NCBI GenBank assembly: GCA_905178155.1
Contig: CAJINV010000017.1
Coordinates: 984,722-1,048,721 of the forward strand
DNA from: Amoebophrya sp. A120
Lineage: Eukaryota > Protista > Dinoflagellata
Direction: 5' to 3'
Length of the DNA stretch: 64,000 nucleotides
Shown: one piece after another, positions 1 through 64,000 of the stretch
Layout of the letters: every line of letters begins with the position of its first letter
Position numbering within the stretch: position 1 is the first letter of the stretch
Position numbers and translations under genes: made by a program
The notes under the pieces: generated by a model
The model's input: the letters and a program-made list of their open reading frames with translations, nothing else
What the model was told of the DNA's origin: nothing
Database searches by the model: none

Positions 1-1409
1 TCTTGCCACCTATTCGACGACCATCGCCGCCGCCTTTCGATATTCCGCGCGCGCCTTGGGCGCGCTTGTGCTGCCCAGCCCCCTGCGCCGGCCCGCCATT
101 CCTTTGGCCCGGGCCCGCTCTCCGGCTGGCGCCCGTATCGCGCCCCCGCGGGAGCGGGTGGCGTAGGCGGCGGGCCGCGCCCTCTTCGGCCCCGCCCGCA
201 AACTGCCGCGGCGGTACCGGCTTCGTTCCGTAATCACTTGGAACTGTTAGCGCCCGGCGTGGGAGAGTGTCTGCGCAGGGTGATGTCCCCTCGAAGTAGC
301 GGCGGGGGCCGCTTTGGGCGGCGCGGTGCGTGGGTGACAGCCGCCCGCCGCTTGCTTCGCCTGTTTTAGCTTTAGGACCGCCCGGTCGGCGCGCACACAG
401 AGACACGGTGGCGCTGCCCCCCGGCCCCATTGCCTGGTGGTTCGCGAGCCGGCCCCGCCGCGGCTCCATTGATTCTCCCTCATGTTCTTTGTGGCGTGGT
501 GCGCGTTTATTATTTTCCTTGATTCGCCACAGTTGTTGGCACAGCTGTTGAGCATAGTTAGTGTCTGTGTTCTTCTTTATGGAGGTTGGTGCTGCCGCTT
601 CTGGGTCAGCTTGTAGTATTTACTTACTTTTTGTTCATGATGCATTCTTGACAAGTTGTGCAATTCCAAGTTATTGCGCCGCCCCGGCACGGGCATTCAT
701 TGCATCTCGTCAAGGCGATACAGCAAGTTTCATTTTTTTCCGCCAATGTTATAGGAAGTAGAATTTTTATGGTGCAAACCAAAGAACAACCAAGCTAGGT
801 AGCAGGAGCAAAGAAAGGTATAGATATTTGAAAGGAAGTCCAAATCTCGCGGTGGGGCGACCGTCGTTCGCCTCCTAGAACTAGAAGCAGAAGAGTTTCT
901 TGAGTCCTTTTTCTGAGATCGTTAATCATATGTATCAAAGATCACGAGCTCGAGTCGTTCCTGACTGTGATTTTGATGCTATGCATCGTTTTCATTTGAT
1001 TATATGTATATCAATCTGGCTCAGGGTTCCCCCGAAAGCAAAACCCAGCTAGGCTGTATTAGCATGAAAATACAATATAGAAAGTGCGGCTTATAAAAAA
1101 AGAAATCCGCTTCTGACAGAGACAGGAGTAACTATAACTACAGTAGCTAGTTTTAGTTACAAACACGCTTTTTAGAGGACTTCGATAATTCTGAAACTGG
1201 ACGCAGAAGCTCAAGAAGCTACGGCAGTTTTACAGAATGTACGCGCGCAAGCGAAAAACGGCATTTTATGAATACCACTTACTGTTTCTCCTTCTTACAG
1301 ATTTACAACCCGCGTGAACATTTCCAGTGTAATATTTGGTTCGGAATAAAGGATCATTTAAGAAGTGTAACCCAGCACCACCTCCCTCAACGAACACGCT
1401 TCCCCAACC

Positions 1410-4400
1410 ATGACCACCTCACCCCCCACGAACCCGAACCCGCCCGTCACCGCGGCCCCCAAGTCGCCTGTTGCGGAGGAGAAGCTATGCCGCTACTGTT
1501 TTGACGACGAAACCGCCGGTCCGTTGATTGACCCGTGCAACTGCGCCGGCGGGCAGAAATGGGTCCATCTGGAATGTTTGCGGAGGTGGCAACGCACGGT
1601 GCTGGTCACGCAGCCCACCCACCCAGCGTTCTACGACCGCGACCTGCGGCACCAGACGTGCAACGTGTGCAAAGCGGCGTTTACCTGTCCCCCGCCAACC
1701 CGGCACGAATTGATGCAATCCTTCACCGGCGGAGAGCTAGCAGCGCTCATACAGGAAAAGAGCGTTATCGTGTAAGCGATTATGTTTGTCTTTGTTGCTT
1801 TTAATCAAAAATCATCTGGGCTGCACTCGCCGATCGTGTCTTCCTCTTGTCTGTGGAGTTGAAGTTCGAACTTCACTTGAAGAGCCCTTGCCTCAGCATA
1901 CTCAACGTTTCCGTGCTACTAGCATCTTGTGCGTGTTGCTGTGGAGCCTGCTATCTTTTGATGAAAGCGAATGATAATTCTGATCGCACCTCACCACAGC
2001 GCCCACAAGAGCTTTTGCGACGAACTAGAAAAGGAGCTTCGCGGCATCCCGGCGGCGTTACGAGCACGCCTGAATCTCGGCCACGAGCACTGGATCAATG
2101 CCGTGATGCTGATCACGAAGGTGGAAGAGCCGGAGCGGAGCCAGGACATCCCGGTCCCGAGCCGCCACGCCATGATCGGGATGTGCCGTTTGTTGATTGA
2201 CAAAAACGGAAAGCCCTTGTTTCCAGAGCTACAGGCAGGACGCGGGGGCGCACCTCCCGTGATGCCAAACTATTTTGGCGAACTGGAGGACGAATTTGAG
2301 GGCCTACCGGGGGATATAGAGTTTGTAACCGATGAGGAGTCAAGCTCGTCCTCTTCGGATCTTGACGACAGCGAGAACCGTTTTCTCGCACGGTCGGCGA
2401 GAAGGAAAAAGGAGGAGAAGGCTGACGAGAACGGCGGGGAGAAAAATATAGGGAACTCGTCGGGTGTTGAGCAGGAGAAGAGCAAGAGAAGCGCGGACGG
2501 TATAATTAAGGACGCGGCCGGCGCCACCAACAGAGCTGCATCAGCAGCTGGTGACGATGCTAATGCAGCACAAAACGACAATTTTGTTGACCCGCCTGAT
2601 GTTAAGAATACTGGTGCTCCTGTAGTGGCCGCATCGACTTCAAAAGCGGTGGAAAAAAAAAGTATGGAACTGGACGACGTGGACGAGGAGAGCAACCTCA
2701 TGACCGCAGTGAAGGAATTTGAAAAAGACGTCGAATCCGCCGCCGCGGCTGGGGACGAGGAAGACGAGGACGAAGACGGCCCGAGCCCAAAAGCTGCGCG
2801 GACGGATACGGCTAAGGGAGTTGGATCGGCTTCGGGCAGGGTAGCAGGTGGAGCAGCGACGAGAACATCAACAACTTCCAGACAAGACACTAGCGCTGTA
2901 GAAGTGCTCGGGCCGGAATACGGTCCCGCGTTGCCGCCCCACTTGGAACAGCAGGACGTGGAAATGGTGAAAGCGGACGACGAGGAGGGTCAACAGCAAG
3001 TTGTATCGAGCAGCAGCTCGTCATCTTCGGGCAACGCAAAAGCAGACAAGTCAAATCCAACAGCAGGCACAGGAGCTGCAACCTCCTCTGCTTCCGCTTC
3101 TTCATCCAAGAAGCCTCCAAATGATACCAAAACCTCCCCACGTATGGTAAGTCTGATCCCCTCCAGGCCCATGAAGTTTTCCGAGCCGATTTTCGTAAAA
3201 AGACACGCGGGGAACTTCCGTCACCGAGTGGAGTCGATCAATAACATACCGACACATCAAGTGGATTTCAAGGAACTCATTTACGGCGTTGCTGGAGATG
3301 AGAAGGATGTTGACCACATGAATACGAAAAGAGCGGCAGGAGCAGCATCAGTATCAGAAAGTAGCAAAGCGGCCGTCCTCAACTCCTCGTCCTCCTCTTC
3401 CTCCTCCGCCGCATCTTCCCTCACCGCGTTTCCGACAGGCGCCCCGTTCAAGCCGCAGGTGATCAAGTTGCTCCTTGATGAAGACGTGACTTGTGGGGAG
3501 GACCACGTGGTTGCGGTGAACCTCTCCCGGAAACTTCCGCGGCCCATGATTCCGCGAGTTTTCGAAAGGGAACTGAGTAAAGTGCAGTTCAAGAAGGCAA
3601 TTGACAAGGTCACGATTCAGCACTACATCGGCGGGCCTTGCGATGAGGACGAAATCCGGGCGTGTATAATCCTCGGCGGGGTCGGGTGCGGCTGGACGGT
3701 GTTTTCCGGGGAAAACGCGCTCTCTGCTGCCGTGGAAACAGCGTATACTAGGGCGGTGAAGAGAAGTGAGGCGGAGGGCGAGATCCGGGGAGGACAGGTA
3801 TGGATTATTTCATGTGTTTGAGTTGTACTTTTGTCGCGTCCGGCGCGCCAAAAAGAAACGTTGTTTGTCACACGCTCCCTCGGCTTTCATTTTTCCAATG
3901 ATTTTCTCTTGAAGAAACACGAGGAAATCTCATACAAGCCACGACGTCTACAAAGGAAAGCACACCTCAGGTCGTCCGCCTCCAAGGCTTAAAATCGTGT
4001 CCGGAGCTCAACGGTGAGTCTGGAATCGCGCTTCGCTTCCACAGTTCCTCCGGTCGCTGGCTCGTCCGCCTTGCGAATGGCGAAGGCAAGTCTTTGAAGC
4101 CAGAAAACCTGGTATGCGCCGAGAGCAGTGGGTCGGCGGTGACAACCAGGTCGGCCTCGGCCACGTCGTCTTCTAGTAGTTCCTCTTCGAATTGTGCTGT
4201 AGAAGCAGCTGTAGGAGCTACAGCTGCGCAAGCAGGAGCAGTTGCACATGCTGTAGTTGGTGCTGTTGCCGCTGGCGCTGCCGCTAGCGCAACTAATGAA
4301 AAAGGACAGGACGGCGCCGATGCGGTGGTTCCTGCTGATGCCCCCGCAGCCAAAGACGCGGCTCCGGAGGTAAACGCAGATGACGCTGATGTCACTATGA

Positions 4401-4918
4401 CGCCAGCAGATTGTACTTCAGCAACCGCATCCACGATGCTTTCAACTACAACGACTTCAACAGTCACAGAATCTGTCGCATCGACATCCACGAAGATGAC
4501 AAAGGTAGGTACAACAGGAACTGTCGACAAATTGCTATCGCCAACATCGCCCTCAGAAGAAGTAGATCTACAACAGGCAGCTGCAAAACAGCTGTCGCAA
4601 CAACCGAGTTTCAAGCCCGTTATTTTCTGCATTTGGGGAGACGCGCGGTGGTCCCGCACGCAGCTTCTTGGCGAGATTGCGCGGGGTTCTTGGGGCTTGT
4701 GCCACGGGAATGTGAGTGATTTTTCAACCACGGCGGTCGATCGATGGAAGAACACGGAGGGGCGGTGTGTCTACGCACCTCTGTCAGAGATGAGCGAAGA
4801 CTACATGAAGAACGCAGAAAGGGACATGGCCCTGGCCAGGGTGAGAGTGCAAATGCAGCAGCAGAGTGCGGGGGCCCTTGAAAATACAACCGGGAACGAG
4901 GAATCTTCGCAGCAATGA
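1410..4918 (+). CDS. RING-CH (MARCH-type) zinc finger protein with a split DUF179/AlgH-like domain and an SH3-like module; exons 1410-1771, 2000-3797, 3971-4918
   Basis: CRYCFD...PCNCAGGQKWVHLECLRRW...CNVC is a C4HC3 RING-CH pattern. VAVNLSR, HYIGGPC and FCIWGDARWSRTQLLGEIARGSWG match DUF179 motifs. VVRLQGLKSCPELNG...GRWLVRL...LKPENL is the SH3-like module. Two GT-AG introns (1772-1999, 3798-3970) join the three ORFs in frame. Confidence 0.85.
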
Positions 4919-6399
4919 TTGTCAGAATGAGATCTTCATGAGATGCAGAAGATTTTTAAACCGATAAGAACTTAATGGCCTGCCGTCGATGGTTAAACGA
5001 GTTATGAAACAACATCAACATGAACATCCAAAATGAAGACAACAAGAAAAAGTAAGACTCCCTAGTATAATTTTGAACCCTATTCACCTGAATGATGATG
5101 AGATCAGAAGCAACGCGAACACCGCAAGCGCAAGAACACAGACCGACTTTGTACAACTTGAAGTTTCTATAATTTCGTTTTGACATTTGGATCGCAAGAA
5201 AACTCTTCGTCTTGAAGAGCAAACTTCTTTTTCAACACAAGCGACGACTTGTTAAAATTTTTGCTAGCCGGCCGAGCTGGGGCTGACCCAGGAATTCCTG
5301 CGTGTGCAGTTCTTGGGTGGTTTATCATCCGTGCGGAGTCGTGCTGTGTGTGTGCCTCTTCGGTCGTCCTTGAAAATGTCCATGATTTCCTGTCCGTTTT
5401 GTTCTGTTGTTCGGTTTAACGTATTTTATCAAGGTCAATGTCAAACGAACCGTAACTGAAACTCTGTCAGATTCGGTCCGTCTGTTGTGGTCTCGACGGA
5501 TTGAGGAGGCCGCAGGTCTTTATTATCTGTCGCCTTTTTTCATCACGATCTAGCAGCGTGTTTTTTGGTTTTGTCAGGCGGTTTGTGGAATCGGGGTGAT
5601 ACTAGATTAAGTGTAGAGTATCAAGTATCAACGTTCAAAGTGTAACTTACTGAGCTGCTGGTCGTGCGTGGAGAAAAAGTGAAAGGCCGTGTAGTTGCCT
5701 GCGAAGAAACACAAACCGTGCTAGTTCTCTGTCGGCAACTTCTTCATGTCGTTTGCTGTCAGATTGATAGAAAGCACATAGGAAAGTAGGATGCAGATGA
5801 AAGACGATTCAAAACATAAAAGCGGTGGGTTGTGGTCACGAGCACGATGAGTAGAAGTAGTAATGAGCGCGGCGGTAAGACTTCTCAAGCGCGGGAAAAA
5901 ACGTACTAGACGAGTAGGAGTAAGTTCTAGAGCTCTATTCTCTAGTACTACGACGCATACACGGCGGTGGATCCATCCTGTAGAATTTGTATAGCTTTTG
6001 CCTGACTGTGTGTGACAGACCAATCTTACCAGGCTCGTCCAATAGAAGCAACACAAGCAACGTATAAAGAAGAAGAACTTTAAGCTGTCGCAAGAGCTCT
6101 AGCGGGGTGTAGCTCTTCTATGTACTATCTCAGCGGGCAATTATGCAGAAAGAAAAGCAGTCTAGCAAAAAGAAAACAACCTACTTCGACTTCAGGAGTT
6201 TATCATGAGGAAGAACCAAGACGTTGTAAAGATGATGTGCAGGGGCGTCATGCCACAGACCTGGAGGACGGGAAAGAATGTAGTGCAACAAGGTCGACGT
6301 TGTAGCGAGCACCACCAGGGGAATCCTGAGGACGCTCCTTCCGCTATCTGATCATTTCCCCTGCTGTTTATCCTCGTCGGCGCCAAGACCTCTGGCAGC

Positions 6400-9300
6400 A
6401 TGATGGAGTCTGGCAGCCTTGTTATCAACAGTGCGGAAGGGACGCCAGTGGTTTCGGACGAGGATGATGTTGCACCAGAAAACCAGATTCTTCCTGCTCG
6501 GGGTGCGCCATCCATGAAGGCGTCATCTTCCTCTTCGCCTAAGAAGAACGCAGGAGCGGCCGCTACTGGCGGTGGTGAGTCTGAGTTGAAAACTAAGATC
6601 AATCCGCTTCCTTCCACGCCAGCGCCCGCATCCTTCAAATCAGTCGGCGGGCCCACACCAGGAGGCACCAGCTCAGTCCAGCGCACCGCGTCTATGTTGA
6701 AGCTGGGTGCGATGCTGGGCGGATTGAGCGTGAAGAACAAGAAGAATGAGGAAGAGTTTTTTCATCAAAGTCGGTCCAAGTCCGCCTCCGCGCCTTCCCA
6801 CGTTCGTGCAGGAGCTGGTTTTTCTGCCATGCAGTCACTGGTGCTAGCAGAGCCGGGTCATAAAAAACAAAAAGTAGGAAAGGAGCCAAAGAATAAAGCC
6901 GCGTTCGTCGTGGGCAATGACAATGAGAAGAATGACGAGGATGATGATATTAAAGACCCTTCTCGTGGGCAGGATGAACTTGATCCCGAGGTGGACAACG
7001 CGCCGCACCAATCGACCAAGAGTATTCAAAAAAGAAACGGAAGCAAAGACACGATCATGACGGAAATTATACCGCCCAGTCTGGCTGTGTCTTCTGGCGA
7101 AGTAGGCGGTCTTTACGAGGACCAGATGAATCTCGTCTCTCGAAGCAGGCTGCGCTCCGTCACGGAGAGCAAGAGGGGACGACCTTTGGTGCGGGGAGAT
7201 GCTGCAGAAGATGCAACTTCCGAAAATTGTGCAGCTGGAGGACCACGACCAGTGAGTGCTGGGACTGATGGAACAGGACCAGTTGCTGTTGTGTCGTCTT
7301 CTGGAGTTAAGAGAAATGCAGCTGCGCCACACGACAAGGTCAAGGTAGGGCGGCGTGCGCCGCCACCTCCTGCCCCCGTGCCACCTCTCGACGACGACCG
7401 CGAAGCAGGACGAGAAGTTATGGAGCCAGCAGATGAACAAAAAAATCGTGCACAAGAAGGAAACAAAATTGCTCCTGCAGCTGCATCGTCTCGTCCTTCG
7501 TCGCCCGTTGTAGGCACTGCAGCAATAAAGAAGCCAGCGCGCAAGCCAAGGTCTGCAAAGAAGCCCAAAGCCGCGAAGGAACAGCTTCCAGAGCCAGCTG
7601 GTGCGCCAGTAGAACAAGTTGTGCCACTTGCTGCTGAAGAAGATGTTGAGGGAAATAATGTTGTCAACGAGGACGAGCAGCAGATGAACATGAAATACAA
7701 CTCCATCGAGGAGCCACAGGCTGCACAGGATTATCACCAGGCCCTTGTGGTCCCTGCCCCGGGTGGTCAAGTACGACAGGCTTCGGACCAAGAACCTGCC
7801 CCTGCTGCGAAACTACAACTGGCCAATCAACATGGGAAAGCTGCGGCAAAGGCGCCTGCGAAGATGAGAAGGAAGGCGGAACCGCGCACAGTAAATGGGA
7901 AAGTGAACAAGGGGAATTTGGATAGTGGAAAAAATAATGCTGACCAGGAGCACGAGAACGACGAAGTTCCACCCGATGCTGATCATTCTCCACCGTTGAA
8001 AAGGGCGAAAGTGAGAAAAAAGAAAGTAGATAACGAAGAGAATAAATCGGCACCATTGGAAACTTCTACGAAGAACAACATGGCGGATGATATTACAGGG
8101 CTAGCTGTTCTTGCTGTTGGCGAGGACGATGCGGTGATGCAGGAAAGTGAGCGTGCGCCGGACGAAAACAAAAAAGCGAAGCAAATAAACGTAAAGAAGG
8201 CTGGTCCAGCGAAACCAGAACATGATGCCGCAAAAGATGTCGCCGAAGACAAAGCAATTCTAAAGCCGGTGGCGAAGGCGATGAAAATGAAAGCTGCTCC
8301 AGCTGCTCCTGTGGCGAAGCCAAAAGCGAAGGCAAAGACCGAAGCAAAGGCGAAAGCGCAGCAGAAGAAAGACAAGCTGCATCAAGACAAAGAACTAAAC
8401 GAGGGCGCGGGCGGCGAGCAAAATCCTGCTACAGCAGTCGCTCCGATGCAGGTTCACGAAGACGACGCGATCGCGCCGGAAGCTGCTGCTCCTGCTGCTG
8501 CGCCGGAACTTCTCCACCAGCCAAAGACGACAAAAGCGATGAAGGCGTCAAGCTCGTCACCACCTGCCCCTACGAAAATGAGGGCGAAAGCCAAACCGAA
8601 AGCAAAAAGCGGGAGCAATCCACCTGCTGGCGTTGCAGCAGGAGTAGAAGCTGTAGAAGAAGGGCCTGCCCCAGCGCTTATCGTGGCCCCCGTGCGGGGG
8701 ACCAGCGCGAAGCGGGGTACTACGAGTGCGAAGCGGGGGAGCAGTGCCGCGAAGAAGAAAAGTACGGCGAGGACAGAATCTCCTGTAGAAAAAATCAACG
8801 GTGAGAAGTTGGAAGAACATGCACAAATCGAAGATGAACGGAAAGACAAAGAGAAAGAGCATGATATGGCTGTGCCCGCTGCTCCGGAGGTCGGGCGCGA
8901 CGAAAATACAGATGCTTTGAATCAAGTTCCGCCTACTTCTTCCGTTGCAGCAACTGCAGTAGGAGCTTCCACAGCACCAGCTGGATCCACCAGAAGTACA
9001 TCCAAAAATAGAAATACAACCAGCCAGCAGAAAAAGAAGATGAACAAAGCGTGTTCATCTTCTGGAAAGGCTGATGTAGTAGATCACTCAGATGAGGACA
9101 ACCAAAAAAGCGATCTCAAAATAAAACCAGAGACGCTATTGCCGACGGAGAGCGACGACGAAAAGGAGGAACAGGAAGGACATACGAAGGACAAGAGCTG
9201 CGCCAGCCTGACGCAGCTGGCGGCTGCTCTGGCGCCCTGCCCTACGAAGAAGGGTGAAACTACACGAAGAAGTACTGCGAAGAATAAGCAGGTGGAGATG

Positions 9301-12300
9301 CAGAAGGGGAAGCCCGCCGCAACTGGAGGAGAAAACGATGGCGCAGAAGATCATCGCGAAGCCGATCATCTCACGAATATGATGGACGTGCAAGAAGTGG
9401 AGCAGGATCTAGATGACCATAGGGAGCAAGACCATGACGTCGGAGAAAAGAATGAAACAACGGGTGCGGACCACGCCACGGCTCTCGCGCCAGACGAGGT
9501 ACAGAATCAGGCGGGCAAGAAGGGCGGAAATAAAGCACCAGCAGGTTGTCCTACGAAGATCATGGGCAAGAAAGTTATCAGCGCAAAGCTCGACAGCCTG
9601 GCTCTAGGAAAAATTGCGAAGCAAAACTCTAACTCTTCGTCTACTTCTAGTTCAAAAAGGGCTGCCGCTGCAAAAAAGATGAGTAGCAGTAAGAAGCAGG
9701 CTGCGAAAGCAGTGGTAAAAAGTGGTGCAAAAAAGCAAGAAACAAAGAAGCAGGCACAGATCGACCAAAAAGAAGAAGAAGACCCTCCTGCTGCGGAGCC
9801 ATTACAACAAAATGAAAAGAAAAAGAAAAAGAACTGTGGACCAGCATTCCCCACAGTTTTCGTTGAAGGCCTTGACAGCAAAATCATGATCGACCGTTGC
9901 GACTGCGCCGACGCCGATGGGGTCGTGCAGGCTACGATTTTGAAGGCAGCCATCGAGCCGTTTCGCTTTCACACGGAAGAGTACACGACCGTCGCGCCAA
10001 GAAAAGGACAACACAAGGGCAAAACACGCACATTCACCAAAGCAACGTTAGACTTCGAGCACTTCCGCAATTACAACAAGTTCCAATCTTGCTTAAAACA
10101 CGCCAGAGTATTTCTCGAAGAGCACGTGGAAGTGGAAAAGTTGGAAATTGATCGTGCGACCGGGGTGATCTTTGGGTTTTCTATTACGGGTAGGAAAATT
10201 GGCCCGGCCCGACAGCTCCACAGCAACTACCAGCTGTGGAAGAGAACGAATCGAGCAGGCTCGGGGAAGCTCGCAAAAAACAAAAAGGACCAAGAAGAAA
10301 ACGGGAATAAAGCGGGAGCTGCTGGTAGCAAAGTGTCAGAAAGCAACAAGGAGGAACAGAAAGGTCTCGATCGTGGTCATGAACAAGAGCCGAAGAACGA
10401 CGGAAATGATCCAGACATCGAAATGAGCAACGATTTCGACCATCTACAACAAGAAGGAGAAGAACTGAAGGCGAAGAAAAAGGCTTTGAATTTGAAGCCA
10501 CGAAAAATAAAAGAGAGCAACTTCAACAAGCAGAACCAGAAGCTGAAGCTTCGCTACAGGATGAAACGCTTCCAAGGCCCGTACATGCGTGCAAAAGAGA
10601 AATTCGAAGGGGATCCAGGCCAGCACTTCGAACCCTGCGGCCACTCCAAGACGAACCACAGTCATCCTCTGGAAGAAATGCTCGACTGCATCTTTTTACT
10701 CGGGGCTGACGAGAGGGTAGAAGATTTCCAGAATGAGTTCCTTGACTTTCCGAACTTTTTCAGAACAAAAACCCGGGCTACGTTGGGAGACATGCAACGG
10801 ACCGGGGTGGATTTAAGGTGTCTCGCTAGGCCGGATACCTGGGAAGGGCCGGGGTTCGATAGAGGTCCGGTTAGCCATCAGGTCGTTGGCACCACCAGCC
10901 AGCAAATTTTGGGTGACTCGCGGCAGAACAAGAAGATCATGACGACAACGGATAGAGACAAGGACGTTCTGTCAGCGATCCAGGAAGAGCGGAGTAAGGA
11001 AGAATATGAACTGTTTGGGTCGCCGATCCCTCCAAGAAGACCTACAAGTTTTACATCCACCAACAAGAACTTTCCCAACGGAAGTAACGATATGATCGGG
11101 GGCAAGGATACGAAGGAAGCGGGGGCGACGCGATTCAGGCCCGAAAACGCCGAAGATGGTCAGGACCGCACGCCGCGGGACAGAGAAAAGAATGAATTGC
11201 AGCAGAGTGATCCGGTATCTGGATTTGCTTTTTTCAGGATCATCTACTCACAAGAACAGCAGCTGCAATTTCATGTCTTTTTAAATGCGCATTTGCTGCT
11301 ATAATTCTTTGGCTACGATCGCGAAAGTTTTTTTTTGGGTTTGAAACCAACACCAATGGAATGTGTCCGAACGAATACGTTTTTTTTTTGAAATGAATCA
11401 GATTGCTTTCGAGCTTTTCCTTATCGACTGTGACGACCTGCGGCTTCGGACGATCCAATTCTACAACTACCCACTCCGGCCAGATATGCAACTTGACATC
11501 CACATGCACATTGTGGCATGATGAAATAAGATTTCGAGGCAATCCGCGTCAATGCAAATTTTCTGCAGCTGCGGCTGCAACTGCGGGTGATGCATGAGTG
11601 CAACTACTTGTGATCGTAGGTAAGTAGATCCTACCTAGAACTACATCGACTTCTCTTTATGGCGGGATTTTTTTGATGCGCAACTGCACAGAGCCAGCAG
11701 AGGCTAGGTCATGGCATTGGCTTGTTGCAAGAAACTGTTTATTATTTCCCGCGCCACCCACAACTTGTCATGTTTTCGTTTTCCATCGATTCCCCCCGAG
11801 CTCTTCAAAGGAAAACTTCTCGGCGCAGCGACGCACGGGCCCGAGCTCGACTACGTTCTCGCTGCGGACGGGGATGGGGTAGACGCCGCAGGCATCGGCA
11901 ACAGTCCGGGACCGGGAAAAGAGGAACCTATGGATGTGTCAGAGTTGAAATCGACAAAGTTGAAATAATTTGTCGTGCATAAAATGCATGACCCGAGGCA
12001 CGTGCGTTGCAGAGCAGGCAAGTGGGGCCGATGAGTTTGGACGTGCCCGGGGATGATGGTGATGGCTTCGGTCCGCTTGACTCCGCGACCTGGTGGCCGA
12101 ACCACGTGCGGTTCGGTGCCCTTACGGGTTGTGTAGTGGTTTCGGTCGGTTTAGCATTACAAATTATTTCAACTTTGACGATTTCAAACCTGACGCTTCC
12201 ATAGAACCTGGCAGCTTCTTAGACGATTCCGAAAACGAGATGGATATTGACGCAAATCCAAATGCGAAGAACAAAAAGAACGACAAGAAAAGTACAGAGG

Positions 12301-15300
12301 GGGCAAAGAACAAGTTGGCAGTAGAGCAAAAAAAGGAACATCAAAAGAAGCCCAAGCCGAAGCAGTTACAACTCCTAGTTGGTAATGGTATTGAACAACA
12401 AGCAGGCTCTGCGGCATCCTCCCCATACGACCGATCGCCGAAACATGCAATGAAGGCTTTAACTACGGGATGCGGAGGTCCGAAACACAAAGTGGGTCGC
12501 TACTCGGTTTTTGACCAGATCCGGTGCTCGGAACCTTGCTACGACGCTTGCGACGGGCTGGGACGTCTCTCCGTCCGACGGTGCAAGCTCGACATCTGCG
12601 GCCCGGTGAAGTTTTTTCGCGAAGCCCCGCAGCAGGTGTTCTTCGTCCGCGTGGTGCAGGCAGAGCAGCAGTGGCGGGTGTGGCGGAAGGTGGACTGTCC
12701 CGCGGAAAGAATCTTGCGCCGGGAGTTTGAGCGGTTGAACTGCCGGTTTGAAGGACAAAGACGATCTACTTCATCTTGGACCACTTCTACACAGGATCCT
12801 GGGCTAGAGGAGAATTTTAGGGACGAACAAATGCCACCGGGCAATGGAGCTGATCAAGGCGGGGCAACTGCGAATGATGATGACGGTGATTCTTTACAAG
12901 ATGTAAGGGACGACGGGCTCTTGATGAGTGACGAAGAAAAGGATCATGACGATGCTGAACGGGATGTTGCGCCAGTCATTTTTCCTAATCCCAATTACCC
13001 CCTTTCGCAGCAGAATGTGGTCAGCAAAGTTGACCAGCACGCGATCTTCGACCCGCGGATGATTAATAGAACGGGGGCTGTTGATGATGGAGCTGCCAAG
13101 GTTACCAACATGAATCCGCCCGCGTTTGCACCTCCAGGGAGGAACAAGAAGCGGGGTACTACAGGTAAAGACATCAGCGGGAAGATGACCTGTCATCAAT
13201 TACAGACTTCAGCATCTAGTTCGGCACCACTTGCTCAGGTCGTGGACATCAATTCAGCCCGTCCACCGCGTTCCCTCCTTGCTGGGCCCAGTGTCGTGCT
13301 CGAGCAGGCACCGGAGGATCTGCTGGAGGGCCACAATACGGATGTTTTTCCCACCAGTCTACCCGGCTTCGGCGCTTCGCGGGTAAGCAACAGTCTCGTG
13401 ATAGATCGCGAGCCCGATGAGGAACAGCTGCACTACGGCGGGAGAGGTGGTGGTAGCAAAAGTAGTTCCTCTAGCTCGGCTTGGCAGCGAGCAGATCAGT
13501 ACAATCAGCAGTTCTTGTTGCCGGGGAACTCGTCTCATCTCGCCGGTGTTCATCCGGTTCTGGCGCAAAAGCACAAACTACAACCCATGGACTCTCTCCT
13601 TGGGCCTGATGGAGGCGGAGTTGAGCAGCTGATCTTACCGTCGCGCATTGCTGCTCCATCGGCTTCGTCATCTTTTTTTCCGCCACAGGACCTTCACGGT
13701 CAGCAACAGCCTGTTCTTTCAGTTGATGATCAGAACAAGAAAAAAATGAACAAAAAATCCACTACAAGAGGACCTCAGGGTCCGATCTCGTCCCTCAAAA
13801 GCGAGGCGTCCAATAGAGGCCGGATTGCACAGGAACAAGGCCCTCGCAGTAGTACCAGTAGCCGCGCGCGGAGCATCATCGAGCAAGATGAGGCCGCCGA
13901 GCTGCAGCAACTGCGCAACGCCAATACACTGGAATTTGAACTCGACGCGACGCCGACCCCGCGGGAAGGCGAGGACCAAAAGGAGCCCGTCGGGTTTGTT
14001 GCTGAATCTCAACAACAGCAGCAACAAAAAGGCGACATTATCGATGTTGAAATGGACCAGTCGCAATTATCCCAACAGCTTGGCGCAACGGCTCCTGCTG
14101 GAAGTGGACCTGCACCTACTGCGACCGCACAGATCAAGAAAGATCGACGAGAAAACAAGAAAAGCGTCGCTTTCGAGGGTCGCCACCGCATGTCTGCCGC
14201 CAGTTTCTCGTCTTCGAATTTGTCGGGATCCCCAAAAAGTAGAGAAGTGCAGGATGAAGATGTCGATATGTTGAATGGCGAGGGGGAGGGGAGTTTTTAC
14301 GATGCAAAACAGTCAAAGTCCTTTGTGCCTCTGGACAGCCTGCAGGCGGCAATGGATCACGACGGGCCGCTGTTTCAGAAGGACTACGCCTTCAAGCAAT
14401 TGATCCTGCAGGAGCTAGAACCGTACTTCGAAGAACTGTTGCGGGAAGAGGAAGACGGAGGTGGAGAACGAGAAGAGCGGCAGGATGATTTTTTCGACGA
14501 AGAAAAAAATTTAAACTACAAGGATGAGAGCGACATCTTCACCTCCTTGCATGATGAATTACAAGGCAAAGACGCAAAAGGCGCCACATCTTTCGAAGCA
14601 GGTGGGACTAATGCATTTGATGCACCACCTACTACAGGTGGATCTGGATCAGGAAAAAAAGTGGATGTGGAAGGCGCCCCAGCAGAAGCAAAGGCAGTAC
14701 AGGAAAGTAAGAAACGGATTCTTCAGAACAAGCTGCGAAGCGCCGTGTCCAAGATTTTCCGCCGTTCTCGGCAGTCCGTGGCGCATACGGAAATCCAAAA
14801 ATTTCTGCAGGATTTGAAGCGACAGGTGGATGGGAACTTGATTTTTGATAGCGCAAGAGAAGCAGCAGGCGCAGGTGACAATCGCGACACCACCGGAACT
14901 ACAGCGCTCGACGCGGCTGCGTCATATGGATCACAACGACGTCAGCCGAGTACTAGATCGATTTCCTTGCGGGCAGCTCCTCAAGAAGAGGACCTCGCAG
15001 GAGCCGGTGGGCCACTATCGGTGATGAATTCCAACTTTTCTTTTGGGAAGGCGTTTCGGTCGCTGAACGCAAACGCCGGCATGACGTTTAACTTCGACAA
15101 CATCGACGTGGATGATCTCGGCGGACAGGACCAAGAAGAACTCGGCACTGGAATGAGTGACGAGCGGCAAGAACGGCTGCAAGAGGCCGGCGAAAGAGGT
15201 TTTGAATTTGATGAAGGTCAGCATCAAGGGCCTTTATTTGAGGGTGACCACTTTGCCGGTGTTTCGTCCGACGATGCGCCGAAAGCGAAAAAACCTCCGA

Positions 15301-18300
15301 TGAAGATGCGGAACGCGCCGAACAAGAGAAAAATCGCGGACGACCACGACACGGACAAAATTGAAAACGATGGCGATGCAGCGACCACAAACTACAATCT
15401 GGTGTTCGGCAACGGAAGAGGGCGAAGAAGGAAGACCCTGATAACCACCGCCAAAGGTGCTGACACCAATGGCAACACGACCACATCGATCCAAAATGGC
15501 TCTCCGGATCCTGCTGCGGCTGCTTCCTCAGCGGTCTTCACGCCAGCTCCGCTACCGAGTCAAGGAGCATTTTTCGCGCACGAAGGTGCGGGCCAGCGAG
15601 AAGACGAGGCTGGTGAGCAGGAGGAGAAAGTGTGGGCAGAAGTTGCGCCCCGACCTGCGAAGCCGGAAGAGATGCGGTTTCACGAGTTGGTGAGGCAGAA
15701 ACTGCATCAAATGCGGATCACGCGGCCGAGCCACATCGCGCAGTTGGAGGCAAGTATCTGCCAGGAGATTCACGATGAGTTTTTCAACTTCAACACGGCC
15801 GTGGAGTACGTCAAGCGCTGCCGCGCTTGTTACTGCCCACAGCACCAGTACTTGGTGTGCAGTAACCTAGAAGGCGGAAAACATGATCAGATGCAGACGG
15901 GATTCCTCTGCTTTGACAAAGAAACCACTCCATCTGAGGTGTTGGACGGTGCCGCGTCAGAGCGTTTTCGTTTTGATCTTGGTGGGGGTCTACTTCGAAA
16001 ATGCGGCGGTGACCACGACGTCGAGACCCCTCATCTACATCATCTGCAGAATGAACTGCAAGAAGTTACGACTGCTCGCTCGACAGGTACAAAGCCATCT
16101 TCAAATCGACGAAGTGATGAAGTAGAAGTAGACCCGTCGCTGAGCTATCTCCAGGCCTGGAAAGATCGTTGTTTAAAGGAGAGAGAAGGGAAGACGGAGT
16201 ACATGTGCAAGTACGAGTTGCGCCGACATCGACAACTAAAGCAGCAAGTAGAAGATGGAGATGCTTTAAGTTCGACCAAAAAGAACAAGCAGCGAGCTAT
16301 TCTTGGTGTAGGAGGAGCTTCATCAAGTGCAATGATGAAAAAAAGCTCAAGTTCTACATCGTCCAATGGCGTGACTAGCAAAACTGCTGGAGGTAACAAG
16401 GTGAGTGCAGGAGCTTCGGCGCAGCTCCTGAAGGGCAAAGCAAGAGGTACTGCGCCAGCTGGTAAGAAAAGCGGTACTAGGACTAGCGAAGTCATCAAAG
16501 ACGCCTCTCAGGAAAAGAAGAAACATGGTAAGAATTCGAGCCACCGTGGCATCAAGCCGATGGTTGCAGCGGAGAATCACGAGAAAGCTAGGAAGGTGTT
16601 GAAAATCAGGAGACTTGTGGAGAAAGAAGAAAAAGCTTTCGCCGCCAAGTACATTTTCAAAGCCGATTTGACAAGCACGGAGGCTACAAAACTGTTCTGT
16701 CTGGCCTTCAAGAGAACGCCAACGGAGAAGGAGAAAGTCCGCATCGAGCACATCCGGAGAATGTTGGTTTTGCAACACCAATATCAACCTCACGGTTCCT
16801 TCATGCGTGCCAGTACAACAGAAGCATCAAGAAGTCCTGGAACTGGAATGATAGAGCAAGAAGATCGGGTCGGCGGGGAACCCTACGGACATCGAGATCA
16901 TACGGCTTTTGGTCGTTTCGAGTTTGGAAACCGCGGGCAGCACCTCGTCTCGTCGGCCTGTACATCGCGGTCGGAAAGTGAATTCGATCTCGATGTGGAT
17001 GATCTTGAGCAGCGCGACAGTGTAACTGGTGATCACGCTCTGCTAGATCGAGGGGGTGAAAGCTCCTGCATGCCGCCAGCCCGCGGGCTACTGATGATGC
17101 AGCTACGGAACTACCTGCCACCGGAAACCACCAAGCCCTGCAATGCAGTAGAGATCGAAAATTACGTGAAGAAGCAGATAAGAAGCAACTACAGGGATTA
17201 CGCTTACGGAACGCGTATGCCTATCGGGAATTTGAAAAAGTGGCGGTACGCTGGGCGTGGAGTATGGAAACAGTGCTGGAGAAACCCCGACGGAGAGGAG
17301 GACGAGGACTGGAAAGAGAAGCTCGACGAGGAAATCAAATACGAAAACATGCACTTGAATGAGAATGACGCGCAGAATGAAGTTCTTGATGATGGTGCTC
17401 TTGTAAAAGACCTGCAACCGGCGGATGAGGCTGCTGGGAAAAGTGAGACAAAGAGCACTGGAAAGAAGATGAAAAGCCCGGGAAAAAAAGGTGCTGAAGA
17501 ACAGGACGAGAAGCGTGCTGATCATGTTGACAAGAAGCGCCGCCCGAAATCTGTCTCACCGAAAAAAACGACCAGGAAGACCCCACTGCTTCCGATCGGC
17601 ATTCCGCTCGACCCATGGTTTAATAACACAGTCACAATACCAGAGTCAGATACAGCGGACCAGGGAAGGTTCCATCAATACCCAAGAGAGCCTTTTATCA
17701 GCGACTGGCACTTGGTGCGCCTTTTGCAGGGTAGCGGACATTTGCTGCGCGAATGGTCGGCGAGAAAAAGGGAGGCTGCGTTCTGGTACAAAGAGCACAG
17801 CGAGCTTTTGCGGGAACAGGACGAGGATTGTGTAGTTGAACAGGAGATGCAGGACGTCGTAACTACGGATGGTGGCGATGTCACCTCAGTCGTGCAGACC
17901 GGCAAAAATCTCAAGGGTGATATGATGGACGCGAGGCAGGATGTTGAGAGCGAGTCAGAACAAGAACACCAGCTCAACCAGGAGATGGCGCATCAGCAGC
18001 GAAAAAAATCTGAAGTGAAGCGCAATATCAAAGAAAAGCTGCGGCTGCAAGTAAGACAGAACAAAATGAAACAAGCCAAAGAGCGGTGCAATCTGTACGA
18101 AATGCTGACAAAAGAAAAGCATGGCACGAGGAGTACGTGGACCATTGTAGTGCACTGCAAGCATGTCTTGTCGGACGCTGGTATAGAAGATGAAAAAGAA
18201 GACGACCCCATCGTGCGGGAGCAACTGCGGGTTTTGCAGGCGCAGCTCGACAAGGAAAAAGCGGTGGCACTTGCAAAGAAAGTTATTAAGCCACCAGAAG

Positions 18301-21300
18301 AAGAAGCGGCTCGACAAGAAAGCGATATCATGGTGGATGAAGAACACAAACCTGCTTCTCCCGCCGGTCTCGAGGAAGGTGCTGTGATGAACAAGTCCAA
18401 TCTGATATCCAGCAAAAACGCTGCGCCGCAAGGATTGCCACAGGCTCCTGCAGAGAAAAAGCGAAGGGGAAATACGAAGCTGCATAGTTGGTTCAGGAAG
18501 GACACATTGCCGCTTTTCACTTCCTCCGGAGGAGCAGGTAAAACAGCGCCGCTGATTCCATCGACAGCACGACATCAGCAGGCTGATGAAGATGACGAAT
18601 TTGTGTCGCCCCGCCTTCCGCTAAAAACCAGTAAAGCAGAAGCGAATTCGCCGGGTACACTCGGTGAGGAAGACGAGCTTCAAACTCAGCAAGGAGAGGA
18701 GGACGTCGGGGGAGGTCGTGGAGGAAAAAAGAAATGGAAAACCCGACAACGATCGGAGCTTCACGAGCTGCGGGCAACCGAGTGGAAGGCAAAACTTTCA
18801 AAGTGGGAGGAAAGTTTGCGACTGACAGGTCGCTACTTGGTGAAACCGCATTGGCACGACGATGTGTCCGATTCCGTCTTCACGTGGCGGAATTTCCGGA
18901 GCTCCCGCCCCTTCGAACCGAAACTGAACCTGACGGACAGCACTCACGGTTCCGGTAATCCTAGCACTACACCGAGTACCGAGTATCTGCAAGGATTTGT
19001 CAACGCGAGGAAATACTACGGCGCATTGTCGCTTTCAGCGTCCGGGCAGTCCGGGGTTGAGCCATACTATCGTCCGGATCAGGTGCGCCTGGTTCCTGCG
19101 AACAAAAGCTCTGCTGCTATGAATAGCGAGGATAGCAGCGGCGACGAGATCGGACGTCCAGCTCCACCTTCTTCTCTTCCGGCTCTGCAAAAAAAGCAAC
19201 GTGAGCAAGAAGCTTCAGCATCAGCAGAAGAAAAAACACAAAAAAGAATGCCAATTGAAGACGAAAGAGATGTCCCTGCGGAAGATGATGAGGAAAACAA
19301 CAAGGCCCCCTGCGAGGACCAGGCATTGTACGCGAGCGAGGGGTTTTTCAGCAAGGCTTTTTTCGCGGAATTACACCCAGACAACATTCCAGAGGGAGGT
19401 ATGCTTTTCTTCAAAAAAACGTATGACCTTGTGCAGAGCCGTTTTACAAGGCACTCGAAATTTCCTATGGAGCTCGTGGAAAATCCGTGGTCAAGGACGT
19501 GGTGGTACCAACACGGCCGGTTTACCGCGCAACGCAAAACGTATGCGCTCGAAGATTCCTGCTTGCAGGAAAAATTGTTCAAAGTGCTAGAGCACGCGCT
19601 GTGCGAAGAGGATTATCGAACGCAAAACATGGCTTACGTGAGAAAGCGGTATTGCCCAAAAGAGAAGCGGCTTCGTGGCAACGAGGAGATGGCGCCCGCG
19701 CGCGACTTTGCGTCCGATGGAAAATTCAGTTTTGTGAAGAAAATGCTGGCGATGCCGTACAAAAAAAAGCTGCGTCGGGAAGAAGTTGATGACACGGCTC
19801 TGCATCAAGGACGCCCGAAGCTACAAGAAGATAAAGAAAGTTCCGGTCCTCCTGCTACCTTTCTCGGTTTTCTCGCACAGAAGAAGACTCTTCAGGCAAT
19901 GCAGCGGCACGTAGAAGAATTTTCCCGAGAAACGTATGTGCAGTATCGGAATAATAACAAGGCTAAGTACCGGAAAAAGGTGCAAGCGGTAATGCTCGCG
20001 ACGGGGAAGAAATGGACGGAAGTCCAAGGAACGCTCCGCCAGATGAGTCTTGGTGCTCAGCAGAACGAGCAAGGAAGAAATCATCCAGGGCTATTAAGCC
20101 AGAAGAGCACCGCTGCGAGAAGCAGCAAGCGCTCGGTGCTGCCGACGAGGCTGCGGAGCGGGCCATTGTCGTTGCACAAAAGGCCATCCAGCCGCATGGC
20201 GACAAAGAGCCAGGTGAAAAAAAGTAGCGGGTCCCTCAGTCAGGCTTCGAAGAGCGACATCAACAGGGTTCGGAAAGAAACCGCAACACAATCACAAGCG
20301 ATAGCAAATAGAGGGCCGCCGGGTCAGCTGGGCAGCAGTTCCTCCAAAGCGAATATGAGCGCCAGTGCGTCGAGCAAAAAGAGCACTATTTTTCCCTTCG
20401 CAAGTCAAAACAAGAAGCAGCCGTCTCTTTTGTCCGCAAAGGACCCTGCTCCGGCACATCGTGGAGACCGTCCACCTAAGCGCTCCGTCTACGATCACAA
20501 TAAACTCGAACTAGACGCGCTCGACGGTGTGTTTGACGATGGCGAAATAGAGAAGAAGAACAACACATGCTGTTACAGCATCAAAAGTGGCAACAAGGAC
20601 CCTCCGCTCCTGCTCAACGAAGACTTTTACGCGCTGGACCAGAACGAACTTATTTCGCGCAACCCCAGTCAGAAACAAGAGATGAATCATCAGCAGCAAG
20701 CAGAATCCTTCGGTCTCGGAGCTCCTGTAGGGCAACATCAGCAGAAACACAAATCTACAACTTCCGTGGACCGTACGGAGACACGGTGGTCCCGCCTATT
20801 TGAAGACGACGATGTTATTTCGGAACATTTCAAAAAACAGGAACAAAATAAGAACTTGTTTGAAGGCCAGCACAGCAGGGTTGTTGGCGACGATTCGTCA
20901 CGTAGTAGAAGTTCCTGCTCGGATGTCGACATGATGGATTTCGACGACTTAGAGGAGGTTGTGTGTCCACAGAGGCGCATAAGATCGACAGCGCGAGGCG
21001 AGAAAGAGAACAAGCCGACCGCGTCGCCCAAACAGACTACAAGCAACAAAAAGCAGAGTGCTGGCGAAGATGAAGATGATGATGGTGATGGCATGATCGA
21101 TTTTGACAATCTCCCTGCGGCGCGACAAGACCAACTGCTCTACGGACGAGCAGGCGGAAATTATCGCGACTCGACGCTTCTGGAAGATCATTCTCAAAAC
21201 CAGAACTACACTCCTGCTGGTGGTACTAAAAGTCGACTGCCCGCCTTTGGTAAACCAGCCTACTTCGATGTCGAAGATTCTGCGGACGAACAGGACACGA

Positions 21301-24300
21301 CCCTGCCCGAAGTCGCCGACTTCCTCCACGCGTTCCGTATTGCCCATTCCCGGGTTCTGCTGACCGTCCTGTCGCGGTTGGTGCTCGAGGTTTTCGGCGC
21401 GAGGCTCTTGGAAAAGGTGTGCTGTGAAGATGATGTCGATAGAGATGGTGTTGAAGATGAGAACACAAGAACTTCCACTGTGCTGGAAGCCGGCAAGTCC
21501 AAGAACCGGACGCCGCGGACAAAAGGAACCTCTTTCTTGGAGAATGAGGAAAAAGCAAAACGAACAAACAGCAAGTACGATCTCGCAAGCGACAACAAAA
21601 TGGATGTCGATGAAGAATTTCTGGATCGCGATGATGTGCAGATGGGTGCACCGGTCGGAGAGGATCACGAGCAGGTCCTGCAAATCACCAAGAAAAGTAT
21701 TCTCGACCACAGCTGCTCAACCGCCGCGCTGGCCTCCTTTGCCGAGTTTCTCGCCAAAGAGTCATCCTCGCATGAGCAGGGCGATAACACGGAAGAAGAC
21801 GAGATGGACGTTTTTTCTGGAGAAACTTCTACCTACAGGAATGATAGCTTTCATCCCAAGTTCAACTTTATCCGTAGTGAAAAAACTCCGGTGGATAAGG
21901 TTGTTGGCGAGGGCGAAGAAGACAAAAGTGCACCACTTGTTCTGCCGGCTTCTTTACCGAGCAGCTGGCTTGTTCAACGGGCTACTTCTTCTACTGCGCC
22001 GAGAAAAATAAGCTGCCACACGATAAATCTGCTTCGGACAGCTATCGGAGCGGAGAGCTTCTGCGACTTAGCAGCGTCGACGAAGGCAGACGGCATTACT
22101 GCGGAGTCGATAGAAAACAAGGTGTCCCAGGAAATACACGAGCCTCGGGAAGAAGAAGAGGAAAAGCAGCAGACGAGTACTATGATGACGACGAGCAGGA
22201 CCGGGTGGAGGTTGTTTTCACAGGAGCCACTGTGCCCACCAGGTGGAAATATGTTCCACACGATGAAGATGACCGCTCAGCAACAAGTGGGTAGTGAACT
22301 TCTTTCGCTTTCCTGCAACGCCGACCGTCTGGATGTCGTTGTTTTGGTCCGTGGCACTGGCACCGGCCGCACCCGCGCCTCCAATAGCAGTACTCGACCG
22401 CTTTCTCCGACGCACATTTTTGACGGATTCAGCATCTTCAGTACGTTGCTGCTCGCGTACGACGCCTGTCTGAAAGCCTACTCCGACGAAACGCAGCTGA
22501 CGCGGAAGCAAGAAGATGGCACGCTTGATGCGCTGGAGCTGGACAAGAACCGCTTTATTTCAGAGGAAAGCAGGAAGACGAAGAACAAGAAGAAGAAGTA
22601 CGAAAGCAACGCCATTGATCGGCCGTCCGCGCGCACCACCCTTCTGCAGCAGGGCGTCGTCGGAAAGCGAAAGGACGACGGAAAACAGAAAAAAGGCGGC
22701 AAGGCAGTATCTAAAAAAGCAAAAAAAACTAAAACTAGCGACACGGCAAAGAAAAGCGTAAATGGGATGAACAAAAGTGCTGGAGGCACCACGATGGACT
22801 TCTACACGGGTGACTTCTTCAATGACAGGAAGAGTGAACAAAGCGTGCTGCCTGCTCGTGAGTCTCCGCATGACAATTTGCAACAGATAACTGCCGGCAC
22901 CACCACCTCCACCGCCCTAGAGCTGGAACGATGCCACAGCTTCTTCCGCACGCAAAGAAAAATGTGGAGACAGCGCAACAGAGCGGTTTTAGATTTGGGC
23001 GTGCAGGGAAAACAATGGGAAACTTCGCATGGGGAGGAAGATGATGAAGAAGCTGCGTTTCTTGAACAGGAATTGTACTTGCAAGCATTGGATCTTCAAC
23101 TCCTACCACGACTGCACCTCCACGCCACCGCGTCGTCCGGAGCAGCTGCAGCTCTGTTCACCCCGGCCAAAGCGACCCAGCTCACCTCCGCGGGCATTCT
23201 TGCCGGGACGAACTACACTGCGCCGCAAATAAGAACTACATCACACAACAAGTTGAAGCAATTTCTTCCGTGGATGTCGCAAGCCCGGGCGCTCAATCGA
23301 TTCGTAGCGCAACCCGAGGACATCGCGGTCGAAACGCTGTTTTCCGAGCTGGAATGCGTGGGGAAGGGGCACTTTGTGGAGTTGCGAACATACAACAGCA
23401 AAAACGGGAAGCAGAAGCTTGTGAAGTATTTTCAAGATGACGAGGGAAACGTGATTGGTGAACAAGATCAAGCTGGCGCTGGCCGCTTCTTGCAACAGGG
23501 CGGGCGAGCGGTTTGGAATCATGGCACAACCACGATGGAGCGAGGCAACAATCTAGAGGACTTCGGAGATGACGGAATGAAGATGAACCAGGGCGAGATT
23601 TTATTTACCACGGGAGGTGGAGCAGGTAACCGTAACTTTCACACGGCTCCTGCCAGCACGCCGAAACCGCTACAGGAAGGACAACGCACAACTGCTGTTG
23701 GTGGTAATACGAGCGGAGGGAGAGACGACGTTCCACCACCTCTTCCCTACTATGCCGAACAAGAAGAAGAAGACTCTGATCAACAGCTATTGCAAGCTGC
23801 ACAGGATTTTCAGAATTCCCTAGAGTACTTCTCCGTGAATAACATCGACTGGGAGGAATATTATCGGAAAGCCACCGGCGGTTGGAGTGCTGTGCAGAAG
23901 TATAACAGGAAAAAACAAGGAAAGCTCGGCGGAGCAGGTGATGATGGAACAAATATCAAGGATGCGAAGGGGAACGTTCAGAAGCGAGAGCAGACGCAGA
24001 TCAGCAGGATGTACACGGCGGACCTGGAGCGGTTTTTCCGGGAGAAGCAGTTATTGGACCAAGAGATCGCAAACGGGGGCGAAAATGTATCGGAGGAGGA
24101 AATTGACGGCGAGTTGCACAGATCCCTCAGCCGCAAATCTTCCAAAGCTGCTGCGCAGGCCCGGGGCCCTGGCGGGAAATTTGTGAAGGCGGGGGAAAGT
24201 AAATCTTCTTCGACAGGGCACGCGCACGCCGAAGCGGGAGCAGGTAGCTCTTCTCCCAAAGTAGTCCGCCTGGTTAAAAGGCCAGTTTTTCCCTCTGCGC

Positions 24301-25496
24301 AGAAACTCAGGGACGCAACCGCGCGAAAAAGAGCGGAGAGGCAAGCAGAGCGAGCGAAGGCCACGGCTGCCTCGCAAGTAGCTGGGAGCGGGCGACGCAA
24401 GGGACAGATGAGTGGCAAGGACAAGGGAAAGCTGGCACCTCGGAGAAAAAGGAGCAAGAAGAACGACGACATAGACAACAGTTTGGATTTAGACCTGGGC
24501 GAAGAAATAGAATTCGACCAAGCGCTAGAGCCACGAGAAAAGGATGAAACGGGTATGGATTTCTCCGGGAAGATCGGGAATGACGATGGCAATAAAGAAA
24601 AAGACCACGGTGTTGACGTGAAGATGAAAGTCGATCCGGCTTCTACAGCGCCGGATCAAGCCAGTGATAACAAGAAGAAGCCCGCGCCTACTTCTAACTT
24701 GAAAAAAGCAAAATCAGCAGCTGCGAAGACAGTGCAACAGAAACCAGCGGCTACAGCTGCGGCAGCTGCATCAAGTAGGACCACCGCAAGTACAAGCAAG
24801 ATGAAAAAAGCAGCGGCCCCCGCTGCAATGAAGACCAAAAAGAAGACCGCATCGCAGCAAAAAATACAATCGGCGAATGCGAAGATGAAACAAACAAAGA
24901 AACCGACCGACACCGTGAAGCAGGGAGGAAAAAATAACGCTCGGAAAAAGATGGTAGCGGCTGGAAGCTCGATCCGTAAAAAGGGAGAAACAAGAGAAGC
25001 TAGTGCTGGAGCTACTTCTATGACGAAACAGGTGCTATCGATGAAAAGTGTTGGTGGAAAAATGAAAGAAGAAAAATCGTCATCAAAAGGGGCACAGCCT
25101 TCGCAAGCGACTCAAGCGAAGATCAGATCGAGGCAAGAGTCTGGGAAGATGACGAAGCAGCCAGTTACAACGACGACCGAAGCTGGTGCTTCTACTGCTC
25201 CGCTCGCAGCTGCCCCTGCATCGTCTTCCTCTGTGCCTGCTACATCCGATCCGAAGAACGCGACCGACAAAGCTGCTGGCGGAAGTCTTCACGTGCAGCG
25301 AGATAGAACTAGTGCTGCTACGGGTGCGAACAATAGCAGGACAACATCAAATCGGCAGGCAAACAACCGCGCGTCGGCCAACAAAAGTTCCTCCGGGTCA
25401 TCTAGTTCATCATCCTCTTCTTCATCATCTTCTTCATCATCTTCCTCCACACCAGTCGAAGACGAGGAGGACGATCTGCTAGCCGATGATAAGTGA
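6400..25496 (+). CDS. Giant (~6,076 aa) largely low-complexity protein of unknown function; exons 6400-11214, 11801-11928, 12209-25496
   Basis: ORFs of 1634 and 4467 codons join in frame through a GT-AG intron (11215-11800, less certain) and the TIR intron at 11929-12203, giving KEEP|GSFLDDSENE. K/A/E/S-rich; no domain recognised. Confidence 0.7.
11929..12203. mobile_element. TIR intron (introner) family A, reverse orientation
   Basis: Left arm TATGGATGTGTCAGAGTTGAAATCGACAAAGTTGAAATAATTTGT matches the reverse complement of the right arm over ~50 bp. Direct repeat GAACC at 11924-11928 and 12204-12208. Removal restores the frame. Confidence 0.92.
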
Positions 25497-26815
25497 TGAG
25501 CAAGAGCTTCTAGCAATTTGATCTTCATCTGTTAGTAGCCGCATTTGCTTATTTTATTCCGACTCTCTCACTCTAGTACAACTAATCGTATTAACGTAGT
25601 GCATATGAATTTCTATTCGGAATACTTAATTTTTATTTTTTAGACGAAGAAACTGTAATTATGCTGTCACTGTGCTGCTCGTCCTCGTCGCTGTGCACGA
25701 TTTTCATCCACACTCTAACGCATCGAAGCTTTCACATCACACTTTTTAAAACTAACACAAATAAGCAGGCTCAGACATTTATCTTTTCAAAATATCACAA
25801 CGAAACAACCAGATGGAGCTGAATGACAACGAAAACGCACAAGATCATTACAATTGGAGACAAAAATGTAGACATTTTTTTTCTGTACGTATCTTTTTGA
25901 GCATCCGAGTATTCAAGTGCTGCAAATCTGACGAATACACAGTAATCTTCAAGCAGAAGAGGAATGAATTGTTATCAGCACTGCAAAAATATCTTCAGTA
26001 GTTTCATCAATTACAACAATTACAATTTCCATATGAGGATTACAGTGTGGCTCTCAAACGAAGATGAGCAAGCAGACGCTTGTGGCAACGATGAAGAGCC
26101 GCGCGCTCGATTCCGTTGTCATCTTCATATGCGAATGAACTGCCATACGTCGGCCACCAACACCATAAAGATTTTAGTCAGCTTCACCTGTCATGAAATG
26201 CCAAGACCAGAACAAATTTTATGAATCAATTCTCAATAATATCAACTAGAGGAGTTGGTGGACAACAAACAGTTGCAGAGCCAGACGCAGGTAAGGGCGT
26301 AGTATTGGCGAAGCGCAGGGCATGTAAGTTCTTCAGCAGGCTTGTTTTTTGACATCCGGAAACAAGACTTTCCTGGAAGGATGTGCAGTGGTCGTTTGTC
26401 TTTGGAGCGTACACGACCAGGTCTCTCATCGCAGAAAGAAAATGACACTTAGCAGCGTTCTTTGATGTCAACATAATTGGTTTACTCACGACCAACGACC
26501 TCAGGATTCTTACGCAGCACGAGGCGATAGCGTCGTAGTTGTGTCACAATGTCCTCTAGTTGTTGCTAGTCCGACTAGAGACCACGCCAGTGCAACAACT
26601 CGCGTACGATCGTCACAGGAACAGAAATCATTTATCGTCGAACATCAACATAGATCATGTATGTCGATGTCCTTTATCGTTCTTTAATCAGTACCTGAGC
26701 TGCTGGCCAACAAACTGCAACCGAGTGTTGCATTTGATTACCTTCTAGAATTTCACCTACCAACCTACTTCGACCAACCCTCACGACACAAAGACTGCGC
26801 CGTTGCCGTGGCATC

Positions 26816-29800
26816 ATGGCTCGTGATAATTCTACTTCCCGGGATGGCAAGCAAAGGCGAGGCGGGACGAGACGGCGGGACGAGGAGGAGGACAACCTCC
26901 GGGATCGGAGTATGAGACCTTCGTCGCGCTCGCGAACGGAGAAAAACAGCCGGCGAGCTGAGCGGCACCACAGAAGTGAACGCAGTAGACGTGGTGGCAA
27001 CTACCGTGGTGGTACCAGAGGCCGCGACAGTAGAAGCAGGCGGGGGGATACTAGACCTAGACGCAGTCGAGGAAGAGGGCGAGCCAGAGTTGTAGATGTT
27101 GGCACGAATTACAGCAGGTCACGGTCGCGGTCGCCGCGGTCTGTTTCCTCTTCCCGCAGTCGCAGCAGGAATTTCAAGAACCAAATCCCAGCGTTTATCC
27201 AAACAGGCGGGGTCCCTCTGCCGGTCACAAGGATGATCAAACCGAAGCTGCCAGTGCCGCCGGAACAACAACAACTGCTGGGGGGCCAGGTAAGTTTTGC
27301 TGGAAACTAGAACCACTGCGTAGAAACCTGTACAAGAACCTTCAATACATGGCATGAAATATGACCACCGTGACGTTGCGCATACAAGGAGATCCTACCT
27401 TGCAACTTCATGCGCACAGAAAGAGTTCTTGTCCGATTCTCATTGTCGAATCAAAACCTCTTACCACAGTTCTGTCAACAACTAGTGTAAAATTGACGCC
27501 CACAGACCAACGGTCAGCTCGTCGCTGCAACTGGTAAGGCGGGGAGTGGTATGTTGGAAAGTAAAAGTCTACTTGTGCTGCATGTAGATGAAGTAATATG
27601 TTGATCTCAATGCAGAACATGTCAATGTCGTGACTTCTTCTTCTTGATTACATCGCTTGCCTTGTGCATCCGAGGCGAAACATGAGCGAATGAGCAAGTC
27701 CCCATGTTGCTACTTGGGAGATCACTATACATTTTGTCGTGTGTTGTTGCAGGGCCAGGAGGACTTTGCTCGCCATAACCCCGCCACTTTCGGCAGAACA
27801 GTTACGAGAGCAAATCAGCCGGAACCTCGACGGCATCATCCTGAACACGCTTGAGCAGAAATCCGCGGATGGCAAAAACAGCAAAGTGGCAGCTAATCCA
27901 GCCCCACGTGCTGGTCCACGGCAGTTCCCAAGTTCAAACGGTGCGGCAGTGACGGGACAAAGTGGCACTAGTTCTGCCCAAGCAGTGACAGGCACCGCGG
28001 TGCTGGCATCCTCTGGTGCTGGCGAGCACAACGACGACGACCCGCTCGATGCGTTCATGGGGAACTTGGGAAAGGAGCTTCAGGAGAAGGTATGAAAAAT
28101 TAGGATTGATCGTGTAGTGATATCAACAGGAGGATTTTAATCTTCGTCTTCCCTTGTAGTACTACACTAGTTCCGACCACGTGCATAATTTATGAAAACG
28201 ACCCGCCCGTCCGCTGATTTCCACGACTTGTATTTTTTGCTTAGAGCGGGGTCACAAACTCATTCGTTAACTCCCCACCGGAGTTACGGACCAACCGGCC
28301 GGGTGGTCCTTAACTCCGGTGCCCCAAATGTTGCTTTAGAGAGAGGCAACAACGAAATTAATCCTTATGCGCCCCCCCGGCGGATAAGCCGGGGGTGGGC
28401 CCCATCTTATCCGCGCGCCGACGGGCCGTGCTGGTGTAGCCTAGGCAAAGTGACCCGGCGCCCTCATTGCCTGGAGGGCCCGGATATGCCCACAGCATGC
28501 CGTCGGTCTTTGTGGTGTTTAAAAGTAACAGGCCCAACATTTGAAAGCGCCACACTACCGGGGTTGCTTCAGACTAAAGGGCGACTGGGCAACATTTGGG
28601 GCGCGCTTGGGAAATTCGCCACGCAAGAAACTGCCGCGCAAGTAGCAACGGACACGCAGTTGCAAGATCAGAGCCAGAATCTGCCCCGCAGAAACTGCTG
28701 CCATATGTAGCGCGAGGGCCAAGGAGCTTCCTCGCTTCGCGCCTTCAGGCTATTGGGTTACTTGCTAGACCATGTCGACGCCGCTTTGCCCTTGGGCAGT
28801 GGCCTAGGGTCCGAAGCGAGAGGCGCCGCGGGCTAAAGCTTTGCTCTAGCCTGCGCGCGCGGCCCCCTGAAGGGGGTTCGCCTGTGCAAACCGATGGCCA
28901 TGGCTGCCCCTGCTTTTGCAATGGGTTCACTCAAAAAGACAGCAGGGCAGCAATGCCCAGGGTTGCGCACCCAGAGTCCTACCCACTCTTTTAAATGTGG
29001 AGCGCCGTCGTTGGTAAAATTCCCTCCGGTGGTGTGCTCAATTTATATCATCACACGGCAAACACGACCACGAGGGGGGGTAGCCATTTTCTGGGCCCCG
29101 GGCCGTGTTGTCCAATGTTTGTGGAAGCGCAAACATTGGCAGCGAGCGCAGCCTCCGCCGCGGCCGTAGTATTTATTTGGGCCGTGTAACTGACGGCCCC
29201 GCGCGGTCCACTTTTGTTTTCCGGCTTTTTCATGCCACCGCCGACCGACGTGCTTTAACTCTTCGCATCTTCGGCGCGGCGCAAGTGTTCCTTCGCCCGA
29301 AGTGCAGGAAGGCAGGCCATGGGGCCCAGTGAGGTTTTCTCGCCTCGCCCGGTGTTGCAGCCTACTTTTGGGAAACCCGCGCGCGCCCGTTTTGTGCGAC
29401 GGGTTGTGACTCGCAGCCAGCAGTCGTCGCAAACCCCACACGCAGCGGAGTATCGCAGCCACGTAGTACGTAGCAGCGATGAGCTGGCTGTTCCCGGTTT
29501 TGGTGTAGCAGCGATGACAGTATCGCAGCCACATGACCGGGCTGTTTCCGGTGCTGGTAGCAGTGATGACCGGGCTGCTCCCGGTTCTGGCGATAGCACT
29601 TTATTCCGGGTTGTTCCCGGTTCTGGGGCTCACCAGATAGTACGTAGAGCAACATTCTGGGCACCGGAGTTAAGGACCACCCGGCCGGTTGGTCCGTAAC
29701 TCCGGTGGGGAGTTAACGAATGAGTTTGTGACCCCGCTCTTAGAGTTGTTGTTCGACGTCGTCCAATATTTTTACACCAACCACTCCCAACAGAACATCA

Positions 29801-29922
29801 CCATCCCGGGTAACATCACGCACACGCGGGAAGTCTTCGGCCAGAACGCTTTCCAAAAGCTCCGACCGCAGGGCACCGCGAAGCACCTGGATCCGGACTC
29901 GCTGCTGGAACGCGGATTGTGA
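26816..29922 (+). CDS. RS-rich protein, possibly splicing-related; approximate exons 26816-27289, ~27753-28089, 29746-29922
   Basis: Arg/Ser-rich N-terminus (SRSRSRSPRS); DDDPLDAFM motif; GT donors at 27290 and 28090; last exon has GC3-rich codons. The acceptor of the second exon is unresolved. Confidence 0.55.
28244..29739. mobile_element. Non-autonomous PIF/Harbinger-like DNA transposon (1,496 bp) in an intron
   Basis: 81-bp perfect TIR starting GAGCGGGGTCACAAA (28244-28324; right arm ends 29739). TTA target duplication at 28241-28243 and 29740-29742. No transposase ORF seen. Confidence 0.88.
29484..29626. repeat. Degenerate subterminal repeat, 4 copies of a GGCTGTTCCCGGTTCTGG-like core
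   Basis: Units near 29486, 29537, 29570 and 29606, just inside the right TIR of the 1.5-kb element. Confidence 0.7.
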
Positions 29923-30727
29923 GCAAGATCATGGAAACATTTGTGTTGAAACTGCTTCACTCTGCAGCTTCTATGATCTTGATCTTCAGCCGGACTAGAT
30001 GGAGCACAAGGAACATGAAGCTAAACACGCCCGCGCCAGACGCGCAGTTTACAGATTGAATCGCTTCTCCGAAATAGTGCACCTGAACCGCTAGAAGTGG
30101 TGGCAGTAGTTCTTATTGTTCTGATGTTGTGTTTTTTTTTGTGATGCATTGCTCAACTCATGATATTCATATTGAAACTGATGCAAGCAACACGAGAGCA
30201 GCCAGAACCGGGAGCATCATGCCAAAATAGACCACACAGTGTAAGTTTCTACGCAGTGGTGTCAAATAAAGACACGCGTTTTTCGTGTCCCTAGGTGTTT
30301 CTTGGCCCTTATTTTTGATTTCTGCCAGAAAAGGTCCCGACGAATCAATAAAATCTAAATCATTTTCGTGGAGCGTGCCTGTTTCCGAGTGGATGGAGTT
30401 GAGTCGGAGAGGTTCTTGACCTACGTTACTGCCACGAGCACAAACGCTATTGCTTGACGACCTGCAGCGGATGTTTTGAAGTTCCACAATTCACAAACTC
30501 TGGAACAACTTGCGGCTAATGTGCACGCCGAGACCGACGAGCAGCCGAGGTTGAAGAGGAGCTAGCTGAATAGATACGTACTTACTAGTAGTGCCGCATT
30601 CTTGATCCTCTTCAGAGGTAGTTGCCATAAAGTAGATAAAAGTAGTGAGAAGCCGCGCTATCCAAGAGAATAGGTCGTGGATTGAAGGTGTATAGCAAAT
30701 TCTTCGTTCACGAACAGGATCAACAAG

Positions 30728-33700
30728 ATGCCACAGACCGTGGAGATTTCGTTTGTGAACCACAACAAACTGGCTCCGAAAGCCATCGGGAAACGGATCC
30801 ACCTCGGAATATGGGAGTGTCAGAATCGAAATTGACAAAGTCGAAAAATTTGCGATGCACAAAATCGATGTCAGTTGGAGCCTCAGTTGTCAAGTGGCGC
30901 ATGACAAATTTCGGGAGCACCAAAATCCAGCTCCTTGTCGTGCTGTTTGGGGAAAGAAGACTGCTCCTGTCATGCTACTCTGGCAGCACATTGCATACCC
31001 CTAAACAGGCTTACAATCGGCCTCATATGCCTGCTCCCCAATACAGGGCTTCAGTGCTCTACATTTTATGCATCACAAGTTTTTCGATTTTGACGATTTC
31101 GATTCTGACACATCCATACGGAAACCTCGATCCGGACATCAAGGCGATCGAACTAAAGCAGGGCTTGGCGGCGCAGCTGGAAATTTCGCCGCGCCTCATC
31201 GCGTTGGTGAAGGATTTTCACAAATTAGACTCCGAGGACTACAACTGCGGAGCGTACGAAATCACCGACGATCTCGAACCGGTTTTCCGGCACACGGAGA
31301 CGGTTCTCGAAGTAGATGTTCGTCGACTACATGTTGATCTTGCTGTAGATGGGACCACGAGAACGAGTGGAAACAAAACTTTCGCAAATCATGAAACCAC
31401 TGCTTCCACCACCACCTCCTCCTTCGGTAGCACCTCCAAACCGGGCACGTCTCCGCCCACCGGCCCGACCAACTTTCTCTACTTCCAGGAACCTCCGCCG
31501 AGTGCTTCCGGGGATGCGACATCTTCAAGATCGCACCGCCAAGGAGGCGCAAGCGACCAGTTTGCGACACGGCCGGCTGTTGTGTCGTCAACTCCCGAGG
31601 CAGGGGTGAAGGTCTTCTCGAAGAAGACCGCGGCAGGAGAGAAAGCTTCGCCAACAACATCCACTGCAGGAGCAGAAGATGAACACCTCATTCAGCCACC
31701 GAGCAATTCGAACTCCCCCGCGAAGCGCGACTCCCGACCGCGGAATTCCCGACCTTTTGCCTTGTACGACGGCGGTCTACAAGACGAGCTGGGGGACCGG
31801 GCGGATTTCCTATCGACGACTGCGGAAAAATGCGGGGAAGATGCGTGGAGGTCATCCTCGGCGGAACATGATGCTGCGGGTGGTCCTGGTCCTCACGGTG
31901 GTGCATCGTCGGAAGGAAGGGACGGGAATGGGGTTTCCAGTAAAAACGGGAGCAAGACATCAAGTTCTGTTGTCACTGGACGAGGTTCCGTCTCCTCGTC
32001 TTCTAGCAGCACCTGCAACAGCCTACCCTCTTCCCGGCTGATGACCCCCCGGCTGCACGAAAAGCAGGCGGCAACATCCACGGGCGCCGTTGTTGCTCCA
32101 GGACTTCATCATCTTGCTTCGAAAACAGACAACACCAGAGCCGGTGGTGGTGCGATGGGCTCATCATCCTCAGGTAAGACTTCTAGAAATAAATCTGTTG
32201 TCGAAGAAGACAAAGTGCCGAGAATCTGCGTCCTCTTGTCCGAGCACCACAGCGCGAAACGGATTGTACGGCCGCCGCCGGCGAACAATTCATCTTCGGA
32301 GGAAAACGAAAATAAAGCGGATGATCTTCACAGCACGAGCAAAGGAAAAGCGCAGCAGTCGAACTCGAAATCCCCAAGCAACACCTCCGATCCGCCCGTA
32401 GTAGAACCACGCGGATCTTCTGCATCCGACCTAGACATCACGGTGGGGCACATTCCGAGTGAGATGGTTCTGGCGGGCCATGAAGATCATCTTTCGGATC
32501 TCGCCGGCGGCGTACCAGATTTCCGCAAAGCGGTCTACATCAATGTGTACCACTATGGAACTGTCAGGATTGAAATTGACAAAGTTGAAAAATTTGTGAT
32601 GCATAAAACCGATGCCAGGAGTTCTTGGATGCCCACTTTGTTTCCAAGCGGCGCATGACAAATGTCGACATCATACATCATAATCCAGTTTGTCATGCTG
32701 TTTAGCGAAAGAAGGCATCCTTTGTCATGCTACTTTAGCAGCTCTATCCCAAAAGCAAAACAGGCACACAATCGGCCTCACTTGCAATCCCTGCAAGACA
32801 GTCACTTCGTGTCTTGCATTTTATGCATCACAGATTATCTCCACTTTATCGATTTCAATCCTCGACGAAGGAAGAAGTAAGCATGTAATTAGCACCTCCG
32901 GTTGGTAGAGCGATCGGCTACCGAGGCACGTCAGGGTGGCGTCGCTACTTCAATTCAATTCAATTCAATCCTGACACACCCATAACCACGTCCGGGTCGG
33001 GAATTTCTTCACCTTCGAAACCGTGAATTCCTTCATTTTTGACAAGCTGCTCGGCATGCCCCACGTGGGCGCTTTCCACACCGGCGTGGAGATCTACGGG
33101 GATGAATACCAGTACGGCTATTGTGAGGAGGGGACCGGGATTTCGCGCGTGCGGCCGCGGACGGAGCGTGACCACGTCTACGCGGAATCGATACTGGTTG
33201 GGTACACCACTTGGAAACGGGACGACATCAAGTTTTTTGTCAACAACTGCGACGAGCTGAAGAACAACTGGCAGGGACCGGATTACGACTTGAATGCAAA
33301 GAATTGCGTCGATTTCGCCCGCGACTTTTGCCAGTTGATTTTAACCACGGACACGCGGCGGAGTCCGCTGGAACACGAAAGTTCTTGTTGGCCGGCGGAG
33401 ACGAGCTCCTCCTCCCTCCGGTTGAGCTCGGCGGCAGAGCACGTCGTGAACGGGAGAAGAAGCGGGAAGATGAACGGGGGCACGGAGGTGGCTGAAAATG
33501 GAAAAATATATGGACAACATGACTATACAAATTCTACTACCGATAAACGAACATCGTACAACCGCATCGACGTCGCTTCATCTTCGCCCTCCCCTCCGCC
33601 AAAGCCGTACCACTCCAATCCTCCGCTACCATTGCAACTTTCCGCACGCGGACCATGCAGCTCCAACGCTTGGTCCGCTGCAGCAGGTGGATCATCGTCC

Positions 33701-33820
33701 GCCAGCGATGGTAGAACCACGCACGCATCCTCTATTGCACCGTTGGAGAATTTAGACAAACTTGTAAAATTTTTACCGAAGTTAGGAAATCTAGCGATCA
33801 GCAGTCACTCGCGAAGTTAA
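30728..33820 (+). CDS. PPPDE/DESI-family isopeptidase with a putative N-terminal ubiquitin-like domain; exons 30728-30809, 31124-32553, 32990-33820
   Basis: After removing two TIR introns the N-terminus reads MPQTVEISFVNHNKLAPKAIGKRIHLGNLDPDIKAIELKQGLAAQLEISPRLIALVKDFHKLD (UBL-like). The C-terminal part reads VYINVYHV...GAFHTGVEIYGDEYQYG...YDLNAKNCVDF, with the PPPDE His/Cys dyad. Confidence 0.85.
30810..31118. mobile_element. TIR intron family A
   Basis: ~56-bp imperfect TIR (TATGGGAGTGTCAGAATCGAAAT / ATTTCGATTCTGACACATCCATA). Direct repeat CGGAA at 30805-30809 and 31119-31123. Confidence 0.92.
32554..32984. mobile_element. TIR intron family A with a nested insertion in the right arm
   Basis: TATGGAACTGTCAGGATTGAAAT ... 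TTCAATCCTGACACACCCATA. Direct repeat ACCAC at 32549-32553 and 32985-32989. Removal joins the PPPDE N-terminal strand to the FHTG motif in frame. Confidence 0.92.
32863..32963 (+). mobile_element. 101-bp retro-type insertion (possible 3' fragment of a LINE/SINE) with a (TTCAA)3 tail
   Basis: Flanked by a 9-bp duplication TTCAATCCT (32854-32862 and 32964-32972). Ends in TTCAA tandem repeats and interrupts the family A TIR. Confidence 0.65.
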
Positions 33821-36559
33821 GGAAGGAGTAGCAGTTACTTCTCAAAATGCAGTCAGATGACGAAGCAGTCTCAACACTATTGATTCGCGATTTTTTACAA
33901 CACAAGTTTCAGTTGTTTATTTTGGCAAAATGAAGTGCTCGTAGCCTTCCTGCTCATCGTTTTTGTCCTGAACAACGGTTGATCGTCGAGCAGCAGGCTA
34001 CTTAATCGTATGATTTGGAACGTCGAAACTGAAAATTTTTACCACGACAGGTTTCTATTAGGTGATAACGGTAACGCATGAAGAGTTCTAGAAATAAGCG
34101 CTTGAAGGTATTGGCCGAGATCGCGACGTATGACAGCGATGATTTGAAGATTAGGCCGCAGCTCCGCCTGTGGTCATCGTCATTATTCTCGGCAGAAGAA
34201 GAATTGCACAGAGATATCGTGGCCTTTTGGCGGTTCGTTGTTCGTGAATTTGTATTTCTGAGAAGCAAAAGTAAAGCGGAGGAGTTTTCATACGTAATAT
34301 TGTGAATAAAGAGGTTGCAGCCTTTAGGGTCGAACTCGAAGATCCGCTCTGCATGAATGCTCTTGGCTTCTGATTTTGCAACCTTTGCACGTGTCGTGAG
34401 CGTCCCATCTTAAAATGAGAATTATCTCTAGAGCCTGCTCAACCTTACGACTGATGTAAGTACAAGTACAGCTTCGCCAAGTACAACTTTTTCTTCTTCG
34501 TAGCACTACGTGGGACCGTTGAGAATAACACTACTTTTGGCTCGATGGATGGCGCTGCAACAAGTGCATCTAGCAGGAGCAGTAGCTAGAGGAGCCACAA
34601 GTGTCTGTGTCAGCACCCCCATGTAATAGGGAATGAGAAGGCCGCTTCGAACTTCGTACGTCAGCATCAAGGGAACATCTTCAACAGCGTAAGAAGCGTA
34701 AGAGTACTATCAAGTTGTAGGAGGAACAACTAGTGGTCCTAGTACGAATTTCACCTGCGGATGAAAGATCGAATCTTCACGAAGCGCTCTTAAGATCTCC
34801 TACATCACATAAAACCATCTCCAGTAGCATTTTTTTTTTTTTCAATGCGGCCAGATGGGGGCTTCTTGATCCTTTTCCTATGTTGCCTCCAATATTATCT
34901 TGTTTGAAGTCAAGTCTACACCATAATCTTAATCTCTTGCCCGAGTAGCGTGTTGCTATCTGCAAGCAGGACGTAGTAAGAAGTTGACTGCCTTTGCATC
35001 CTGTCTTCACCGGCTACAGCTTACAATATTAACACACAAAAAAAAAAAACGCACACGCCTTGTTATTCCGCCCAAAAATAAACCAGCATCGACTTTGGAT
35101 AAAGTTGTTGAGGCTGTATCTCTTGTCATTGCGCTTCTACTACCGTTCTGCTCATTCATCTTGAAGCACATGTACCTGGTGCCATCTTCTCAGCTTTGAC
35201 TTTCACTGCTACCGCAAGAAATTATCATCACTTTACGAAGTGAGTGAGGTGAAAATAAAGATCATCTGCAAGCAGCAGCTTCAGCAGCTACTTCTACTAA
35301 AACTTCATCTTTGCGTTGCAGCAAGTAGACGAGTAGTTTGACCTTGACATCATCACTGCTCAACTTATCCAAGCAAAAAGCTGGTGGTGAGTTATTATAG
35401 TTTTGAGCATTCGTGAAGAGCTTCTTCTTCTATGCACAACTTCCGAGTCGATGTCGAAAGTCGTCGTCTTCCTGACAAAGAAAAGAGAATCCACCAAACA
35501 GAAAAAAGAAGTCGTCCTTCTCGTGGCCGTACGTCATCTAAGGGTCGTTCAAGATTAAGTTTATGTCAGCACCTGGACTACGATAGTACTCTTTGAAAGT
35601 CATCTCCCAATATTGGTGAACCACACACCGCGTTTGGATGTGCCTCGCTGAGTCTGTATCCACTGCAGAAAGTTCAGAGCTTCAGACTTCTCAGGAATCA
35701 ACAAATAATTCTTGCATTTTTTGCCATGCGTAATTTTCCTTTTTGGTGCATGAAGGAGATTTTTAAGATTGATCGTGCTGGTGAGACAGAGACAATGCAT
35801 GACGGGATTATTTTGCAAAGTCTGTATCTGTTGGTGCATGTGCGTGTGCGTCTGCGTGGTCTCGACAACAATTGGTAGAAGCGCTGCTCCCATCAACAAC
35901 AACAAGTTCTTTATTAGCATGTTCATCGGTTCACCAAATTTGCGCCGGCATGATCGCTCTCGAGTCTGAAGCAATGACATATAATTTGCAACGCATACGC
36001 GCAACCGAGCAACGACGACCGCCACGATCTATCTACCTTTTCGCCTTCGTCGTTGGAGTTTTGTTCATCTTCTACTTCCAACTTTACTTCTTCTGCGAAC
36101 TACAGCAACGCCGCGTCTAGTACAACTACAACTCCAACTCCCTCCGCCGCTGCTTCTTTTTTGGATTTCGTCTACAAGAACGCGACAGACTTTACTACCA
36201 CCAGCGCCTGGAGCAGCTGTTGTGCCACGAGGACTTCCGCGTCAATATCATCTTCACGACCACCAGTTGTACCCGTTGCAGCTACTATTCAAACTACATT
36301 TCATCTGCCACGTGGTCAAGATCTTTGTTCCAGCACAGCTGCCGTCGAGCTCGGAGATTCTAAACTTAATACAGATTTGAACGAGAAGAGCGAACACGGA
36401 GCAGGTACTTTCTACCCCGAGGAGCAAGTAGAACTACAACATCGGGAAGTTTTATCCAAGCAGAAAAACCTGGTTCACCGATCGTCCGCACCCACCCACA
36501 CGACCACCTCTCTGCCAGCGTTCCGATTTCTCCTCCGTTCTTTCCTCGCCCTATTCACC

Positions 36560-39500
36560 ATGCTCTTCGTCGTCAACTTGAACCCGCAGGACGCCCCGGC
36601 GCTGGGGCCCCTGCTGGGGTGCTGTCTCGGGCCCGAAGAGCAGCAGATTACGTACCGCGTGAGCAACTGGCTCTACGAGTTGGGCGTTCGACCGGATTTT
36701 GAGTCCTGGACCAGGTCCACGGACCACTTGCATAAGGTATAAGAACGGGGTCACAAAATGTCCGACTAAGTCCTCGGGGGACCTGCGTCCCACCCAGCCG
36801 GGTGGGCCTTAGGTCCCCTGTCCCAATAATTAAGTTATATATGACTCCGCCACAGCTCGCGTCCGCCCATATTGTTTTCTCGCCGTTCGCCTTGTCGGTG
36901 TAAATCTGTATTAGAGTCTTGCACTATTGTACTTGTGCCTCCATTTGTCGCTATTTATCCAAGAAAAGAGCTTATTTGATGGTTGGTGTAAATCTGTGAC
37001 GCAGAAAATGCACAACTGTTTCACAGGAAACTGCAGAAACACTTTTGCATTTTCCGCATCACAGGTCCCTTTTGCGTAAAAAGAGCTTTGCATTTTCTGC
37101 ATCACAGATTTAACCCACAACAAAGCATTTTTCTTGGATAAGTGCAGTGCACAAATCTTCTTTCTTGGATAAGTGCAGCAGTGCACAAATACAATAATAC
37201 ATAAAGCTACTGCGTCACAGATTGACACCCACAAAAAAGAACGGCGAGAAAACTGGAACGGACGGACGCGAGCTGTGGCGCATTCATAGCTTAGCTCTAT
37301 ATTGGGACAGGGGACCTAAGGCCCACCCGACTGGGTGGGTCGCAGGTCCCCCGAGGACTTAATCGGACATTTTGTGACCCCGTTCTAATTAAAAGTAGAT
37401 AAAGAAAAACTACATGTTTGATTTGATTTGATTTGGCGTAGCTGCGCTTGTAGATGAAGATGTAGTGAGAGTGTGACTGGTTCTTGTGCATGCTCGCGCA
37501 TTTACAAAATTTCGATCTCTTGTTTGTCGTCGCTGCGTGTCAATCATCATGAGAACGTCCAACACGATCACCGTTTATTGACGGAAACGCTCTACTTCAA
37601 TCAGGTCCTGCAGTCGTGGCTTTCGCACCTGCCGTCCGGGCACCCGCTGGAGCGCGACAAGGCCAGTATGATGAAGATGCAGGTTATCCAGGAAAAAACA
37701 CCCATCCCCATCCATTTTTTGTATGAGAAATAGTGGAGTTTATGCATGTTTTGCACGACAAATTGGCTGCGGGTGGGTGTTTTTTCCTGGATACGTGTCC
37801 AGGCGGTCACCGTGCGGCGCCGCGGATTTCCCACCGTCTGCGCGGTGGGATTCGGAAAAACGAAAATGGACGTGCAGACCGCAGCCAGGTTGGCGTTGTC
37901 CGTGGAAGCTGCCATGGCGTACGACGCAACCAACCTGAGCGAGTTGGACCCCTCCTTTCAGCAGCTGGTTTCCCAGGGGCGGCTGGTCCGGCAGCAATCC
38001 ATCATGGCCAGCGAGAACTACCACGGGCACGGAGCCGATTTAATCACGACGTCCAGTATGGGCATGCTCATGGGCGCCGGCGGTGGGAACAATGCAAATG
38101 GAAACGGTGCTGGGGGAAAGAACGGAAATGGAAAGAAATATCCACCTGTACTCGCGAATAAAAGCTCGGGAAACCCTTTCACACGTACTTTTGGTGCCAA
38201 AGAAGAACGCCGTGAATTGCAATGCAACACGTTGCTGCTTGTTGATCTGACGGTTTTTTGTCTCAAGGGGAAGTACAAGTAGGCAGTGGTGCACTAAGTT
38301 GTGCGTGCGGCTGCTCTTAATATCTATTTGCATTTTTTCGTGCGTCGTGGTCGTGTGCGGTATAATAACCAGAGGTTTTTATTGATTTTGCGATGCATAG
38401 GCGCAAGAACCAGCTCATGTCATCTCCGGCGCCGAATAGCTCGAACGGAAGTAACACAACAAACTCGGGAAAGAAGCCGTATTTTTTCGGGGACAACGAC
38501 CCTAGGTTCGCCGGAAAAGGCTCCGGCATGCTGAATAAAGGCGGTGGAGCTGGTGCACCAAATACATCAAATAGGCTAAACGTCGACGAGGAGCAGATTC
38601 TGCCCGGAGTGAGCCGCAGCGGCAAACATTTGAAGTCGCCCCCACCGCCGGGCATGACGGTGAACCAGCAGCACCAGCACGCGGGGAACAAAAAAGGTTC
38701 CCTGTCTGCCGCCCGCGACGCCCGCGAGTTTCACCCGCAGGGGTTGGCTGGCGCCGGTGGTGCGGCCCCTGGACAGCAGTTCTACGATCCGTCTGCCACG
38801 TCGACCTCGTCTGGCAGCCAACCGCGGGCGAGCGCGCAGCCGTTCTATCCCGCCGGCATGGGCGGCGGGCCACATGGGCATCACGGAGGTGCCGCTGCTG
38901 GAGAGGGACCACCCGCATCTTCTCCGCAGGGGTTTGAGGACGCCATGGGGTTCCACAAACCAGGATCTGCCGGTGGTATGCTTTACGGCGGCGCAGGAGC
39001 GGCGGGACCACAACCGGGCGACGCGGACGGAAACCAGCACGGGTTCAACCAGTATAACCAGCAGTACAATGATATCAGCATCAATAATTACTACATTCAC
39101 AACCAAGTCAACAACACCGTACATTGCTACAACCCCATGGCCGGTGGGAGCGGAGCCGGAAGCGGCGACGCGGCCGGAGCTGCCTCGGGCTCGTACCTCT
39201 TATTTTTGTTTTTACTTTTTTCCATTGTGTGCTTGATATGTTGTGTCGTGGTATTCCTCTCTCCTTGTTTGGTCTTGGTCATGATGATGTCGTCGCAAAT
39301 TATGTTGTCCGCGACCAGCAGTGTCGTAAATTATGATGAAGATGATATGATTTAGAATTTAAACAATGCACAATGAATAAGACACAGCCTGGTGCGTACG
39401 TATTGGTATTGACCACACAAGAAAAAACAACACGTACAGGTACAGTAGCTATTCCGCGGGCGCCCAGCCTTTCATTCCGCTTTCGGAGCAGGGGCAGTTT

Positions 39501-42500
39501 TCGGCGGAGCACTACCTCGGACAGGCGGAATATGGGAGTGTCAGAGTTGAAATCGACAAAGTTGAAATAGCTTGTAATGCATAAAATGGATACCAGTTGC
39601 AAGCCCAATTTGTAAGCGGCGCATGACAAATTTCGCAACCGTATAAATCCAGTTTGTCATGCTGTTTTGGCACAGAAGACTGCTTTTGTCATGCTCCTTT
39701 AGCAGCTCTTTCCCAAACCCTAAATAGGCTCACAATCTGCCTCACTTGCCATCCCGGCAAGACAGGCACTTCATGCCTTGCAGTTTCTGCATGAGAAATT
39801 ATTTCAACTTTGTCGATTTCAATCCTGACGCTTCCATACGGAAACGGACAATCTGATGTTTTACGACCCCTTATCCTGAGTAAAAACGTACCCACACCAT
39901 AGTTGTCATGCAAATCTGCATGCTTAAAATGTTTCTCATGCGGAGCCCCATGAGAAGCATTTTCTAATGGTGTTTTGAAACTTGTCATGCTCCAATCAGC
40001 ATGAGAGACTAGATCTGTAATGCTGCTGAACTAGCTCAAACAGCACTACACTACGCGTCCAAATTTGTCATGCGAAACAGCCAAAGCTTGTGGATTTGTC
40101 TAGCCGATTCCCCATTTTGACTATGGGGTGGGTACGTTTTTACATAGGATACCCCTCGTCCGAGTACCACCCGGGTAGCCTGCAGCACCAGCTGTCCGGG
40201 GGCAATAGCGATAACTTCCACGACGCTGCTGGAGGCAATAATAACGACCCAGAATCGACGGAGGAGAACCACGTGGGCAATACCGTCCTTGACCGGTTCT
40301 GCGAAAACCTCCAGAATTCCGTATTGCATCGAATAATCTTCCCTCCCCATTATATTGAAAACGCATCCGTCTGAGCACTTGTGATGCAGATTTGTGACCA
40401 CAAATCGCGCCTGTCTTGCAGGAAGCCAAGTAGTGCAGGCTGTCCGCCGCCTTATGCAGGCGACTTGTAACGCAAACGCTGTAGGGACTAGTATGCACAG
40501 GGCAGCCGTCCACCATGCAGCTAGGTGCCTACACAAAAAGGCCCCTGCCTAGGCTTGTGATCTGCGTGCAGTTCTCTACTGCAAGACAAATCTGATTTGT
40601 GTACGCAACTCCAGCGTCGCGTCGGATCTCCTTCTCGATATGGAGAAGGGGGAGCTTTCCTTTTGATATTCCGCGGTCACCGGACGCGCCCCTCCGGGCC
40701 TGAACCTAGACACTGCCGGGATCAAGTCCTCTACGTCTGAGGAAGAGGAACAAGAGGATCCGCACACGCTGCAAGTTCTAAACATGTTCGGGGACTTTGG
40801 AGGCGGCGTTAGTACAACAACTACCGCAGGCGCAAACAAGAACAAAAGTGGAAACAAGAATAAGGATAGCACCGCTTCCGGTGTCAGCAGAGCTTCGAAA
40901 GACCACCAGAAGAAAGCGAAGAAGCAGAAGCTGTACGATCAACAGTCCGAATTATCGAAGTCGTCTTATGGCACGATGAGTGATGAAAGGGAAAACACCG
41001 TGTCGAAAGCCGTTCCGTCGTTCCTAAACTCCATCACGGGCGGCTCGTATATTGGCGGGACCGCTACAAACTCCAAAAATAAGGTGAAGAAGCAAGAAAG
41101 CACGAGTTTGGTGACTGCGCTCCTGCAAGCCGAAGAGGAAGACGCGGATTTGAGCCCGATATGCATGAGAGCAAAAGTATCGTACTAGTACCAATTGCAT
41201 CCATTTTTTTTTTTTTTTAGGTGAAAAATTCGAAGAGGACTCTTGTCAGCAGGACTTCCGAAGAGGACTTTTGTCACAGAGGACCTTCCGAAGGACGTTT
41301 GTCAGCAGGACTGAACTACCACTTCTAGTGCGATACTTTTTCAATGTATACCCCAGCTCGAGCGACAATGAGAACAATGATGAAAAGGACAACTATCTAT
41401 CGTCAGATGTTAACAAATTGTCCGACGAGGACGCACTATCCAGCTCAGATGACGACGAAGATAACACCTACAAACATTCCAACCGGAGTTCCGTTCGGGG
41501 GCGGGGTGCTGGAGTCCACAACAACTTTCGAGGTGGAGGTGGACATCTACGTGGGGACACCAGAAACAACATCAACAGCTACCGAGATGTTGGGTCGTAC
41601 AACTATGGGGAGTTAGAAGATACCGTCGACCCCCGAGATTTGGTGGACGACACGCGCGTCCGGAGGAGACTTTCTCGTCGCGAAAGCGACGAGTGGTGCG
41701 GGGCCGACGGAAGTAGAAGTGGAAATCAACAGCAGAACAGCAATAGTAGAAATAACGGTGTACTGCCAAAAAGTTCCCCGACCACGACCGGAGGCACGAA
41801 CAATAACAAGTCCTCTCGGGGGTCGAAAAGAGAAAATCTAAATCAGCGAGATAGCCATAATGCGAAGTCTCTGCTGATGCAACTCGAGCAGTCAGGGACA
41901 AACAACGGTAGGAAGGCGTATGGCTCGAACTCCGGAAAAAAGGAGCGAGGCGGGTACAACAATCATGGCGGGGGTATCAGCGCAGGAGCCTTCGGAGGTA
42001 ATATAGCGGATAATCTTCACTACGGTCCTGGCTCTTCCCCTCTCGAAGACGGCTCGTCGTACGCTGCTCCCCATCAACGTCACGGGAATATTAACAACCG
42101 ACCGGGATACGAACTGAACTACGACTATGAGAACAATAACTACGACAACGAGCAGGAGCTAAACAATTACAACTACAATCCGAACAAGCTTTCTGGTGTG
42201 AAGAAGCACACCTCCGCGAAGGGCATGAATAACAATAATAAACAGGGTACTACTAGGGGCAGCACTAACAACAGCAATAAACCCAACAACTCCTATAATA
42301 ACTGGGAGGAGCAGTCGCAGGCCTCCTCTGCGTTTTCAGGAAATCGAAACAACAAGATGCAGCACCGAGGCGGAAACGGCAACGCGGCGGGAGGTGGTCC
42401 TCTGCAAGAAATGAATAACTTCGAAGAGTCCAACTGGGCTCGGGAATCCGTGGACCGAGAAATGCAGGACTGGATGACGCAAAACAACCTTCAGCATCTC

Positions 42501-45233
42501 CGGAACGCAGCCGCAACCGGATCGGTGTCCGCCTCCGCCGCTGCGGCAGCGGCCGCAGTGGTAGTAGGACAAGACTACGCGTTTCCCAGTACGGCAGAGA
42601 TGCCGTTTTTCACCTACGCTGACGCAATCAAGGAGAAGCAGCGCGCAGCGGAAGCGGCTGGGGAGAAACCGAAGCTGGTGATTGCTCCCGCACCGAGCAG
42701 TAGTAGTGCTAACAACGCTCCTCCTGTTTCGGCGGTAGGTCAGGTGGCTCCTGCGAAGTCCGGACCTCCCACCCGGGCGCCGCCGAAGCAGCAGGCAGCA
42801 GCTGGGGTGGTTACAACCACTTCCTCGTCTGGTGCCGTCGGGCCCCCTTCCCGACTTGCACCCCCGCCGGCGATTTCGCCGCCAACCGCGGAGAATGTTC
42901 CCAGTTTGAGCGGACTTCCAGTTGTGAAGCAAACGTCGAAAACCGCCGTGATTATGTCTACCACCTCCGGCGCAAGCTCCTCCGGCTCCGCAAGTTACGA
43001 GGAGGTGGCCATCGGGTCTGCGCACGCGAGCGCGCAACAGAAACTGGAGAAAAAACAGATTATCTTGGAGGACGGCCGGGTGCTCGACACGCTGGAGGTG
43101 ATATCAGAGTGCACAAGAACCTATCTATGATTCCCCGTCGTGTCTGTCGTCCCGCATTTTTTGTCATGCAAAAATGCGAATGAATCGGAATCCTGTGCCT
43201 GTCTGGCTGTGGGCCTTTCGGCCATGCTTGCATATGCGGGACAAGTTCTGAAGGAGGCACTCCAAGGCCAAACTGCAGTAATACAACATTTTGGGCATGG
43301 ATTGGTAATGCAAGGGCAGTACTTATTTTCTTGAGATGGTTTCTGTTGCTAGAAATTCAAATTATTTAAGTATGCACTTCAAGAATAATAAATGAGTGGG
43401 ACGCTGCTGGCACCATGACCGGGGAACAAGTTAGTTGTTGTGCACCCTCATAGTTGATGCGAAGCCAGGCGACTGCGACCTACGCGGACATCGAGCTAGA
43501 GGCACTTACCAGTGCGGCGTTTGTGGAACAGGAGCAGAAACGAATGAAAGAGCAGCACCAGCAGAACGGAGGAGCTGCAGCTTCGACGAGTAAAAGTACG
43601 AATAACAAAAATGGCGATCATAAAAAGAACCCGAACACATCAGGATCATCATCGACATCAACTGCAAATAAAGCCACGAGTAAAAAAGAAGAGGTAATGA
43701 ACGACGCCCGGGGCGGCGGGTCCTCTCCGTCTCTGCTGGGCCAGCTGATTTCGGAACAAGAGAACATCGAGGAAGAATCCACTGCGCACCTAGAGCGGGA
43801 ACTCAACATGGCCCTCCCTTTACCTCCGTCCCGGAGCCAGATGCTCGACGTGTACCAAGCAAAAAAGTAAGTGTTGACGGTAACGGTTTTGCTTTTGAGG
43901 TACTTATTGCAGACATGCATGACAAATTTTCGCTATCATGCATGCTATGCAATACAAATTTAGGCATGATAATATTTCTCGTGCATTTCTGCATGCCAAA
44001 TTCCGTGAACGCTCTAGCACTTTTTGGTGTGATAATGTGATCCGCGAGAACAAGGTTGAGGTCGCACCACCGATGGATTTGTCGCGGTTTCTGCACGACC
44101 CGGTGCAGCTCTACGGACGCAGCAACGCCTACCAAAAGAAGTTAGATCAATACGGACCGGATTACAGCAGCTACTGTCGAGTGGAGTTGTTTCGCGCCAA
44201 AAATAACGACCGCGAAGGCCCGGCTTCCTCGAAGGAAACTACCACTGCAAAGGAGATGTTGAAGCAGACAGTCGGGAAGCAGACAGGCAAAACTAGATCA
44301 GTCGGAGGCAGCACCAGAGGTGCAGCAGCACCACAGGTTGAGGACGGCTCGGGCTCCGGCCCTCCAAGCGAAACCGGATCGCGGAAACCCAGCACCGAGA
44401 GCGCTTTACGTGGTGGAAATACAGCTGCGAACGGCAAGAACTCTACTTCTTCTGCGGCGATGCTACGACGTGGCGATAAGAAGCTCTCGAATACTAGTGG
44501 TAAAACGAATAGTAGTACCGGCATCAACTCATCGTCGGAACAACGACCGCAGTCGATCAGTAGTATCCAAGGCACAACATCAAGCCTCGTATTCATATGA
44601 GATGCTGTCTTGCATGACAAAAGATCCACTCAGTCTACTCAAGTAGGCAAATCACCACTGCAAAAAATAAATCCGCTTTTTACCACGACCTTGACGTCGA
44701 ACATTATTTCGATCTTCAGGCAGCATCTCATACGAGTGCGACAGTAATGATTTTGTAGAAATGCATAAGCAAGAAAGAAGAACGAAAGATGAAACAGAAG
44801 GAAAGGGACCTGCAGATCGCAGATAATCGGGTGGCATTGGAGAAGAGCTCCTTGCTCACGCTCGCCATTCGGTTTTTCCTCGAGAAGCCGCCGCAATGGT
44901 TTTGGCCCTTCGTGTATCGAGGAGAAAAACTGAGACGTCAGTGTACTATGTGTCTCGGAGTCGTGCCAGGAGCGTGTTGCCAATAAATTTGGTCTGCACG
45001 ACGACTTTGACAGAGGAAGCCTGTTATGCGCAGCCAGTATGTGAAAGCACATATGAAATAGATGAGGATGTTGTCGTCCATGGCTTGCCCGCAATACAAG
45101 TGTATAATACGTTGCGTTCTCTCCTGCATGACAGACCACTTACACCTAGCGTCAGTTTTTTCCTTGGATATCGTTCTGGGGATTTTGTTGTGCTACATCC
45201 TCAGCGAGCCGGGAGAAGATGAACCGGATATGA
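36560..45233 (+). CDS. Large multi-exon N/G/S-rich protein with PAM2-like motifs and a possible dsRBD-like N-terminal fold; may be two genes split at TGA 40664-40666
   Basis: In-frame joins across GT-AG introns (36737-37604, 39193-39439, 44589-44758, 44937-45204) and TIR introns (37685, 39531, 39872, 41160, 43102). Motifs AREFHP, AQPFYP, AQPFIP and AVGFGKTKMDVQTAARLAL. Introns near 38211-38404, 40321-40612 and 43867-44054 have unresolved, apparently non-canonical borders. Confidence 0.6.
36743..37385. mobile_element. PIF/Harbinger-like MITE (643 bp) in an intron
   Basis: 86-bp TIR starting GAACGGGGTCACAAA with 3 mismatches (36743-36828, 37300-37385). TAA target duplication at 36740-36742 and 37386-37388. 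Further inner inverted repeats. Confidence 0.88.
37685..37793. mobile_element. TIR intron family B, also enclosed by an in-frame GT-AG pair (37683-37802)
   Basis: 20-bp perfect TIR TATCCAGGAAAAAACACCCA / TGGGTGTTTTTTCCTGGATA. Flanks CAGGT and CGTGT are diverged. Confidence 0.85.
39531..39838. mobile_element. TIR intron family A
   Basis: TATGGGAGTGTCAGAGTTGAAATCGACAAAGTTGAAATA / TATTTCAACTTTGTCGATTTCAATCCTGACGCTTCCATA. Direct repeat CGGAA at 39526-39530 and 39839-39843. Confidence 0.92.
39872..40151. mobile_element. TIR intron family B2
   Basis: 31-bp TIR TATCCTGAGTAAAAACGTACCCACACCATAG with 3 mismatches. Direct repeat CCCCT at 39867-39871 and 40152-40156. Interior resembles the 51630 copy. 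Confidence 0.9.
41160..41350. mobile_element. TIR intron family E
   Basis: TATGCAT...AAAAGTATCGTACTAG / CTAGTGCGATACTTTT...ATGTATA. Flanks CCCGA and CCCCA. Removal gives DLSP|SSSDNEN in frame. Confidence 0.8.
41231..41312. repeat. Three imperfect tandem copies of a ~28-bp unit inside the 41160 element
   Basis: CGAAGAGGACTCTTGTCAGCAGGACTTC, CGAAGAGGACTTTTGTCACAGAGGACCTTC, CGAAGGACGTTTGTCAGCAGGACT. Confidence 0.75.
43102..43452. mobile_element. TIR intron family F, with a GT-AG register at 43098-43453
   Basis: TATCAGAGTGCACAAGAAC / GTTGTTGTGCACCCTCATA (16 of 19). Flanks GGTGA and GTTGA. Frame restored (TLE|LMRSQ). Confidence 0.82.
44587..44741. repeat. Inverted-repeat pair, probably a decayed introner, within GT-AG intron 44589-44758
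   Basis: TCGTATTCATATGAGATGCTG pairs with CAGCATCTCATACGAGTGCGA. GCATGACAAA at 44612. No clear direct repeat. Confidence 0.6.
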
Positions 45234-48200
45234 GATGAGTGCACAACCGCTACTTCACCTTGTACCCCTCACTTCCATTTCCTTTTTTCATGGGCAGTCA
45301 ATTAATATCCAGCCGCATTCAACAAGAGGCACAACTGTCTGCATGACAAATTTCAGATCATGAAGCGGCCCACACACAAGTAGAACTACAGCGCGGAGCA
45401 GACACTTGTCTTCATTCACAGGGTCCATTACTTATTTCATCACTACTCTTGCCGCTATTCCACCTATTGCTGTAGTTGGTGTTGATGTTCATGCCTTTTC
45501 TTTTAAAATGAGTACTAGCGGGGGATGTCGAAGTTTGCGCTCGCATAATTTCGGAGACGAGAGATGTTGTAAGACAGGGCAGCTGGAGAAAATATAACTG
45601 ATGTGGAAGAAAGTCAATGTGTACGAAACGGGAACAGGAAAAGGTACTTACGACCTACACGGCTCTCAGCACTTTTTCCTTCGTCCATATCAAAGTGGTT
45701 CCTCGTTGAATCGATCTGCACGAGTTTCAGTTTGGATTTTTCGCGCTGCGTACCTCAATTTATGTTGAAGGACTATGACTATGACACAATAACTGTAGTT
45801 GCAACAATTTTTACCTGCAAACTGAAACTATCGCGACTTCATCTACTACTAGGTGCTGGTGACGTAACCCGCCAAAGCAGAGCATCCCGCCCTGCTTCCC
45901 GACCTACAGTTGTATTGTTTGTTGCAGTTGTTGTGCTGGCTGCTCTCGCACTAACATCATCGGATCGAGGACTGCGTCGACCTGTATTCTTTTGGACAGT
46001 TTGTGTTTGATCATGAAATTGGAGATGCTACAGTGGCAGCGCGAAGATTCACTGCTGCCTAAGTACCTTCTCCTCCAGATGATGAACTACAAGAAATGGC
46101 AAGAACTAGCACCGGTACGTGCGAGCAGATGGAAGACCGACGTCGAAAAATAATTGATTTCTTTAGGTGTTGTAAAAAAGAAATACTACTCGTGAAACTA
46201 CGGGACACGACTCTGTGGTCTCAGTAATATGATCAGCACATCACAAGATGTTGCCCTTGCCTTAATACAAAGTTTACACATTTTTTCGATTCAGTCATTC
46301 GTTCCTGCTACAAATCATGAGTCTTCATTATTTCGCTCGACTTGTAGTTCCAGCTTCATCTCGACGACGGCGATAGGCAAAACACCTGTTGCTTGTTGAC
46401 ACGATTGTTGCTCCAGCAGCCTCTGCTGCAAAAATCAGATCGGGATATCATACGGCCGGAAGAAGAGCATCATTTTCCTCGTCACAGCGTGATGTAACTT
46501 CAACAAACCTCCACAGTTATATCGCACTCCTGAGCTTCTACAACATCTGGGTTTTTTCCTTTTCTTCACTGAGCTTTCAAATATGTCAGCGATGAACTAG
46601 AATTACAGTCGACTTTTTCATACTTTTTTCTTGCCCGACGTACTACTAGGTAGCTTGCTAGAACTCACACTTTTGTGATGAAGCTCGGAGAGCCTTGTCG
46701 TACTAGTTTGAATGACGCTGTCGTACGGCCGCCTCTCCTTCAACAGAAAAGAACACACGCTTTGCAAAAACTGGTGCCGCAGTCTACTTTGTACGGCAGT
46801 GGACTACTAGCAGCGAGAGGAAAAACAAGCCACGACACGTTGATGAATCATCTGCGAAATGGAGGGAAAGAAAAATTTGCAGGAAACGAAAAAAACGCCT
46901 CTGCAGCTTCTATCTTCGTGCGATCGACGCAAGATCGTTTTATGATACAGCGATATGCTGGTGCTGCAACTGCACTCTACCTATCTAATGCACAATTCAT
47001 TGTACGGCCCAAGAGGAGCCAACAGGCTCGTCCTTTTGCCACGGCTTTGTTGAAATTTCAACTCTGTTTTACTCTTGCTTTTCTACCAATTGCCTGCTTC
47101 TCGCTTTCTCAATTTTTTTCTCGCAAAATTATTTCGCTACACAAAATTCCATCTTTAGTGTATTTTCCATTTTCATCAACGCAACTTTTCAATTCAAATA
47201 ACCCAATCGACGTTTTAACTCAGTCGCATCGTCAAAGACGCTCATTGGTGCGTTAGATGGATGGTGGTTAGCTTTGATATTTGTTCTGGCAAAAGCGTAT
47301 ATTTTACATCTAGAATGCAGCTACGGCTGATATGTAGACAAAGTAGGAAGCAGCTGCATTCTGTTCAGTCTTCACAATTTGATTACAAAAAACAACCGTA
47401 CTTTAGATTTGGCAATAGTGGTGCAGCGCTAGTATCTTCTAGTGAGAGCTACCGCTCATCTTACACAAGTGGAAAATGATCACTCTCCTCGACGGTATCG
47501 AAGTAGCAACTTTCCACTTGACACTTCGCTATATAGTTTACTTTTGGAAGAAATAGATCGAAGTGGAAGATCTGCGGGCTGTGCCTCATCTCAAGAGATC
47601 TTGTTTCACGCCGTCCGTGGTGCCTTTTTGCCACCCTTTCGAACAACAAGTGCGCGAGGATTTTTTTCGAAGAAGATCCAGCGGAAAGCACTTTATTTGT
47701 TTATCTTTTTACTGCGTTCGCGATCTGTTTCTTTTCCGTGCTCACGTGGTATGCATGTTCTTTTGCTTTTTGATGAAGTGGTAGACTGCAGCTGCCGCGA
47801 TCATACGTGGAGCTTCTATATCTTCGCTTCATTGATGCACCACTTCGACTTCCGATCTAATCGTGGTTTTGATTTCTGTGCATTTTTACGGACGGGGGTT
47901 AAAGTCGATGCAGCGACAGCGTATTAACGTTGACGACATCCCCTCGCTTCGTTCAAGAATTATGTTGGCGTCCAGTTCGTCCTCGTCGGCCTGCGTTGAA
48001 CTATTTTTTGTATTGCAAGAAGAGGAAGATAGTGTAGCCACACCAAGACCAAATACAATTTCAAACCAACGCCTTAGAGGAAGGAGTATCGTGCACCGGT
48101 GCTGCTGCTGGTTTCGGTTCGTTCCAACCGTTTCGAGACTAGCTACATGCATCGATATTAGGCTTGGGCGCAGCTCGGTAGTTCTACGTTGTTTTCAATC

Positions 48201-48352
48201 CTACTTCCGGTTCCGAGGTGGTTCTTCAAAACTACGATCTGTCTCATTAAGTAGATCTATTTAAATATTTTTATCACCTTGCGCTTGCCGATCCGTCTCC
48301 GTCGTTAACACCTTCTTTCTTAAAAGCAAGAAGCTCTCGTCGCAAAATCATC

Positions 48353-49458
48353 ATGGCTTCAACATCCGGAGGCAGATCGGGCGACGGTCGTGTGGCTTCA
48401 TCACCGGCGAGGTGCAGGAAAGAACTTCTTGAGAAAAAAGCATCTTTGCTCGGCCGTTTGCTGGATTGGTATAACCGCATGCTCGAGACCTACCCCTACG
48501 AAGCCAACGCCTACTCCACCGCGATTATCGGGGCTTTCGCAGACTTTCTCAGGCAGCTTTTGGTCTTTTACTTGGAGCAACGGAAAAATAGACGCACAAG
48601 TGCTCGTCCCGGTGTTGTTGCCGGCGCCGCTCCTGGCGGTGCCTCTTTCACATCTTCTGCGGCGACCCCAGGGGGCGGTCCGGCGGCGGGTGCAAAAATG
48701 CAACTATCAAATGTAAAAGTGTCTGGGTCTGGAAGAGTGCATGTTTGTCACGCTTGTCTGGCATGACTCTTAAATCTGTCACGCACGTTACCCAAGAGCG
48801 CCACTTTTTTGCCATGCAGAGACGCAGTTTGTCATGCAGAACCTAGAAGCTCAGAAACTTCTCATGCTGAGCCAGCACTTGTAGCCTCCTCATGATACGC
48901 CACCCAGCATCACAAGTTTCCAGACCCAGACACTTTTGCACTTGATAGCAACTACTCGCACACGAATTCTGGCAAAAGTTGGAGTTGAAATCCATTCTTG
49001 AGCAGTATCTCCTTGGCTTCGCGGTTTTGCACCCCGTTTGCTACTGGTTTTTCGAAAAGATCGAGGCCGTGTTTCACCCACCATCAACAGAAATCACTGA
49101 TAATGATAAACATAACGAAGTCCTCAGCAGCACGCGGAACAACAGCAAGAAGACCCCGACCCAGGAATTTTGGACTGCGTTTCAGAAGGTTTCCGTGGAA
49201 GAGCTGATCTTCGCCCCTGTTTTTAACCTGGTGTTTCTGACCTGTGAGGATGTGCTGCGAAGGAAATCCGTCGCGGAGGCCGTTCTGAGTTACTTCCGGA
49301 AATTCAAGCAATTGCAGCTGACAAACATGGCATTTTGGTACCCGACGAACATGGTGAACTTCTACGTTGTGCCACCGAAAAGTAGAATGCTTTTTGCCAA
49401 CTTGATGAATATCCTGTGGATGGTGTATCTCAGTATGAAAAGCAAGCAGGAAGGTTGA
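48353..49458 (+). CDS. Mpv17/PMP22 family membrane protein; exons 48353-48704, 48953-49458
   Basis: WYNRMLETYPYEANAYSTAIIGAFADFLRQ and KVSVEELIFAPVF...FWYPTNMVNFYVVPPKSRMLFANLMNILWMVYLS match the family pattern. Joined in frame across the TIR intron. Confidence 0.88.
48705..48947. mobile_element. TIR intron family C
   Basis: 30-bp TIR TATCAAATGTAAAAGTGTCTGGGTCTGGAA with 2 mismatches. Direct repeat GCAAC at 48700-48704 and 48948-48952. Highly similar along its length to 61028-61279. Confidence 0.93.
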
Positions 49459-50445
49459 GCAGGACTGCTACGTTTTATTTTTGTCGCTACTTTTTCAGAG
49501 AAAAACCAAAACGTAAAACAACCAACGAACTCAAAGTCAGAATCACGGCGGTCTGGATAGATTCGTGATCGTGTTCGAAGTACAGCGATGCAACATAAGT
49601 ACACCAGACCCAGAACCAAACTAACCCGCCGCGTCCAGTGCACGGAAATAGAGGTGTGCCGTGCTGGCTGTTACTGTTTGTTTGCATTGCATAATCGCTC
49701 CTGTCGTCCGACTCCGACCTCGATGCTACTCTTGATATTCTCGGAAAAAGAAAATTGCTCGGTTTAGTAGATGAGAATAGCTCCTAGTACGCGAGGACAC
49801 GTGTAGAAGTTGAGTTGCTAAAGGAGTGATCGAAGGTTTCCTCTGTAAGTGATAGATTGAACGCAGAGCGAGTTGGAAATGTACCAAGAGAGACACTATG
49901 AGACAGTCGTGGCAGGAGAGCTGAGCGAGTATGAAGACGAGGAGAGGCACGAAAACGAACTGTGACTCGTAAGCTGGAAAGGTGGACCTTTAAGAGGATG
50001 CATTTGATGTGTCACACGTCGACGTGTGCCACACGTCGACTCGCTTAAATCTTGATCGCACATCTTCGACAGGTTGTAATTGCAGCATGCACGACAACGT
50101 ATTTGCTTGTTTTTCCCTCGCATGATTCAACATACGAGTCGCAAAAAAAACAAATTCTACTTGTTCTCTGTAAGATAGTAGCGGCTATGCTGGCATCATG
50201 TGCAAGCACGCCCTCGACTTCTTGGAGTCGAGTAACATCCTCGAGTAGAAACCTTGTTGATCTTGATCCCTTGATATACTTGCCTTCACCCGAACTTGGA
50301 AGAAGAGCACCACGATAGGCCATGTGATACCACCCCGGTCGTGAATTATATCGTTCTAGGCTAGGTATAAGTATGTGATTCAACCTCCGAATTGTTGTTC
50401 CTTCCTAGTGTTGCGTAGAATTTTTGTTCAACAGCTGTCTTGAAA

Positions 50446-53189
50446 ATGACCGACGCAGGGTGGGAGCTGATCGATGACGAGAAAGTCATCGCTCTGCGGA
50501 ACGAACTGAAAAGCCTCAAGGACCAGCTAGAGGTACAGCTCATTTTTACTTTTTGTTCTGGATAGATAAAGATTTCTTGTCTACCCAGGCAGTAGGACCA
50601 CGAGAGAAGAAAAATATTTATATTTGCAGGTGGACGTCGACCTCGACCCTTTCTCGCTCATTCGTTCTTGTCGTTGCTAGCTCATTTTCCCCCAATAAAC
50701 TTTAACTTTTGTTTTTTTTGACACAAGGACACTAAAGCTCCTCGACGTCCGACAGGAGCATGCATCATGTATGATATGCATATGGAAAAAAGATCTAAAT
50801 CCGAAATAGTAATAGTGAATGCCCGCAAAATTGTGTTGAATCAACTATCAGGCGGAGAAACAAAAGACATTGGATACCGCGGCCCGATTTGAGCGCGAAG
50901 CCGTAGAGGCTGCCAACGAGCATGGCAAGAAGCTGGAGGCGCAGCGGTCGGAGGTGGACTCCTGGCGGCAACGATTGGATGAGGAAAAAACCGCGAGAAA
51001 GGAGCGGGAACTGATGCTGCACGAGCAGCTAAGTAACGAGAAGAAGCAGCTAGAGACCGCGCTGAAGGAAAAGCAAAAACTCGCCGAAGAATGCGCAAAC
51101 CTGAAAACAGTGCACGAGGTACAAGAAGAAGACTTGATTGTGATGTTGTTGTTGAGGAACAATCAAATCATCTTATCTAGTGTTTAATATGTTCTTTCAA
51201 CAGTTATCATGTAAGTATGACAGGTTTGTAAGTACAACAGTACGCAGCTGTTGAACTACGTTCATCATGTTGCACAAAAATGTCTCTACTACTTGTCGTG
51301 ATGGGCCCCACTTGGCTTTCATCGTGTAACTCCGCATCGAGGAGCGCGACGCACGAGAAGCGTCCTCCGTTTTGTTGCCCACCTCGGAAGTGATTCTTGA
51401 TCATTTATACTGCATCAGGCCGAGTCCAAGAACGCCTTGGCAGCCACGGAGAACCAGCAGAAGCATTTTCACAGCATGTTGGACCAGGAGCGCGCCTCCG
51501 CTGCCGCGTCCATTCGCGACATTGTCGAGAAGCAGCAGAAGCAGGAGCAACAGGCGAGCCGGGAGTTTGCCAATCAGCTGGACGAGTTGAAAAAGCAGCT
51601 CCAGGAGGAGAAGAAGCAGTCCGAACAGATATCCTGAGTAAAAACATCTCCACCCCGGAGCTGTCATGCAGATTTGCAATTGCAGGAAGATTTGTAATGC
51701 GCACCCCCATGAGAGGCATTTCCAGTCGTGTTTTTGGAATTTCTGATGCTGCAAACAGGATGGGTAGATGGGTTTGTGATGCGGCTGCACTTGCTAGACT
51801 GCACTACAATGCAGAGAGGAACAAACTTGTCATGCGTGACTCCCAAAGCTTCTGGATTTGTGTTGCGAGAAGATCCCCATCTTGACTCTGGCGTGGGGAC
51901 GTTTTTAGACAGGATAACAGAAGCTGCAGGAGGAAAAGACCAAGGCGCACGAAGCCAAGCGGAACTGGCACAAGACCGCGGAAATCGAGAAGCGCACCTT
52001 CGAACTGGAGAAGCGAAAAGCCTCCGACGAGCTGGAGAAGGTGAAGCAGCAGCTGGCGCAGGCGGAGCGCGAGAAGTCGATGCTGGAGCAGGCGAAGCGG
52101 TTAGACGAGGAGAAAAAGCAGGAGCAGGTGCAGTTCTACGTGAAAAAGAACGAGGTGATGGAGCAAGAAGTGCAGAACTTCAAGCAAGAGGCGGTGACCA
52201 GCAGGAAGGAGCGGGACGCCTTCGAAAACGCGGTGGGCAATCTGAAGAACGAGCGCGACCAGCTGAAAAACTCGGCCGCCGGGATTGAGGCGGAGTTGAA
52301 GCAGTGCCGGGAAACGCTGAAGTCTCTGGAAGCGAGCAACGCGATGCTCAAGTCTAGTTGTTTTTAAACACTTTTTCTATGAGTAGACTACGAACGTAGT
52401 AACACTTATTTGTTCTTTTTCGTATCAGACTGAGACTGAGGCCATCCGCCATCAAGCCTTGCTGTATTGATTGTATTTTCACCGTGCATGATTTTTACAC
52501 TCAATACCAATATTACGAGTGCCACCACTACTAGCCACCCATGACAGACAGACGATCTAACCTGAGTCAACATTTCTATGCACCATCAAAGAAACCCCAA
52601 ACTCCTATTTCAGATGCTCCGCAAGCTCTTCGGAGGAAGCAACGAAGCAGTTGGAAAAGGAACTCGAGAAGAAAGCGATGGACGGGTCCCAATTGCACAC
52701 CGAAAACCAACAGCTGAAGCACCAAATCGAGGAGCTGAACCGGTCCATAAACGCGTCGAACCAGCAGAACGAGGCGATTGAGAGGGATAACAAGCAAACG
52801 CTCGAGAAGATGCAAAAAGCGGTGGAGGAGCTGACCGCCGAAAAGAAAAAGATCGAACACGAACGCGACGAGGTCAAGACGAATTACGTGGAGTTGTATC
52901 CACAAAAAAACACCCATCCCCATAACATTCCACCAATCTGTCATCTTCGTGCAAAACATGCTGTATCAAATTCAAATCTCGCACTAGCCATGCAGAAAAT
53001 GAATGGGAGTATGGGTGTTTTTTGCTGGATAAGTTGGTGGAGACCACCAAGAGGTCGCTGGAGGCCGAAAACACGAAACTGCGGTCGGAGAAGGAGGAAC
53101 TGAGTCAGGAGATGTCGCAGCTAAAGACGGAAATGCAGGCACAGCAGAACGAGCTGGACATGTATCGGAAACTACGGGAGATGGACTGA
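50446..53189 (+). CDS. Long coiled-coil protein; exons 50446-50532, 50852-51118, 51419-51629, 51922-52351, 52614-52896, 53037-53189
   Basis: Continuous E/K/Q/L heptad-rich frame from MTDAGWELIDDEKV to MYRKLREMD* after removing three GT-AG introns and two TIR introns. Confidence 0.82.
51630..51916. mobile_element. TIR intron family B2
   Basis: TATCCTGAGTAAAAAC / GTTTTTAGACAGGATA. Direct repeat ACAGA at 51625-51629 and 51917-51921. Frame restored (SEQ|KLQEEK). Confidence 0.9.
52897..53031. mobile_element. TIR intron family B, reverse orientation
   Basis: TATCCACAAAAAAACACCCAT / ATGGGTGTTTTTTGCTGGATA. Direct repeat AGTTG at 52892-52896 and 53032-53036. Frame restored (YVEL|VETTKR). Confidence 0.9.
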
Positions 53190-55837
53190 AAATGCTGGTA
53201 TTGACAAGAAAGACGCGGTGTGCATGTGCTTTAGCATCTTGGATCTTGCTCACCTCCCTCGTCGCATGACGCCGCAAAACATTTCTAATTCTAGCACATG
53301 CTGTCAAGAAATTGAAGTATCTTTTTTGCAGATGAGCTGCAGCCAGCGTACTATACTCTGACTCAATACAAACAGCTACATTAACTTTTCTTCATCATTA
53401 ACCTTATGCAGAGCTGAATTTTTAGACATGGGTACTTAATGTCACCGCTTTGAGCCCCCGTCGGTCGTCGTCGTCGTCCACGACTACAACTTACCCGCGT
53501 AGTAGCCCCGCGCTTTGCGCTCTTGTCTTCGTGTTGCTCATCAAATGCCCTTGTGCTTGTTCATTCTATGCTGAAAAGCTCCTACCAGTTAGCACATGAG
53601 CAGACCCATTTTTGACTTTTGGAAGATTCCTAGCCCAGGCTTGTTTCTATTGAAACTGTTGATCATACGAAGGAAAGGACTTCTAGTTTTTTTCTTACAG
53701 CGCATATGTACGGACTTCAACACTTCCACCCGTACTCGTACAATATTTCGGACGATTCTATCGTCCAAAGAATTAATAAAGCCCAAACGAGGAGGTGGAG
53801 GAGGACGAGGACGAGGAGCCCGCGGCGAGCAAAGTTAAGCCTCGTTCGAACTGCGTCTCCGCTGTAGAGCTTTCTGCGTCATCAGTTTCGTGGTCAAGAG
53901 CTGACTCTGACTCAATTAGGTTTAGACGTGTTGAACATGTAGGAAGAACTTCACATGATACAGCTAGCTGTGTTTTTGACTTTTGGACTCCGAATTTTTT
54001 CCCAACGACATGAATGAACATTTTTCACAAGAACAAAACTCAGACCGATAGACCGGGCTACGTTTTGAAAAGCGAAACTTTCCGGATAGTAGCGAGAGGA
54101 AATCTTCCTAGTTCGTTGTTAAAGTTACCCCCTGAATGAGAATGTCGCATACATTTGAAGTTGATCAATTTTTTTTGTTTATCGCAAAAGTAAAAAGATA
54201 TATATGACTCCAAAATTACAGCCTTGCTCCTGGTCTCTATCTCAATCTTTATTCATCAGTAGAGCAACATCGAAGCTCACCGCTGCAGCGGGAGCAGTAG
54301 CTGGTGTCTTTGCTGCTGGTAGAAGCTCTTGATGTGACGATAAAGAGCAGGCAGGTCGTATTTTGTCTGATTCCTTCCCCCGGTTCATTTCCCTACTTCC
54401 CCCGACCGTTCTTTACTTGGAAATTAAATTTGAATCGCAAATTATGTTGAGAAAAATAAGCTATAGCCTAGATAGATTCCCAACGCTTGAAAATTAGAAG
54501 TAAACCTAAATGTTGTAAGTATCTATGTAGTGTTAGTGTCCACCACGTCCACGACCAGTCCGGCGGGTAGTAAGTTTGAGGTGCTGGAGTTAGTCGCGTC
54601 CTCGTTGTGTCTGAGAAGAGACAACAAGGAAGGGTCTTCTCTCTGTTGTGTCGCCACATCCAGTGACGGTCTTTGTGTGTTATTGGAAAGAAGGCAGGAG
54701 CGCTGCCGGCCCCGGCAAGAGCGTGTGGGTTGACTAAGACCCCGCTGTGGCGATGAAGATTCTTGTTACGACCACGCCGCTGATTTTGAATTTGATATCG
54801 CAAGCGCAAGAACAAATACCTCGCCGTAGCTCTAACCCCAGCAAGAAATCGAGCCTTTTTCACAGTGGAGGTGGACAGGCGTTTACTTCACGCTAGTACT
54901 GAAGGCTTCTCTACTTTCAAGAAAAACAAGAGAAATTGGTCCTCATCCATCCATCGTCTTCCAGATCATGGTGGAAATAACGATAAAGGAGGTATCATTT
55001 TTTCGTGCCGCTAACGAAACTTCGGGTGGGGCCTCGCGCCATCGTGATCCTTGCTGTTCATCATTCCACGTTCAACATCTTCGATTGTTGCGTTTTACGC
55101 AGCTGATGTTGAAGATGTTAATGCAAATAGTTTTCCTTGCTTCTTATTGGACCCCGTTTGGTCTGTGTAAGTTTATTTTGCCTATGCTTATTGTTGTAAG
55201 TATGTACTTCTCTCAAGAATAAAATGAGAGAATTGAGTTCAATTTCAAACGAGGATAACTTGTGAGTGTCATTTCCATTCTTCTCCTGTTTTCGCTTTCA
55301 TTTACCCGTCAAGAAATGTTTTCTATTTTGCGACAAAAACAAGTGAAAATCTGTTTCAACCGACCGTCCTGTATCAGTGCATTCGAACAAGAGGGAACAA
55401 AAATAGATAAACAAAAAAATAGTACAAGCATCTTTATGACCCTGGCCAGCACGCAGCACGACCACGTTCGTCGTCGTCCCATCGCAGAGCGTGGTGCTGC
55501 GCTAGTGATTGTCCTGTCAAAAAAATTATGACGGCTAACCGCAAAACGTCAAGATGGTCTTGCCTTTGACGCGTTTTCGCATTGAAGATCGTGTGCGTTG
55601 GCCAGCTCGTGCACCTCCAGAGTTGTTGTGTGCGAAAGAACGCATCTTCAAAAATCTCTGTTGACGTCCTCAGCCTGTCGTCCTGCCGCTGCTTATAAAA
55701 AAACGCTGCGCGATTTGGGAATAAACGTTGTTGGGCGGTGAAAAGAATAATCACCGGGGGAAAATAGGAGAAGTTCTTGCGCCTACTGGTTCGAGATCGA
55801 GGAGGAAGTTTCTGCAACGAGCTGAAGCCTGCCAAAA

Positions 55838-58726
55838 ATGACACTCTGGATCCTGCAGAATGTGGTCCTCTTCCGCAGTCCGTACGAGCGGGTTTTCATC
55901 GCCCCCCGGGCTTCCGCCGGCTACTGCGTCTGGCTCGCGTGCACGATTGCGATACTGCTCTTGCCAATTTTTCTCGCTTATCAACTGGTACAAACATGTA
56001 GCTCATCTCCCTCTCAGCGGCAGTGTGAGAAAAAAAATTTTTTTCATGAGAAGCCATAGTCAAGAACATCTTGTTCCCGCGACAACAAAGTCGTGGTGAT
56101 TATGGACCTTGCAGCTGCACTGCTGGTTCGTCATGGTCATGTTGTATGAAGAAGACACACAAAGTCAAAGGCAATGACAAAGTTTTGTTCGCGAACGGCA
56201 TCGATCCATATAAATATCTCGCACACGACTTGGTCGCCGTGAGTGTGACACGCGAACCTCTGAGGACTACATGTTTGCAGTGGATATCGTTTACGCTTCC
56301 GGGGGACTGTGGATAAAAGAGGCGTTTTACAGGGAGCAGCCGTACTTTGATGGTTATTCTCTGTCCTTTTTAAAACTTGCTTTAAAAGAGCAACTTGCTC
56401 GTGCTGTAGCTGTACTATGGAAGTGCTTGTTTTGTGGATAATTTCGTCATCAATGTCAGCAAGTGCACCGTGTTGTGATGTGCTGCAAGTGTGAGATTCC
56501 ACGATGCCACAGCACTTCCAATTGACAACAAAACGTGAACATCAGTGTTGTCCGATTCAACCACGACATGGTCGTTGCCGTCCAGGGAGACAATACCGCC
56601 GGTTTTTGGAGCACTATCCCATGAAAAATCACTCTAGGAGGAGGAGCACATGATCCACCTGTATCACTCTCCCAACCGGAATTCTAAGATTTGTAATGCG
56701 AAGACGGACCACGACCCTGCACCGCGCGCAAGTGCGCCACGATCTGTGCCTTCTTGCGTTTTATTTTCCGTTATGCATGTACTCAAATGGACCCTTAGCA
56801 TCGGAGCGTAAGTGCTACTCCTAGACTCGAGAGTGGTTTTGCATAGCATACGTACGGACGTGAAGCTAAACGAATTGAATGCGAACTCCGTGAAAGTGCC
56901 AGCTGTCAGGTACTTAAGTCGCTTCACCGTCTTCTTTGTTGCTCGTGAAGTGGTAAAGCGACGAGCAATTTGCTTTTGCATTTGTATCTTCTACGAAACA
57001 CATAGATGAAGAAAGTGAATCGTCAAATGATCTACAGCGCGTACTTCTGCATCATTTCATCAGGTGATAATTTCTGTCCTTCACCATTCAACGCAGGTAT
57101 CAAGAGCTCGACAAGGACGTAGACGGAATACCCGACGAGCTGATAGTGAAGGTCTCGATGCCCGTTGCAGAGCCAGCAAAGCGAGTGCTGTTTCTGGGCG
57201 CGTTTCGATACCAGTTATCCGGAACCGTAAAAATGAACATGAAGGGCCTCTTAGCCTGCGACGAGTCAAGCGGGCTGGGAGCGTCAGGTATGAAGATAGA
57301 GATAGTATCGATGATGTGATGGACGCCGGGCGGCAGGGGCTCAGCTGCTTTTCCAGGACCATCTTCTTCGTGACCACGTTACTTTCACGTCAGTCTGTGC
57401 AAGCAAAAAACTGTACATAGCTGCAATTTCTTTTTCTATTTCTTGCTGTGACATTGATATTGATTCGACGCGCTGAAGAAACCTCGATGACGAGAGATGA
57501 TCTTTCTCTGCGCAGAAATTGTTTTCTTCCGAAATTGGTTTGTCCAGGTGTCACACTGCAGGGCAGTGTCGAGCTTAGTCAAGCAGAGGCTCTGCGTAGT
57601 TTATCGGAGCCACGAACAAAATACATCGCGAGTCCCCTGGCCTGGAGCTGGGAAAGCAGCACCGCCTACACCAAGCTTGACCCCTTCACGTTCCCCGCGT
57701 TACTAGAGCAGTACTCACAAAGGAATGAGACAATAAGGTAAAGCACATTTTTATAATCTGTTTTCACCAGAACAACATAGCCTGTTTCTAAAATGACCCG
57801 CTTTCGCGTTTCCTCAAAAGATGTACTCGTAGCTGTCTACTTTTAGAGATGACAACTTGAAGCGTAAACTACTTTCGTCTACTTTGGCTTCATCGGCAGG
57901 CTCCGCCCCGACCTCCCAGCGGTCTGGAGCTACCAACCTTCGAACACCTTTGATCTCGAATATCATCCAGAAAAAGATGTCTACGAGAGTCGCACGTTGC
58001 CTAGGTCGAAATCGATGCATGTGCCGCGCGCTAATATTACTGGAGAGTCATTCCGGTTACGACGCAAACTTGATTTGTATTGCCAGATTTTTTTCAGTAC
58101 TTGGATTTGTGGTCGTATGTCTTATTGTAGAACGAAAAGGTGGAGTGACAACTTGCTAGTAGGGATTGCGATTGCCCCCCTAACTCGACTTCGTGCGACC
58201 ACTACGAGCATTATTTTTCCGTACCATGTTGCAATGAGGGCCCAGATACCGAAGCAAGTCGTGTACTACACGCCCGTATCCAGAAAAAAAAAACCATCCC
58301 CATCCATTTTTAGCATGACAAACACTGCACTCTATGCAGGTTTTGCATGACAAATTGGATGTGGATGGGTGTTTTTTTCTGGATAGCCCGGGGCGCTGGA
58401 GGAGCTGAAGCACGGGTGGGTGCACATTGCCAGTTTCCTCTTCCCGGTGTACCTGCTGATCTATATGCATTGCAAAACTATCGCACTCGTACAAAAAATT
58501 CACATACTTTTTTTTTTCAAAAGGAAAAGGCCTTCAAATTGATGCTGCCCCAAATGTAGAAACTAGATTTGTCATAGAGCAGTACTGGTGAATTTCTAGG
58601 AGTGCGATACTTTTGCACTGGATAGCCTACGCCTTCCTGCGATTTCTGTACACCAATCAGATCGTGCAGACGTACTGCTGCACGCAACTTCCCTACGTAA
58701 ACTCGAAGGCGAGTGGTGGGGGATAG
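55838..58726 (+). CDS. TMEM231: TMEM231 ciliary transition-zone membrane protein, about 10 exons
   Basis: Collinear family motifs: LFRSPYERVF..LPIFLAY; GLWIKEAFYREQP|VVRFNH; FWST|DVKLNEL..VKVPAV; ELDKDVDGIPD; YSQRNET; VYYTP|GALEELKHGWVH; FLYTNQIV. Interrupted by GT-AG introns and four TIR introns. The intron near 58056-58238 is uncertain. Confidence 0.88.
55989..56279. mobile_element. Degenerate TIR intron family G
   Basis: TACAAACATGTAG / CTACATGTTTGCA. 4-nt flanks CTGG and GTGG. Removing 295 nt puts the TMEM231 GLWIK motif in frame. Confidence 0.65.
56615..56850. mobile_element. TIR intron family H
   Basis: TATCCCATGAAAAATCACTCT / AGAGTGGTTTTGCATAGCATA (17 of 21). Flanks AGCAC and CGTAC. 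Restores WST|DVKLN. Confidence 0.75.
58277..58385. mobile_element. TIR intron family B
   Basis: TATCCAGAAAAAAA..CCATCC / GGATGGGTGTTTTTTTCTGGATA. Direct repeat GCCCG at 58272-58276 and 58386-58390. Same length (109 bp) and similar interior to the 37685 copy. Confidence 0.92.
58464..58624. mobile_element. TIR intron family E
   Basis: TATGCATTGCAAAACTATCGCACTC / GAGTGCGATACTTTTGCACTGGATA (22 of 25). Flanks ATCTA and GCCTA. Restores LLIY|AFLRFLYTNQIV. Confidence 0.85.
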
Positions 58727-60025
58727 AGAAAGGCTCGGGGCGCGCTGATGCAAAGGAGGGTCTTAAGAATATTTATGAATATTCCTCTCCTGCTTGCTTA
58801 TTCGTGGAAAAATCCAAACGAAAATCTAAAAGCAGGCGCAAGGAAACGCATAGAAAGAAACTAGTTTCGTTTCTTGGCGGAAAAAGATAAGAATAAGATA
58901 AAGATTTTGGTTGACCAGAACTTCGCTCTCTAATTCCTTTGATACCTCGTGTTAGTGTCCTCCGAGATCGAGATGGTCCGGAACCTCGTCACAATTTAGA
59001 TTCAAACAGAAACAATAAAGGAGCACGATCAACAAAGTACGTGCCTCTGCCTCATTTGTAGATTCACGGTTTGGGCAGGTAGTAGGATAAGTAGTGAAAG
59101 AACCACGAAGCTCTTTTCGACGCTAAAAAATGCATTTGTGTGTTGCCTGCAGACCTAGTACCACAAAGATGGCTTCTAGTAGTAGCAGCAGACTGGAAGA
59201 ACATTCCAAAGCCACAGGAAATGCTACACTCTTCGCCCTCCTAGTCGCGTTGCTACGCGGGCTTGCGCGTGCGTCACGCGTAGTACATTTCGTGTGTTTA
59301 TGGCACCGTCGGAGGACTTGGCGGGAATTTGTTTTTGCAGCGCACAGCGAGAATGACTTTCATAGAAGCCGCAGTCCCTGCTACGACGCACACACGCACA
59401 AAGAAGAAGAAGAGAACGACGGGAACAAGACATGATGCCGTCGTCTAGTGCTGTGAAGAATCGTGCGATTGTGTGCATCTTCGTGAATGTGCAAAAAAAA
59501 GATTAATTGGAAGCGCGGTGAACAACCAAAATGAAAATCTCCAAATATTGAGCTCCGCGCCGGTGGTCGTGTAGAGTACGTAGCATCACAAGAGCTGTGT
59601 GCGGGAGGTCTTCTTGGTTTAGTCGACATAGACATACAATATTACCCTCAAAAGAGCTCGAGAGAAGAAATTTACAACCGCCGCTGCGTGGAGGGGTAAT
59701 TAAAAGTATGACTCAAGCACTACTAGCTCTAGTGCTTTTATTATTTCTTGCATATGTTGTCACTTTGCATGATCGTTGTGAGTTGTGTCTGTCCCATTAC
59801 TCGCCCCTTGCGAATAAATGGAAACAGGTCCTCCAGAAACAATGAAGCTGTATTTCTGAACGAATTATTATGCCGTACATGTGTAAAGGAGTTTTACTTT
59901 TAGCACAATAAATTATTGCAATTTCTCGTGCGTGATCCTCTTCGCTGACGACATAAAAAAAACCGCATTGTACGAAGTAAAATATCTAGCCAGAGCAAGA
60001 ATTAAAACTCAGAGTCAAACCAAGG

Positions 60026-61923
60026 ATGTTCGGCGGCGGCGGCTTTTTCGACGATGACCCGTTTTTTGCCGATCCCTTCGGTGTAACAAATGCAAATATG
60101 TCTTGGTGGTCTGGACGAAATGGAAAAGCTGTCATCATGCTGAAGATAATTCTTTGATGATGTATTGCACAGAGACCACAGACGGAAAGAGGCAGCCACG
60201 TATGACACATGTTTTTGGAGGGGAGTAGAGCCGTGCTACGTAGTCATGCTCGTCGAGCGATGCTCTTTGCTATTGTGCGTCAGCAATGGTCCTCCCCGGT
60301 CTACAGCATACATCACAAACTCCTCAGTGTTAGCCATGCCATATAAGCATTGCAGAAAATCTTGGATTCTTCCAGACGATGATCCAGAGGGCAGAGACAA
60401 GTTTGCAATGCATACCGTCGCCAGGCAGGCTCGCAACAGCAGCCACACCCACGTGACAGTAGGGGCGGCAGAAGCTCGCAGAATCAGCAGCAGCTCGCGA
60501 GGCCACGGTAGCACTTGCTGCATTGGTTCTTCTAGTTGCATGCTACTCGTGTTTTTATGCGGTCCTGGTGTTGTACATCATTTTCATCAAGTACACAACT
60601 GCAATGGAGATGTAGTAGCTCTATAATATTACAGTTTTTTTCGATTAAAACCAAAGAACACTCCACCATAACATGCAGGGACCCTTTCGCCGCTATGGAG
60701 CAGCGGATGTCGCAGATGATGGGAGGCGGCGGCATGATGATGCCCAGCGGCGGGGGGTTTGGTATGTTTGGCGGAGATCCGTTTGGCGATATGCAGAGTT
60801 CTTCCATGTCAAGTATGATCTCGAGCAGTCGTGGTGGTGGCGGAGGCGGTTCTTTCTCGTCCTCGAGCACGATGGTTTACTCCTCGAAAATGGGTCCGGA
60901 CGGAAAAATGCACACGGAGCGATTTTCCTCCAGTGCAGTGCGGGACGGGCAGCGAGACGCGTTCGAGCAGCAGCAAGCGTATTCCAACTCTTCCACGGGC
61001 GTGGACAAAATGTCAATGGAGCGGCAATATCAACTGCAAAAATGTCTGGGTCTGGAAGAATGCACGTTTGTCATGCTTGTCTGGCATGACTCTTGAGTCT
61101 ATCATGCGCGTTACCCAAGAGCCCCACTTTTCTGTCATGCAGAAACGCAGTCTGTCGTGCAGAATAGGCAACATCTAGAAGCTCAGAAACTTTTCATGCT
61201 GCGCCAGCACTTGTGGCCTCCTCATGATACGCCACCCAGCATCACAAGTTTCCAGGCTGAGACATGTTTGCAATGCATAGGCAGCACCAGAATCGCGGGC
61301 GGAAAATGGTGAAGGAGTACAGCCACGCCACCGGCGAAGACCGGCAAACGGAATTTCTCCGCGGCCTGGAAGATCACGAAAAGAGTGCGTTTGACGCCCA
61401 GTGGCACCAGGAAGTAGCTCCGCACCTGCCACGACACGGCCGCATGTCGATGCCGGCGATGAGCGGTGGATCCGCACTGCCGCAAGGTACTCGTTTTTAC
61501 AGGCTTCATTTAAATTTTCTGCATGGAGGATGTTATTGTTGACGCTTTTCTTCACTTTGTGTTTGTGCCTTTCGTTCACATGTTGTTTCGACGAGCAGGT
61601 GAATTACCTGTGGTGGGGTTTCGATGTTCATCTGGAGTTGATGCTGAAGATGCTTCGACGAGACTACCACGCTTTGTATGTTGGTCTCTTGCAGCCGTTG
61701 ATCACTGAATCGCTGCACACTTAAGGCGATAGATCGCGCTGTCGCATCAAACTTGAAGTGGGTAGTGCAGCACTTTAGTACTTCTCGCATGATTTTGAAC
61801 GAACCAGGTCCGTCGTCGCGGTCCCTCCTTGGCGGCAACGGTGCTGGAGCACGGCGCTCTGAAAACGTCACCAGCAGTCGACGAGGCGGAGGTCGTGGAG
61901 GACCTGCCTTGGAATACAGGTGA
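60026..61923 (+). CDS. MLF: Myeloid leukemia factor (MLF) family protein; exons 60026-60080, 60429-60507, 60679-61023, 61281-61486, 61808-61923
   Basis: FDDDPFFADPF; SFSSSSTMVYSS; QQAYSNSSTGVDKMSMERQ|HQNRGRKMVKEYSHATGED...AFDAQW follow the MLF family pattern. Intron phases are consistent. Confidence 0.8.
60084..60414. mobile_element. Decayed family C-like TIR intron, also enclosed by in-frame GT-AG (60081-60428)
   Basis: TAACAAATGCAAATATGTCT / AGACAAGTTTGCAATGCATA. The right end resembles that of the 61028 copy. Flanks CGGTG and CCGTC. Confidence 0.55.
61028..61279. mobile_element. TIR intron family C, with a GC-AG register at 61024-61280
   Basis: Highly similar to 48705-48947. Flanks GGCAA and GGCAG. 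Removal restores the MLF domain. Confidence 0.9.
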
Positions 61924-63137
61924 AGCAAAACTGCAGGCGTCGTGGCTGCCGAAATGGGTCGTCGTGGCGAGCAAGTACAACATAATCGCAACTGCACAAG
62001 TCTAGTCGTTGGAGTTTTTTTGCGCTCAACCAGAAAACAAATCTGAAAACAAATTCTAGTTCTTGTCCTTACAACTGAGCAAAAGCTAGTGCCGCCTACG
62101 CCGGTGTCTGCGCTACTGAAGTCGCGCATCAACGGTGGTCCATTTATTTGATCAACATCTGCCACCTCCACCTGGCCGCCGATCGTGCGATAGCGGCGCC
62201 TTCATTTACTTGTGGGCCTAATCATTTGGGAGGACGCGACGCAGCTGGAAAAACTCGCAGAGGAGGACGCGATCACTGTCATTTCCACCTCGAATAGATT
62301 TTCACATCATTCCAATGAAAATCAAAATGGATTCGGATGAAATAATCTGTGATAAAATATTTGGATGAACTTCTACAAGATCAGGAATGCAAGCAAGAGA
62401 AGCCGTGGTATTTTTTTACTTGTTTTCACAACTGCACTAGAAGTGTCAAGATGGGAATTCGTTGGAGATTCGGTGGTGGAGTATCAATTACAGAAGTAAT
62501 ATTACGAAGGAAATAGTGGCCATAGAAGTTTCAGTTTGTCACTCATGATTTACATTTTTGTGATTTGTTGGCTTACAACAAAAAGGGTTGGGCAGCTCTG
62601 CTGCATACCATGAAAATGAGTCCGAGGCTAAGAAACTTGTGGTGGTTCATCAATGGAGTCCCCGACAAGCATGTCAGGATGCTCTTCCATTGGTGCGCTA
62701 AGAAACTGTAAATCCGACCCCCCCGCCGCTGAACGGTAATTGCGTCAACATGCACCACAACACGTGTTTAGTTGACCGAAATAAGCGCAGCTACTAGTTC
62801 CTGACTTTTTCCCGGCCATGCTGTTCCTTCAGGGTCGAGATCGCTTTCCGCGACTCGTAGTTTATCCTCGTCGAGATGTTGATCGTGATGTTGATCACGA
62901 AGTCGATGATCTTCTTTATCTTTATTGTACTTGACGAGCACGACGACGGCTTGAAACGAGGCAAAAAAACGTTCTAAAAGATGAGAGTTTGTTAGTAGAC
63001 GAGAGCAAAGAAAAAGAACAGCGTGTGCGCTTCTTAAGGTGAGCGGGAAAGAAAAAGAAAGCTACACTGGAACAGGATTGGGAGGACGGTGCGATTACCG
63101 CCTGACGTGCGCAATACATTAGCGAAGATTCTTCACG

Positions 63138-63893
63138 ATGGCAGCCCCAGGTCGTCCTCCGAAGATTTTGGTTTTCGGCGCCAGCGGGCAGACTGGGAAG
63201 TACGTGACGAAATTCGCGCTCGAGTCTTCGAATGGCTACTGTGTGGTCGCGTTCGTCCGCACCCCCGACAAGTTGCGATCGCTGCTGCGCGACCTGGGCG
63301 TCCAGCAATCCGTCATCGATGCGCGTCTCGAGATCGTGCAGGGTGATTTGACTGATGCCGACGCGATTAAGAGCGTGATTCGCGAGAAGCTCACCCCCGA
63401 GACGGGCGACGTGATCATCAACTGTGCGGGGAAACCGAAGGCCTGCAGTCTGTGCGGCGGCGCGCCGCTGCTGCCGAACGCGGTGCGGGCGATCGTGGAG
63501 GCGATGCGACAGAAGGGGCTGAAGCGGTTTCTGAACCAGATGGGCGCGATGACAGTGGACAAGCGGCTGCGGCGCGATCCGTCGTACTACCCAAAGAAGT
63601 GCATGGTGCGCTGCTGTGGGCCCCTTATGTGCATCCGCGGCATGGTGGGGGACAACGAACAAGTGGCCCCGTTCCTCTACCAGGAGTGCGTCGATATCGA
63701 GTGGATCGTGAGCAGACCGGGACTGCTGGTGGAAGGGAAATCCAAGTGCGGCGAGAAACATACCATGGGTGTCGTGTCGAAGGAACCCTTTTCGACTGCG
63801 TACGTGGACCTCGGGGAGTGGACCGTGAAAGCGGTTTTCGACGCCAATCTGGTGCACACCTCGCCGACGCCGGGCTACGTCGCACGAAGATGA
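63138..63893 (+). CDS. NAD(P)-binding Rossmann-fold oxidoreductase (flavin reductase/biliverdin IX-beta reductase-like), intronless
   Basis: KILVFGASGQTG, AFVRTPDKL, IVQGDLTD, DVIINCAG and WIVSRPGLL motifs; 251 aa. Confidence 0.88.
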   Translation: MAAPGRPPKILVFGASGQTGKYVTKFALESSNGYCVVAFVRTPDKLRSLLRDLGVQQSVIDARLEIVQGDLTDADAIKSVIREKLTPETGDVIINCAGKPKACSLCGGAPLLPNAVRAIVEAMRQKGLKRFLNQMGAMTVDKRLRRDPSYYPKKCMVRCCGPLMCIRGMVGDNEQVAPFLYQECVDIEWIVSRPGLLVEGKSKCGEKHTMGVVSKEPFSTAYVDLGEWTVKAVFDANLVHTSPTPGYVARR

Positions 63894-64000
63894 GCGCTGA
63901 AACCATGACTCTAACGTCGCTCGTCGTCCTCGACAGATGAAATAAATGAATGTGATCTCCATTTCCAGGAGGAGCGTCAATCCGGATCACTGCTGTGTGG

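Follow-up and report, generated by a model that had tools for sequence, protein, structure and literature searches.

TAT...ATA introners of Amoebophrya sp. A120 are removed from RNA, with a likely common cut register

The 64-kb window of Amoebophrya sp. A120 analysed here, a single stretch of 64,000 nucleotides, carries 22 TAT...ATA elements, and it is highly probable that such elements are removed, together with 5 nt, at the RNA level. The cut is likely to fall a single base ahead of TAT and four past ATA (N|TAT...ATA-NNNN), and a spliceosome that no longer needs GT-AG likely makes it. The elements are almost certainly the introners known from this organism. Inverted repeats starting with TAT, 5-bp direct repeats and non-canonical borders have been described in A120 (Farhat 2021, PMC7789003), where ~65% of RNA-supported introns are non-canonical and the mechanism was left open; as an earlier note on this DNA had recognised, the phenomenon itself is not new. 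In the same paper the repeats measure 3-5 nt, splice positions vary, a splicing signature was not recognised, and transposase mobilisation as a general process is argued against. A single cut register, strand-specific retention of the 5' TA and a shared subterminal motif, TGTCATGC, were not found in print.

Elements and host genes in the window

The elements (no strand assigned) are listed with the repeats that flank them, followed by two host genes. Registers are those allowed by RNA contig ends or by the annotated TMEM231 protein (P0001).

11929..12203, element, GAACC/GAACC; early in a coding exon of great length; arm family with 30810, 32554 and 39531
30810..31118, element, CGGAA/CGGAA; 5' part of the PPPDE gene
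32554..32984, element, ACCAC/ACCAC; directly upstream of the PPPDE domain; exact skip 32549-32984 in an X6 contig
37685..37793, element, CAGGT/CGTGT, repeats diverged; canonical alternative possible from GT (37683) and AG (37802)
39531..39838, element, CGGAA/CGGAA
39872..40151, element, CCCCT/CCCCT; 33 nt downstream of the 39531 element
40322..40668, element with decayed arms, perfect TTCCG/TTCCG; the tenth, outside the nine of the earlier note
41160..41350, element, CCCGA/CCCCA; registers 4-5 by RNA contig end
43102..43452, element, GGTGA/GTTGA; registers 2-6 by RNA
43853..44034, element with TAC start, ACGTG/ATGTG; registers 2-5 by RNA
44564..44767, old element, AGTAG/AGCAA; only registers 3-4 by RNA; inferred +1 is G
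44915..45170, element, TCGTG/TCGTT; removal inferred from the length sum of a transcript contig
45229..45547, old element, repeat gone (CCGGA/ATTTC); transcript length sum fits loss of the element and 5 nt
48705..48947, element, GCAAC/GCAAC; family with a very high copy number; Mpv17/PMP22 gene; exact skip 48700-48947 in an X6 contig
51630..51916, element, ACAGA/ACAGA; coiled-coil gene; 74% like 39872
52897..53031, element, AGTTG/AGTTG; coiled-coil gene
55979..56286, element in TMEM231, TCGCT/TCGTT; register at least 4 by protein (Ala, also in the A25 orthologue)
56615..56850, element in TMEM231, AGCAC/CGTAC; register at least 1 by protein
57961..58228, element in TMEM231 with ATG end, TCGAA/TTGCA; registers 4-5 by protein (Glu, also in A25)
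58277..58385, element in TMEM231, GCCCG/GCCCG; any register by protein; 84% like 37685
58464..58624, element in TMEM231, ATCTA/GCCTA; register at least 2 by protein (Ile, also in A25)
61028..61279, element, GGCAA/GGCAG; MLF-like gene; 86% like 48705; GC-AG possible in register 1
55838..58723, + strand, TMEM231 host gene with five elements and four GT-AG introns
38402..45620, + strand, part of a long host gene; 1489 open codons once nine elements and one GT-AG intron are removed

The earlier note had counted about 17 elements; these are real, but the number is 22, with a perfect 5-bp repeat in 10. All nine for which it had given perfect repeats lie where the repeats place them, and nine pairs in the window combine a perfect repeat with an arm score of at least 5, compared with 0-1 per shuffle (10 shuffles). 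TAT is present at both ends of 20/22 elements, the exceptions being the TAC start (43853) and the ATG end (57961-58228), and family pairs within the window are 72-86% alike. The claim that cutting out the element and 5 nt restores the frame held at 20/20 elements tested; with the element left in place, every frame is closed at 19/20, and the one that stays open at 30810 is not that of the gene. The elements at 40322 and 57961 were checked separately from these 20.

Both host motifs named previously were recovered, PPPDE as PF05903 (E 7e-22) and TMEM231 as TM231 PF10149 (E 1.5e-5, best exon). The TMEM231 exon is 100% identical to an NCBI protein named Amoebophrya sp. A120 (P0001), of which 322/322 residues can be placed in the window, residue for residue, and the A25 orthologue reaches 80% on the query exon. 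Protein searches with the long host gene at 38402..45620 gave no match. GTA starts 13/13 GT-AG introns in the window, the host donor of these introns being GUA(C/U/A).

Removal from RNA and the cut register

In transcript contigs of X6, position 32548 is joined to 32985 and 48699 to 48948 with zero extra letters. The X3 and X6 contigs behave as cDNA, because GT-AG introns are skipped in them too. For the transcript 41355-47806 the model predicts 4906 nt and 4906 nt were observed; removal of 44564, 44915 and 45229 is based on this one length sum, not on joints seen. The splicing evidence in the window consists of two visible joints, four contig ends and a single length sum, from assembled contigs of two samples of one study whose RNA status is guessed and in which rare products are hidden. 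Two DNA pieces of X1 (40579-43943 and 43974-48729) cross five elements unbroken, at a depth of 41-42 that is the same as in the flanks. Transcript contigs without the elements and DNA contigs with them uphold the earlier proposal that the element and one repeat are lost from RNA. In a further run under the same species label (X12) one element arm only is covered, by 92 reads.

For the nine elements of the earlier note, none of the six registers gives GT-AG, GC-AG or AT-AC, as had been stated there. This is unremarkable, because 139/156 oriented metagenome copies are also without a canonical register and one is available in only 17/156; nine out of nine then has a probability of 0.35. Register 1 is canonical at two elements with imperfect repeats, 43102 (GT-AG) and 61028 (GC-AG); at 43102 the GT-AG on offer is left unused, since RNA allows registers 2-6. 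The elements do not carry U2-type borders (GT or GC at +1,+2 with AG at -2,-1).

Register 4, one base before TAT and four after ATA, is the sole fit to all 11 junctions examined. The upper bound comes from a single element, 44564, where alone register 5 is ruled out and which may be a special case because of its G at +1. A fixed register 4 is fairly probable. In this register the TA that opens the element would occupy intron positions +2 and +3. Further lines were set aside: the A120 rows of Table S4 are no independent proof of the register, as T at +2 may reflect aligner preference; mismatches at repeat position 5 proved to be synonymous only in 4/8; the direction of mutation within repeats offered too few cases; and a stop codon seemingly against register 4 (copy L024) belonged to a wrongly assigned strand.

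Transposon features and constraint at the element ends

Among metagenome copies, a sample enriched for the family used as query, an exact 5-bp repeat flanks 214/311 elements and a repeat of 4 or 6 bp flanks none. Element lengths are spread over the three frames (93/86/71 of 250). Codon scores served to assign strands, with agreement at 41/44 multi-element loci, and both orientations are present in every family with more than three oriented matches. At none of the five target positions does base composition differ from the flanks (p>=0.24, n=123), a result against insertion at AG|G proto-splice sites. Short and non-coding, with inverted ends, a constant 5-bp target duplication, many copies and either orientation, the elements have the features of MITEs, and the MITE-like origin suggested earlier is well founded. 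No long element with a coding frame, as expected of an autonomous partner, was present among 144 loci. Of 528 long frames 100 were scanned, and none of these matched a transposase family; the arm motif had no match among viral contigs. The 409-aa frame of the apparent 1280-bp element L011 is not that of a transposase but an SNF2 exon, flanked by a pair of elements that face each other. The TGTCATGC motif lies 41-43 nt inside both element ends and is common to families, and A occupies arm positions 11-14 in 124-148/156 copies. GCATGACA was rejected as a branch site: its counts are strand-symmetric (143 vs 126), and 69/156 elements lack it on the sense strand.

The two ends were compared in 265 metagenome elements found without a TAT requirement (shuffle gave 0), of which 21 have one variant end and 19 of these could be oriented. 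In a test designed after the data were seen, the first two bases had changed once at the sense 5' end and 10 times at the 3' end, compared with 6 and 2 for the third base (Fisher p=0.006). Under the inferred register, and only under it, the donor core U+2, A+3 is kept on the sense strand (1 vs 10); for the proposed branch A the changes are 2 vs 6, numbers too thin to count. An equal, two-ended signature of TAT and ATA, as had been assumed, is not supported by these counts: the constraint falls on the sense 5' TA, and the last two bases of the 3' ATA are freer. Nor does the description 'no spliceosomal borders' hold in full, for in the best-fit register the 5' end reads N-U-A-(U/C), the host donor GUA(C/U/A) without its G.

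Among the metagenome copies no covariation of +1 and -1 is evident, and neither G at +1 (36/123 copies) nor AG at the 3' end (15/156 copies) is preferred, terminal pairs that a spliceosome normally needs. A 5'/3' asymmetry is lacking at arm positions 4-16, as is a G at +5. Young elements form strong end-joining stems (z -4 to -12). In the arms, G.U and A.C mismatches are equally common (91 vs 104, p=0.39), and wobble selection was rejected for lack of a G.U excess; terminal variants keep a wobble pair in 6 cases and break it in 8, and elements with decayed arms, or with a terminal pairing probability of 0.04-0.3, are still removed. Arm pairing shows no sign of RNA-level selection, and strong RNA pairing as a guide, the route that the earlier note had favoured, finds no backing in these counts.

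Route of removal and known systems

The reading in which a relaxed spliceosome removes these MITEs and measures off the 3' cut has, as a whole, about an even chance of being right, and spliceosomal chemistry as such a slightly better one. These non-autonomous inverted-repeat transposons insert in either orientation and without target choice, duplicating 5 bp, and the host spliceosome would read N-U-A as donor; recognition of this donor is suggested by the T and A kept on the sense strand and their identity with host GUA minus G. As the 3' end shows no preference for any dinucleotide, the cut there would be measured from the terminal AUA, and the inverted arms may bring the ends together and make either orientation spliceable. 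A speculative branch point is position -7, the A that opens the terminal AUA, and the TGTCATGC repeats inside both ends are putative binding sites for a predicted transposase acting in trans. In Amoebophrya nearly all spliceosomal proteins were found but U1 was not, and in A25 all nine leading non-canonical types are TT-NN and the repeats start with TTA, which also gives N-U-A (PMC7789003). As a tentative and rather doubtful extension, a U1-less spliceosome would read only U+2/A+3, ignore G+1 and the 3' AG, use the A at -7 as branch point and measure six bases from there to the 3' cut, with N|UA as the hidden rule of most 'signature-free' introns of the genus, including those of A25 (TTA). A TAT...ATA transposon with its 5-bp duplication would then be a ready-made seamless intron in either orientation.

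A spliceosome-free route is possible but less likely. In it the paired arms would be recognised as a hairpin, endonuclease cuts would fall 1 nt ahead of the stem and 4 nt past it, and the exons would be joined by a ligase such as RTCB, in a precise counterpart of SOS or euglenid nonconventional splicing. This route would explain the missing G at +1 and 3' AG, the unused GT-AG register at 43102, the splicing of both orientations and the strong stems of young elements; U1 was not found (PMC7789003), the Euglena signature N3-CDG...CH'G-N5-6 is likewise a paired triplet at fixed distances from the cuts (PMC12501133), and inverted-repeat pairing alone can trigger SOS excision (PMC12779559). Against this stand the lack of a G.U excess, the wobble-keeping variants that do not outnumber the wobble-breaking ones, removal at low pairing probability and protected bases that are those of the host donor; SOS splicing is, moreover, imprecise (PMC12779559), whereas single clean joints are seen in the contigs here. 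RTCB and AKAP17A are not named in the supplement text of Farhat 2021.

RNA-level removal in an unfixed register, usually 5 (directly before TAT) or sliding between 4 and 5, and shifting to 4 when G gives GU, appears improbable. Ten of the 11 junctions also allow register 5 and the lone exception has G before TAT; splice sites have been called variable relative to the hairpin (PMC7789003), and annotated families mix borders (PMC12130899), yet an aligner working inside a perfect repeat would itself give mixed annotated borders. The match of UA with host +2/+3 and the A25 pattern both fit register 4, and no leading border type of Table S4 starts with TA, a weak point. Very improbable is removal at the DNA level, by ciliate-like programmed excision or in one life stage, or transcription from element-free alleles, even though the DNA run may be the assembly's own source and cover one stage only, and the joints come from 15 of 246 entries, among those listed. 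DNA pieces run unbroken through five elements at single-copy depth, element sequence is abundant in transcript runs, 66,565 A120 introns have published RNA support, 65% of them non-canonical, and the strand-specific constraint lies on the transcribed strand.

If a single register with a strand-specific N|UA donor is true, cut sites and the branch base can be predicted exactly, these genomes could be re-annotated consistently, and the elements would show how far a precise spliceosome can relax. A spliceosome-free route would instead be a precise natural counterpart of SOS splicing. By either route, a transposon family can occupy a third of a genome's genes without target choice.

The elements match the published A120 introners (PMC7789003; PMC12130899) in host, TAT ends with an A-run after about seven variable bases, direct repeats of the 3-5 nt class, many repeated families, no internal transposase and non-canonical removal from RNA. 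They differ from the published description in a repeat of exactly 5 bp, one register, a sense 5' UA that is kept and a motif that links families. SOS splicing (Zhao et al. 2025, PMC12779559), a paper in which Amoebophrya is not mentioned, also cuts DNA transposons from mRNA at inverted repeats without GU-AG. It was shown in animals, needs pairing, AKAP17A, CAAP1 and RTCB, and leaves indels; the joints here are clean and single, in contigs, which drop rare forms. Nonconventional introns of euglenids share a paired terminal triplet with unequal fixed spacers (N3 and N5-6 there, N1 and N4 inferred here), borders blurred by direct repeats and a proposed MITE origin (PMC12501133; PMC11282704). They have a CDG/CH'G triplet, require a purine after the intron, yield full-length circles and have no donor-like UA (PMC12501133; PMC11282704), whereas the window elements end in TAT/ATA and lack the signature N3-CDG...CH'G-N5-6|R. 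In Fritillaria borealis most borders of the non-canonical introns read AG-AC/AG-AT, U1 is conserved and dependence on the spliceosome has been shown, whereas in A120 no base is fixed at +1, -1 or -2, U1 was not found and the role of the spliceosome is a proposed one. The Fritillaria introns are likewise MITE-derived, with inverted repeats, a target duplication, non-GT-AG borders and precise removal (PMC11282704; 10.1101/2025.08.15.670264), and the mechanism proposed here is of the same kind as in Fritillaria, where the U2 spliceosome removes transposon-derived non-GT-AG introns (10.1101/2025.08.15.670264).

Introners in the window and in related metagenome contigs

When the window was scanned for TAT...ATA pairs bearing inverted arms, all nine elements for which the earlier note reported perfect 5-bp flanking repeats were recovered, and such perfect-repeat pairs number nine in the window versus none or one per shuffle (10 shuffles). 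The note's estimate of about 17 elements rises to 22 (10 with a perfect repeat), a total that also takes in elements located via reading frames, RNA contig ends and the annotated protein, while the presence of several families in coding sequence holds, as does the difference of their interiors (similarity 72-86% within groups).

Family groups in the window (elements named by start coordinate)
30810, 32554 and 39531: 72-79% alike
37685 and 58277: 84% alike
39872 and 51630: 74% alike
48705 and 61028: 86% alike

No elements were found between 12.2 and 30.8 kb, and 21 lie at 30.8-61.3 kb. An open frame of about 4400 codons, free of introns and elements, occupies 12210-25490. An inner inverted repeat with 24-nt arms (44587-44741) is nested in the old element 44564-44767. 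Among host genes, a TMEM231 exon is 100% identical to the NCBI protein named Amoebophrya sp. A120 (P0001; orthologue in the second strain, A25, 80%), all 322 residues of which were placed on 55838-58723; PPPDE, Mpv17/PMP22 and MLF-like genes (the last a weak match) are also present.

An arm-motif scan of metagenome contigs gave at least 144 loci (one assembly, 411 kb), from a strain that may differ from that of the window. Among the loci listed, an exact repeat of 5 bp flanks 214 of 311 elements, one of 4 or 6 bp flanks none, and element length plus 5 represents all three frames. Codon scores oriented 156 of 220 listed elements with a repeat match of at least 3 and enough flank, and strands agreed within multi-element loci in 41 of 44 cases. 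Under the first strand model (52 of 152 listed elements assigned to a window family), families are inserted in both orientations. In the listed oriented elements target composition is the same as that of the flanks, and neither G at +1 nor AG at the end is favoured. The absence of GT-AG, GC-AG or AT-AC in any register of the nine window elements is confirmed and is what random targets would give: 139 of the 156 oriented copies likewise have no canonical register. At four loci found by arm motif (L061, L011, L026 and L044), elements adjoin or sit between exons of the core genes RNA polymerase Rpb1, SNF2 helicase, KIN17 and TRIP4.

The elements are real and belong to the introners already described from A120. 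Both the TAT signature and the 5-bp repeats stressed in the earlier note have been published. According to the accessible text of PMC7789003, over 60% of introns are non-canonical, A120 inverted repeats begin TAT, direct repeats measure 3-5 nt, and 29,850 introns are repeated, forming 1954 families; splice positions vary, a clear splicing signature is lacking and no U1 was found. In excerpts of PMC12130899 the A120 families are placed among TIR DNA elements, their superfamily unknown and their border models inconsistent, and one integrase-like family is mentioned.

Removal from RNA and the cut register

Contigs of four sequencing runs were compared with positions 30601-50600 of the window (15 of 246 joints listed); X3 and X6 were taken as RNA by guess, and their contigs skip GT-AG introns. 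The predicted removal of an element plus one repeat was observed in X3/X6 contigs, in which 32548 is followed directly by 32985 and 48699 by 48948. An X6 contig spans 41355-47806 in 4906 nt, the length also predicted if 43102, 43853, 44564, 44915 and 45229 each leave with 5 nt, together with one GT-AG intron. Loss of the elements from DNA, the alternative named beforehand, was not seen: X1 DNA contigs run unbroken through 41160, 43102, 44564, 44915 and 45229, at a depth of 41-42 across all five (X1 may be the assembly's own source). Element 32554 carries about 85 nt of unrelated sequence in its right arm (32863-32945), yet is skipped exactly in RNA. In X12, an RNA run from 2026 that carries the same species label, arm 48705-48736 is covered by 92 reads, which continue into another exon-like sequence and therefore point to a related TAT family in another isolate; the rest of the examined stretch has no X12 reads.

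Because a perfect repeat leaves the cut position ambiguous, the cut was placed from diverged repeats, register n being the number of upstream-repeat bases left in the exon. Joints are given at the leftmost possible position, a convention that held for two GT-AG introns and two perfect repeats.

Registers allowed by RNA ends and by P0001
41160, RNA end: 4-5
43102, RNA end: 2-6
43853, RNA end: 2-5
44564, RNA end: 3-4
55979, P0001: at least 4
56615, P0001: at least 1
57961, P0001: 4-5
58277, P0001: any
58464, P0001: at least 2

Register 4 alone is compatible with every RNA end and P0001 constraint, and the deciding P0001 residues (Ala, Glu, Ile) are common to A25. The intron therefore reads N-TAT...ATA-NNNN, with the cut probably fixed at register 4; the case is weakest in that register 5 is excluded by 44564 alone, an element with a G before TAT. 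Recourse to canonical sites, which would have told against the reading, was not found at 43102, where an equal-length GT-AG intron is on offer and not used. At 37683-37802, GT lies two bases 5' of element 37685 and AG nine bases 3' of it, and judged by its sequence this could be a non-canonical intron becoming canonical.

The 13 window GT-AG introns that were checked (chosen by eye, seven backed by P0001 or RNA) all start GTA, followed by C, T or A; GTAC opens 7 and only 3 have G at +5. This donor is unusual and perhaps a consequence of the reported U1 absence. One GT-AG intron (45644-45852) lies in a 3' untranslated region, its contig extending to 47806.

Subterminal motif and search for a transposase

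Elements hold 447 occurrences of TGTCATGC or its complement in 65.8 kb, against 3 in 29.5 kb of flanking sequence; the motif is present in 214 of 246 elements and lies mostly 41-43 nt inward from either end without strand bias, which would suit a candidate transposase binding site common to families. The 5-bp duplication and T-N-T ends are presumably reminiscent of integrase-type transposases. The anticipated long copies with the same ends encoding a transposase did not appear: no long coding element was present among the metagenome loci listed, and no transposase among the 100 of 528 long frames scanned there.

Two further inverted-repeat elements, 28244-29739 and 36743-37385, have arms of 99 and 130 nt, ends GAGCGGGGTCACAAA and GAACGGGGTCACAAA, and 3-bp duplications TTA and TAA; both lie within GT-started host introns, and we take them by their hallmarks to be PIF/Harbinger-like. 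No transposase-like frame was seen in the longer, 28244-29739; nested in the other are TAT...ATA arms without 5-bp repeats (36925-37196).

The candidate signal and the proposed mechanism of removal

The proposal of structure-guided removal stands only in part: a hairpin route stays a rival, but guidance by strong pairing is not supported, as G.U pairs do not outnumber A.C pairs in sense-strand arms (91 vs 104), and old window elements 43853, 44564 and 45229, with terminal pairing probabilities of 0.04-0.3, are still removed. A search without the TAT requirement gave 265 metagenome elements (shuffle, 0): both ends are TAT in 244, and one end varies in the other 21. After two were left out as unoriented or conflicting, the sense 5' end had changed at its third base in 6 (TAC 4, TAG 2) and at its second once, versus 10 changes at the two outer bases and two at the third base of the 3' end (Fisher p=0.006; post hoc, small sample). 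The two variants within the window, 43853 (TAC) and 57961 (ATG), fit the same pattern (combined p=0.002, likewise post hoc and small). As a recognised signature, the shared TAT/ATA end would thus hold for the sense 5' TA and is not supported for the 3' outer bases. Register 4 places the protected TA at intron +2/+3, where host GT-AG introns have the TA of GTA. Table S4 of PMC7789003, in the part available, gives T at +2 in 18/18 leading non-canonical types, although its A120 rows may reflect aligner preference; its A25 rows (TT-NN, repeats starting TTA) likewise give N-U-A and leave the 3' end free.

Our literature search, mostly confined to non-subscription papers, found no publication on cut register, lariats or donor signal in Amoebophrya. 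This analysis adds a register that is probably fixed, a donor-like signal at one end only and a motif shared across families; together they make splicing of A120 introners directly testable.

We favour removal by a relaxed spliceosome, which would take N|UA as donor, would no longer need the G+1/G-1 terminal pair and would find the 3' cut four bases beyond the terminal AUA, the arms assisting. U+2 contacts U6, and branch point and 3' site are fused in some protists. The G+1/G-1 pair normally defines GT-AG, according to 10.1101/2025.08.15.670264. In the main rival an endonuclease and a ligase would cut and join without the spliceosome; in its favour, +1, -1 and -2 are entirely unconstrained. 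Among known systems, as far as the available parts of the reports go, SOS splicing is set off by pairing but is imprecise (PMC12779559), Fritillaria provides a precedent for the favoured relaxed spliceosome (PMC11282704), and Euglena introns, with a paired triplet and fixed spacers, have a geometry closely analogous to that of the Amoebophrya elements (PMC12501133).
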